From positions 10,299,607-10,363,606 of the forward strand of contig CM119268.1 in assembly GCA_051294375.1 (NCBI GenBank): 64,000 nt of DNA, written 5' to 3'. The translations under genes were made by a program, and so were the position numbers. Positions within the stretch are counted from its first letter, which is position 1. Each line of letters opens with the position of its first letter. The stretch is from Paraspadella gotoi (taxonomy: Eukaryota > Animalia > Chaetognatha). The notes below the pieces were generated by a model. It was not told where the DNA came from. It ran no database searches and saw only the letters and a program-made list of their open reading frames with translations. Positions 1 to 64,000 of this stretch are shown here, piece by piece.

Positions 1-1767
1 CCCCCCGTGAGGCTCAATATCCATTCTTTCTCTTACTCTCTTTTTTATATATATCCTTCCATATCTTTGCTTTTTCTTTCCATCTTTCCAATTCGTCTGT
101 TTGATGCGGGAGGCAAAGTTTTTTTATTAACAATCAAATTTTAAAAATCAAAACCCAAAAAATTTATTTAGTAAATGTGCAGACTTTATTGTTTGATTTA
201 TTTTAACAATTATATTCTTTTTCTCTTCTTCTCTTCTCTTTCTCTCTCTCTTTCTCTGTTGAAAGAGCAATCTTTAAAAAATTGAGAAAAATCTATTTGC
301 TTCATCTCTCTCTCACCCGGGATTCCTCAAATTTTTTTCTGTCCGTCAATATTTTCACCATATTTTATAAGTCGATTTTAGGAGGGAAAACGAGAATACT
401 TTTCAGTCCTGTTTTTAGATTCAATCAGAAAAACGGGTCTGCTTTGTTTTTGGATCCAGTTTTTTAGTTTTTTTTTCGGTGATACTCTCCTTAAAGTTTT
501 TATTCAATACAAAAAACATATATTATGAATTCCCATGTCAGAACGGGAGGATGTTGGATGCCATTCTCCACTAGCGAAAGAATAAGTCGCAATCGGTCAT
601 AAATGTTTCTCACAGGAAATGGGTATATCGCTGGATTTAACCTCATCTACCAAGGTCATCAACGAATTCATCAGATTCGTTGAAGATAAATAAAAATATT
701 TGGTGGAAAGACTCAAAGTTTTCAAATACTAATTTTTGATAAATGTCTATGAATGAGCTTATTATAAATATAATAAGTGTAAACTGGAGTTTAGCCAACA
801 ATTGCCAGCCCACAACTTTCATAGTTTTAATTTTGCTTCCCAAATCAGTTCTGTCCCACATACCAAACTCTTATATGTGGGAAAACAAAACTAAAAACTC
901 GACAAAACCAATCGCTATATTTGAAAAGGAAGACCTATCATTAAATTTGCAAAAAACAATGAATGGAAAATATCTTGTTTGATTTTCATTTCATTCAACT
1001 GCAAATGAGAAACCAAAAAACCCGTGTTACATCGTTCTCTCTCTCTCTCACTATGACATAGATTTCACTAGGAGTCCCAGTAAAATTGATTTTGTATCAG
1101 GCATAAACTCTCTTTCATTCTATATTTTTTAAAAACATCTGGTGAATGATAGGACATATTAAGGAATAATTTATAACAGGGTCTTTACAAGTTAATTACA
1201 ATTAAAATAAAAATTGATACATAGTTTTGATGACGATATTGAACCTTATCACCCATCATCAACTTGGGTTTTTTAATTATAAGCATAATCTTGTCTCTTT
1301 CCAGGACTATAGCGCAAAATTACAACAAAAGCTGGAGCCTTTTTTGGTATCAAGGAGCCAGTGCACTATTTTTTTACTCTTTAAATCTTTCTCACTCTCT
1401 TCCACAATTTACTTATCTCTTTTTCATGTCTTTGTTAAGTTATTTTAATGCTTGATTGTGAATCAAAAAAAAAAACTTTACAATCTATGAAATAATAATA
1501 ATTTTTTAAATTATTTAATTGAAAGACATTTATTTGGCAATTATAACATTTGGGATAGAAAGGAACATAAAGAGATGAAAGAAAAAAAAATCCCAATTAA
1601 AATTATGTATTCTTAATCTCATTTTGCATATTATAATTTTTGCATATAGTGAAAAATGCCTAATGTGCTGTAATAGTTATAAAAAGTTAGTTTCATATTT
1701 TATTCTAGTCCATTGACTGTAACCAAATAACCGAGAGGTGAAAACCTTAATCCTTACTCGATTCACC

Positions 1768-1875
1768 TTAATGCTCAATCTGGGGAATTGTTCTCTCCTT
1801 CTTGATAAATGCTTTTCTGGAGAACTTTTGTATCTTTTGATAAATGCTCAATTTGGGGAAAAATTATCTCCTACC
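1768..1875. repeat. Degenerate copies of a ~39-bp minisatellite (same family as 3345-3605)
   Basis: About 3 copies of (ga)taaatgctcaatctggggaa(t/a)..ttgt/atctcct. Confidence 0.65.
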
Positions 1876-2229
1876 CTGTGAGCCAAATGCCAAATGAAAC
1901 GAAAGGAAACCACTTGCCATACTTTACTTTAGTTGAGATAGACTTACTCATTTAAAATGATAAAATAACTACTTGACAATTTGTATGTATTAAATTATTT
2001 TAATTCAATTATCATTAACAACTTCAAATCTGTTTTCTCACAAAAGATGGTAAAATCGCCAAATTGTCAGCGAATCGATTCTGTTAAAAATCGAGTGCAA
2101 TGACAATTTGTATTAAATTTTAAGGCAGTGTTACATATATATTGCTGTTTTTGGCCCCACTATTAAAGTCCATAAACCTTTGGTTCCTGTGAGAATGATG
2201 GCTCCAGCCTTTATTCAAATTAATTCTTA

Positions 2230-2833
2230 GCTGGCGACTAAGCAATTTCAAGACAAGGCGGGCCAAAATGAACACTTTTTATAACTACAAGTTCTCTCAA
2301 AATTTTTTTTACGCTTCTATTACTTTAAATCGATTTTTCAATGTATCTTTTGATTAGTTCATTGGGTTGTTGCAATTGAAGCTTTTAAATATTATTAATA
2401 TATTAACAATAACCAAAATTTTTATAAAATTTTATTTCTAAGAATGGATTCCTATAGAGCTTGAAAGTTAAATGAAGGTGACTACATTTTTTAAATTTTG
2501 AATAAATTGGTTAAAAATATAAAAAAACCTTAAAAAATCACATCATCTCATCATTAGCTGAATTTTTTTTAAATTTTTATATAAAACAAAAACATTTTAA
2601 AATTTTTATTAATTAACCTTTATCTAACTTTTAAAGCTCTAATCAGAATCTATTAAAAAAAAGAAAAATCAAAAATATTTTAAACTTTATATAGTAATAA
2701 AATAATCTTTAATTTTTAAAAATTATTTCATTTTCCTATTTTCTACAGTCACTTAACAATTATTTATTTGAGAGAACTTTTAGTTTTTAACCTGTTCCGG
2801 CCTACTATCACTTGCCTATAATTGGTGCCTATA
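2230..2833. mobile_element. Degenerate fold-back/MITE-like long palindrome
   Basis: aactacaagttctctcaaa (2283-2301) is the inverted match of tttgagagaacttttagtt (2767-2785). An inner pair, gattcctatagagcttgaaagttaaatgaagg (~2448-2479) and cctttatctaacttttaaagctctaatcagaatc (~2617-2650), is symmetric about roughly the same centre. Confidence 0.5.
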
Positions 2834-3344
2834 TTAAAAACTAAAGAAGAGTGCTTATGCAGGACAATTAAAAAATTGGTAGTTTAAGCTCGAGAGAGTG
2901 ACCAGTGAATCACAGCATCCGCCTGCATAAAAGTTTTTTACCTTATTTTTCAAGAAAAATCAGTTCGAGAAGATGGGATATTCCTTAGCTATCCTCAGGT
3001 TCCCAACCTGCTAAATCTTTATTATTTTTTTGGTTTTTTGTGATTTTGAACTAGAAAGGTTTGTAAGCAGAAACCAAAGTTGTTATGAGGCATTCAATTT
3101 TGTAATGGTGAAACATTAGAGCTGCATTTGGATAAAGTTTTTGCTCCCAAGAAGAATAATTTTTTGAGTTTTTTGTACTGGTTTTGTTCGCATTTTGAGA
3201 AGTCTTCAAGTGTTTTAGCAATGTTTTAACTTTTTAAAAATTATTTTTCTTTAATTGGTGTTATAAATTCTTATTGGAGTCGTTTATGTGTAATTATTTT
3301 TTTTGTATCATCGGATTTGCTTCTCTCATCCCAAAGGGTGTAAT

Positions 3345-3605
3345 TGATAAATGCTACATCTGGGGAAAGTTGTCTCCTTTCTTAGATAAAGTGCTCAAAT
3401 CGGGAAACAGTTGTCTCCTTGTTAAAAAATTTCAATCTGGAGAAAAGTACTTATTTTTGATAAATGCTTAAATTGGCGGAAACAATTGTTTCCTTTTGAT
3501 AAATGCACATCCTGGGAAAAAGTTGTTTCCTTCTTGATAATGCTACATCTGCTGAATCTGGGGAAAAGTTGTCTCCTTGATTAATGCTACATCTGGGGAA
3601 AAGGC
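3345..3605. repeat. ~39-bp minisatellite, ~7 copies
   Basis: Repeated gataaatgctacatctggggaaagttgtctccttt-like units. Confidence 0.8.
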
Positions 3606-4880
3606 ATGCATCCCCTTCCATGAAGCGTAAGCTACAATTTAGCAGAGAGGTGTATTCACTTCTGATAAATATATACATTACAGGGTGGAAAAGTTAGGTG
3701 CGCTTGCTTGCATCAAATTTCTCCAAAATAGTAGCGAAAAAGTTGTATACCTTTTTTCGATGTTACTACAAATGGTGACGGTAAAGTTATCTATCTTTAG
3801 ATAAATGCTTCTCATATAAGGGCCGTAGTTGAATAAAGGTGTCAGAATCAAAATTTGAATATGTCTTGCATGACATCTGTACAAAACTCGCTATATTTTT
3901 TGTTTTATCTAATTTTTATACCCTATTAAACACTAGTACTAATAGCATTGTTAAAATTAAATCATTTTTTTAGTTTGAACATTGATCTTAAAGCTCTGAA
4001 CAAAATATAGTCTTATGAAATTAGCTTATTAAGTTATAAGTTACTTCAGCTATTACATAAATGGTTAATTTTAATAACATGTTTTTAGATTTTGACTGAA
4101 AAACTAATACAAAGATTATCATTTCTTCTATAATTATCGTGAGATTTAAATGTCTTTAGAAGATTCTCCCAATGAAACATATAATAAATTTCACGACCGA
4201 TAGTTTAACACTCTCACTCGTTATATATTAATTTTTCGGAATGAAATAATCTTATAATATCGTTAGTTACTCTGTGTACTAATGTATTCGTAGATGATTA
4301 TTAGAGCTTCATGATAATTCATTTCTTTGATTTACACCGATTTCCGGTATAGTTAGATAACATCTGATACATCATAAATATGGGCGTAGCAAAATTGATA
4401 AACTAACATTTTTTTATTTATCAATGTTCTTGACCTTACTATTCAATTTTGATCTCTACTTGATTTTATATTTTGTGCTAAGCTTGTAGATGGCGAAGTG
4501 TTAATATGGGATGTTTTTTTAAGGTTTTCACAAATTTTGACGCCACTTATAATTAAAATATAGAAAAAAATATATACTTTGTACAGCCAACTTTTTAAAA
4601 GCACAACTGATTCTTCTTTATAAATATTCAAATTTTATAAATTTTTTTTAGAATGTTCTTATCTATAAATAAACATTAAAAAAATTAATTATTATTGCTT
4701 CGAGCCATTTTAGAAAATCTTTATCCATGACAAATTTTCCTCAGAAATGTATGAAGTTTCACTTGGAAAAGTTCTCAATCAACTTCTGACCGACCTCATT
4801 GATGTAGATTTGCCCTAAAAAAAAACTAAAAAACCCAGGTTTCCTTTCCTACAGAGCTCCCAACTGATCAATGAGTTTCC

Positions 4881-5950
4881 GAAGGGATGTGTGACAGTTG
4901 TGACGCCCATTCCATGAACAAAGTATTTTTGTGCTTAATCCCCATATTTAACGCCCGCACTAAAAAAGCCCCAGCTTCCCCATGATTTTTTAAGATTCTC
5001 AATCCGTGTCACACCGTGTCACACATCCCTTAGAGCATCTTGTTGACACGGTGTGACACGAATTTAGTATCTAAAACAGTATTTTTGTGGCTTAATCCCC
5101 ATATTTAACCCCGCACTAAAAAGCAGCCCAGCCTTCCCCATATTTTTAGATTCTCAATCCGTGTCACACCGTGTCACACATCCCTTAGAGCATCGTGACA
5201 CGGTGTGACACGAATTTAGTATCTAAAAACAGTATTTTTGTGCTAATCCCATATTTAACCCCGCACTAAAAAAGCCCCAGACCTTCCAAATATTTTAGAT
5301 TCTCATCCGTGTCACACCGTGTCACCACATCCCTTAGAGGCATCTGTGACACGGTGTGAACGAATTTAGTATCTAAAAAACAGTATTTTTGTTGCTTAAT
5401 CCCCATATTTAACCCCGCATAAAAAGCCCCCAGCCTCCCCATATTTTAGATTCTCAATCCGTGTCACAGTCCCGTGTCACACATCCTTAGAGCATCGTGA
5501 CACGGTGTGATCACGAATTTAGTATCTAAAAACAGTATTTTTGTGCTTTAATCCCCATATTTAACCCCCGCTACTAAAAAGCCCCGCGCTTCCCCATATT
5601 TTTAAGATTCTCATCCGTGTCACACCGTTCACACATCTTAGAGCTCTGTGACACGGTGGTGACACGAATTTAGTATCTAAAAACAGTATTTTTTGTGCTT
5701 AATCCCATATTTAACCCCGCACTAAAAAGCCCCAGCCTTCCCATACTTTTTTAGATTTCAATCCGTGTCACATGTTCCGTGTCACAGTCACCACCTTAGA
5801 GCATCTGTGACACGGTTGTGCACGAATTTAGTATCTAAAAACAGTTATTTTATGTGCTTATCCCCATATTTAACCCCCGCACTAAAAGCCCAGCCTTCCC
5901 ATATTTTTAGATTCTCAATCGCGTGTCACACGCCGTGTCACACATCCCTT
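4881..5950. repeat. Tandem array (~7 units of ~153 bp) of a TIR-bounded MITE-like unit
   Basis: Each unit runs from (aagggatgtgtgaca / tagagcatctgtgacacggtgtgacacg) to cgtgtcacaccgtgtcacacatccctt, so the unit ends are inverted repeats. The internal core aatccccatatttaaccccgcactaaaaagccccagc is shared, with a partial copy at ~6205-6270. Confidence 0.9.
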
Positions 5951-6420
5951 GTTATCTGAAAACTAAAGTACATATCGAAAATAATATAAAAATTATGAAA
6001 ATTATCATTAGTGGATTGTTTATACACTTCTTCAAAGGTGCTTCGTCATCAATCACAGCTTTTATCTTTTTGGTGCAAAAAGCAAGGAGGGCGACTATGT
6101 CAATTAGGGTCGAGAGTTTCGCTTCTCTCAAAGTCTCTTTTTTTTTTTCGTAATAATAAATAAGAAATTTTTTTACAGCTTGTGGCGGCCAATGGCGCCA
6201 CAAAATATTTTTGATTGCTAATCCCCATATTTAACCCCCGCCTAAAAAGCCCCAGCTTCCCATATTTAACCGACTCCAAAAAAATCACTATTTTTTTCTT
6301 AAAAAACATGAAATGAAAGTGATCGAACACTGAAACCTTGATATCTTGGCATTGGGAAAATAAGAAGAATTTTTCTTCCTTTTCGTCAGAATGTAACAAC
6401 GTAAAATAAATTGGAGGGGA

Positions 6421-6560
6421 AGAAAGAAGAAAGAAAAGAAAGAAGAAAGAAAGAAAAAAAGAAAGAAAGAAAGAAGAAAGAAAGAAAGAGNNNNNNNNNN
6501 NNNNNNNNNNNNNNNAAAGAAAGAAAGAAAGAAAGAAAGAAATAAAGAAAGAAAAGAAAA
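6421..6560. repeat. (GAAA)n-type microsatellite spanning an assembly gap (N 6491-6515)
   Basis: Read directly from the sequence. Confidence 0.95.
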
Positions 6561-6769
6561 GAATTTTGTCCGATGACGAAGTTAGTCGTGATCGGCAAGC
6601 GGATCGATAGAAAAGGCGAAAGCGAATATGACGAGTCAAGCCGATACGTGAGAAGAGATGCGGGCGGAGATACATGCGAAAGAAGATGCGCGCAAAAAGG
6701 GGGGAAGGGGAAATATGGGGGGCGCTTTTAGCTTTTAACGCCCCATTTCTGTTTCTAGTCTCTGAATTT

Positions 6770-6905
6770 TAACCTTAATGCTTCCCAACGCTTAATCCAA
6801 TCTTTAATTTTAAATATTTAACCTTAAACCCTAATCTTTAACCAGAACTTTAATCTAATCTTAAACCCTAATCTCTAACCTAATCCTCATACATATTACC
6901 TAACT
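6770..6905. repeat. Degenerate telomere-like (TAACCC/CCTAA) tract
   Basis: aaccttaaaccctaatctttaacc...ttaaaccctaatctctaacctaatcct...acctaac. Confidence 0.5.
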
Positions 6906-7335
6906 TATAACATAATTTTTAAACTTAAAAACAAACTTAATTCTGAGTTTAAGCTGAAACGGAGCACTTTCGGAAAAGAAGGCCCATATGGGAGGGTACG
7001 ATCAGAGTTGCAGAACGGAAATTTATTTTTTTTCTTAACGAAGAAGAAGAAAAATCGAAGAAAAAAGTGGAAAAAAAGAAAAAAGGGAAAAAAAATGGCG
7101 GAAAAGTTTTTCCAAATTCTCGATTTAACAATGGGTAAGTTAATCCGCGTTTTGCTTTTCACTATCGTTCGTTCAAATCAGAGCGTTCGGTTATTTGTTT
7201 ATTGATTTTTTTTTCCTTTAAACTCTCAATTAGAATCCAACTGAGTTGTTGACTTTGACGACGTTCAGAGAGACGATTACGTCAAGAGATTTTGTAAAAT
7301 GCGAGAGATGCATCTCACCTTTTCTCCTCCCAGCA

Positions 7336-7468
<133 letters not shown>

Positions 7469-9322
7469 CGTTTAGAAAGCCAAGGAGGAGGACGAGGAGA
7501 GAGAGAGAGCTGAAGTCGCACCAGGTTTCCTCACCTTTTTTGTTTATCTTCTTCCGGCGGCATGATGAGGCGGCGTCGGCGGCGGCGGCGGCGGACGCGG
7601 CGGCGGAGGCGGTTAAAGCGGCGGAAGAGGAAGGAGAAAGTCGAGATCATGGAGAAGAAGCGACGTGATTTAAATTCCTTTGTCTTTCGATCGGTTGGCG
7701 CTTTTTTTTTTATTATTGAATTGAGATTGTCAAGAGGAAAAGGAGACAATGAGCGAGAAGATTAGTTAGTAGTTACTATGTACTTTACTTAGATTCGGTA
7801 GAAAAATAGTCAGAAAAATTTAAAAAAAAATAGGAAAATAGGAAAAAAAAATGTCATGAAAAGAAAAGGGTTGGAATTTTCTCGCTGATGATTTCTTCTG
7901 GGCGTGTCCCTTTCGTCGTCCCGGTTTTTTTTTTTTTTTTAATCTGCGCCGAGATTTATGGACAGAATTCTGGGTCGCTGCTTGCAGCAGCAAATGAAGC
8001 AACAGCAACGTCGTCGTTCGCTGCAGCTGCGGCGACTGTTGCCACTGTGGCGACGAAGGAGTCAACGATGCGTCTCAGGTGCTGCGAATGTGCATTTTCT
8101 GCCCTAAATGATTAATTTGTTGCTTCATGCCAAGCGTGCACGTCTTTCTATTATTATTTAGTTTACTTAATGGAAGGACTTCATAGCCACAAACGCCTTA
8201 ATTATTTTTATTTTGTTTTTTTTATATTTTGTATTTTTCTGTTAACATAAAAAAATTCAAAATTTGAATTCGAATATTTTTTCTCTTGCAATTATTATTA
8301 AAATTACAAATGGTTTTTACAATTTTCTTTGACAATATCATTTCCCAAAGACATGGAATTTGTCGTGGGTGACAACATCATCGTTACCATGGCGATGGAA
8401 ACAACAGGGTGAAGCCTTCGGTGATAACCATCGTCTGAAAATGCGTGAAGATGATAACGAAACAAAAAATTTCAATAACTCACAAGTTCAATCAACTCAG
8501 TTCGCTTCACCTTTCACGCTTTTTTTCCTTTTCACGACAATCCGCGAGATTCATTTCTCTGAGAAACCGAGTTTCACGCTCTGTTCTTCCATCTCGTCCT
8601 AAGTAGTTCCGATTTTTCCCGCCAGAACATACCTCCATTTTCTTTAAAAAAATCACATCACAACTGGTTTCCCCGTCCCGGCCAGGCATCAATTTGATCC
8701 TTTCTGGGAGGCAGCTTGAAACTTCTCCTTAACTAATTACAGCTTGACTTTCAGCGTGAATTTATGTTAACAGATGGAATCTTTACATTTCTTTTCAATT
8801 CCTTCTTCCATATACGGTATCGATTAATTTACCCAGTGATTTACCTCAACCGATGATATCCTTCAATTCCTCAACATTCACTTCCCGTCTACTTTCTCCG
8901 TCCAACTTTCTTTCCATTTTTTTTTTTTTTTTGCTCATCGAGGGGTAACTTTAGAAGCCTAAATCATACAATTCTTAACAAATTGGTAAAGTACAAAGAA
9001 ACGCTTTTACGTGAATATATGATAAATTGTGATTACTTAATAACTTAAACTTAGTCGTTTAAAAAAAAAAAACAATTTGCAAATAATATTTGAAGTGGGG
9101 ATTTAAGAAAGCCAACTATCTATAAGACGTTCGAAATATCGCAACATCTTGGAATTGCCGTTTCCTTATTTCTTCTCTAATTCCCTTTTCCTCTTTCCGC
9201 TTCGCCGATACTTTTGCCTCGACGTGCATTTCCGCGTCATATTTTTGATCGGACGTCAATGAAGCACTCATCAATTTCCATAAATGGCGATATTTCTCTT
9301 CTCGTTCGCTGCCTCCATTACG

Positions 9323-9441
<119 letters not shown>

Positions 9442-10585
9442 TCTTTTTCGCTCTCTCCATTTGCTCTCAGTTTTCTGTCATTTTTGTCACTTAATTAAGA
9501 AAAACTGCTGAATTCTAATTCTTGTTTCTTGGGAACTTAGAAATAACGACCAAATCACGTAATTTTTTTCAATATCGGCCGAAACAGTTCTCTCTCTTTG
9601 TTTAAGTCATCTTCATTTTTGTTTTCAGTTGAAAATCTACTTTCGTTTCTTTTAAATCAAAAGCTCTTTCACGTTTTTCTTTGAATAAATTATTTAAATT
9701 TAAAGTTTTTATTTAATTACAAACAACGATTTTATTTGTACATATGCGGACACATTTCGACTCCATTTTCGAGCCATCATCAGCTCTTTGATAAAAAGAA
9801 ATGCTTACACCATGAATAAATCATTAAAAATTACAAAATAGACAATTTAACTTTTTAATTTTGTATGTCTTCGCCTTCTTCGCCCTCCCCTTTGCTCAGG
9901 CGTCCTCCTTTCATTTCACACTATTTCACTCAGAATGTTGACACTTGACGTTTTTAGCGAGAGAGTCCGAAAAACGTTCCACCGGTTGGTGTCCAACTTC
10001 TCGGTTATGTTCATCGAGTCATTTTTTTACCCGTTTTTTTTTTCATCTTTCTCTCTTTCGTTCTCTCGTGATCTCAGTCTTACTTTCTCTCTTTTTTTTT
10101 CTATCTCTCTCTCTGTCTCTTTCTCTCTTCTTTTTCTCTCTACGTCTTTTATTCAGATTGTAATTCTCTCTAGCCCTCTCTCATTCTCCCCCAGTTAACA
10201 TGCCTTATGTTTCAGCATCTTTTGAATTATTCAAATAGTCGTTATTAGATCTAGAAACGACTGAAACTCGCGCCACACTCGAGTTTGAAGTAAGAGAGAC
10301 AAAAAGATGTGAGACATTCGCACAAACGAAACTGGTTCGACTTCCTTTCGATCTTCTTCTTTCTCGTTAATCATTAAAAGTTTCATTTTCTTAATCCCCT
10401 TTTCCCTCTTTCATCTTTTCCGCGTTTTTTTAAATACTTTTTCATTTAAAAAAAAACTTTTGTTTTAATCTTCTTTATCATCTTTCCACTTTTATTTATT
10501 GTGATTTTTTTTGAATTTCTATCAAAAAACCGGAATTAATTCAAAGTAGATTTCAGCGCCTCTGACGTCGACCGGGTAATGGGAA

Positions 10586-10592
10586 TCTCTCT

Positions 10593-10642
<50 letters not shown>

Positions 10643-10680
10643 TTCTCTTCTCTTTCCTCTCTCTTCTCTCTCCTTCTCTT
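10586..10680. repeat. (CT)n-rich microsatellite
   Basis: Read directly from the sequence. Confidence 0.9.
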
Positions 10681-10779
10681 CCGCGCAAACCGCTCCAGAA
10701 ATATTTGATGACGATGAGGAAGACGAGGACAACCATCCATCAGGATCACCTCGTGTCAGCGTCCCTCTGAATTACTTAC

Positions 10780-11041
10780 CCATTTATCTCCATAGTCTCT
10801 CCACCTCCGAACACGCCCACCTCAGAAATCCTCATCGCCCAACCCGTCCTCCCGCGATCGCTCCGAGCCCTGACCTTCCCTTCCCCTCTCTTCCCAACAA
10901 GTTCGTCAGTAGGGCCTCTCATAATGAAAAATTCAGTATCGCCATTAAGTTGATCTGAAAAGATGTTGTAGTTGTTGGAATCGTTTTGAGAGAAGCAAAT
11001 TCCATCCTCCCAACAAGGTTATCCCGTTTCTACTGTGTATT
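10780..11041 (-). other. Candidate 5' exon of a minus-strand gene running leftward
   Basis: On the minus strand it is bounded by a tttttttcag acceptor (11051-11042) and a perfect GG|GTAAGT donor (10779-10774). It ends ATG GAG ATA AAT GG. It lies downstream (minus sense) of the motif-rich island at 11.8-12.0 kb. No further exons were identified. Confidence 0.35.
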
Positions 11042-11611
11042 CTGAAAAAAACATTTGCTTGAATTAGTTTTTTTCTTTTTTTTATGAGCACAAAAACAAT
11101 GCATAACCGACGAAAGAAAAGAAAAAAAGAGTTTGAAAACTACTCAAATGGCTGGAAAACATTTTTCCCCTATTTAGAACGGAAAATGGAATTTTGCATC
11201 AAAAAGAAACAAAAACAAAAAAATTAACAAAAAGAAAGTCAAAGAGAAGTCGCAACTTCGTTGGCGTTATGGCGACAAGTCAGACATCCAAGAAAATTCA
11301 TTGCTAACTGTTCCGCTTTTAAAGAGAGACAACGACTCCGAGTTTCTGACGAATCGATCTCCGAAAATGCCTCTCTTTTCCTCCGTTAACCGTAAATATT
11401 GCGTTCGATGCTCTTTTGTTTTCTTTATGACAATGTAATATGTATGATCCACCAAAATTCCAATAAATTTTTCGACGCCGTTAGTATGATTCCACCATGG
11501 CATCTCCATCTTTTCGAAACAATGAGATAAATTCGCTCCATCTTAGATTAAAATGGATCGTGAGTTTACGGCTTGGAGAACAAGGATCGAGTTGTTAAGC
11601 TAAGCAATATC

Positions 11612-11700
<89 letters not shown>

Positions 11701-11720
11701 CCCCTCTGTCTCTCTCTTTC
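11612..11720. repeat. (CT)n microsatellite
   Basis: Read directly from the sequence. Confidence 0.95.
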
Positions 11721-11759
11721 CTCGCACTTTTCCATTCGTTTTGGAGACCAATCATAAGT

Positions 11760-12030
11760 CACCCGGTGGTCGTCGCTTTCGGCGTCGTCGTTACCATGGA
11801 AGCACGCGACCCGATGACGTCATAGCAACGCCTTGGGAGTCACGTGACAGAAAGCGGCAAATGGCGCGTGACTGGTCACGTGAGAATGCGTGTAACCGGG
11901 CGTGTGCGAGAACACTTCACTGGGCACCTGCGAGCGTACTCGACTGGACACTTGAGAAGTAAGGCGTTTGGACATATGATAGAGAGCCCGCAATCGGTCA
12001 ATGGTCACGTGTGATTGGGTGCCCTACCGA
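11760..12030. promoter_or_regulatory. CpG-rich promoter-like island with CRE, CLEAR/E-boxes, an RFX X-box-like motif and a YY1-like motif
   Basis: GTTACCATGGAAGC 11790-11803; TGACGTCA 11815-11822; CATAGCAAC 11821-11829; GTCACGTGAC 11839-11848; AAATGGCG ~11859; further GTCACGTG at ~11875 and ~12004. Confidence 0.6.
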
Positions 12031-15000
12031 AAACTAAGAATAAATATTAAACAATGTTATTGAAAAATGTGACCAAGTGAGCGTCTGAGGGTGTGAGACC
12101 CATGTGGCTGGGCTGTATCTTCAAACGCAACATGGTATCAGACAGGTGACCCTGTCTCAAAGGAAGCCCCCGTTCAACTTTTAACTAACTTGTAATTTAT
12201 AATTTTTCCAAAGAGAAGATTAGGAAAGAGTTTCTTGATGGAAACCTTTGTTTTGCTTTGAGACAGATATAAACGTTTCGAAAAAAGAAACTTTCCTCAC
12301 AAAATTCTTTCGGATATATTCTGTCTTTTTCTCAAATATTGATATTGAGATACTTTTACAACATAGAAAAAGAAAAAGCGATTAAAAGAATTATTTACAA
12401 CTGAATTATTTTTGACAGCGGATAAGTCAATTTCCAGATAGTTCATGTTAATGGTTAAGTTCACCTCGGATTACACTGTAATTTACAGTGGATAAATAAA
12501 AATTAGTTACTAATTGGGCAAAAAATAAATTGAATATAAAGAAAATAAATAGATTAATGAGAGAATGAATCAAAGGATTAATAAATAAGTAATTTTTTCA
12601 TATTAGGCCATATCAATGGAGAAAAAAAAATCTTTTCCGACTTTTAATTTTCGATGCGTTTTGTTTTCCATTTTGTGTTTATTTTTTCTGTGTTCCCACT
12701 TCAATGCCGATTTTTAATGCCATTTAGCATATTTCTGTCACCCATCCATAAATCGTGTGTGCAAAACTGAAAGATAATTTACAACAACATTTTTTAATAA
12801 ATTAGCACTAGCCTTTTCCCGCTCTGAATATATAATATACATAATATCATACTACATTCCATGATAACGGAAAGAGTACTAAGAAGAAATTTGACGGTTT
12901 GAAGATTTTTGCGGAGCTCACAATGGAATATAACAAAATTATTTTTATTGGAAAAGCAAATTTAATGTAGATTTTTTTGGCGGAGTTCGTCACGTTTCTT
13001 TCTTCTGTTTAATGAGGTGTTTTTATTAATGGCAACTTAATGATACAGATGCATAGAAATATACACAATAACAACAAACTCATATTATTTTTATTACTAT
13101 CATTATTATTACTATTATTATTATTTAGCAACAATATATTATAACATGTATTCACTTATCAGCCTCTGTTGAATTAATCTAGATTTCTTTAAATTGAATT
13201 GATAAGACTTTTTATGCACGATTAAATGAAAAATAAAATTTATGAACTAAATTTGATTTAAGAAAAAAGTTTTTTGACGAATGATACCTGCGTTTATTAT
13301 TTAAAGTTTAAGAAGAAATTATTATTATCATGATTATTATTTACTAATTGACAAGCGACTCCAAGTTAAAGTTAAAATGCGCAGAAGACAAAAAATATTT
13401 TCAAAGTTAAAAATTGTAGAAAAAAAAACAAAAAAAGGGAAAAACGTCCGAGCAAACGTGGGCCGCGGAAATGGGCTACGCACAGCCAGGACGAAAAGAG
13501 GAAGAGCAAGGAGGGGGAAGAGAAGGAAGAAGAGGATGGGCGAAACTGGTAGGAAAGAATAAAAATGAACGGAGGAAATCAGGGATGGTAAAAATAGGTG
13601 AAAATAACATGATAGATGATAGGTAATATCGTTTTTTTAAAAAAATCAGAGTAATTCGCAATCTCTAATATTGCACAGTGCAATATTAGAGCTTTGTTAA
13701 AAAAAAGACCGACCCTGATATTATTTTATAGTGATAAAGTTCATCTTTTGTCGATTTTTCATCGTGTACATACGGTTTATGGATTGAACGTCAAAAAATA
13801 CAGCTTTGAAAAACCTAGGAAGCAGTAGGTGGATTATAATCAATTATTTTTAAGAGCTCTTAACGGGAGGAGTTTTAACAAAATACTTAAAAAGAACATT
13901 AATCTAAAAAAAAAACTATATTCAAAATATAGATAATAGCTATAAAATATAAGGTCTCATGCACCACAAGAAAAAATGATATTGTAAGTAAAGGTTCAAA
14001 ACTTGTAATGAAAGCTTTCGACTCAGGAATGAAAAAATCCGAAAATTAGGAAGGGAATATAATGAAGAAAGATGGAATGAAAAAGGGAAAAGAATGAGGA
14101 GGCGGAGAATGAGAAGATTGCGCTTCCCGCACTGGAATCCTCGACGTTGAAATCGAATGACAAGAAGACGAAGAGAAGAGGTGAGAGACTGGAAAGCGTG
14201 AGAGGCGCATCATGCAGAAAGAAAGGCCGAGGAAAACTAATCAACGTTCGACTAAGATTCGATGAGGATAAGTTTGAGGTAAATTAGTTTATTCATTTCA
14301 ATTATAATAATTTCAATGATACGGTCGAAACGAAAATTTATTTTCTTCTCGGCGCAAGAAAAGCAAGAAGGTTCTGACCAAAGTTTCCTCCTTTACCTTC
14401 GCGTATATATATATAAACACGTAATTTTAAAAATTAATTATGCTTACTATGATTACTAAGCATAGTAAGCATAATTATTTTTTTCGCTTAGTCTTTATTT
14501 TTTTTTTATTTAAAGTTTTTCATGAACTATCAGCCTGTTTTTGTACAGTAGGAACATTCGCATTGAGTCGCAGATTTGTAGACTAATGTTCTCGTTCCGT
14601 CCGCGCATTTGACATTCACTGTAACCTGTAGTAAATAACGCATAGATCGTAAAAATATTTAAATAAAACAAAAAAATATTATGCGCCTTTCTTACATCAA
14701 CGGTGTTTGTAATCGTGCAGCAATCAGCTTTGGAGGTGATTTCGTGATCACTATTGGCTGCGATGGTCTGAATAAAAAAAAAAACTAAAAAAATTATACC
14801 CTAATAATTATGACAAGCAATAGACAAAAAATAAATGGTGGGGCGGTTTGCGACCTTCACGAGACGCGAGTACCCTTGTTTTCAGAGATTATTCTTAGTA
14901 AATTAGAGGAAAAAACTTCTTAAATTATTAGAATTACGTTCGCATCGCTTGGAAGTGAGTAGGAATCGCAGTGTCCTTGGCACGCATTCGTCAACACCTC

Positions 15001-18000
15001 GAATTCCAGGCATCCGTGGAGGCCAACTTTGCGACGATGACCTAATGTTAGTAGTGATTATCTTAACTGAGGTCAACTTGAGTCGCCAGAATCTTATAAT
15101 ATCATAAATAATTATGATATAAGTCAAAGAGCGGTATATATACAGTATTTACTCTCTCTCTATGTTTTCTCTGTATCGAAATTGTGATTATTACTGCATT
15201 TGTAAAGGTCAGTTTCCATCTTTTGAAATAAGTGAGTTAACCGACTTGATTTTTTTGGGGGGGAAAGGACAAAAGAAAACACATGAAGAGCGGGAAGAGT
15301 TTCTGAGTCAGGTTTTCTTTCTTTTTCCTTCAGCAGTACAGTTTGTACTTTTTACAAGCAGTAATAAAAAAAATAGTTTTTGTTTCTTAGAATTGTTGTC
15401 AATTTATTATTATTCTCTTATTAGTAACCGATTTAGGCGAAAATAGTTGGTCAAAATTGAAACACGTTTTGCTGTTTTTGTCGTGATCATATTAGATGCT
15501 ACTTTCGAATGCTCCTCTTTACAATTATTTTCTTCAAGTTATTTTAATATTTTGTTTAGAAAATGAACTCAAATAGAACAAGTTTGAGCAAACAATCTCG
15601 GATCTGCCTACGATCATTAGCGGTAATTAATATTAATAGGTCAATTAATTAATTAGAAAATTAAAGAATTAATTAATTTAATCCGAAATGTTGGTTTTTT
15701 AGGTCTTTTCGTCATTAACCATGACATAAGCAATGACGACGATGATGGCGACGACAATAATGCCGATAACGATTGTCTTGATTGATTAAATAATTAATTA
15801 ATTGATAATAAATTGATTGAATTGAACATTAATTAATTAGATTAATAAATTGATTGATTGAATAATTAATTGATTGATTATTGCATGATTAATTAATTAT
15901 TATTTAATTGACTAATAAATTAATTAACATTCATCTGCATTTACACTTAATATAAAAAGCAAAAGAAGCATAATCAATTAGTGAAACAGGTTTTTTTTTT
16001 TTTTCATTTAAACTCATTTCCACTCAAACGATTCTATCAAAACTTGATTTCCACTTTCCTACCCACATACAAAATTTCAAGTCAATCTCCCATCTAATCA
16101 TGAGTAATTGGCGTTCAAATAGTGAAATAGATTTTTTTGTTTTTCCATTTTAAGACACAATGAAAAAATAACGTGGCCCAAAACGGTCTCGTGCTGATTT
16201 TGTCTCTTTAAAATTGGTTTCTGAGCTCAAATTAATCGATCATTTACTTTTGGGTAATATATGCGATATTACACTACTGGACATTACTGTATCTGACCAT
16301 AACCCTTGACCATAAACAAAAAAGCTAACTAGGATTCAAAAATAGTAAAAAGATGAAATCAATATAGCTCGAAACGCTTTACAAAAATTTTAGACCATTG
16401 CTTTTATTAAATGCCAAAAAAAATATTAATATTATTAAAACAAAAACTTTAACGATAACCTAATAGTTTAACCAGGACCAAGATGAATTAATTTTTAACC
16501 CATCATCTTCTTCAATTTATATGAATCATTTGTTTGTAATTAGTCAATTAAATCTAAAATAACAATTATGACAAATTCATTTTCAATTTTCTTTATGAAA
16601 TGCGGAGTTTTCTCTGCTTACTTCCCCTTGTGTCTTAATTATTTAATATTTTAAAGGTATTTTTCAAAAACCTTATATAAATTACTTATATTTTTCACTT
16701 TTTTCAATTCTTTCGAACAAAAAAACAACATCATAAAAACATTTTAAATTAAATAAAAAAAAAATGATTGAATGATTTTGGAAAAAAAATTTTGAAATTG
16801 AGAAATAATGGATTATGAATCAGGAAAAAATTTGGCAATTCTAAAAAAATCAGCCTCTAGCCTTTTCGATTTCTAGAGGCTGATTTTTTTAATTTTTTCG
16901 ATATTTTTGATTTTCTAGCAAAACCATTATTCTCAATGAGCATAGGTCGGACGAAATTTTTTTCCAATATTTGAAAAAATTTCAAATTTTCTAATTAGCT
17001 TTTTGAGGAAATTAAATAAATAAATTATTATACGATGGGTACATCTAAAAAGTGATACGTCTCTAAATGACAAAAAATTTTCTTCAAGTTTTATTTTAAA
17101 ATTAAAGTATTGTACCAATAGAAATAAGTGAGATACTTCCCGCTTTTGCGCGAAATTTTTATTAACAAAAGATTTGTACTGGCGTAATTTAAAAAAAGTT
17201 ATTTTTTTAAAATAACTTTTGAAAAGAAAAGAGGTAGCAAGGTGGCAATGTGGTATCAAATTAAAAGCACTAATCATGGAACCTTTTTAAAAAAGTTTTT
17301 ATTTAATTAAAATCCATAAATTCTTTACACCAGCTTTGGTTTAAATTCAGAGTTAAAAGTATAATAGTTTTGCTTTAAAAATTTCAATGAAGGCAATATG
17401 AAATTTTTTTCTTTTTTCTTTTGTAATGAAAAAAGGAAAGACTGAATTAACATTTGTTTATTATTAAATTTTTTTTATTCTCCATAAAAAATTTGCTTAT
17501 ATTTTTCAGTTTAAAGTAAAAACAAGCAAAAATTTATGTTGTTAGCTTGATAAAAGTATTTTAAATTATTAAAATTATAAATACAAAAATGTTTTCAGCT
17601 TGATATAAACAGTCTGGACATTCTACCTTCTTGTTTGTGAAAAAAATCGTCATTCATGATCTTTAACTGCCAAAACTAAAAGCTTGGACACACTGCTTGT
17701 TTATCATAATAAAGTTGTAAAAAAATTATATAAGCTTGGTAACAATTTGACAAACAAAACATCATTGTGTTTAAATTGTATTGATAATTTTTTTTAAAAT
17801 TATAGCAAGGAATTTAATTCTAATTATTTATCATCCATTTTAATTAAGAAAAAAATATTTCTCGTAATAGGCCCATTAAAAAAGGGTTATTGACTGACTT
17901 TAATTGATGAAAATATTTTTAGATTTTTTTTACTGCCCCCATTCACAAGATTATAAAAGGTCATGGTTATTCATGTCAATAAGTCCAGATGTATCTGTAC

Positions 18001-18459
18001 CCTTTTCTGCAACCTGCATTTCAAATTTCTTTTTTTCCCTTTCAATATGTATTAAATAAAAAAAAATTATTTGAGAGAACAAATCGGGTGGAGGATTGCC
18101 ATTTGTAAGCCTTAGTTACCCCACTTTCCCGATCGAATTTTTAAATGAGGTTTTTTATCCATCTATTTGAGACATAACACTAAAACTTATAGTTTACTAT
18201 TATTTTTTTTTATTTTCTATTACAATTCTATGAATAAATATGAAATAATAAACTTTTTTAAAAAAAATTTTCATCTTTCAACCCTATATTTCAGTCATAT
18301 CTAAAAAACAAAAAAAAAGATTTCTTTTGCATGATATTTGGATATAACATATGAAACTATAACGTTTTTAAAAAATAAAAAAGAAATATTGAATAATGAT
18401 TTGAACAGTGAATTTTTTTTATGCACGAACAGTAACGTTAACCGCCCATTTTTCATGTG

Positions 18460-19033
18460 TCTTTAAACTCATTTCCACTCGCACGATTCCATCGAAACTT
18501 CATATCTAACTAAATCACACACTTCCTACCGACACACAAAATTAATTCCAATCCAACCATCCAATCACGAGCAATTGGAGGTTTTTGCTAAGGTGGACGG
18601 ACGGACCTAATTTATCATAATTCTGTAGTCGGGCATTGCCTAGGTTCACCCCGCCTAGAATCATGACCTTTCAGTTGTGACCCGGTGGCTCATTGAGTAA
18701 AGCCATCAGCTCATGACCACTAGGTACCGGGTTCAATCCCAACCCGGTACCTACCCTGCGGGAAGCGTGAGGACGGCCGTAAGCCGCCTTGGGGCATGGC
18801 AAAACCTCAAGCCTTGGTTCCAAGCCCAGGGACCCGTTCCATGGCTGCTAGGAGGGGCTTATAGAAGTTACGTGACAGTCATCTTCAGCCCACGTAGCGC
18901 CTTATCCATAATTCGATGTTCTGACATGTAATAATTATAAGTTAATTCCCGACAAGATTGAGGGGGCGGACCGACGGACCGACAAAGTGAACTATAGAGT
19001 CGGGATCTGCTGATAAGCAGATCCGACTAAAAA
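18460..19033 (-). mobile_element. Helentron-associated (HINE/DINE-1-like) non-autonomous element remnant, interrupted by a SINE-like insert
   Basis: (ggac)n microsatellite at ~18594-18607 resumes at ~18968-18983, followed by the terminal hairpin agtcgg(g)atctgc-tgataa-gcagatccgact plus an A-run. The body at 18460-18580 is also present at ~16005-16112. Confidence 0.55.
18679..18935 (+). mobile_element. tRNA-derived SINE-like / Pol III unit
   Basis: A-box TGGCTCATTGAG (18686-18697), B-box GGTTCAATCCC (18730-18740), GC-rich body and a taataattat tail, inside an AT-rich context. Confidence 0.55.
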
Positions 19034-20141
19034 CTTACCCGTTAAGTAACAACCAGGATATGATTTAGCTTCGAGTTGTAGCGATAATACAATTATTAGA
19101 AAAAACCAAAATGCTGCGAAAAAATTCATTGCATCTGTTATTCTTCAAACGTAGCAATATTAAGTTAGTAAGATCGACGAATATATGAATAATTAGCTTT
19201 AGCCAGTCTTTCGTTAAAAAAATTCGAGAATTGACTGGAACATCTTAAGCTCTTTTTTAATCCAACAAAGTCAGTGGGACAAGTTACGAGTAAAGAATTT
19301 GGCATAAGAATATTCAATAAGGATTACGACAAAAAAATCCAGAGGAGAGAGGAAATTTCTGTTCTAAGAAATTTTAGGACAAGTTTTTGGTATTTTGTAT
19401 TTTGTATTTCATTCAGAGACATCCAGGTAGTAAATAATTAATGAAAGCTTTACATTTCCGGCCCGTTTTTCACACTTTCAGTTATGCTTATAAAAACAAT
19501 AGCTTTTAATTGTCAAAAACGTACGTAAATTTAAAATGACTTTTGCTTTCTCTCAATTTAGAACGCTGATATAATTGTTAATTTAATTTTAAAATAATTT
19601 TGTGACTTTCATAAATTCTAAAATTATAATTAAGCAAAGGGATCTTGTAATTATTTATCTTGAAATTTTATATTTATTATTTATTTATAATGCAATTGGT
19701 ACAACAACTTGAAAACTATCTATTCATTTAATAAATAATAAATAATTTAATTAATATAATTTTTAATAGATTTAAGGATTTGACTTTGTCTATGAAAATT
19801 ATAGTAAGGTAACAAATGAACATAAGAGGCTGAAGATGTCACTACTATCTGCTTTAAAAAAACAAATGCCGTTTGTAAACAAAGACCTCGCCAGAGTCTC
19901 ACACCCAAGCTCGTTTCTTTCATTTTCCTTTCCTTTCTACGGTACGTATACTTTTTGACACATTGCTGTGGGTGTTTCTGTTTTATAACGATTTATATTT
20001 TTGAATGCTGAATTTTACGGGTATCATATTTATTCGTATAGATCGCATTGTATCTTCTCGAAACTGCTGTTGAATTGCGTGTTTTTGCGTCACCGGTGTT
20101 GGGCGATCGACGCCAAAAGCGCGACGCCGCTAGAGATCCCA

Positions 20142-23100
20142 ATGGCTGACTTCTTGGAGAAGGAGGCGGATCTAAGCGAGGGCGAAGGAAGCGACGATGA
20201 CGAAGAGGTTGCCACGACGAGAAAACGCGTCGTCAGTTCAGATTCGGAGGAGGAAGAAGAAGATGACGAGGAAAGAATCAAAGTAATGCCGCTTCAGACT
20301 TGTTCCTTTTTTAAAAAATATTTACGTTTTAAATTTTTTGTAAATTAGTTTACGGGCTTAATTGTCAACCATGTCATAGGCGGAGATGACTGGATTCGTT
20401 GTGGACAACGACGAGGAAGACGACGCCGAAGACAGCAACGAAGATCACGGCGGACGACGAAAAAAACGCGTGAAGCGAAAAAAGGAGGAGAGCGACGAGG
20501 AAGACGACGAACTCGACGAAGATGATTTAGATCTAATAGAAAATAATACCGGAGTTAAGATCAACCGAAAGAAGCAGCTGAAGAGAGTCAAAAAGGTCGG
20601 TTCTCTTTAAGCCACTTCTTTCTATTCGAAGCCCAAGATTCGCTACTATTTAATCCGACTTTGTTAGGTTGTGGACTCGGACGATTCAGGTGACGAGAAG
20701 GGAGAAGAAGATGACCGCGCTGCCGTCGCAAAGGAGATCTTCGAATCTGACGACGAAGACATCGATAAGGACGAGCTTCCGGATCTTCATCGGGAGGCGG
20801 AAGAGGAGGGGCTTCTTCCTGCTTCATCGAGGCGAAGAGACGATGGTCCGGAAGGTTGGTTTGCACATTTTCTCATAGAAATCGTAGCAATTTTACTCAA
20901 TTACAATTACAATATTACTTTTTCAACCGTAGTTCATAGTAGTCGTGATATGAATTTTCATTACATGTAGACGGTGCGTCTGACGAAGAGTCCGACCCTG
21001 ACGATTTTATCGTGGACGAAGACGGTCAACCTGTGACTTCCAAGAAGAAGTTGAAAAAAGTGAAGCACTCTGACGCTGCGCTGCAGGAAGCACAGGACAT
21101 TTTCGGTGTCGACTTCGATTTCCAAGAGTTCGACAAGTATGGCGACGACCGTGACGAGGATTCAGAATCTTATGACGAAGACGAAGACGAGGAGGATGAA
21201 GAGAGTAGACGCAAAGCGCGACGGAGCAAAAAGTCCGCTTCCAGAAAGACCATTTACGAACTTTACGAGCCGAGCGAACTCGAGCGAGGCTTTTTTACCG
21301 ACGCTGACCACGAAATCCGTACGATGGACTCCCCCGAGCGTTTCCTTCTGCGCAAGACCAAGGTGCTGCAACCGGACGAGAGCCGTGATACTGAATTGCA
21401 GGAAGAGGCGGAGTGGATCTACAAAAATGCCTTCCAGACACCGACGGTGTCTAATCAAGAGTTTGCCTCGGCCAACTCTGGCGCCGGCGGTCACGACCAA
21501 TTTGGATACCGCGATAACAATAGATCTTCAAAAGGACCACAGGCCATACCTAGAATTAGAGAGGCGCTCAACTTTATGCGCAACAATCAATTTGAGGTCC
21601 CCTTCATTGCTTTTTACAGGTCAATCCGTTTGATGTTGTAATAAGAAGACCCCACTAACATCCCCATCCCAATATTTTATAAATAATATTTAATTTAGAT
21701 AACTAAAATATGAATATTAAGAAATATCAATTAAAAAAATCTTTAAAAAAGTTCTAAAAAAGAAATTATTTAATAATAATAAATTATTAAGTATTTTAAA
21801 ATGTGAAAACTTAAGATAGTGAAACAAGAATTTTCAAATTTCCAGCAACCTGTTCGACTTTTACTTCAAAACTATTTTACTCCTTGGGTTTTCAGGAAAG
21901 AGTATGTGGAACCCGATTTAAACATCAACGATCTGTGGAAAGTCTACTACTGGGACGAAAAGTGGATGCAGCTGCAGGGTCGCAAGGAGAACCTGGTACG
22001 TCTCTTTGAGAAGATGCAGTCCTTCCAGGCAGATCAGATCCTGGCCGATCCGGACAAGCCACTAGACGATACCCTTCGTGTTCTTGATGACGACGACATC
22101 GCCCGAGTACGACGTGTCGATTCGCCGGAGGAGCTCAACGATGTCTATCAACATTTCTTGCTCTACTACGGGCGTGAAGTGCCGAAGATGCAGGTAAAAT
22201 TTTGGCATTAAATACAAGTACCGCGAGAAAATAAAGATCTTTTGGGAAATGATTATATATTTTTTACACAAGGCGGCGGAGAAAGCAAAAGCCAGAAAAG
22301 AGAGAAAGGAGACGAGGAAAAGAGAGCGGGAGGAGATGAGGCGGCAGAGAAGTGAAGAGGATATCGATAGGGATGAACCTGAAGATGATGACGACGATGA
22401 AGAAGACGCGGCGGAAGAAGACGCCCACGCTCAAAGGCTGGCGTCTCGACGGGATCCCTATTCGCATTGTCAGGTGGAACAATAACATTTCCGCCTTGTT
22501 GAAAAATTATCGCATGGAAAAATGACTTCTTTTTTTTCTCTTTCCCACAGAATTACAATCTTGATACACTAGCTAAACGGTTCGGGCTGACGCCTGAGCA
22601 GTTCGGCGAAAATCTTCGCGATAATTACGCCCGACACGAAGTGGATCAGTACCCGGCCGATCCAATCGAACTTGCTAAGGAGCTGGTTGATGATAAGGGC
22701 AGCTTCAGCACGTGAGTAAACTTTTTTTTTCTCAGAGGTGTTGTTTCAACAGATTGTAAATTAAAATAAAACATCTAATTGCTGTCAATTACCTAATTTT
22801 TAAATATCATATGTACGATCTCATAGGCCGGAGGAAGTATTAACTGGTGCGAGATTTATGGTTGCTTCTCAAATCGCGAGGGAACCGCTGGTTCGCCAGT
22901 GCGTTAGACAGGTGGGTTTACCCTTTCGTATTTTAATTGCAAGATATATCTTGAGCTTAACTAATATTCCGGTTACCCGTTTATACAATTCTATCCAGAC
23001 ATTTTACGAACGCGCCAAAATCTGCATTACACCGACGAAAAAGGGCAAACAGGACATCGATGAGGCGCACCCCTGTTACACTTTTAAGTACCTTAGGAAC

Positions 23101-26100
23101 AAACCCGTCAGGGATCTTTGCAATGATGAATTCCTCAAGATGCTGCAGGCGGAACAAGAGGGGCTTCTTCACATAACCATGGGCGTTGATGTTATGGACC
23201 CTTCCAACCTGGATGTCGCTTCGCCTACGAAATACGTCGACGAAGTCAAAGAATTGTACCGTCGGGACGAGTTCTCCACTCAAGTCCAGCAGTGGAATGA
23301 GCAACGCGCCCTGGCTGTTGAAAAGGCGCTTCATCAAATGCTTTACCCTGTCATGGCCAAAGAGCTTCGCCAGCGGCTCTCTGCTGAAGCAAAGGAGTAT
23401 GTGACCAGTGCAGCGCGGAAAAAATTGTACAGCTGGATTAGGATAGCACCATACAAGCTTGACCAGCAGTTTGACGACGACGATGATTACAACGATAATG
23501 AAAAGGTTTGTTTTCCGTTTTTGCTAATTATCTTTTGATCGCGGATAAGAGTTTTGCTAATTATGAATAAAGGGTCCTGGACTTCGAGCTTTTGGCGTCT
23601 GTTTCGCCGCTCGTGATCCGAACGGCGTTGGGTTTGGCGCCATTCTCGACGGCGATGGTGAGGTCTCTGACTTCATCAAGTTGAAAACGTTCTGTCGTTG
23701 CAACAAATTTGGCCAAATGGCAGAGTCTTGGCAAGAAGAGTACGACGAAGAAAAGACCAAGGTGAGTTGATCTTATATTTTGTTGAAAAATAATATGTTA
23801 ATGAATTATTTTGGTTGATTTAAAGCTAAATTCAATACTGTAATTATCATGCATATTTGGCACGGTAAAACTTCTTTAATACTTTTTTAATACTTAATTA
23901 CGTGGTCGTTTTTCTGATATATTCAAATTACTGTGCTTTTCCTCTTTATCTTCACGTGAAAATTTTTTTGGTTCACATTAAGATTCTAACCTAAACCCTC
24001 TCTCCTCTTTTTCAGTTAAAGAAATTCATCCATCAGAAGAAGCCCCATGTAATCGTGTGCGCGGCGGACGAGCGAAGCGGCCGCGATACCCGGCAAGTTG
24101 TCGACCGCTTCAAAGAAGTTGTCGCGGAGTTAGAAGAAGAGAAGCAGATGCCTCCCGTTTCCGTTGAGATGATGGAGACAAATGCTGCGCGCATTTATTC
24201 CGCATCGAAGAAAGCAGAAAACGACTACCGCGACTACCCTGATTTCCTTCGCATCGCCGTTTCCGTCGCTCGCCGAATCCAAGACCCAATGATGGAGTTT
24301 GCGCAGCTGTGCAACGCCGACGATGATATTCTCTGCCTCAATTTCCACCCACTGCAGCATCTGTTAGACAAAGATGAATTCCTGGAATCCCTCTCCCTCG
24401 AATTTATCAACCGCGTTAATGAGGTCGGCGTCGATATCAACAAATCGCTGATCCACTCTCCCACAGCTAATCTCTTGCAATTCGTTTGCGGCCTCGGACC
24501 CCGAAAAGCCCAGTTCATCGTGCGAACGCTAAAAACGAACAAGCAGCGCTTGGAGAATCGTTCGCAGCTTGTACACAACTGCCAGATGGGACCAAAGGTC
24601 TTTATGAACTCCGCCGGCTTTATCCGTATTGACACAAACAGCCTCGGAGACAGTTCCGATTCTTACCTTGAGGTTCTTGACAGTACGCGCGTTCACCCTG
24701 AGACCTATGAATGGGCGCGCAAGATGGCCGTGGACGCCCTAGAATACGATGACACGTCGGACGATGCCAACCCCGCTGCCGCCGTTGAAGAAATTCTCGA
24801 GAGTCCCGAAAGACTAAAGGATTTGGATCTCGATGCCTTCGCAGTCGAGCTCGAGCGACAAGGTTACGGCAACAAAAGCATCACTCTCTACGACATACGC
24901 TCTGAGCTCAATCACAAATACAAAGATATGAGAACTGATTATCGGCCGCCATCGAATGAGGAGATCTTTAACATGCTCACCGGCGAAAACCCCGAAACTT
25001 TCTACGTGGGAAAGCTGATCATGGTAAAGGTAACGGGCATTGCCCGTCGCCGGCCGCAAAATGGGGACACCGATCAGGCCAACCCCGTTCGAAACGAGGA
25101 GACTGGGCTTTGGCAATGTCCCTTTTGCCTCCGCGATACCTTTCCCGAACTTTCTGAGGTCTGGAGCCATTTCGACTCCAATGATTGCCCCGGCCAAGCA
25201 GTCGGCGTCAAGTGTCGCCTCGACAACGATTGTTTTGGCTTCCTCCCTACCAAGTTCATTTCGGACAAGCCCGTCCAAGACCCTGAGCAGCGCGTCAAGG
25301 TCGGCATGACCATTTATGCTCGCATAACGAAAATCGACATCGATCGCTTTTCCGTCGACCTCACCGCCCGCGGTTCCGAATTGGCCGATGTCGATCACCA
25401 ATTGCGCCCGCGTCTCGACGACTACTACGACAAAGAGCAAGAAGAAAGGGAAAAAAACCGGGTGGAGGAGGATAAAAAGAGAAAAGCTAAATGCAATTAC
25501 ATCCGGAGAGTCATCGCCCATCCTTCCTTTCACAACATTCCTTATAAGGTAAAAGTTCTTAGTCCAGTGCAAGGAGCCGATCTTGTCCGGAATTCTTCTA
25601 ATTTAGATGAAAGAATCATTTTTTTCATTTAAACTTTTGCTTTAGGAAGCGGAAAAGCTTCTTATGGACATGGAGCAAGGGGAGGTTATTATCCGGCCAT
25701 CATCCAAAGGTGCCTCCAACTTGACGGTCTCCTGGAAAGTGACAGACACCCAGCCCATCATTGCCCACATCGACGTCAAAGAGGAGAATAAAGAGAACGA
25801 CTTTTCGTTGGGCCAATCGTTATGGATCGGAGAGGAGGCCTTTGAAGATCTTGACGAAATAATCGCAAGGTAGATCTAGATTGACTGTTACAAAAATTAA
25901 TAAGATTATTCTCTGCAGTTTTGGTTTTCACCTTCATTCAATAGGCACGTGCAACCAATGGCGGCGTTTTCGCGCGATATCCTAAATCATAAGTACTATC
26001 GTGAGGCGGAGGGGGGGAGTCGCGAAATCATGCACAAGTTGGTCCTTGAGGAAAAAAAGAAGGTTCGACGCGAATTGTAATTTATAAAAAGTTCAAGAAA

Positions 26101-26971
26101 CTGAATTAGGGCTTAAAAGTAAAAAAAAATTATCATCTTCCAGGGTCCCTCTCGGATTCCTTACTACTTCTCGGCATCAAAAGAATTTCCCGGAAAATTT
26201 CTCTTGTCGTACGCGCCTAAGATGAAGCCACGTCATGAGTACCTGACTGTGACGCCAGACGGGCTCCGCTTTCGCGGACAAATCCACCACTCTCTCAACG
26301 CCTGCGTCAATTGGTTCAAAGAACACTTCAAGGATCCTATTCCTGGCGGCGTGGGCGGTGGATCCACGCCAATGAGCTTGTCCGGTAACACTCCACGTCA
26401 AAGCGTGCGCGGCACACCGACTCAGCAACCAAATCAACGCCCACTTGGCGGATTTACCGCTCCTCAAGGCGGAACGCCCTATGGCGCTTTTCCTACCCCC
26501 GGCGCCTATGGAGCTTCGGTCGGACAGCCATTTCCCTCCAATACCCCCAGAGCCCAACAGACGCCCGCGGCGACCACACCAGTTCACCCGCCCCAAGCTA
26601 CACCTAGTTTTCATCGTTCTACTCCTGCCCAAGGAGCCATGCCGCCGCCAGCGTCTTCTGCACGCGTAACTCCGGCCTGGGCGACTCCGGCTCAACAAAA
26701 CGCAGCCGCTCGCGCGACGCCGCGTGGTGGAAATGCAGCCGCCACCGATTGGAGCCGGGCAGCGCAAGAATGGGCGGCGCAACGAAACCGTCGCCAGCCA
26801 GGCGGAAGCGGAAACACTCCGCGTGCTTCAGGTAACACTCCGAGGACAACGCCTGGAGGCGGAGGGACGCCGAGGCAGGACGACCCAAGAAGAACGCCTC
26901 GTTCCCCTTTCACCGGCGCCAGTCCCAGATCAACCGGAGGAGCCACCCCTCTATATGACGAAGTCGGTTAA
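20142..26971 (+). CDS. SUPT6H: Transcription elongation factor / histone chaperone SPT6 (~14 exons)
   Basis: Acidic N-terminus MADFLEKEA; YEPSELERG; [13 protein letters not shown]; HhH region [12 protein letters not shown]; [24 protein letters not shown]; WQCPFC...CPG; S1 domain; SH2 region IIRPSSKG; C-terminal TPLYDE. GT-AG introns join the ORF pieces in frame. Confidence 0.97.
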
Positions 26972-27234
26972 GACATCAAAACTCCTCCAATACCCCGCGG
27001 TCAATTTTTTTTCTTTTCCAGTTTTCCTGTTTTTTTCTTTAAAAACCGATGTAACCATTACCGGTTTTATTGTTTTTTTAAAAGATATTGAGGGCTTTTT
27101 CGAATTGTTTTTCTCACATAATTATTTACTTTCCCTTTAACTTCTTGCCCATGTCCACAATATGTAAAGTATTTCTTGTTTTACTTCTAGTCGTTTTAAA
27201 CGAAACCATGTACAAACGTTACTAAGCATGCGCG

Positions 27235-30200
27235 ATGGCGTTGTCTTCGTTACTCGCGCGGGATTCGACGCGTACGTCGGTAGATCGAGTGGTGGCGCTG
27301 ATTGACATGGATTGTTTTTACGTCGCCGTTGAAAGAAGATTGAATCCCGAGTTGATAGGAAAACCCGTCGCTGTCGTTCAATATCAAGCTTGGAGAGGTA
27401 TGGGGAAAATCAAAATCAAATGGGAGTGAAATGAAGAGAATTGTTATAACACAACTTGACTGACTGCGATAAATATTTGTTCATTTCATTAGTTGGAAAA
27501 ATCTAAAAATATATGTTATTACAGGAAGGACTACCGGGAGTTGGAATATAAAAAACGTCAGTGATTTTTTTACCAGAGTGCAAAAACTGAAGTTGTTATA
27601 ACAAATAATTTAGCCACAGTATTTGATCCTTTCATTTCACTCCCATTTGAAATCCGTGTAAAAACCCTTTTCACGATTTCGGAAAAGGATTTTTAAAAAA
27701 TCAATCCCAATCTTTCTTTTTTCTACAGGCGGAGGAATCATCGCCGTTTCATACGAGGCGAGAGCCTTTGGCGTGACCCGCAGCATGAGAGGCGACGATG
27801 CGAAAGCTGTCTGCCCTGACATCATCCTCTGTCGCGTTGAGGAATCCAGGGGTTGGTCCACTGAAGCTGGACGAACGTTTATTTATAAAATTTCGTAAAT
27901 TTTTTTCTCACCTTTTATTTTTAGGCAAGGCCAATCTGAACAAGTATCGCGAGGCGTCGGCGGACGTCATGGAGGTGATGAAGCGATTCAGCGACAACAT
28001 CGAACGAGCCTCGATCGATGAAGCCTTTGTGGATCTCACAGATGCCGTAGACGAAAGGATAAAGGTCGACCTTGTCTTGTTGTTTTTAGACGACGTGCTA
28101 TGTTAAACTATCTACTAATAAATAAAAGGCCTGTCGTTTCGCCTCTTCTACATCACTTCCAAAAACCTTCGTGGCTTGTTTCGGAGGCGAGGACGTTCCC
28201 AAAGACGCCTCGGTGGAAGATCGCGAAGAAATTCGCTGTCGTAGTGTCGACGTTTGGTTGAACAGTTTTTCAGCTGAGTCAACGCCTCCGCCAATTGATC
28301 TCCGCCTCGCAGTCGGGGCTGCCCTCGTTGAAGAGATGCGCGCCGCAGTCGCGTCCGAGACGTCGTTTGAGTGCTCCGCCGGAATTTCCAGCGGGAAGGC
28401 CTTCGCGAAGTTTGCCTGCGGAATGAACAAACCCAATAGGCAGACAGTCTTGCCTGTTGAAGCAGGTAAGTGGTAGGGTAGCAGCTTTGTGGACGTAACA
28501 ATTGTAACAAGGATATTTTTTAAAAATAGCACTATTATTAATCGTCGATTAATCGTTTTCATTCAGCTCTTGAAACTTTGTTTACTCGTCTGGAACTGAC
28601 TAAGTTGCGGAATCTCGGTGGTAAACTAGGCGAATCTCTCGTCGAGGAACTTGGCTGTCAATACATCACTGATCTTCAGCGGTACACCTGCGGTCAACTG
28701 GTACAAGCCCCTTTCATCTAGTGACTAAATTATGTGTTTATTTGCTACGTTAATACAAGGTCGAAAGGTTCGGCGAACGCCTTGGGATTTGGCTCCACGG
28801 CATCGGTCGAGGCTTCGATAACGAGCCAGTCACGCCGCGTCAGATCCCCAAATCTGTTGGTTGCAGCAAGAATTTTCGAGGACCGCAGGCGCTGAACACG
28901 AAGGATAAAGTTCGACATTGGTTGCTTCTATTGGCCGAGGAGTTGGTTGAGCGACTGGAAAAAGACAGGGAAGCTAATCACCGCATGGCCAAGGGAGGTA
29001 CTGCTTATGTCGCTGGAGCTAACTTCAACGCATCAAGGACCTTCAGCATTTCAGTTTACAATCACGAAAAAATTGCCACCGATGTTTTCAACGTCATCAG
29101 GTTAGAAATTGTGTTATCTTGACTTTGATCTTAACGATTTAGTTTACTATGTTAAAAGTTAAATTATCTTATGCAGCAAACTGAATGACTCGAATTCAGC
29201 TGGAACTCAATGGAAGCCGGAAGTAATTAATCTCGGAATCATCGCCTCTAAGTTTGAAGACTGTCTTGCTTCTAAGGTAAGTTCAATTCGAGTCAATGTC
29301 AAGCAACCATTCTTTAAAATAAATAACATGTAAAGAAAGCTCTTTCCATTTATGTATATTTATTATAGATCGTTTATTCTGTAGGACATAAACTTTAGTT
29401 GCCCGTTTTAATAATTATATTGAAAAAACATTTCCTACTGTTTTGTCCAAATTAATTCAGGGTGGAGCTTGCAGTTCGATCAAGGATTTTTTCTGCAAAG
29501 CAACGGTCACTAAAAAGAGCGACGAAAGTTGTGACGATGGGTCCGTGGACGATAGTGATCAAAATGCGCTGGACGCTTTGGCCAGCATGATTGAAATAGA
29601 TACAGATATGACCACAACCTCAACCATCCCGTCGAATCCAAAGGGCGCCTTGGAATTAGCTTTTGAACGAAGTAGAAACAAGCGGATCAGAGTGGATCAG
29701 AGTGCGGACATTAATTCCTCGCTTGAGCCAATGGTGTTACGAACGATGGGAAATGAGTTAAATGCCAACAATATCGTGGACGAAGCTGCTGGGGATGAGT
29801 CTGGAAACCAAGATGACTCTACTTTTGGTTCTTTCCTTCCCGTTTTTTCCTCTTGGTCCTCACTTACCCCTCAAGAGCAGAAAAAGAAAATCCGTCTTTT
29901 GTCCTCTCGGTCTTCTCTCGATCGAATGTCGTCTCTTAGTTTTTTCCGGCGCCGGTTAACCGACGCCGATGAGCATTCGACGTCGGATTTTCCCTCCTCG
30001 AGTCAAATCGATCCCGACGTCTTGGCCGCCTTGCCGGATGACGTCAAGGAGGAAGTTTTGCGGCAAACGATGCGTCGAGAGACTGACCGACCGAACAAGC
30101 ATCCGATCGCGGATAAAATCGTGGCCAACGAATCGGAAAACCAACGCTTTTTAAATGATATCCCTGCGTCGAAAGAAGCACCGGGGACAGACAGGGTGCG

Positions 30201-30468
30201 TTGTGAAAAGTGCGGCTCCGACGTCAGCGCCTTTGAATTTCCGGAACACGAAGATTTTCACTTCGCAGCTGAACTTCAGAAGAAAATACGTAAGGACGAC
30301 GCGCTAAGACGTCGGGAGACCTCTGGGCCCACCGCTTCGACGTCCGTCTCTCCCGCTAAAAAGTGCGGGGGCCTCAGAACTCGTGGGAGCAGGAGTCGTG
30401 GGAGAGGAACTAAATCTAGCTGTGATAACAACAATCAGGGACTGAATATAAAAAATTTTTTTGGCTGA
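27235..30468 (+). CDS. POLH: Y-family DNA polymerase eta (~8 exons)
   Basis: RVVALIDMDCFY, GIIAVSYEARAFGVTR, ERASIDEAFVDLT, CSAGIS, NKPNRQT, LGGKLG, PKSVGCSKNF, C-terminal UBZ (CEKC...EHEDFHFA) and a PIP-like NIKNFF. Confidence 0.95.
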
Positions 30469-30669
30469 TCAATTTACGTACGTTCTTCGTTACTGTTTTA
30501 CGTATGTTGCATATTATTTTCAGAAAGTGGGCCTTCTACGCGAATGAGGTGGATCTAAGATTCTGGTGCTTTTGTTTCAAGAACCTCCCACCAAAAGCGC
30601 CTTTTCGAAAACTTTCGGTCATCCGCAGTTATTTTTTAGTCACTCGCTTCTGTTAATTTTACCGCCAAG

Positions 30670-33600
30670 ATGGCGGAGCATGGGCGTCCACGTCCCTCGG
30701 ACGCTGGTTCTAGTAACGTCGCTACCGACGAGGACTTTGATGGAACATCACCCCCAGACATTGTTGATGGAGACGTCATCTCGGACAACGCCTCTCGACC
30801 CTCCGGAAGTCAAAACGTGACGGAATCGATGAGTCGCGGCGCGGAGACGTCAGCCGGTGGACCGGGGCCCGTCAATCTCGGCATGGCGGAAGAAGATGAC
30901 GAGGAAGATGAAGAAGACTTGGACGACTACCGGTAAAATGAGAGAATTGGATTTACTACATGACGAATCTTTCACTTTGTGATTCTGCACTGTGAAAATG
31001 CGGTTTACTTTTCTATTTGTACTCAGAGAGGATATGGTCGACATCATGGGAGACAGTCACGACGAGTCCGAACACATGTCCTCTGACGAAGACGTAGGCG
31101 GTAGCGACGTCGATGCTGGCGACGATGAACCCGAAGACGAGAACGACGATCCTGAAGAAACGGGGGAATTTAACCGACCTAAGGAAGGGGAGGCCCTTAT
31201 TGGTAACTTTTTTTTTAATGCTTTTTTCTCAATTTGACAAATTTCAGAAAAGTCGCAGAATATAATAAAATAATACGATAATGTTTAGATTGATGGAAAT
31301 TGGAAGGGAATTTTAAAAACGTTCAAAAAGCTTTGTTGTTTTGTCTATAAGTATAACCCCTTTTTATCTCGCCAGACGGGCAAATGCCCGACTTGGGCGA
31401 GATGTTAAATCGTTTCTGCTTTTTTTGACCATAGTAGTCGTTGTCACGCTGTTTTAATATTGAAAATAGCTCAAGTGTGTAACCATAAAAAGCTAAAAAT
31501 TTAGATATAGCTTTTAATCAGCAAGATCTTTTTGATTCACATGTTTCATATTTTTCAACTCATTTTTTTGTTTTATTTACGAAACAATTTATATATATAT
31601 ATAAACGAGTTTAGCTGTCCAGCTCTCTCTCTTTTTAAATACATGTATATGTAGCTCTCTCTTTTAATTATATGTCGTACTCTTTTTATCGTCGCAATCG
31701 CGTTGCGTTTGCGACAATCTCGTAACGCTTTTGGGCATAAGTGGCGTCGGCGTCGTCATCGTCATCGCTGGCGTTCCAAATTATAGATCGCCTTTTTTAT
31801 GATTAAATTTGGGTGTATAAGCTGAAAATTATATACAACTTCTCATCATCGATGTGCTTAAAATTGAGTCTGGACAGTTATTAAATGTTTTGTTTACGTT
31901 TTATCAATACAAACAAATTTTTTTCTTTTTATTTTCTATTTCTTCTCTCTCTTTTCTCTTTTAATTACATGTCTCTCTCCCTCTCTCTTTTCCCTAGTCA
32001 CTGATTCATAATCTAGTGAAAAAAAACGAGTCTGCAGCTGGCTCTGCAGGGGCTTATTCTTTTTCTCTCTTTTTTCTTGGCTGCTTCTGCCTTTTGAGAC
32101 TGCAGCTGGCTCTCAGGGGCTCTTTCTTTTTCTTTCTTTTCTCCTGCTGCTTCTGCTGCTGCCTTTTAATTTCTTTCTTTTTTTCTGGGTGCCTCTGCTG
32201 CTGAAAATGATTTGGCTTCTTTCTCTCTCTCTCTCTCTCTCTCTGATTAATTTTTTCCCTCTAAAAACTTTTATTATCGCCATTTATTCCCAAATTTATA
32301 TCCGAGATTTTGTGGATTTTTTTCGTAGATTTTTTTTTCTCAAATTTGATTTTTTTAGTATCAAAATTTGTCGTCAATCCAGATTTTTCTTATGCAATTG
32401 CGACATACTATTGATTTAAGATTTTCCATCATTGCTTCTTCTGATTCGTTATCTAGCTTTTTTTTTCTCTCTTTTTCTCTCTCACTCATACACGCATTTG
32501 TTTGTTTTATTTACGATGAATGATTATCATCACATCAATGAAAGACTATTATTGCATCCATCATTTTGTTATTATCATATTAATATTTGGTTATCATCGC
32601 ATCAATATTTGGTTATCATCGCAACAATCAATCAATATTACATCAATCAATCAATTATTATGATATTAATAATTCGTTTTTGTATCAATCATTTATTTTT
32701 TTTTATTATTTTTTTCATTAATTTTTTTTTATAGTAACGTCTGGCGAGATCACTCTACTTTTAAGATTTTTTTTCTTTAAGGCTGCAAGCATTATCGCCG
32801 AAGGTGCGCCCTCATCTGCCCCACTTGTTCCAAAGCCTACACCTGCCGGTTTTGCCACGACGAAGAGGAAGCTTCGCACGAGTTGGACCGAAAGTCCGTT
32901 GTTCAAATCAAATGCCTAGAGTGCGATCGGGTGCAGAAGGTATATTACAGTATATAAGTGAAGCAGTACGGAGTATTGTTAGTATTGTTGCGAGCGAACG
33001 TTCCACCATTAACAGACTTCCTCTTATTCAGGTTGAAAACTCTTGCTGCTCCTGCGGCGTCACCTTCGCCCTCTACTTTTGCGCCATCTGTCGACTTTAC
33101 GACGATGACGACAAAAACCAGTACCATTGCGACGGGTGTCAGATTTGCCGCGTCGGCGGCCGCGCCAACTTCTTCCACTGCTCCACCTGTGACATGTGCT
33201 TGGCCAACGAAATGCAGGACAACCACAAGTGCGTCGAAAAGATGTCCCGCTCCAATTGTCCCGTCTGCCTAGAAGACCTGCACACCAGCCGCAAAGCCTG
33301 CCGCGTGCCAAAATGCGGCCATATGCTTCATTTTAAGTGCATGCAACGCCTCCTCAAAACTGGCAACTACGCCTGCCCCTCTTGTAGCGTCTCAATGGTT
33401 GACATGACCTCGGTTTGGGAACGACTCGACTACGAGGTGGAAGCGACTCCGATGCCTGCGGAATACCGCGATTTCAAAGTCCAGATCCTTTGCCGCGACT
33501 GCCACCAAGAATCTCGCGCCCCCTTTCACATACTCGGTCAAAAGTGCTCCCATTGCGGCTCCTACAACACTTGCCGTGCCGCGGAGCCAGGCGGCTGCTG

Positions 33601-33973
33601 TGCAGAGGATATCAATGGCGATGCCGATAGCGAATCGTCTCTGGCGGCGACGGCGCAGGCGAACGCCGAAGACGCCGCTGCTGCCGCCGTTAGAGAATTG
33701 GGTCTCGCCGGAAGCGTCCGTGAGGACGGCGAGGAGCAAGAAGAGGCAGAGAACTTTCATCGCATGCGAGGACTCATACAAAGACTGACCGGTGGCGGAC
33801 GAGGCGGGAGCGGAAGCGACCGATCGAATCACCGACGAGACAATGACGAGGCAGGTTCCTCTTCTTCCGACGGTGGCGGCGCAAGCGGGGCGAGCGGTTC
33901 CAGTGGCTCACGCGACGGACCGAGCGGCGCCGCCAGAGCCCCATTGTATAGAGATGACGATGATTTCGACTGA
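30670..33973 (+). CDS. RCHY1: RING finger and CHY zinc finger E3 ligase (Pirh2) with acidic N- and Gly/Ser-rich C-terminal extensions; exons ~30670-30932, 31028-31202, 32782-32939, 33032-33973
   Basis: GCKHYRRRC...CRFCHDE CHY finger, CTCHY (YFCAICRLYDD..YHCDGCQICRVG), RING-H2 (CPVCLEDLH...CGHMLHFKC...CPSC) and zinc ribbon (CRDC...KCSHCGSYNT). Confidence 0.93.
31361..32762 (+). mobile_element. HINE-like element family A in RCHY1 intron 2
   Basis: T-run + subTIR ATCTCGCCAGAC (31366-31377) with an adjacent inverted TTGGGCGAGAT, and a 3' subTIR GTCTGGCGAGAT (32739-32750) + cactctactttt. The same ends occur at 37241/38012 and 53061. Confidence 0.8.
31683..32415 (+). mobile_element. HINE-like element family B nested in family A
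   Basis: T-run + ATCGTCGCAATCG...TTGCGACAAT 5' hairpin and a 3' tatgcaattgcgacat end. Homologous to 52661-54140. Confidence 0.7.
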
Positions 33974-34472
33974 AAAAAAAACCTTAGCCTCATTATTCTT
34001 TCTCGTGTTTAACTCCGCTCCGAACGCGCGCGTATGACATCTGCCGATCAATTACCTAAATCGTTTCTGCTTTGAATCTAAGCTGTGTAGGTTTTTAGAT
34101 TTTGCTCCGGTCGTCGATTTGATTTAAAAGACGTATAGTGAAATAATTTTCCGACTAAAATTTTTCACCGTCCTTCCCCCTAGCCTCAAAAAAGCACATA
34201 ACTTATTTCGCTCTTAATCACCATATTATTCTTTTTTTTATGCAGAGTTTTAAAGTAATTCTTTTTTTTTTTTGATAAATCACTCTCAAGGTGTTTCATT
34301 CCACTTCAATTAAAAATTTTTTTAGCTCTCGCAATGCCAAGTCATTTTCTTTTTTTAAAACTTTATGCTTTATTGTACGCGTCGATATTTGCGAAGATTT
34401 TTCCGCAGATCTGCTGATTGAGTGGCGTTGTTTTTTTTGAGGTCTTTGATTAGACGTACCTGCGCCCTTAAG

Positions 34473-35993
34473 ATGTCGACGGCGTCCGAGGAAAACTCAC
34501 GTGTTGTGGAGGAGGTCAAAGATTATTATGGAAAGCGGCTGCAGAAATCGGCCGACCTGAAGACGAACGTATGCGTGGTCGGCTCCCAGGGTGGAATGTC
34601 AGCGCGAGCGCGAGAAGCTATGAAACTCGTGCATACGGAGGTTAAACAAAGATATTACGGCTGCGGGACAGTTATTCCCGAAGCCATCGAAGGCGAGCAT
34701 CGAATGATAAGGGTTCACCGTTCGGGCATGTTTTTAGATTCTTAAAAAACATTAATAAAATAATTCGAGGTATAATACTAATGTCTCTAATCTGCTATCC
34801 GGACAGGTTGTCACATTCTCGACCTTGGTTGTGGTTCCGGTGTGGATGTATACGTATTATCGAAGCTCGTTGGTGCTAGTGGATTTGTCACTGGCGTCGA
34901 CATGACGCCGGAGCAACTCGAAATCGCTCGTCGGTACATTCAATATCACGCTGACGCTTTTGGGTGAGGGTTTTTTTTGGCGGAAATGATCTGAATCCCC
35001 AGCTGTCGAAAATATCGCGATGTTTTCCTTGAAGATTTTCCAAACCGAACGTGCAAATCCTCGAAGGGTGCATCGAGGATTTGGCTGCGGCCGGAGTCGA
35101 ATCAAATTCCGTCGACGTCATCGTTTCCAATTGCGTCGTCAATTTAGCCGCGGACAAGCGGCAAGTCCTTGCGGAGGCCTACAGAGTACTTAAGGACGGG
35201 GGCGAGATCCACTTTAGCGATATCTACGCTGACCAGGTTCCGTAACGCTTGGGAAGTTAGAGGGGGGATATGTTTTTCAGGAGCATCTTTGATGAAGTGA
35301 GAATTAATGTTTTTTTTTTTCTTTATTTACTAATTGTAAAAAAAGACCAAATAAACCACTCTTGTTAAAACCATACTTTCTCTTTCAGGAAGTTTCGGAA
35401 GACCTTCGACGGGATCCTGTCCTTTGGGGAGAATGCATCAGCGGCGCCCTTTACTGGCGACGACTTCACGACCTGGCATCGGAAGTAGGCTTCGCGCCGC
35501 CAAGGCTCGTCCGAGCCAACGGCTTCGACCTCGGAAATCCCGAAATGGAGGAGAAGCTTCGCGGTTACAAATTCGTTTCGGCGACTTACCGCCTTTTCAA
35601 AGTCGCAAAGGAGAAGATGGTAGGCGATCGGTTTCAAGTAGCTTACACGGGAGAGATACTGGACCACGAGGTTCGTATCGCCTTGAGCGGGACATTATCA
35701 TATACTGAGCGAACAAAATATTAAAAAAAAAAAATAGGTGGCTTTAATTTAAATTTATTTTCCAGGAGTCTTTCCTATTTGATTGCGACTTCACTTTTCC
35801 GTCCGGTTTCGTCGTCGAGGTCGACGACACAACGGCCTCCATTCTGATGGCGTCGAGATTCAAAGATGAATTTGAATTTCGTAAAGTCACGGAGGGAGCC
35901 GCACCCTCGGACTCGTCACTCCGAGATCCCTTCCAATTGCCTTCCGGCGGTTCCGCCTCTGCCTGCTGCTCGACCGGTGGCAAGTGTTGCTGA
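34473..35993 (+). CDS. AS3MT: Arsenite methyltransferase (5 exons)
   Basis: VKDYYGKRLQKSADLKTNVC, RYYGCG, ILDLGCGSG, GVDMT, DVIVSNCVVNL, GGEIHFSDIY, LWGECISGALYW, FVSATYRLFK and a Cys-rich end ACCSTGGKCC*. Confidence 0.95.
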
Positions 35994-36202
35994 GCTGTGA
36001 TCTCTGTGAACTCAGTCGCGCTTCTCACGCCTTTACTAGTCATGAAAGAAAAATAATTTCAATTGGCATTGATTCCACTTTTTGTAGCGCTCGTTATAAG
36101 TTTCATGCGTATTTTTAAATTTGTTTGTTATGGTTTTTAGGATATCCAGCGATCTCTTTCTTAAAAAAAAAAAAAAACATATATTTTCGAGTAATTGACG
36201 AA

Positions 36203-38167
36203 ATGAACGTGCTCCCGGAGCATCCTCCTTCTTTCTGGAGCAACGGACCCGCGCCGGGCCAGTTACATCAATTTCCCGGGGTGCCCTCCGTCCCTGATCT
36301 CGGCGTCCAGCGGACTCAATATCCCTCGACGCAGGGAACCTCCGTTTTGGGTATCAAGTTTGACGGTGGCGTCATCATCGCCGCCGACAAACTCGGCTCT
36401 TACGGATCTCTGGCTCGATTTAGGGGCATCTCCAGAGTTATGAAGGTATGCTCATAGTGTTGAACGTATTACGATTGTCAAACGTTAATTGTTTATGAGA
36501 ATGTACGAAATATGGCTCTCTTGATGAATGATGAATGAAATTAAAAATTCGATTGGAAATATCATTTGTGATGGTTTTTTCTTTTATGTAAATCTTTCAT
36601 CTGATATAAAAAAAAATTCGATAACGCTACAGGTTAATCCGAAGACTGTGATGGCGGCGAGCGGCGACTACGCTGACTTTCAGTTTCTTCAAGACGTTGT
36701 CGAGCAACGTGTTATCGACGAGGAGTGCCTCGACGACGGAATTCAATATACGCCTAAAGTAAATTACAAAGTTTTTAATTGTTTATAATATTATTTTTCG
36801 GTGAAATTTAAACTTTATTCCGCTTATTACAAGGCCTTGCATTCTTGGCTGACTCGCGTTCTTTACAATCGTCGATCGAGGTTCAATCCTCTCTGGAATT
36901 CCATCGTCGTAGGGGGAGTTGAAAACGACGGTTCAACTTATTTGGGAACTGTGAACATGATTGGTAAGCCTCGTCTGAAGTGATAACGAGATTGTAATTT
37001 TTACTTATTTCTACCTCATTTCAGGTATCGCCTTCAAGGACAACGCCATCGCTACGGGATTCGGCGCCCATTTGGCGCTGCCAATGATGAGGGATGCTCT
37101 AGAAAAGAAGCCTCAACTCACGGCCCAAGAGGCCAAAGACCTCATCGCCAAATGCATGGAAGTGTTGTTCTACAGGTAATAAAGTAACTGGTCAATGGTC
37201 ATTAAAAAAATGACAAATTTGTGAATTGATGTTTTTTTTTATCTCGCCAGACGGACCTAGGCCCGTCTTGGGTGAGATAATGGATTAATATTGCTTCTTA
37301 GTGACGTCATCGTTATCGTTATCACACTTTTTTAAAAATGTTTATAATTGTGAAAGTGTATATTTGTAAGAACTTAAAAATTATAAGTTTTATATGAATT
37401 TAAATATTTTTTGTTTTAATTTCTTTCATATTATGATTAACAGTAATATGCAAATATTAATATATAGTTTTTTTCCATCGCTGCTTTTTCTGATTCGTTT
37501 AAAAATTAGTTCTGCAGCGGCTGGACTTCTCTCTTTGTCTTTTTTCTCTCTTTTTTTCTCTCTTCTGATTCGTTTAAAAATGAGTTCAGTTCCGCAGCCC
37601 CTGGACCTTCTCTTTTTCTCTCTTTCTCTCGCTCTCTGATTTAAAAAAAAAGTTTTTAGGATCGTGCTCGTGACGTTAATCATGGCAGTCGTGTATGTTA
37701 TTATTATACCGATTTTTATTTTGTTTTTTCTTTTCCCCTCATTTTCTCTCATTTTTTATCTCTTTATCTTTAATTCAGTTCATATTTTTAAATTTATTTA
37801 TTCAATGTCATTTATTTATCTCAATTCTTTTATTATTATTTTTAATAAATTTAAATTTAATTCATTAATTTTAAATTGGTTATCAAATCATCAATAATTA
37901 GTTATCATCGCATCAATAATTCATTATTATTGTATCAATAATCAATTACTATCAATCATTCGTTTTTTTCCGGATTTTTTCATTAATTTTTTTAGTAACG
38001 GATTGGCGAGATCACTATACTTTTATGATTATTTGTATTCCAGAGACGCTCGGTCTTTCGACGTCTACGAGACGGCCATCATTACTTCTCGCGGCGTCGA
38101 GGTCGTTCCTTCCATTCCTGTCAAATCGAATTGGGACGTCGGTCAGGCGATCAAGGGTTACGAGTGA
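36203..38167 (+). CDS. PSMB4: Proteasome subunit beta type-4 (beta7), 5 exons
   Basis: [83 protein letters not shown], ends IKGYE*. Confidence 0.96.
37232..38024 (+). mobile_element. HINE-like element family A in the last PSMB4 intron
   Basis: T-run + ATCTCGCCAGAC (37241-37252), gcccgtcttgggtgagat, and a 3' end agtaacggaTTGGCGAGAT cactatactttt (to 38024). Confidence 0.8.
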
Positions 38168-38422
38168 CGTATTTTCGTGAAAAAGACGATATAAAAAGTC
38201 TGAATGATTCTGCCTAGTATCCCACGTTCGATTCTTTAGGCGTATTGCTATTGATAATATTTTCCTTTTTTTTTTCATCCTATTATTATCATCGTATTAT
38301 CTATTTTTTTCCACTCTTAGTTTTTTTCTTAAAAAAACAAAAATACCAAAGAATCAAAAGGCAACTTTCCAAAACTTTTTCCAAAAAGCCACTAAGAAAT
38401 TAACCGTATAAAGTTTGTGAAA

Positions 38423-40338
38423 ATGTCACTTATGAGTAAAAAGCCGCTGAAGCCTTTCGGAGAGATCGATTCTTCTTTGAAGGAATTAGCACCCACGTAC
38501 AGGTAAGGTATTTTTTTATGACTGAAAAAGTAGATTATTTTGTGTGAACAATCAACGCAGAAACCATGACGGATTTTTGATGCCCATGGGGATGAGCGAA
38601 GACAATATGAAGTCAGCGTTAAATTACCAAGCTGAAGAAGATGACGTCTTCATTGCGACTTATCCGAAATGTGGGACAACTTGGATGCAGGTAACGGCTA
38701 TTTTTTTTAAATGTACTTAGAAACTAAAGTTATTCATGTATTTCAATTTTTGGTTTCTTATTTCATGGCGTTTCAGGAAATTAATTGTGGTAAGTCTAAT
38801 CCTTTTTTTTTCGTGGTTTCTGTGATTTTATTTTTACTTTTTGTATTGCTGCACATTTTGTATTTCTGAGTTCCTGAATTATTACAATTTTTGCCAAATT
38901 CTTTTCTTTTTTTTGCGTTTGACTTTTTGAAAAAATGGTTTCAAAGGGCAAAACCGGATAAAAACGTTTTTTCTCCGCAAACATTGAATAATTATTATAA
39001 AATTGATTTTATTATGAATTTTTACGAAATTTGCTATAATCGCTATAATCGACTCTCTAAAATACAGTCATAGTTTATACACAACCGTTAAGATCAGGGG
39101 TCGACGCGCGAATCTTCTTCTTCATCCTGTTATCGTGTCCTCTTCCTTCACAGAGCGACGGTTTCTCTCATTCTAGATTTCACTTCTCCTTTTCTCTGTA
39201 ATTTTTGATATTTTTCTGGACTCTCTCAATACACGCTTTCACCATTATTTCTCGAGTTCTTCTTCAAACAGAGTCTTATTTCAGTCACATTATTTTATCT
39301 CTTATTTCTGCAATATCATCTCCCCTTTTCTGATTTTTCATCAGTACGTCCTCTATCTGTTGAAAAACAAAGGCGAGCCTCTTCCCGCGCGCGGGAACAT
39401 CTCGATTGAGGCGCCTCATTTGGAGGAAATGGGTGGCGAGTTTATCGCGAGCTGCTCTCAACCGCGAATCATTAAGACTCACCTGCCTTTCGACTTGGTG
39501 CCTTGGAACGATAAGGCCAAGTGAGTCACTTTTTCTGTTTTTTTTTTTTTTTTTTTTTTTGGTCCGAAATGTTTTGACTTCGACTTTCAATTAAAATGAA
39601 GATACGTGTGCGTGGCCCGCAATCCTAAAGACTGCGTCACGTCGTTCTATTATCACACAAAGAACTTCGTCAACCATTACTCATTCAAGGGAGACTTCTC
39701 GGTTTACTTCGAGTGTTTCCTCGCGGGATACGTCGACTTTAACTCGTGAATATCGACCAATAATTCACTCTATGGTCACTTCCACAGGAAAATTATTTAT
39801 TTTAAATTGAAATTTATAGTTACTTCGATCATCTTAACTCGTGGTACGAAGAGCGGAATAAAGCCAATGTCCTGTTCCTCACCTACGAGGAGATGAAAGA
39901 GGATCTCGCTCAATGCGTCAAACGACTGGGCGAGTTTTTGGGCGGCGAGTGGGAATCCAATTCAAAGGATGAGGCTGTTGTTAAAGCAATTCTGAAGGTA
40001 CCGAATGACTCAGCCCGCTCCGAGTTTTTTTTTTCCTCAAATCGGCTACGATAAAAAGTATAAGGAATATCGGCTTTGTTTTACTTACCCAGCTCGGTAC
40101 ATGGTAAGTCGGTTTTTTTTCTCGAATCCAGCATTCCGATATCTCTTCGATGAAGTCGGATCCTTCTAAATGGGTTTTCACAGCAAACGACCAATTTATA
40201 CGAAAAGGGATCGTCGGCGACTGGAGAAATCAGCTGACTCCCACCCAGTCGCGCCGACTCGACGAAAAGTTTCGTCAAGAATGCGGGAATACAAGCGCTA
40301 TCCGACTCTGGGAAAAGTATGGTATTCCGGAGATGTGA
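38423..40338 (+). CDS. Cytosolic PAPS-dependent sulfotransferase (SULT1/SSU-like), 6 exons
   Basis: 5'PSB motif DVFIATYPKCGTTWMQ, IKTHLPF, 3'PB motif VARNPKDCVTSFYYH, FLTYEEMKEDL and C-terminal FIRKGIVGDW. Confidence 0.92.
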
Positions 40339-40504
40339 TACTCTTTCTCGGATTAGTACTTTTTTTAATCATCTCTTACACTTTCAACGTTCTAAGTGCC
40401 AAATGTGAAATTTTTAATTTCTTGCTTTATCTTTCTTTATCTCTGAGTTTTATTTTAGTTATAAATTAAAGCTTTTTAATTAAAGATCATCCAAAAAAAT
40501 TGAA

Positions 40505-41716
40505 ATGGAGCGATTGGGACATGATGGCGATGCGGCAGTATCACGGTTTGATACTGCTTGGTTTTCCCGTCGACTCAGCGCCGACGTCGTGTCTGTTGAT
40601 TGGGGCGATACTGTAGTCGCTGGTTTCGTCAGCGGTATCAAAAGGGTTCGGGTTATCACGCGAAGCGGTGAGACCATGGCCCTTGTCCTAAAAATTCTTC
40701 ACGAGGGCAGTTCGGTTGACCGCCAAACCGTAGTGTCGCTCGGCGTTGCTCGCGAAGCCGACTTTTATAACTTCCTGGTGGTTTTGCCGCCGGACCAGCG
40801 TGCCGCCTTTGATGCGGTTCTTCCACGCGTCTATTTCGCCGAAAGCGACTGGAAGACTGGGATGAAGACCATCATCCTGGAAGATTTGAGCGACGATAGC
40901 AACGGAAGGGGATTGAATTCCGGATACTTTTTTGGTCCTGGAAACCCAATCAACTGGAACAAGGATTTGGTGGCATTGACGGAATCATGTCCCGATGTCG
41001 ATGCTGAAATGGTTGCACTTGTCAGCTTTTTGTCCCTCGCCAAAATCCACGCCTGCTTTTGGCTTCAAGACGACTTGCTGGAAATTCCTTGGCTTCACTG
41101 GACCGGTTGGATAAAGGGAGAAAATCAGGAAGGATGGGAACTGGCGATGGACCGTTCACGTGAGGCCTTTCAAAGGATGAAATCCGCTTTAGAGGCGGGT
41201 ACTTACCCGCACGATATTCCGTCGGAACTTTTTCGTTGCGCGGTTAAATCTTTTGGTAAATTGACTTGGAAAGATTTTCGAGAAGAAATAAAAACGACTC
41301 AGTGGACTTTTGTTCACGGTGATTTTCATCCGGGAAATATAATGTGGATGAAAGATAGTGGACAAGTAAAGTTTCTCGATTGGGAAATGGTAGGGGTTTC
41401 CAGCGGCCCACAGGAACTGGGTCAGTATGTGATATCTCATATGGATATCAACAAGTACGGCAAGCAAACCCATGAACGTTTGGTGAGGGCTTATTATGAA
41501 GAACTGATTAGAGTCAGTCCAAACTTAAAAGCAAAGTTTCCCTTCGAACTCTGCTGGCAAGAGTTCGTTTATGGGGGCTTCAGAAAGTGGTTGTGGATGA
41601 TGCCCAACATGGGCGAGTGGTTCCCGGCTGCGATTCCTTTTTTTGTTAGTCAAATTGAAGGGTTTCGTCGAATTCACGAGATTGATGAAGAAAAAGTTGG
41701 GTTTCCGAGGTTGTAA
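40505..41716 (+). CDS. Intronless protein-kinase-like small-molecule phosphotransferase (APH/choline kinase/EcKinase fold), 403 aa
   Basis: LVLKI, READFY, IILEDL, Brenner motif HGDFHPGN and metal-binding DWE, all in a single uninterrupted ORF. Confidence 0.85.
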   Translation: MERLGHDGDAAVSRFDTAWFSRRLSADVVSVDWGDTVVAGFVSGIKRVRVITRSGETMALVLKILHEGSSVDRQTVVSLGVAREADFYNFLVVLPPDQRAAFDAVLPRVYFAESDWKTGMKTIILEDLSDDSNGRGLNSGYFFGPGNPINWNKDLVALTESCPDVDAEMVALVSFLSLAKIHACFWLQDDLLEIPWLHWTGWIKGENQEGWELAMDRSREAFQRMKSALEAGTYPHDIPSELFRCAVKSFGKLTWKDFREEIKTTQWTFVHGDFHPGNIMWMKDSGQVKFLDWEMVGVSSGPQELGQYVISHMDINKYGKQTHERLVRAYYEELIRVSPNLKAKFPFELCWQEFVYGGFRKWLWMMPNMGEWFPAAIPFFVSQIEGFRRIHEIDEEKVGFPRL

Positions 41717-41876
41717 CTTTAATAGCTTGATTATGGGATGGCTAATGATATTTATTTTTAATGCCAAATTTTATGTTAATTTGTGATCAATAATTACTAA
41801 TCAGCTAATTAATCGTTGTATGACAATTTTCAGACTATTTTTACATAATTTGGTATTAACATTTCCGAACTGTCTA

Positions 41877-44800
41877 ATGCATCGTAAACGCAAGTCCTAT
41901 CCACGTGGAGACCACGACCAATATGCGGCGAAATTGGCGGAGGAGAGCCGCATCCTTGCGGATGTTACTATTGATCACGAAACCGCAAAGCAGGAAGCGG
42001 CGCGTCTCTTCGAAAAAGTCTTTGACTACGGATCCGACCCAGAGTGGACCCTAGCTCAGAATGTCGTGAGTTTTGGTGAAATACATACCCTGCTCAGGGA
42101 AAAAGTTTCTTTAAATGAGTTATTTTCACGTAGGAATTTCTCCGTCGAAGAGAAGATGAACGGGAATCGCGCACGGCGATAAAACTTCGTTTGATGTCGG
42201 CGAAGGAAAAGTTGATCGCCACTAAAACGGAGCTCAACGACTCGGCCATCGAGGAGTGGCGTCGCTTCACTAACTCCACTCATCGCGGTGGCCGAGTTAT
42301 TAATGACGTCCGCCGCAGGTGCTGCGCTGAGCTTCCGACGCAGGTTAGCGACAGGGGGCCCTATTTATTGCAGCTCGCCTTTTAAAAAATAAAGGCTATT
42401 GATTTCAATTTCATTCACTATTTTCCCCCCCGAAGGCGTGGTGCAAATTTCGAGAGATTCTGGTCCTCATCGGTGACTCAATTCCCGTAGATTGGACGTC
42501 GTCGTCTTCTTCTTTTTTTTCAGTCCCTCACGATATTAACTCGATTTCGACCGATCTTCGAAACTCTTCGTCATCGTTCAACGATTTCCCGTACGCTTCG
42601 ATCCAATTCCCAGACTCCTCTCCCGACCGCCCCCCTTCTGAAAGCTCTTCCACGTTTCTGACCGGACCTGCATCGAATAACGCTCAGCTCGAAACTTTTC
42701 ACCTCTGCGAGGCGCCGGGCGCCTTTATCGCCAGTCTTAATCACTACCTGCTCAACAGAGATTATCGCGGTGACTGGCATTGGACCGCCAACACCATGAA
42801 CCCATACCACGAAGGTAAATTGAAAGTCTTGGAAGGAAAAATCTTCTGTTTTTTCTCAATCCTTATTAAATTATACAGCGGAATATTTGGATAAGATGAT
42901 TAATGACGACCGACTTATTTACAACACTCTGTCAAGATGGGAATTCGGTCCGTCTAATGTTGGCGATATTATGGACCCACTGACTCTTAAGGCGCTTATA
43001 AGGCGAGTCAATCGAGCATCCACCGACGACGATCCAGACGGCTTGCATCCACCCACTCCGGTAAAACTATTTGGCATTTTATTATTCTAAACAGAAACGC
43101 AACGAAACTGAAAGGATTAATTATAACTTAAATGAATTTTCCAGTTTGGCACTGACGGTGACCTTTCCTTTGGCGTCCATCTCGTAACAGCGGACGGGAG
43201 TGTAAGCTGTGCCAATGACCCCGCCGAACAAGAGAGTACTGTTGCGTCTCTTCACTGGTGCGAAGCGGTCGCTGCCTTTAGTATCCTTAAAAAAGGTAAG
43301 TCGTTAACATTTGAACTTTGTTAAAAGAAATTAAGTTGACCTTTCCCCAGGTGGTTCGCTTGTCCTAAAGATGTTTACGCTTTTCGAAGACTCTTCAATT
43401 TGCCTTTTGTATCTCCTCAACTCTCTTTTCAAGCGAGTCCGCGTCGTTAAACCGGCAACGTCCAAGGCGGGAAATTCCGAATGTTACGTCTTAGCGGAGG
43501 TTTTCATCATCAGACCTCATAGATTTTCCCAGTATCTGCCTCTTATTTTTTTTTACGCATTTTTGATTATTTCGCCAAGGTTTTCAACGATCGACTTTGG
43601 TTGAGCCTGTTAGCCAATTTCCTTCGCCCCCACTACGGCTTGAACCTGGCATCTCAAGCAGTTTCTTTAATTCTAAATTTGGTGCCCGAGTCTTTTATGA
43701 AGAGACATTTTGAATGCGTCGAGACTTTCAAGGTTATCGCAATTGCATTAAAGATACCGATATAATGATCACCCCAAATTGACCTTTCGCTCCCTCCTTC
43801 AGAATTGGCAAACGAGTCACATCGAAGAGAACATCGAGCTTCATGCGAAGTCATTCCGCTCTCCGTCCGAATTCGAAGCCGAAATGAATCGAGTTCGCCG
43901 TGTGCAGATCGAAGTCTCGCGTCTTTTCTTCGCTCGTGCTAGGCTCAAGGTGAATTAACTTAACTTAACTTGCCTAATCATCGCTTGGCTCTTTAAAATC
44001 ATAAGCTTCGTAGATTCGTAGATTTATTTGTATAAATGAGACTTATTGTACTAGGATTATTCTCCCTCTTTTCTAATTTAAATATTTAATACTATGATGT
44101 TCCATAATTATTTAACAGTATAGATACGTAGATGAACTTTTAATAATTTGCGTATTTTGTAGGCCATTTCCCGAGATCACCACCTTGCGCCCACAAGGGT
44201 CGTGTCGCCAGCCCACTCCATCTCTCCGCACAACTCACTCGAAGGAAGTTATAACCAGAGACGCGAAGAGGCTCTGTTACCCTGGACCCAAAGAATCAAA
44301 ACTGTTATTCCTAAGGTTAAATTAATTTCCGCTAACCTTTTTGTTTTCATTCGCCAAGAGGTTTATTTTTCTGTTTCCTCCTATTCCCCTTATAGGACTA
44401 CACGAAAGTTGCTATCCCTTTCTCCGCTTCGTGGGTACGAAACTATGAACAAACGCCATCCCCCGCGCTTCTATGTCACTTTCGCAAGAACTGCTTCATT
44501 TATGGGAGTCGCTGTGATACTGTGAACAATTCGTTATTCATCGATCCGCAGTCCACGAGAGATTGGCACCTCGCAGTTGACTCTTCAAGTTTTCAATCCC
44601 GTCATATCTATGGCGTTGACTCCATGGTAAATGCTCAGAACGAGAATTTCTCTAATTTAATCTCCTGAGGTCAATCGCTATTTCAAAGAGAAGTAGCGAG
44701 GGTTTTCTCGCTCATTTAATTTAATAAGTACACCAAACACACAAAATAGTTGCTGGCCAGTGGCGATTAAAAGTTCAATCTAATCCCGCGTTTTTTGTTT

Positions 44801-46016
44801 TTTTTGTTGTTGTTTTTGTTTTGTTTTGTTTTTTTGTTTAGACCGTCAGCAACATCAATGACAAGTTCGTGGACGAGTATTCTAAGTACTTCACGAAGTC
44901 TACAAATCTATTTGAGTACATTCTACCCGAACTTTCTGAACTCGCAGATTGGCAAGTAGTGGAGCGACACCGCTCTTTTCTAAATAAGGTATTTATTTTT
45001 TAATTTCTTGAATATTGATGGAGATGATTTTAAAATCACGAGTAATTTTTTCGTTCCCCCACTCCCTTCAGGGTGGTCAGGTCATCTACTACTTTTCTTG
45101 CGTCGACTTCGCCGCCGTATCTGCCGCAGGCGGACTTTCTCTTGAAGAATCAACTTCGCCGCCTCTCATGCTTTCGCTTTTAAGGCGCTTGTTCGGCGTC
45201 GACGGCGCCTGCCCGCCTATTCGTGGCTCGCACTTGTTGCTGCATCTACCCCCGATCATGTCGCGATTCTCTGCTTGTTTCGTAAATTTCGTCGCTTCTT
45301 ACTTTGACGTGTGGTCATTGGGCACTGCCGACAATCTCGTAGACTTTACTCATCGGTGCGAATTCGAAGAAGACTTAGAACGGTGCGGGAGCTCCCTGAG
45401 CTATGCTTCCCAGCTCCCGTCCTTCTTTTTCTTTGGGGCCTCGTTTCGTTTAGATCGGGGTTCTGACAAAGACGACGTTGCTTTAAAAGCCGCGAAAGAA
45501 TTCGTGACTGCTTTAGAGAAGAATGTTACTAGTGGAATTGTTCAGACAGAAGATCTTGAAAGTAATGAGATTGATTCTAACTCGGTTAAGTACAAACCAC
45601 CTGATCTCGGCGTTGTAATGCAAGACTTGGTGCGATCCGCTAAGAGGTCGGAGTCGTTTAATGAACCAAGAAATGAAGAAACGGAGGCGATTTCGGACAT
45701 GGTGGTTGGCGGCGTTACCAATAATACACCTGTAAAAAATACTTCGTTTTCTCGTGCTGAGTCTTTGTCAGTTGCAACAACGTCAATGTTGACTTCGATA
45801 ACTCCCGAAGTTTCCAACTCTGCCGACGAAAGATTTCATCTTCTCCAGTTCTTGCCTTTAGATAAGTTGAGCTCGCCGAGCTTTCTGTGCCACCTTCGTT
45901 CAACCAACGCAGCACTGATGCAGAAGCGGCTCAACTTTCTCATCGAGTTGGAGAGGACTGTAGACGAAGCCTCAAAAGGCCTTTCAGAGAAAAAACCATT
46001 GGTCCTACCTGAATAA
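41877..46016 (+). CDS. CMTR2: Cap2 mRNA 2'-O-methyltransferase (CMTR2/FTSJD1), ~12 exons
   Basis: [68 protein letters not shown] (K-D-K-E tetrad). The C-terminal half is divergent. Confidence 0.9.
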
Positions 46017-46229
46017 CTCCAAAGCAAGTTTTTTCTCTTCTCTTTATTGATCTGTGATATTTTGTCAAATAATGTTCACCGAAGAATAATGCAATTTGTT
46101 GTTTCGCTTTTCGCATCGCCGGAAAATCTGTTCAGTTACAAAGTTTTATTATTTAACTTTGACGAATATCTTTTTTATTTTAGGTTAAGATTTATATTAT
46201 ATATACATATATTTATTTACTGAGTTACA

Positions 46230-47089
46230 ATGCGGCCGTTGGTCAGCCGTCTCGCAGGATGTCCAGCATCCATGGCTTTCGCAGCCGCCTCGGTTCCAGT
46301 AGCTGGCGGTGTGTTTTGGGTGTCTACGCGCGGCTTCTTCCGCTCGGCGAAGGCGGCATCCGGCTCCGGCCTTCCTCGCGTTTTCTTTGACGTTAAAGCG
46401 GACAACGAGGACATCGGCCGAATTGTCATCGAACTGAGGTCCGACGTTGTACCAAAGACTGCCGAAAATTTCCGGCAGCTGTGCACTGGTAAGAAAGATT
46501 TACGATACGATTTATCGTACTTCTTCCAAAACTTTACAACTCGTTTTTCAGGCGAAGCGGGATTCGGCTATAAAAACGCTCCTTTTCACCGCATCATTCC
46601 GGGATTCATGTGCCAAGGTGGAGACATGACCCGTGGGGATGGAACAGGGGGTAAGAGCATTTACGGCAACAAGTTCAAGGACGAAAACTTTAAGCTCAAA
46701 CACACGGGACCTGGAATCCTCTCCATGGCCAACGCGGGTAAATCCAGTGGGCGGATTGTTTGCTTTCTTCATTTGGTCGAGCTAAAACATTTTCTTTCTC
46801 CGCAGGACCGAATACGAACGGAAGCCAATTTTTCATATGCACTGCCGTGACATCGTGGCTGGATGGCGCCCACGTCGTTTTCGGTAGCGTCGTTGAAGGC
46901 ATGGAGGTTGGTCTCCTTGACTGTTGCCCGTGGCGCAATGTTGAAAAGAGCATATCGATAATGTCATTATATGGACAGGTCGTAACAAAAATGGAAGCCC
47001 TCGGCAGCCGCAGTGGGCGGACGAGCCGAAAAGTTTGGATCAGCGACAGCGGGGAACTTGCTACCGAAAAGAGAGCTGTCGAGGAATGA
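46230..47089 (+). CDS. PPIF: Mitochondrial cyclophilin (cyclophilin D-like PPIase), 4 exons
   Basis: Arg/Ser/Ala-rich presequence, [66 protein letters not shown]. Confidence 0.85.
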
Positions 47090-47314
47090 AAAAGACAGAG
47101 CCGAGAATTTCGTGTCTAAGTTGGAAGAGCGAATTTTGTGCGGAAACTAGTTGTCGAGTCATCGGTTAATTTACTTGACTGATTGGCTCTCGTTTGTTAT
47201 AATGAATGTTTTTGTTTGAAAAAGAATGAAAATACTTTAGCGCTCGACCAGAGTCGAGTGTTAAGCGTGATGATCGCGTCAAGATGATCAAGAGAGAGCC
47301 GTCGCTTTTAAGTC

Positions 47315-48937
47315 ATGAGGAGAGGTCTTCGTCATTTTGCCGGCGTCCTCGCCGCAGAAACACATTCTCCGGACTGCGTAGCATTGGCGGCCGCGTTGAC
47401 ATGTGACGTCGCGTCTCGTCGGAGATTCGCTTCATACAGCGACGATCATTATGTAACTCTGGGCGTGCCCGAAGACGCTACGCCGCAGGAGATCAAGAAA
47501 GGTAGGGTAGGTGCCTTTGGTTCGTTACAGAAACATTAGTAATAGAATTTTCGTGCTTTATTCTAGCATTCTACACCCTTTCTAAACGCTGCCATCCCGA
47601 TCTTCACTCCGAAGATAAAGCGATGGAGGAAAAATTCAAGAACCTCTCTATCGCCTACGAGGTTTTGAACAACCCTCAAAAGCGGCGGGCGTACGACGTT
47701 GATTTACGTGGGAGTCGACCGGCTAGGAGATGGAACCAAAAGATCCAGCACCCCGCCGGTTAATGAAAAAATATTAAATTGAGATATGGCTAGAAAAAGT
47801 CGATAAATCTTTAACAAGTACACAAGTAATTAAGTCAAATACTAACTCCTATTTTGCGACTCATATTCATAACTATTTGGATGAAATTATTACTCAGCGA
47901 TGAACCGTCAACTTCAGTACTCCTTCACCGGTGCGGATTACGCTGCATGGCGCGAGAGACGTCGACGAGCGGCGATGAACGAAGACGACCAATATAATGA
48001 CTGGACCGACGAATGGATCAAATATCAGCGGAGAAAAATGTGGGAGAGGATGGACCTGGACCAGGACGAGCACTACCGAGGTCGCGCCACGATGAGGGAC
48101 CAATGGAGGTAAGAACCAGGTCGGTGGTTGTGGCAGTCGAGTTGTCTTGACTTTACGATTAAACTGGCGCTGATTCTTTCAGATGGAATGAAGATCCCGA
48201 AGACTTCTTTAAAGGACGGATGGATGAAAAATATACTGAGAGGTTTCGAGAAAAGGAGAAAGATTGGGTAGGTTCAAGTCATGGCCGTATTAACTATTGC
48301 ACCGATCTCACGTTAAATCACTTGACGCAATTAGATCGCGCTTTATCCGGTCGCCGTCATCGTCTTCATCGTGATCTACGTATATTTGGAATATCGTTTC
48401 CGGGACTCGCCGGACCTGTCGGTCGTGGCTCCACCAGTCGTGAAAGTGGTTTCGCATAAAACAAACTCGGAAACGGAGCGGGAGAGAAGGGAAGCGCGGG
48501 AGAGAAGGAAGGAAGAGGAGCGGATCGAGGCGGAAATTAGGGACGCAATTCGAAAAAGACGCAAAAAGATACGAAAAAAGGAGCGCGTTGCAGAGAAGAG
48601 TAAGGAGACGGATTTGAAAGACCCCGCGGCGACTGTCATCGCCACGTCTGGGGTTGCGGACAGAGAGTCGAGCGATTGCCACGACGCGCCTCTGGAGGCC
48701 GAAACCCCGACGGACTATTCGATCGTTGAGCCGGCGATTTCGAATGTTGCGCCGACTGATTTGAGCGTTGAGCGTACGGATTCGAACGTCCGGCCTGAGG
48801 ATACGACCTATACGTACGATGAAGAAAAAGATTCTCCTCTCGAAAAATCTTTTCGTGATAACGTTGTTTTTATTGACGGACAATTGGAAATGAGTGGATT
48901 ATTTTTTAGACGCTCGACGTCGTCAAGACCTGCATAA
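47315..48937 (+). CDS. J-domain (DnaJ class C) protein with a probable mitochondrial presequence and one TM helix (DNAJC4/DNAJC30-like), 5 exons
   Basis: DHYVTLGVPEDATPQEIKKAFYTLSKRCHPDLH...AYEVLNNPQKRRAYD; hydrophobic IALYPVAVIVFIVIYVYL; charged coiled-coil tail. Confidence 0.82.
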
Positions 48938-49203
48938 TTGGGGCTATACTTTCATTATTTATTTTCGCTATACATACAATTGTTTTTAGTTTCCATAAAA
49001 GTTGAAGACAATAATAAATTAAAGAGTAAAAATAAGAGAACTTGAATGGATTATTTGAAGAGAATTATTATGAACAATAACTATTAACTATGATTCCATT
49101 CGTCGCATTTTTTGAATTATTTCCATTGACAATTTTGCTATTTAAATAAATCTACCAAAATTTTAGTTCTAGTGTTAAAACGAGACTTTAAAGAAAGGAA
49201 AGA

Positions 49204-50300
49204 ATGAGCACTTTGCGCCTGCAGAAACGGCTTTCGGCCGCTGTGCTGAAATGTGGCAGGAACAAAGTATGGATGGACCCCAACGAGATCAACGAGATCG
49301 CTAATGCTAATTCAAGACAGGTTATTCTTGTTAAATTTTATTATCGGTCTTTATACTAGGCCGAACTCGTTTGTACTAAAATCTTTAATTTTTTTTTCTG
49401 CAGAACATTCGTCGACTGATCAAGAATGGTCTGATCATTCAAAAGCCGCAGGCCGTCCATTCGCGCGCTCGTACAAGGAAGAATGCGCTGGCCCGCAGGT
49501 ATGCTGTATGTTTTTCGTAAAATATATTCCTTCGGTGTAAAAGAGATAGCCAGTGACAGAATATCGAGAGTTTCTTATTTTAAATCTCAGGAAAGGTCGT
49601 CATTCCGGACCTGGAAAGAGAAAAGGAACGGCCAACGCTCGAATGCCCGTCAAGGAGCTTTGGATGAGGAGGATGAGAGTCCTGAGGCGGCTACTGAAAA
49701 AGTACAGGGAGAACAAGAAGATTGACAGGCATCTGTATCACGAGTTGTACGTCAAGTGCAAGGTTCGATTTTTCCCAGATATCGATACGACAACATTACG
49801 ATGAATAGATGATTCATAAATTTTATTAGCGAGTGTACTTTTCAGTTTTGGGAGAATAATTTATTCTTATCTCGCCAATTAAATTGAAACAATAATTACA
49901 TTTATTGGGGAGACTTTTTAAACTTTTTAACACAACCTTTCATCGTATTTTTTTTTTCAGGGTAACGTTTTTAAAAACAAGCGTGTGTTGATGGAGTTTA
50001 TCCATAAGCGAAAGGCGGAAACCCTTCGTTCCAAGCAGTTGGCCGACCAGGCTGAGGCCAGGAGAAACAAGACGCGTGAAGCTAGAAAGCGCCGGTAAAT
50101 GTTTGAGGTTTTTACATCAAAACGTATTTTGTCGATAATTTGGCATTTCGAATCCCGAATCTCCCTTTGTGAGTCTTTTGATAATTAATGTCGATTTTAT
50201 CATTGCTTTTCGTTGATTCCGCAGAGAGGAACGATTGGCGGCGAAGAAGGCCGAGTCGCAGAAGATCTACGCGAAGGAGGATGAAGCTTCAAAAAAATAA
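49204..50300 (+). CDS. RPL19: 60S ribosomal protein L19 (eL19), 5 exons
   Basis: [68 protein letters not shown]. Confidence 0.97.
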
Positions 50301-51757
50301 ACGTTTATTGCGTTAGCAATTTTGTACCTGGGATCATCGTTTATATTGATTAAAATATATTTTGGATTAAAAGATTTTCAGTTGTTCACTATAACATTTT
50401 AAAAACCTAAAGCTTCCAATTTGTGGTATTTTCTTTGTTTCCAGGTCACTCTCCCCTTGATCCTTCCCCCCTCCCCCCCTTTCGCGAACCCCCGTTATCT
50501 TATTTCATTTTTTTTGTTGCGGATAAAAAAAACTAGTGTAACTGGAAATACAAATATCAAAAAACAACTATAAAAATCGACACAAATATGACACCTTCGT
50601 CGCTCATTGCTCGACGGAAATGCAGAAATGAGCGACACGCCCCGACTTCGTCGTTCGCACCGTTGAAACTTCGCCCACCCTTCGTGACGACGCTGTACCC
50701 CTGATCTCTTCCCATGACAACCCCCTCACTCTTCGAGGTCATCGCCGATTTGCGGGTCTTTCTTTTTGCGATCCTCACTTCCCTCATCCACCCTCAAACC
50801 CCGCGATTGCTTTGAATTCGAACTCCGGTTGAAAGGCGATTTTAAACAATCGCTCTGCCAGAATCTCGTCTATAATTGAGGTTACATTAAATTAGCTATT
50901 AGTTCCTTTAAAAAAATAAATTGATTAAAAAAGAACCCGCCACTCTTCGAACGAAAACCATCCCATCCGGCCCATTTGTTCGCGTAGATCAGAACACATT
51001 CGCATTAAAACTTAAAAAGATAAAAAGATAAAAATATAAATTTGGTCGCTATATACAGTAATATAGTAATATAGTTTTAAAAAAAATTCCTGCGCACTTG
51101 CTCTTACTGGGGAATAAATGAGATTCGAAATAGTCGTTGCCCGTCGAATCCACGGTCTTCGTCCTCGCCGAACCTCCTGTTGATTTCCTCGACCGTGAAC
51201 GAAAATTAATCCGATTATCGAGCGACGGAAAAGGTTTTTTTTTTCTCTAGTCGGAGAGCTAATGCTGCCGCCGATTAACGACCAAAAATCCCGTATTTAA
51301 TTTGATTGAATTTTTGATGGAAACTTAAAAAGAAGCGCAATCGGCGGCGGATGGTTGTCGAATCTCGCCCTTCGAGCGTAGAATCGTGAACTCCCTTGGA
51401 TATTCGTCCTCTTTGCTTTTCCCCCCGGTCGTCGACGACGTCGTTTACGTCGAAGCTCCCGCCGATGTGGGCCGACGAACGCGTTGACGAAGACGACGAT
51501 CAGGACGACGAGGATTCGATGACGGCGGCGAGCGTTGTCCGCGACGGAGGATTGTCCGGTCCTTCCTAGTCGCGACGTGATCGAGTAAGAAAAAAAATCA
51601 ACCAAAAGAGTCGCCGCCGTCACTGCCGTCAAACCCGCCCACCAGAAGACGAACCGATTACGTAAATTTTCTTTCGAGCGTGAACAGAAAAAAAAAAAAA
51701 AAAAATTGCCGTGGATTTTAAAAAATCCAAAAGTATAAAATCTTGATATTTCATAAA

Positions 51758-54700
51758 ATGCAAAATCAAAACATGGCCACTCAAAACCAGACGACCTATG
51801 TAAAGGGAACTGCGAACTCGAACGAATCCTTCCTCCCTAAAGTCAATGGATCAGCGTTCGGTTCTGGTTCGGCGAAGTCCAACGTTATTCCGTCTCCCAC
51901 CGTCTTAGCTCCGTCCACGACGTCTGCGCACTCTCGACTCATCACTTCCGTGACCGCCACCATCATCACCTCGACATCCGCCGCCGATCGCGGGACATGG
52001 AAGAGCGGGGACACCGAGGACATTCTGCCCTGGATACTCTGCTTCGGTTGCGGGCTCATAGTCATTTGGTTTGGCTGGCTCCTGCGCCAATACATCAATC
52101 GAAAATGCTGCGGCGGTGAAAGTCATGAGCGGCGTAACGGCGGCGGTGGACCGGTTCACTGGCAATGGATATCCACTGGCAATCCGAATTCGTCCTCGCT
52201 GTTGCCACGTGGAAAAACGGCTGCCGCCGGAGGAACCAATGACACCACATCCGGCGCCAAGGTAGATGTGAGCGACGTCGAGTCCGGCGCTTTTAAGATC
52301 CTCATCGGCGGGGACATGACGCCAGGGTCCGGGATGACGCCTATCCCCTCGCAGGCTGTCATCGCTAGCGGCGGCAACGCCAACGAACCCAGTCAGCATA
52401 AACTATCTGCCAGTGACTTTAACCACCTTCTTGGCCGGGTATGCTCCATCTCGGATCCCTGCGTTAAGCGCCAAACCTTCGAACTTACCTTCGAGATAAT
52501 TCAGCTGGGCTCTTGGACTGACCAAGTGTGGGAAAAGTTCGCCCACAAACTTTTTGCCGACCATCCACAAGGATCCGACGCCGCCTTAAAATCATTGGTA
52601 ACTTGAATTCCGAAAGAGTAGCTTAATCATTCATAAAAGAGCGACTTCAAGTTTTTGTTGTTTTTTTATCCTCGCAATCGCTTGCGCTTGCGACGATTTT
52701 GTGACGATTGTCCCCATAGATGTTGTCGGCGTTCAAATTATAGATCGCTTTTCTAACATTATTTGTATAATGTATATGTATGAAGCTGAAAATTTAGATA
52801 TATATTCTCAAGGTCATTGAAAACTGATGAGGTGATACGCCCAATGTTGTTTGTTTATATTTAATAAACAAAACATTTTTTGCTTGTGAAAAATTGCAAG
52901 ATTACAAAACAAGATTAGAAAACAAGTGTTTTACTATATTAGACTTAGAGTTAATTTAATTTAATTTGAACAACGTTTTTATATATTAATTCATATTTAT
53001 ATTTTTATTTATTTATTTATATGTATTAAGCCAAGTTTTCCTGTATCAAATATGATTTTTATCTCGCCAGACGGGTCTAGGCCCGTCTTGGGTGAGATAA
53101 TGGTTTACTATTGCTTTACAGTAACGTCGTCGTTATGCAATCGCTTTGCGTTTGCCACGATCTCGTAACGCTTTTGCGCATAGTGGCGTTGTCATCGGCG
53201 TTTCAACTTATCGATTGCCTTTTTTATGATTAAATTTGGGTGTATGAAGCTGAAAATTTATATACAGCTTCTCATCTTCGAGGTCTTGAAATTAGGTTAG
53301 GATAGTTATTAAATATGTTTTGTTTACGTTTTATCAAAACGAACAAATTTTTTTTGTCTCCTGTCTGCAGCTGGCTCTGCAGGGGCTTTCTTTTTTTTTT
53401 CTCTTTTCCCCTGCTGCTTCTGCTGCTGCCTTTTGATTTCTTTCTTTTTTCTGGCTGCCTCTGCTGCTGCCGCTGCTGATTCGTCCCTCTCTATCTCTCT
53501 CTCTCTCTTTTCCTCTCTATCTCTCTCTCTCTCTTTTCCTCTCTATCTCTCTCTCTCTCTTTCCCTCTCTCTCTTTCTCTTTCCCTCTTTCTCTTTCCCT
53601 CTCTCTCTTTCTCTCTCTCTCTTTCTCTCTCTCTTTCTTTATCTCTCTCTTTATTTCTCAGGGGCTTCGTCTGCTGATCAGTTTATTTGACAATGAAAAA
53701 GGTTTTATTTCCTTTTTTCCTTTTTTTTTCTTTTTTTTTTTTCAAAAACTGTAACTTTAATTTTCCTCGGTACTTTTTTTTTTTAAATTGACAATCGCAA
53801 AATATAATTTTTCTTTCTATTTATAAATTATTTTTTTTTTCTCAAATTTTTTTTAAATCTGGCTGCCTCTGCTGCTGCTGCTGTCGCTGCCGCTGCTGAT
53901 TCGTCCGAAAACGATTTGGCTTCTCTCTCTCTCTCTCATTTTGTAAATAGATGTAGCTTTTAGGGGCACAATGTAGCCCACAGCCCGTTTCCTTAATACA
54001 ATTCAATTCAATTCTCTCTTTCTCTCTCTCTCTCTTTCTTTCTCTCTTTTTTAATTGATTTATATATAAAACATAGTTTTCCTTTATCAAATTTGATTTT
54101 TTGATTTTTTATGCGATTCCGACGATCCTTATGCTATGTCTGGTCAATATTTACAGGACAAAGGGACAATCATGAGGACATGTTCAGGACATGATAAAAC
54201 AAAGCATTAGTTGCTTGAAAGATTTCGCGTTCGAGGGTGCTACAATACCATGATGGAAAAAAAAATTGTCGCGGTTTGGAAAAGTCGGTTAATTTCATTG
54301 TCAAATATATTTTTTGGCTATTAAATAGGTTTTAATATGTAATATAACTTCTAGGACTGAATAAAAATATTATTTCTTAACAGCATAAAATTATTTATTG
54401 CATACAATTACTTCCAAAAGAGGTTTTTAACCGTTTTCACCTTTTTGTGATCAAAAGGACTACTCATATTATTATTAATATTATATCTCTGATATGCATT
54501 AACTTATTTTTAATATCGCATTTTTTTTTATATATGAATTAAGATTTATCCCTGAATCTATCTTAATAAATATGATGCAATAACCATTTGATATGAGATT
54601 GAGAAAAGGTAGGGATTTTTAATAGTAACTGTTTAACTCAAAAAGTAATAAAAAATAACCGGAAATTAATATAAATGAAAAATGTAGATATAAAAAAGAT

Positions 54701-55461
54701 AAAAAGAAAGAAGCATTTTTTTAATAACTTTATTTTTTTGCATGGAACTCTTGTTTTTTGTCGTACATAAATAATATACAGCTCATATAAATCACAAGAG
54801 GCTAAATTTTTTTAATATCTAATTTTTATTTTTTGATTCTTACATTAAAATGCGAAAAATAGCTGGAAAGTAACCGCGACAATTTTTTTTTCCATCATGG
54901 TATATAAATAAAATATACGCAAAACATTTCCTTTTACAGAACAGCGCGTGTAACAAGCGCGCCGTCCTCGACGGTTGGCTCTCCTGGCAGACGACCGAAC
55001 GGGCGGACATGCGACAGATCTACGAGGCTTTGGAAGCAGTAGACAAGGTCGATCTCGCCCACAACGCAGCTATCAGCGTCTCTCTCGAGCTTCGCCAAGC
55101 CTCCGGCCGAATCACTTCCGAGTGCGTCGACGTTCTGAGCGAATGCTGTTCCGAGGAAAACCCCAACGAGGAAGATCTAGAAGTTGTCGACGAAGAGTTC
55201 GACGAAGACGGCGAAGAAGACGACGACAAGACGCCGACTAACAGTGTACGCGACTCGACAAGCCTTGGCGTCGGAAGGGAGGATGAAGACGAAGCAGGAC
55301 ATCACCACCCTTTGCTGGACGCCATACGCGACAGCCCTTCAGGCTCTGAACGGCTGCAGAAAAATCTGCAGCAACAGCAGCTTCGTCGCAGTTCGCTTGG
55401 CAATGGATCTGACGGAGATGGCGACGTAGTTCACAGCACCGAGAGGCTCATTCACGTTTGA
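51758..55461 (+). CDS. Single-pass membrane protein with a Ser/Thr-rich N-terminus and a putative cytoplasmic death domain; exons 51758-52597, 54940-55461
   Basis: TM segment ILPWILCFGCGLIVIWFGWLL followed by a basic/CC juxtamembrane region. A phase-0 GT-AG join gives ...VWEKFAHKLF...KSL|NSACNKRAVLDGWLSWQ...MRQIYEALEAVDKVDLA, a death-domain-like pattern. Acidic tail. Confidence 0.7.
52661..54140 (+). mobile_element. Composite HINE-like element (family B with an internal family A 5' end and a second B fragment)
   Basis: T-run + ATCCTCGCAATCG (52668), ATCTCGCCAGAC (53061), B-type body again at ~53135-53350, CTG/CT-rich core shared with 32030-32250, and a 3' atgcgattccgacgat end (54111-54126). 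Confidence 0.75.
54248..54900. mobile_element. MITE with perfect TIRs flanked by TA (Tc1/mariner-type signature)
   Basis: ATACCATGATGG(A)9TTGTCGCGGTT (54245-54276) is the exact reverse complement of 54872-54903. AT-rich non-coding interior. Confidence 0.85.
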
Positions 55462-55477
55462 TCATTTTCTTTTCTTT

Positions 55478-55548
55478 TCTCTTCTCTTCTCTTCTCTTCT
55501 CTTCTCTTCTCTTCTCTTCTCTTCTCTTCTCTTCTCTTCTCTTCTCTC
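55478..55548. repeat. (CTCTT)n pentanucleotide repeat in the 3' UTR
   Basis: Read directly from the sequence. Confidence 0.9.
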
Positions 55549-58030
55549 TTCTTTTCTTTTTTCTTTTCTTTTCTTCTCTTGAACTCTTTTCCTTTCTCCT
55601 TTATATCATTTTTTCATTAGTGGGCTCCTGCTATTATAATTATTAAATATTTAGTTCAAGATCCAAAAATCTAGTTTTCATTTTTCGTGAGTTTTTTTTT
55701 TTATTTGGGATTTCTAGTCTATATATTATTCTGTGAAGGTTTCGTTTTGAAAAGGACCGAATTTTTCGAAAAGCTATGAGATGTTTTGTATTATAAGTCC
55801 TTGCCCCCAAGGTTATACTACGTATTATAATCTGAGTCAATAAGGTTGTGAATGTTTTTTCACGTGACAAAAAAATCAGAAATTAAATCCTTACTTAGTC
55901 TGAGCTAGAATTGAATTTCACTAATTTCCTGTTTTAATGATAGTTTTTTTTCGGTCTTCCATTAGCAAAGTTGACTTCTAGAATCTACAGTTTATTTTGA
56001 GTTCATCGAGCATCTAAATTCCATAACTTATCCAAGATTTTAAATAGCTTCGGTTATTAGGCTTTAGAGGCGAAGTTTTTTAAATTAACTTTGTGAAATA
56101 CGGTGTTTTTAGTTATAACTTTTTCTTATACGGAGATAACGAAAATTAAAAACGGACCAAACAAATATAGTTAATACAAATATTGCTGATTGCGAATATT
56201 TTCAGTAATCATGGACTTTAGTAGCGCAATTAATGTAAGGGATGAAAAAATGCAATTAACTCCCTCTTTTTGACTTGATTTTAATAGTTTTTAACGATGA
56301 TGCTTTTCGACTGGCTATAACCTAAAATATTAATGGAGAATCGATCTAATTCTATTTCATAGAAGAGTATAATTTTAAAATGATAAAAGTAAAGTCAACA
56401 ATTTTTTTACTAAAATTGTTAATTGGCTGATGTTTAACTTTGTTTTTATGAAGCAAAAAACAAAATCATGTATAGCCTCCATTTTGTGTCGTCTACCAAG
56501 ATTTTATTTAGCTCTACGATTATTTCGGTTTTTCGAAGTGTTAGCTATTTTTTATGATTTATAACTCAAAGATTTGTGAGGATTTTTGTTATTTTTGCCT
56601 TTTGCACTGTTTGATTAACGATTTCACCTTATTGAGTTCGGTATTGTTTCGTTGAATAATTTTGTTTGTCTTATAGAATAGACGTACTCGAAAATGATCT
56701 GAATATGCGTTTTGGTTTATATAATTATATACGTATTTAGTTTAACCTCCAGTAATTGCATCGATTTTCACACAAAAAAAATCTATGAAACGTGAAAACA
56801 CGATGTGGGGAGCTACACTAGATGGAATCAGTAGTGGCTGAAATTTTGTGAGTTTCGAATACTTCACCACATGACAAGCGGGAGTTTACCAGTGCACTGT
56901 ACATGACTTCAACGTATACTACTCTTCTGTCTTCACCTCTCAATGGTCTGTTAGTAACACATTACCCGTTTGAAATGTATTATATTTTTGAAAAGTGGCT
57001 TTGAAAATTCTAGTGTGAATGTGCGCGCGTCTGTGAAAACAAAAATTCTAAATACGCTTTTATTAATAAGTTAAATCGTTCAGATATTTGGATAATAAAA
57101 ACAGCATCGGATGTACTTAGCCGTAATTAACTAAAACCCTTTGATAATTGCGCCTCGTTTGCGTATTTTTTTACTTTGCCATTTAAAGATGGTATTTGCT
57201 GCGGCGGCGCTGGAGCCTTTTCCTATGTTTTTTTCCAAAAAGTTAAAAAACGCTTCTACAAATTAAGCCCACAGCGCCCTGCGCACTCGGCGTATTTTTA
57301 TTATTTACGGAAAAACGCATATATTTATAAATATATATATTTACCTAACTGGTATTCGATTACAAACTTAAGGTTTGCTCTTTTGCGGTTATCGCTCCTA
57401 TCCGCTCCTCTCCTTAGTATTTTGCGATATCACAATTATTGATCGTGTTAGTTAAATAAGTGAATAAATTAACAAAACAAAGAGTGCTTCTTATCTTTTT
57501 GTAATACTTATTATCAATCGTTATCAAGTCCCCTCCGCTTTCCCTCGCCTACTAATGAGCAGTCCTTTTGGCGGCGGCTTATCGGTTGTGGGCTTATGCT
57601 GAGGATTATTATTATGTTGTTTATTATTCAATGATTCTTAAAATTACCTTTCTGAAACTCGTTTCTTTCTCTCTCCCCCTCTTCTGCCAATTCATTTTCT
57701 TATTTTCTATTTTTTCCTTCCCCCCCCCCCGAACAAAACGTTTTTTTCACTCATGCCTGCCTTTCAGAAAACCAACATCTGTATTGAATGATTGAAAAAT
57801 TCATCACAAATGAGGCGCCACAAATAGCGTGGTGATTGGTGCGCAAACGTCTCTCTTCCGAAGGCTGTTATCTTCTTTTCCAACGTCCGGTTAAACCGGC
57901 CGTCATGTGGAGAAAGCGTAGTCGTTAGTATTCACAGGCCTCGTCCCGCGGCGTCGAACCGCGAGGAACTCGATTTAAATCCGGCACTTATCGCTCCTAG
58001 CATCTGCACTTACCTTCTTTTTCTCCGGTG

Positions 58031-61000
58031 ATGGTGGTGGAGGGACCCCCGGTTGTCCAACGCTCCTCCTCCCTGCCTCCCGCCAAACCGTCGACCCTTC
58101 CGCTTCCCGCCGAATCCAACGCCGTCCCCGCCGATCCCGCAGAGTTGAAACGTCCGGCGTTGTCGACTAGCTCGTCAACCTTCTCTCCCAAGTCCCCGCA
58201 ACACTCGCCGCCGACGATGGCGACCGACGACGACGCTCATCTTCTTGGCGGAAAGGCCAAAGATCGGTCGGCCGATGGCGAAGATGTCTCCATGGTTACG
58301 ATCATGCAAAACTCGCACATGCTCAAGGGAGAGCGTGGGCTGCACGAGGCCGCAAGAAGGGGAGACATCGCTATAATTGAGGAGCTATTAGATCAAGGGT
58401 AAGGACTTAGAGGGAAATAACATTCTCCCTCTTAACCATAACCACCCCTAACCCTAAACCCTCCCTAACCCCGGTCGGCGAAAGTAAAATTATTAGTCTT
58501 TACGACTTAATTTACTATTGCTGATTGGAACCTTTTCCTTACTTGATTTTTTCCCCCAGGTTTTGTGGGATATCCGTTTAAAAAAACCCACTTGTTAGGT
58601 TCCAAAAAATTTACCAAAACTCTGACTTACAGTTACAAAGTGGATTCCCGCAACAACCTGGACCGTACGTCGCTTCACTGCGCGGCGGCCGAAGGTCATC
58701 TCGAAGCCGTGCAACTATTGCTGGATCGAGGAGCCTCGGTGGAGACTCGCGACAAGTACGGGATGCGGCCCCTCCTGTGGGCTGCGTGGTTTGGACACTG
58801 CGATGTCTTCACCCACCTTCTCGTCGAAGTCGGGGCCGACGTCAGATCTGCCAATAAGCAAGGTGCCTTAGACGATTTGGAAGATTTTAGTGAGGAAGAA
58901 GGGACGATTCGATTCTCTACCGTGGTCCCTTGGATTTCTTTTTTAGGCATGACCTGCCTGCACTGCGCCGCACAGAGAAACAAGTCCGAAATCGTGAAAA
59001 TCTTGTTTCAGGTACTTCTTCCAATTCTAATGTCACTAGTAACGGTTGAAATTCGATGATCGCTTTTCATTTAGACGGTGATGAGTCCCGACCGGTTGGA
59101 TATCAATCGTCCAGAGAAAAATCTTCGAACTCCGCTACACTTAGCAGCCATGACCGGGTCGACGGAAGTGCTAAAGGTCTTGCTCGACATCACAGAGGAG
59201 GCGCCTCGAAAGTTCGTGGCAAAGAAAGACGAAAGAATCAAAGCCAGTCGGATATTGCGGGTCATTGGAGAAGAGGTAAACATTTGTACATCGCGGTCTA
59301 ATTGAGAATTAGCTGTATAAAAAAAAAAACCCTACGTCGAAAAATAATACCTTTTGTATAGGTGTACGACAAAAATGGATATCATCCTCTTCATCTGGCT
59401 GTGGCGGAAAACAAAGAAGAATTTACCTTTGAACTTTTGGATCAGGTTATAAACTGTCCAAATTTTATGCTTCTTTCAATGTTGCGGTTTTAATATTTCG
59501 TTTACAAATTTTCGGCCGTGTTTTGCTAGCCGATGAACGTTGATCAGGTAAGGCCAAAAGAGTTAGTTTTTTTCGAATTGGAAAAAAAAGTATAGCGAAG
59601 TGAATCTGGTGAGACGCGAATAGTGATTACCGAATTTATACTATCATTAGACGTAGATTATTAAAGATGCGGAGAAACAAGTGAACTTAATGATATATAC
59701 ACATCACTTGGTATTTTGTAAACTGACTGAACCTAGTTAATATTAAACATATTAGTACAAATTGTACAAATTGTACTACAATAAATTCTGCTCATTTTTA
59801 CTACAATAGCTCATTTCCAAAACTGAAATCATAATTGACTCATTCATCCTCAATCCTCATCAATTTAACCTAGAATGTGACGGTGGAGATTTCGGTCAAC
59901 CTGCCCGCGGGAGTCCAACGAGAGGCTAAGACCCCAATTCACATCGCTGCGGAGAAAGGCCACCACTCACTCACGGAGAAACTGCTGGCTTACGAAGGTT
60001 CGCTGATCGACGGTTGCACAGTCAAGGACCAAACGCCGTTGCACCTCGCCGTCCTCAGCGGCAAGATTGACATTGTCGAGTTGCTATTAGACTACGGAGC
60101 AGACGTCAACGCTCAGGTTGTTGACAATACCTGTGCTGTTCTTATTTATTTCTTAGGCTATTAATATCTGTGGACAGCAAATTTACACCACTCGATTTTA
60201 TTGTTATGGTTCCAGGACTATCACAAGTCGACTCCCCTCCATTTGGCGGCGGAGGCGAACCAACCGATGATAATCGACTTGCTTGTTGCCCGTGGAGCTG
60301 ACGTCAATGCCTTCAACATTCGCCGACAACTCCCATTGCACATCGCTGTAGAGGCTGGTCTCAATCTCGTCGTGGAAGTCCTCATCGTAGCAGGCGAGAT
60401 TTTCTCCACGAGTCTTCGTGTCGGGCCTCAAGTTTTTTATTGGTTTTTTCTCGCTCTTCACTTCAGGAACGAACTTGGAAGAGAAGGACAAAGCCGGAAA
60501 GTCCGCCTTGTATTTGGCCGCTCGAGGAGGATTCGTTACCCTGGTTGACATGATCATCAAAGCTGAGAGACAGGTTGGTTTTTTATTTCACTGTCGAATG
60601 AATGGAGTCCGTCGTTTACCCCGATATTGTTTCGTATTTCCCCAGTATATGCTGAACCAAACGAAACTGTGCGTGGAGACCCAAACGGGATACGTGGAAG
60701 ACAGCGACGACGAAGAAGAACACGACGACAACGCGAACGGCGACGACATCGAGAGCGAAAACGATGATCGACGGCCGGTCTCTCGCGACGACGACGTCGG
60801 CGCCGACGACGACCAAAAGCCGGAATATGGCGAGGACGAGGTTGTCCCGAGGAGTCTGGACGAGGGATTCGCGTCGGTGATGAACGGTCGGGAAGATATT
60901 CAAGCGGACGCCGACAGCATCGAGAATCGCCTCCTCATTCCCGACGACGATCTGGTAAAAAGAAGAAAAAAGTTTCAGCTTATGCTTTATAATAACTCGA

Positions 61001-61677
61001 CTTTTCATTTCCTCCCCTTTTCTCCCAGCCACACCAACCCTCGCCAGGTCCCTCGCCCCGCATCACCGTTCTTGTTGGTGAGGACAAGCCCATCCCCGCT
61101 CGGTCACCCTCCGCCGCGAAAACTGCCGCCGCCGCCTCGTTAGCCACCGCGCTTTCTTCCTTGTCACCGGAGGTGACCCAATCTCCGGAACCGTTCGTTT
61201 CAAACCCCGCCGCCGAATTTGCTACCTGCATTCATACCAATGAGAGAATCCCCTTTAGGAAAGGGGACAGCGTTCATCTGCCTTACATGAGAGATATTCT
61301 TTGGAGGCTCGGGGCCAGACAACTCGGGTACCTTTTCTTTATGCTCCTTGCGAATTCCTCCGGATGTCCCAAATCTCAACTTTATCCTCCCTAGGCCACA
61401 AGACTGGAAGAGAATGGCTGTGATTTGGAACTTTTCCGAATCACAGATACGTGCCATCGAACATCAGTACACGGGTCAGACCAGTTACCGGGAGCACGGA
61501 TATAGGATGTTGCTCATCTGGCTCGACGGACTCCCAAGAGAGGACAACCCCATCCGCGATCTTTACGAGTGTCTGGTGGCGGTGAATCGGCGAGACTTGG
61601 CCGAGAAAATCCGGAAGCGAGTTAACGAGTCCCACCCCGAATTAACCGGCGCAAGTGGCAAGTGCCTCCTCATGTGA
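58031..61677 (+). CDS. ANKDD1: Ankyrin repeat and death domain-containing protein (ANKDD1-like), ~12 exons, C-terminal CaaX
   Basis: Multiple ankyrin repeats (RTSLHCAAAEGHLEAV, GMRPLLWAAWFGH, TPLHLAV..G, STPLHLAAE), MIIKAER, death domain DWKRMAVIWNFSESQIRAIEHQYTG..SYREHGYRMLLIWL, ends GKCLLM*. The start codon is uncertain. Confidence 0.88.
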
Positions 61678-62590
61678 ACTTTTAATTGTTCCCTAGTCTA
61701 AATCGGGCTATGTCATTTTCTTTAGTACGGTTTTTTCTCAACCGAAATTTCAATGGGGAGAAACAAAAACTACGAACAAATGTTTTGCTCATTTTATTAG
61801 AACATGTCTTTTGATTGGTTACAGTCTCATGTACCATTAATTACGATTGGGATTTTAGTCGTTTTTTCTTTTTTTTTTCCTATTAAAAACCTGCTTATTC
61901 TAGTCTTGAATGTTTTTGTTAACTTACCTCAGTCAATACCTGCAATACTATATTACTTTCTTTGATTATTTTTTTATTACGAAGTGAGTTCCCATCTTAA
62001 GTTTATTTATCATAAAATAAATTTTGAAACAGGTCTGTTTCTTGCGCTGCTTCGAAATCGTGACAGTGTCAATTTTAGTTTTTTCTTTGTTCGTCCTGGG
62101 AAACATCACTGTGACGCTCTATTTTAGTTTTGTTGTATTTTAGTCCTACTAAAATTATTTATACAAACGATATATTTTTCCAGTTTTAGACTGTTTCGCC
62201 TCTTTCTCCGTAACATACGTCACGCTTGCTTTTTTAAAGGGATGTAGCTATACTTTTTGATATACTATTCGTTATATTCGTTACTCTTTTATCTTTAATG
62301 GTTTCCATATCATTGACGCTGTTTTCGTTATACGCGGATCAAATTTTATCGATTTAATGTTTATCTCTATTCCATGGATCAACGCGGGAAAAAGTTTTAC
62401 ACGAGGTTCCTTGGAGGCCTTCCAGGGAAAGACGATACATAATGTCTTTCTTTCCCTCCCCCCCCATTTCTTTCTTTAAGATAAAGTTTGCAAATTTTTA
62501 CAAAATTTTATCATTTTTCTATTATATTACATGTTTGTCCTTCCTAAGAAAAATATTAAAAAACATTAAGTTTACATAATTGGATTCAAA

Positions 62591-64000
62591 ATGGAAATGA
62601 TTTGCGAAAAAGACCTTCGGAATTCGGCTTCGAGTTCCACGTCGAGATCGGCGACCCAATCTACGGGTTTAAAAAAGTCCCCTCGATCGGACAGTTCCCC
62701 CTCGCCCCGCAGAATTATCACCCTCCCCCCGTCACCCGCCGTGAACGAATCTTTTTGCTCTTCTCCATCCTCGCCCTCGACCTCCTCGCCGACCTCTTCT
62801 GCGGCCCACCACTCCAACAAACGCGATCCACTTCTCTCCCTCTCTCACTCCACCTCCGCTCCCACCGTCGTCACTTACATCAACAACGACGACGATGACG
62901 ACGACGATTACACTTACGTAAGCGACGACGACGATGATGATACGGACGACGACGAGCGTTTTTCCGATCCCTCGTCCGGGGACTTCGTTCGCAGTCGAAG
63001 ATCCCGGTTTCGTCGAAATCGGGAGGCGATTCGGACTTTTGGCGGCGCTCACGGTGGAGGGGGTGATCGGAGGCAGGTTAATTTCGCCCATTCGGAGGAA
63101 CTGAAGAAGATGTTGCAACAAGTAAGAACGAGAGAGAGAGAGAGAGAGAGATCACGATCACATACAATGTAATTATGGAAGCCGAATGACGAACAACTTC
63201 TTTTTTAGGAGCTTTCTCTGAGCGGAGGAGACTTGGACCAAATCCAGGCCTTTGTAGTCACCGAAGACGTGGATCTCGGGCCCAACAATTGCCGCGAATC
63301 CGCGCGTCGATTAGCCTCGCGAATGTGGGAGGCTCGATGGCGTGTAGTGCCTCATCATGCTTTGCCCAAATGGTTGCAGGACAACGACTATCTGCTAAAA
63401 GGTATCCTTGGCGCTAATTCTCGTGCCTCGCCGGTCTCGGGTCATCTAAAAATATTTACGCCTTTTAGGCCACCGTCCTCAACTGGAATCGGCGGTAGCC
63501 TGTTTTAAGAGCATTTTTCGAATTCACACTGAAACCGGAAATATCTGGACTCACTTATTGGGTGCCATTGCCTTTATATCAATTGCTGTTTACGTCCTTA
63601 CTCGCCCATCATTAGAAATTCAGGTAAGAATAATTTTTCAGCTTCTCGCGTCTCGTCTCCTAATTTTGTAGAACTGTTCCCTATTTTCAGTGGCAAGAAA
63701 AAATCGTCTTTTCCACTTTCTTCTTCGCTGCGGTAATCTGCATGAGCTGCTCTTGGATGTACCACACGATGAGTTGCCACTCCCCTTCAGTTTCTTATGT
63801 CTTTGCAAAATTAGACTACTGCGGCATCGCTATTCTCACCATGGGCAGTTTTGTCCCATGGCTTTATTACAGGTTTGTCATTAAAACTTAATTAATATTT
63901 TTTTTTCTTTTTAATTTTTTGTCGCACTTCTCCACAGCTTCTATTGTCAATTCTTTACCAAGATGGCGTACATAGTCGCCATCGTTGTTTTGGGCAGCGC
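62591..64000 (+). CDS. ADIPOR: Adiponectin receptor (PAQR family), 5' part; continues past the window end
   Basis: MWEARWRVVPHHALPKWLQDNDYLLKGHRPQL, CFKSIFRIHTETGNIWTHLLG, YHTMSCHS, KLDYCGIAILTMGSFVPWLYYSFYC. Confidence 0.92.

Follow-up and report, generated by a model that had tools for sequence, protein, structure and literature searches.

The published account of Paraspadella gotoi, the arrow worm from which the sequence analysed here comes, describes nearly half of the genes as trans-spliced and 18% as belonging to operons, which were recognised as runs of co-oriented genes with gaps of <250 bp. The longest of these operons holds nine genes and includes ribosomal, ubiquitin and proteasome genes, and no operon-specific downstream leader is reported there (PMC12460157). 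In the RPS14–PCNA operon of Spadella cephaloptera the poly(A) site and the acceptor are described as being 3 bases apart (PMC2481426), and a median of 1 bp is given for operons of the Ciona type (PMC7986045). In Oikopleura dioica the polycistrons resolved by a leader are reported to reach 11 genes (PMC4122922, PMC3024270), and the maxima given for other animals are nine genes for Macrostomum and eight for C. elegans (PMC8629364), nine for parasitic flatworms (PMC12582326) and seven for Ciona (PMC7986045).

The locus we describe lies in a window of 64,000 nucleotides (the whole stretch of DNA analysed; positions are those of the window) and comprises 11 co-oriented genes running from SPT6 to RPL19 on the + strand between 20142 and 50300, according to gene models built from the sequence. 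We lean towards the reading in which these eleven genes, and probably a twelfth, form one operon that is transcribed as one unit and resolved by leader trans-splicing. The locus resembles the P. gotoi operons in its co-oriented housekeeping genes <250 bp apart, with ribosomal, ubiquitin-pathway and proteasome genes amongst them (PMC12460157), and would share with the Oikopleura polycistrons both resolution by a leader and a size of up to 11 genes, though in a different phylum. Unrelated genes separated by U-rich intercistronic spacers of ~100 bp are also a feature of the C. elegans SL2 and flatworm operons as described, but both kinds are shorter, and the SL2 operons have a dedicated leader of a kind not reported in P. 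gotoi. Because arrow-worm operons have already been published the mechanism is not new, and the locus is an unusually long case of a known chaetognath operon type, with 11–12 genes against a published chaetognath maximum of nine (PMC12460157). The earlier note, made from the sequence alone, had called it exceptionally long; it stands at the published ceiling (11 genes in Oikopleura, nine in chaetognaths, Macrostomum and parasitic flatworms) but not far beyond it. The published nine-gene operon may be this locus or a part of it, and the gene order of the locus is not described in the titles and abstract openings listed for the chaetognath operon and genome literature since 2009.

All 11 gene models (four of which were amended using RNA joints and start-codon checks) have open reading frames and together contain 58 introns with a median length of 83 nt, compared with a peak of 47 nt described for Oikopleura, bearing out the earlier claim of eleven co-oriented genes on the + strand. 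The names first given to them are all consistent with the Pfam domains found, in order SPT6 domains, IMS/UBZ, CHY/RING, methyltransferase, proteasome, sulfotransferase, EcKL/APH, FtsJ, cyclophilin, DnaJ and L19e, and the ten stop-to-ATG gaps were reproduced exactly (263, 201, 499, 209, 255, 166, 160, 213, 225 and 266 bp from SPT6 to RPL19). Gaps of <250 bp are found throughout when RNA-supported ends are used, which gives a run of 11–12 genes, whereas four of the ten gaps exceed 250 bp by stop-to-ATG distance alone. Minus-strand ORFs of at least 80 codons within the span overlie + strand coding DNA (two of them over gene 12), the single exception lying inside a repeat-rich intron. The DNA flanking the cluster is repeat-rich and loosely packed, and the nearest recognised upstream coding sequence (14.5–15.1 kb) is on the minus strand; the probability of eleven genes sharing one orientation is ~1e-3 under random orientation. 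No Rfam families or tRNAs were found in a search of the 64-kb window. The coding DNA is not depleted in CpG (observed/expected 1.14–1.57), which is consistent with the unmethylated gene bodies described for P. gotoi (PMC12460157).

Table 1. Features of the locus, with positions in the 64,000-nucleotide window.
Feature	Position	Strand	Evidence
Candidate promoter-proximal 5' end, SPT6 5' UTR	19900..20041	+	Pyrimidine-rich stretch, donor 19942, acceptor 20041
SPT6, 14 exons, 1778 aa	20142..26971	+	Gene model, Pfam, RNA contigs
POLH (DNA polymerase eta), candidate acceptor 27190	27235..30468	+	Pfam; SPT6/POLH spacer bridged by RNA contig
RCHY1 acceptor in use	30523..30524	+	RNA contig start 30524, 55 nt past POLH stop
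RCHY1 (CHY/RING ubiquitin ligase)	30670..33973	+	Gene model, Pfam, RNA contig
AS3MT-like methyltransferase, first intron GC-AG, candidate acceptor 34408	34473..35993	+	Pfam, RNA
PSMB4-like proteasome beta subunit, candidate acceptor 36140	36203..38167	+	Gene model, Pfam, RNA
Cytosolic sulfotransferase (SULT), candidate acceptor 38320	38423..40338	+	Gene model, Pfam, RNA
Intronless EcKL/APH kinase-like gene, candidate acceptor 40458	40505..41716	+	Pfam, homologues, RNA
CMTR2-like FtsJ methyltransferase, candidate acceptor 41833	41877..46016	+	Gene model, Pfam, RNA
Tandem acceptors upstream of PPIF	46183..46189	+	Contig with 34 non-genomic letters joined at 46189
PPIF-like cyclophilin, N-terminal extension	46230..47089	+	Pfam, RNA
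DnaJ protein, candidate acceptor 47240 (two upstream ATGs remain)	47315..48937	+	Pfam, RNA
RPL19 acceptor in use	49166..49167	+	RNA contig start 49167; bin arithmetic, first piece 151.01 nt
RPL19	49204..50300	+	Gene model, Pfam; relatives' orthologues with chaetognath leaders
Probable twelfth gene	50444..55461	+	Acceptor 50444; CDS 51758-52597 + 54940-55461

The twelfth gene, which had been raised as a possibility, is now probable: it lies behind an AG 144 nt from the RPL19 stop and is covered by RNA from 50559 to 52597 and again from 54940. Its predicted product of 453 aa has one hydrophobic segment and a death-domain-like stretch, with no match to a Pfam family, and the coding sequence is preceded by a leader of 1.3 kb with 10 upstream ATGs and followed by a gap of ~2.3 kb.

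RNA evidence for the locus came from the assembled contigs of one public run of one study (X1), in which 0.67 of the words of 40401–50400 are found; two further runs (X2 and X3) gave only repeat-like scraps over the window. X1 represents spliced RNA, as modelled introns appear in it as joints (at least 26 of the 58 among the matches listed), and the sample differs from the window by scattered substitutions. In most of the bins tested the listed contigs account for the depth of cover to the decimal, which fixes the contig ends; bin 26805–27468 has extra cover beyond these contigs. It should be noted that stretches without contig cover were taken as no evidence, and that contig depth was not used for ranking genes.

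Amongst the listed X1 contigs, intron-free and joint-free examples run through six of the ten spacers (SPT6/POLH, AS3MT/PSMB4, PSMB4/SULT, SULT/kinase, kinase/CMTR2 and PPIF/DNAJ), and one contig spans SULT–kinase–CMTR2. The remaining spacers are unbridged, with 62 nt uncovered in POLH/RCHY1, 113 nt in RCHY1/AS3MT, 42 nt in CMTR2/PPIF and 177 nt in DNAJ/RPL19, compared with the 3 bases described for Spadella (PMC2481426), although the contig ends here are not poly(A) sites. Spacer-spanning RNA, which the earlier note called for, is seen at six spacers, as contigs and not as molecules. A contig through a spacer is not proof of a single RNA molecule: few reads suffice for bridging and intronic contigs occur in X1 at a depth of 2–9, which makes nascent RNA, DNA and overlapping UTRs possible sources of a bridge as well.

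The four unbridged spacers also favour an alternative which we regard as a substantial possibility, in which the same trans-splicing acts on smaller units, these being either two or more abutting operons or a hybrid operon with internal promoters of the sort known from C. elegans. A break would be likeliest in the spacer of 499 bp between RCHY1 and AS3MT and ahead of RPL19 or of gene 12, and both the RCHY1/AS3MT and DNAJ/RPL19 spacers carry A(A/T)TAAA signals; most operons described in the literature, moreover, consist of two or three genes (PMC8629364, PMC4122922). Set against this, a gap between contigs is no proof of a break, and the uncovered gaps leave so little room that an internal promoter with its outron would extend into the 3' end of the upstream gene.

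Contigs start exactly one base past two of the acceptors named beforehand, at 30524 behind AG 30523 and at 49167 behind AG 49166, in agreement with the earlier expectation of RNA 5' ends at these positions; the non-genomic leader expected with them was not seen, as neither contig carries leader letters, and no published chaetognath leader was seen on transcripts of the locus amongst the X1 contigs. Two of the five measurable contig starts are directly behind a pre-named AG (chance ~2e-4) and three of the five are behind any AG (chance ~8e-4), with those at 34431 and 50559 falling off the named AGs 34408 and 50444, and the PPIF RNA junction is at AG 46188–46189, 6 nt past the named 46183. The SPT6 contig start (~20051, placed by hand) was left out of this count because it depends on indels which are not displayed. 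In a contig graph the leader-joined and genomic paths part at the acceptor, and a contig whose side branches have been pruned then starts at AG+1; as all published chaetognath leaders end in A and the genomic path in G, the two would part at exactly this base, and we infer that 30524 and 49167 are leader junctions. A short cis-spliced first exon would yield an equal contig start and may be the cause instead, but the donors available upstream of 30523 and 49166 are weak, scoring 3.7 and 3.0, which places them at the 9th percentile of true donors.

The 58 cis acceptors of the locus were used to train a weight matrix for scoring the AGs of the spacers, and donors were ranked against the true donors. 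All 12 of the named AGs are at the positions given for them, 37–146 nt 5' of the ATG (30 nt in the case of 30639), but as a class they do not stand out: the mean best AG score of the ten spacers is 5.79 vs 5.65 in dinucleotide shuffles (185/500 reach 5.79), there is no difference from 84 intergenic control windows (p 0.20), and the named AG has the top matrix score in only 5/11 spacers. The earlier list of AGs is right in its positions, and RNA shows two and possibly three acceptors in use, but the YAG-motif argument is weak by itself. Similarly, in none of the 11 spacers does the best donor rank above the 17th percentile of true donors, in keeping with the earlier remark that no strong donor was evident, but shuffled spacers lack typical donors to the same extent (202/500 are at or below the observed value). 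TTTYAG, an acceptor motif known from nematodes, occurs in 7/10 spacers vs 3.7 in shuffles (p 0.025, as one of five patterns tried), once on the reverse strand and at 8/58 cis intron ends, and a search for a common spacer motif gave nothing past T-rich words and TTTYAG. Branch-point-like YTRAY was found in 4/11 spacers and in 27/58 introns. AATAAA is present in 1/10 spacers. Three spacers have A(A/T)TAAA, a predicted poly(A) signal, 78–153 nt 5' of the named AG, an additional one lies 21 nt upstream of 49166, and most spacers have none.

Evidence for leaders at one of these genes comes from close relatives. A query with one RPL19 exon recovered marine metatranscriptome proteins, 33 of which form a clade to which the window RPL19 is sister (SH-like support 98), and 32 of these are ~90–94% identical to it over the whole protein. 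Nine clade members have translated 5' extensions, and four of the nine share 5–8 residues with translations of three published chaetognath leaders (PMC2481426, Table 3): LSSFNLFK opens P0267 directly past the in-frame stop of the leader, NSFICLIK is present in P0265 and P0397, and YFTCL in P0268. None of the 49 extensions from outside the clade reaches five shared residues, and 2000 shuffled leader sets never gave more than 5. The RPL19 messages of close relatives are on this sequence evidence trans-spliced ~50–60 nt 5' of the ATG, and the AG used in the window is 37 nt 5' of the ATG; it should be noted that this leader evidence stems from relatives and from the one gene. The three leaders have no match in the 64-kb window, and of 80 RPL19 loci found for relatives none exceeds 87% identity, so no relative's DNA was recovered with a leader; one locus (L022) resembles the mite proteins. 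The window SPT6 is 59–65% identical to its best 120 matches, of which the named ones are all bilaterian, and in a tree it groups with none of the arthropods, lophotrochozoans and deuterostomes sampled. Sequence comparison, mainly of RPL19, thus makes a chaetognath the most likely host, one of the four groups named in the earlier note, and an acoel origin was rejected in view of the RPL19 clade and its leader-like extensions.

The relatives' leaders, together with the RNA starts at AG+1, support the earlier reading of a leader-resolved operon, and they bear on a second alternative that we consider improbable, in which tightly packed genes are separately promoted and have ordinary starts or short cis-spliced first exons, the AGs being mostly due to chance. 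The acceptor scores that equal those of shuffles and the missing leader letters at 30524 and 49167 fit this alternative, and a compact annelid genome without operons provides a precedent (PMC7854359). It accounts poorly for eleven genes on one strand between loose, repeat-rich flanks, for spacers without a typical donor, and for an RNA that starts only 55 nt past the POLH stop, and the trans-splicing of ribosomal-protein messages does occur in chaetognaths.

Under the single-operon reading, the polymerase would start near 19.9 kb, just upstream of SPT6, and read on into a long RNA of 30–35 kb, which would be cleaved and polyadenylated behind each gene, mostly without AATAAA, with a spliced leader being joined to the unpaired AG before each downstream gene. 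The first gene would differ from the others, as it is only upstream of SPT6 that a typical donor pairs with an acceptor: donor 19942 scores 8.1, which is within the range of true donors, unlike that of every internal spacer, and with AG 20041 it fits an ordinary cis-spliced first exon with a predicted 100-nt intron in the 5' UTR, though this joint is absent among the RNA joints listed for X1. On this reading the SPT6 message would be cis-spliced from a normal promoter and no spacer would have a promoter of its own; a single pre-mRNA of 30–35 kb, started from one promoter near 19.9 kb, is plausible.

One X1 contig does carry a non-genomic 5' end, with 34 letters (35 with a shared G) joined to PPIF at AG 46188–46189. 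This loose end is GC-rich and has a leader-like length, but is unlike the tabled chaetognath leaders, which are 33–36 nt long and all end in A (PMC2481426); its 30 displayed letters have no match in the window or in metagenome contigs, and their folding does not surpass that of shuffles (z -0.85). The loose end may represent either a chimera or a rare leader, and we note that P. gotoi is described as having three leaders, not all of them in common with Spadella (PMC12460157).

The intronless kinase-like gene stands apart from its neighbours SULT and CMTR2, to both of which it is joined in RNA. Amongst the eleven genes it ranks last in both GC3 (0.50) and codon fit, and 92 homologues were found with up to 39% identity; those named to organism (from 10 of 92 clusters opened, most matches having no name) are from a diatom, cryptophytes, a brown alga, a diplonemid, a choanoflagellate and fungi, with no animal amongst them. 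Homologue names, the absence of introns and codon use suggest that the gene was acquired by transfer, though it may instead have been lost in other animals. The same features would fit an assembly artefact or contaminant, but this is largely refuted and very unlikely, as RNA contigs join six neighbour pairs in the order of the window, including SULT–kinase–CMTR2. The Hydra RFC140-flp operon is described as a leader-resolved operon with a gene of probable unicellular origin (PMC3273482), and we propose a comparable history for the kinase-like gene within the present locus; the Hydra operon differs in having two genes and in having been demonstrated experimentally, the transfer proposed here being drawn from sequence comparison. 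We think it rather doubtful, and suggest only tentatively, that the locus is a 35-kb transcription unit of 12 unrelated genes, a larger number than in the animal operons of the literature consulted (11 in Oikopleura, nine in chaetognaths), that the kinase-like gene amongst them was acquired without introns or promoter from an alga or protist, and that the unit may use an undescribed GC-rich 35-nt leader.

The locus would be more notable if it were one 12-gene unit distinct from the catalogued nine-gene operon. Two testable side questions concern the near-absence of AATAAA between the genes and the possible acquisition of the kinase-like gene by transfer. If one polymerase reads 11–12 genes over 30–35 kb and through at least 10 3'-end signals, the locus would provide an upper bound for animal operons and a ready system for studying the uncoupling of cleavage from termination in a lineage for which no leader dedicated to downstream genes is reported.

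All homologues of the kinase-like gene that carry organism names come from algae, protists and fungi, and the gene is a candidate for horizontal transfer into the probable operon. Splicing of the GC-AG type intron of AS3MT (34693–34806) is borne out by an RNA joint, and the PPIF contig begins with 34 GC-rich non-genomic letters joined at 46189, which may represent either a rare leader or a chimera. Many contigs of X1, a public run of spliced RNA, match the dispersed repeat common to the introns of RCHY1, PSMB4 and gene 12. CpG is not depleted in any of the 11 coding regions (observed/expected 1.14–1.57), as would be expected in the absence of gene-body methylation.

Further features of the window, including the kinase-like gene and gene 12
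Feature	Position	Strand	Remarks
Tandem array	4922–5950		151 bp unit, 6.7 copies
Cysteine-rich exons	14520–15060	-	weak DAN-domain match (E 4e-4)
Dispersed repeat	31360–32750, 37250–38020, 53050–53950		shared by RCHY1, PSMB4 and gene 12 (long introns)
EcKL/APH kinase-like gene	40505–41716	+	no introns
Gene 12	50445–55461	+	no Pfam family assigned
Ankyrin + death domain gene, then HlyIII (adiponectin-receptor-like) gene	57767–64000	+

The coding sequence of gene 12 is preceded by a 1.3-kb leader with ten upstream ATGs, and its protein has one hydrophobic segment and a death-domain-like stretch similar to the death domain of the neighbouring ankyrin gene (pairwise E 2e-4). The AATAAA at 62016 and AG at 62183 suggest that this neighbour and the HlyIII gene form a second operon. 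Upstream, the cysteine-rich exons, which we take to resemble glycoprotein hormone alpha-2, are oriented divergently to SPT6. We also note a stretch richer in GC at 18600–18900, which on visual inspection resembles a tRNA or a SINE but in which ARAGORN and Rfam gave no match.

The N-termini of eight RPL19 entries in public protein catalogues (P0265–P0269, P0394, P0395 and P0397) read as translated spliced leaders. Such N-termini offer a usable route to detecting trans-splicing, and also allow unnamed plankton proteins to be assigned.

Follow-up and report, generated by a model that had tools for sequence, protein, structure and literature searches.

The 64-kb window, by which we mean the whole stretch of DNA analysed here, carries an intronless gene (40505..41716, +) encoding a 403-aa small-molecule kinase of the APH/choline-kinase fold (P0001), as judged by open reading frame call, Pfam, structure model and fold comparison. 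The gene belongs to the host genome and is transcribed, and sequence comparison places its product in an unnamed subfamily of microbial eukaryotes. The explanation that we consider best as a whole, and to which we give about even chances, is that an intron-free kinase gene passed long ago from a protist into the animal lineage, that its expression would be driven by the promoter of the gene run around it and that spliced-leader trans-splicing at 40458 would release its own mRNA.

The reading frame opens with an ATG at 40505, is closed by a TAA at 41716 and encodes 403 aa uninterrupted by stop. An intact frame of this length with the motifs HGDFHPGN and DWE had been described in a preceding sequence-only reading, and both motifs were confirmed, at residues 271-278 and 292-294. 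Eleven same-strand genes were modelled between 20142 and 50300 with RNA joints as a guide, the first three by eye. Across 17,565 coding nt, the ten other than the kinase have 58 introns, a density of 3.3 per kb, compared to none in the kinase, and at this local density a stretch of 1212 nt would lack an intron by chance with a Poisson P of 0.018. Since four of the ten neighbours have long exons (1533, 1008, 945 and 942 nt), the absence of introns is just a mild anomaly. The earlier description of the kinase as the sole intronless gene of 14 holds among the 11 modelled genes; the remaining three, beyond the modelled run (from about 51739, 57900 and 62591), have GT..AG introns as judged by eye. 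Both GC3 (0.505) and codon fit (0.002) of the kinase are the lowest among the 11 genes and near the range of the others (0.533-0.636 and 0.018-0.098, respectively).

Pfam reported EcKL (35.5 bits, cut-off 22, residues 261-337 alone) and APH (32.3 bits), both in the C-lobe with its catalytic segment. The structure model, based on a 122-row alignment, reached a pLDDT of 94.9, and the leading rows for this model in VIA-align and Foldseek were all two-lobed and kinase-like, with the APH/choline-kinase fold. The fold comparison gave corramycin phosphotransferase 8agy (Z 18.3, rmsd 3.9, 299 residues aligned), N-acetylhexosamine kinase 4ocj (Z 17.5), and methylthioribose kinase 2olc and choline kinases (Z 17.2), with rmsd values of 3.9-4.6 across about 300 residues for the leading matches. 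Methylthioribose kinase and PsiK took the first ranks in Foldseek, and PsiK (9eto/8zic) was also the strongest profile match (E 4e-7, in the catalytic segment); a PDB search with the single kinase sequence found nothing below E 0.27, and every NCBIfam profile scored far below its cut-off. The solved enzymes share the fold over the whole chain, but identity is 7-15%, the top rows are tied and none is an orthologue.

The catalytic set K63, E84, D273, N278 and D292 is complete in the kinase and invariant or nearly so among the 122 aligned proteins. Lys63 (40691..40693, +), which we take to be the ATP-binding lysine, is K in 120 of the 122, and the Arg83-Glu84 pair downstream of it is invariant. 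D273 and N278 of the catalytic loop HGDFHPGN (41315..41338, +) are found in 122/122, and D292 of the metal-binding DWE (41378..41386, +) is likewise invariant. The subfamily signature GYFFGPGNPINW at residues 140-151 (40922..40957, +) is also well kept, with G140 in 118, F143 in 110, G144 in 116, P148 in 106, N150 in 119 and W151 in 105 of the 122 rows. The fold matches together with the retained catalytic residues predict an active small-molecule kinase of the APH/choline-kinase type, which would phosphorylate a metabolite hydroxyl by means of ATP-Mg. The fold search names no substrate, since antibiotic, sugar, choline and steroid kinases tie. As the long signature and many aromatic residues are kept across distant eukaryotes, we think it more probable that the substrate is a single conserved soluble metabolite or a compound of the diet than that the enzyme serves broad detoxification.

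The kinase resembles the EcKLs (PF02958), which are small-molecule hydroxyl kinases, in passing the Pfam cut-off and in its catalytic motifs. The EcKL match is, however, limited to residues 261-337, whereas members of its own subfamily match over the full length with 200-240 bits. EcKLs are mainly arthropod proteins of hexapods and crustaceans (PMC10859841). Among the named homologues of the kinase from the word-index and profile searches there was no arthropod protein, and hence there is none in the trees; the Atlas clusters closest by features, a comparison made without alignment, include arthropod-rich ones. By these comparisons the subfamily appears to be distinct from the arthropod EcKLs.

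Related proteins numbered 92 among 3957 candidates in the word-index search and 100 among 7498 in the profile search, and the cluster-representative search gave 800 at E<=0.001 and 173 at E<=1e-30, with the best 150 of the 800 listed. Identities to the subfamily are 31-40%, with the best at 35-40%, and all relatives are about 40% identical or less over the full length. By name 29 relatives were checked, in the representative search just 14 out of an initial list of 129 proteins, and most matches are nameless. The named full-length-type members are Artemidia, Guillardia, Hanusia, Cylindrotheca, Nitzschia, Polarella, Epipyxis, Bryopsis, Nolandella and Geranomyces and, among holozoans, the choanoflagellates Didymoeca and Diaphanoeca and the sponge Sycon ciliatum. 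By group these 13 are a diplonemid, two cryptophytes, two diatoms, a dinoflagellate, a chrysophyte, a green alga, an amoebozoan, a chytrid, two choanoflagellates and one sponge, that is, 12 of 13 are non-animals; a 152-aa fragment labelled as fungus in one cluster and a weak Sphingobium match (20%) were excluded from this count. One family member from a metagenome has a reading frame that is open under the ciliate code only.

Bilaterian, cnidarian or further animal names were absent among the word-index and profile matches. A control search of the same collection with SPT6 gave 807 matches, and of the 120 listed, every one with a name was animal. As Sycon escaped the word-index searches, little weight attaches to the lack of animals among their matches, and further animals may be present among the nameless matches. 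Intron-bearing orthologues spread widely across animals, which the sequence-only reading had named as the finding that would speak against it, were looked for and not found, and the family has one named animal member. The scan of prokaryote genomes gave at least 108 relatives among the 600 pattern matches listed, the best with E 3e-10 over about 120 residues and none at full length, and the virus scan gave 5 matches among 34. A bacterial source of the kinase was rejected on these short, weak and partial matches and on the NCBIfam scores, and a viral source was rejected as all 5 viral matches were weak and partial. Of the earlier comparison with phosphotransferases from protists, fungi or bacteria, the protist type was supported and a bacterial source was not. 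No report on this subfamily was found within the papers searchable here, and no solved or assayed member was found; we flag it as an unnamed, well-conserved kinase subfamily of eukaryotes.

The origin of the kinase was approached by trees of 196 of 225 rows (length filter), of 45 hand-picked rows under a mixture model with quick search, and of 30 and then 29 of these under LG+G4. In every tree the kinase sits on a long branch (1.13-1.74, the medians being about 0.6) and lacks a supported sister. AU tests, for which groups were drawn after the earlier trees had been seen, gave a p-AU of 0.394 for the kinase with the diplonemid and the diatom. All holozoan rows as one clade were rejected (p-AU 0.019), which indicates that the family departs from the species tree. 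In a score test for transfer, made on the 45-row comparison, the best named protist scored 224 bits and Sycon 206, a margin of 18 bits and a log E ratio of 15.5, below the usual cut-offs of a 30-bit margin and an alien index of 45. Of the transfer criteria of PMC3273482, an anomalous distribution was found, as were the absence of introns and integration in the host. Among lineages branching around the host, the family occurs in the sponge and the two choanoflagellates, and the host has no close relative in the collection, its best SPT6 identity there being 65%. Since the family looks mobile and rare in animals, we favour an old transfer from a protist, at roughly balanced confidence. Any such transfer would be old, because identity is at most 40% to all relatives and codon use is barely off that of the neighbours.

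Vertical inheritance would instead make this an old kinase kept by choanoflagellates, calcareous sponges and the host lineage and lost in most other animals, with introns that were lost or originally few and with ordinary rearrangement into the gene run. The members in Didymoeca, Diaphanoeca and Sycon are what this predicts, and a clade of the kinase with the Sycon group was not rejected (p-AU 0.267). The kinase also pairs with Diaphanoeca in two trees (the 196-row tree and one LG+G4 tree), but it carries a long-branch warning there and is left undecided by the mixture-model tree. The host lineage is poorly sampled: in a 40-row SPT6 tree its branch measures 0.67 compared to a median of 0.19, and it falls outside the sampled arthropods, lophotrochozoans and deuterostomes with no resolved position. 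Such a long host branch would account for the long branch of the kinase too, and the 940-1530 nt exons in four neighbours make an intron-poor native gene less exceptional. On the other hand, many independent losses across well-sampled animals would be required, holozoan monophyly was rejected, and the Sycon clade, which is placed near a green alga (SH-aLRT 81-92), could itself be a separate transfer. We regard vertical descent as a substantial possibility, somewhat short of probable; it would make the kinase a relic gene that most animals lost, which is less surprising and still useful. The horizontal transfer put forward in the sequence-only reading keeps its support from distribution and host integration, and is tempered by the small score margin, by the unrejected Sycon grouping and by the presence of the family in sponge and choanoflagellates.

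Contamination or mis-assembly, with protist DNA fused into an animal contig, would explain a protein of protist type, and bears on data from nine sequencing runs of one organism and three studies that contain the stretch, four of which were examined as contigs only. The lone DNA contig over both kinase junctions (39571-44787) comes from run X1, which may be the source of the window itself, and no long reads were found. Against a fusion stands X9, taken as RNA because it omits GT..AG introns that the DNA runs keep; it is from a different study than X1, and its RNA nature was judged from splicing and not from run records. A single spliced X9 contig of 3373 nt runs from SULT exons 3-6 through the spacer, the entire kinase and the following spacer into the first CMTR2 exons, and thereby crosses both junctions, with RNA-like coverage unbroken by joints over 40130-42065. 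An X5 contig (40493-42011) from a DNA run of the third study crosses the 3′ junction. Read depth over the kinase also matches the flanks in three DNA runs (X1 102-106 and about 100; X5 19 and 15-22; X6 17 and 11-16). The reading of the kinase as an artefact is thus largely refuted and its probability is very slight. A retrocopy whose intron-bearing parent lies elsewhere in the genome, and which was rescued by its insertion into the gene run, would suit an intron-free gene in a genome with 3.3 introns per kb and a spacer too short for a promoter. However, the four runs reveal no further copy with at least 92% identity, depth being flat and variant letters absent at 40505-41716, no poly-A remnant is present downstream of the stop, and a protist-type parent would itself need explaining; this origin appears improbable.

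The gene run into which a transferred kinase would have been inserted comprises 11 same-strand genes (20142..50300, +; gene models and Pfam) in the order SPT6, Y-family polymerase, RCHY1-like, methyltransferase, proteasome beta subunit, SULT, kinase, CMTR2-like, cyclophilin, DnaJ and RPL19. The domains are from Pfam, and the names AS3MT (for the methyltransferase), CMTR2, PSMB4, RCHY1 and PPIF are our presumed assignments. Coding sequences are separated by 160-499 nt, with six of ten spacers below 250 nt and nine below 270 nt. The upstream neighbour is a sulfotransferase of 304 aa with 5 introns (38423..40338, +), and the downstream one an FtsJ-type methyltransferase, presumably CMTR2, modelled with 1011 aa and 11 introns (41877..46016, +); both rest on gene model, Pfam and RNA joints. 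The distances of 166 and 160 bp to the neighbours given earlier are correct when counted from stop to ATG. The upstream spacer (40339..40504, +) is 166 nt long with 24% GC and 46% T, and contains none of the six common donor hexamers; the downstream spacer (41717..41876, +; 160 nt) has a TTTCAG ending at 41833, 44 nt ahead of the next ATG. An X9 contig of 2606 nt adjoins that of the kinase and joins AS3MT, PSMB4 and the beginning of SULT in spliced form and includes the two spacers between them, although contigs spanning several genes are no proof of a single transcript. The run is likely to be a co-transcribed operon, in which trans-splicing likely takes place.

At the head of the run SPT6 appears to have an intron in its 5′ UTR, with a donor near 19942 and an acceptor near 20041, which fits the expectation for the first gene of an operon. 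By inspection a gene-free stretch of about 12 kb (8000-19800) precedes it. The observed/expected ratio of coding CpG lies between 1.14 and 1.56 across the 11 genes, suggesting little gene-body methylation, and low gene-body methylation has been tied to trans-splicing lineages (PMC12460157).

A candidate trans-splice acceptor, TTTTATTTTAG (40448..40458, +; motif scan), lies 47 nt ahead of the kinase ATG. In shuffles of this spacer TTTYAG appears in 33% and the longer T-run form in 2.3%, and an acceptor matrix trained on the 58 intron acceptors skips TTTTATTTTAG, the best score in the spacer being 2.9 (shuffle p=0.92). The motif is weak alone and gains weight solely from its recurrence at a similar distance in other spacers. 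TTTYAG is located 25-70 nt ahead of the ATG in six of ten spacers compared to 0.86 in shuffles (0 of 2000), the distance window having been picked post hoc, and at any spacer position in 7/10 compared to 3.7 (p=0.03). In all six spacers every upstream ATG precedes the acceptor. The intron-trained matrix gives no preference for spacer sites. X9 contigs show neither a loose end nor a splice joint at 40458. The earlier claim that the kinase has an acceptor of its own thus stands for motif and position and is not backed by the matrix or by a loose end; the leader anticipated on its transcript was not seen on the X9 contig, contigs being the only material. Trans-splicing of the kinase mRNA at 40458 nevertheless seems likely from the pattern across the run.

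Two X9 contigs start at possible acceptors. That of spliced cyclophilin-DnaJ RNA (46184..46190, +) begins with 34 non-genomic letters that meet the genome at 46189, where the G of an AG lies, and that of spliced RPL19 begins at 49167, the first base past the AG of an ATTTTAG acceptor (49160..49167, +) as read from depth bins. The 34-letter end, a candidate leader, occurs once, on the cyclophilin contig, and no non-genomic 5′ letters are listed for the X9 contigs of RPL19, kinase, CMTR2 or DnaJ. It is absent from the 64-kb window at up to 3 mismatches and from the text of searchable papers. Since 35 letters presumably exceed what a 31-mer graph would usually retain of a shared leader, it may be an allele or a chimera, and leader, allele and chimera are all candidates. 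By eye, a short hairpin can be made out in it, as can 9 letters in a row that are complementary to the acceptor immediately upstream. A low-depth X9 contig at 49894, in RPL19 intron 3, has a loose 5′ end of 25 letters. A search of the window against Rfam gave zero matches.

The mechanism of capture aided by trans-splicing has a published precedent in Hydra flp, a gene of unicellular origin that lacks introns and lies behind RFC140 in the RFC140-flp operon, and for which PMC3273482 proposes that a foreign gene is expressed at once from the upstream promoter via the operon. As there described, flp is like the kinase in being intronless with patchy unicellular relatives, in lying a few hundred bases behind an intron-rich housekeeping gene, and in having a T-rich spacer and its own acceptor (PMC3273482). 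In contrast, leader and promoterless spacer of flp are proven by experiment in that account (PMC3273482), whereas the kinase has a candidate acceptor known from sequence, and its X9 contig shows no leader. Moreover, the sponge and choanoflagellate genomes examined at the time had no flp (PMC3273482), whereas the kinase family was found in both groups; and flp stands behind RFC140 while the kinase is inside an 11-gene run. If the transfer is true, the kinase would be a second animal instance of the flp route, a promoterless foreign coding sequence expressed, here inside a long housekeeping run.

Operons of Paraspadella gotoi are described in PMC12460157 as housekeeping genes less than about 250 bp apart, including ribosomal and proteasome genes, and resolved by trans-splicing. 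The kinase run is similar in its housekeeping content, its short spacers and its combination of RPL19 with a proteasome gene. It differs in that the longest chaetognath operon given there has nine genes (PMC12460157), whereas 11 are counted here by CDS spacing, with the six spacers below 250 nt. The long operon-like run may outweigh the kinase in importance. One may speculate that all features combine. A host without close relative in protein collections would then have an 11-gene trans-spliced operon that exceeds the nine-gene maximum of PMC12460157 and uses a leader of ~35 nt absent from the searched papers; in the middle of the operon, with sulfotransferase and arsenic-type methyltransferase genes close by, a protist kinase from a pan-eukaryotic subfamily that is uncharacterised would serve as a phase II enzyme, expressed from the outset. 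We consider this full combination doubtful.

The Sycon protein (XP_065177867) and three nameless proteins (together P0105, P0007, P0011 and P0015) form a 100% clade in the 196-row and mixture-model trees, near Bryopsis, and two proteins of this clade were called as whole ORFs on contigs of 316 and 461 kb; the kinase of this clade is possibly a separate transfer into calcareous sponges. Intron 1 of the AS3MT-like gene (34693) has a GC donor and is spliced in X9. A high-copy intronic repeat family occupies three introns (31365-32760, 37230-38020 and 52640-53480), and repeat depth in X1 is up to 23,000 at 37236-38169. Beyond the modelled run, the gene at 51739-55461 has a predicted membrane segment and, by eye, a death-domain-like tail with no Pfam match, and is followed by a gene with ankyrin and death domains and then by an HlyIII/PAQR gene.
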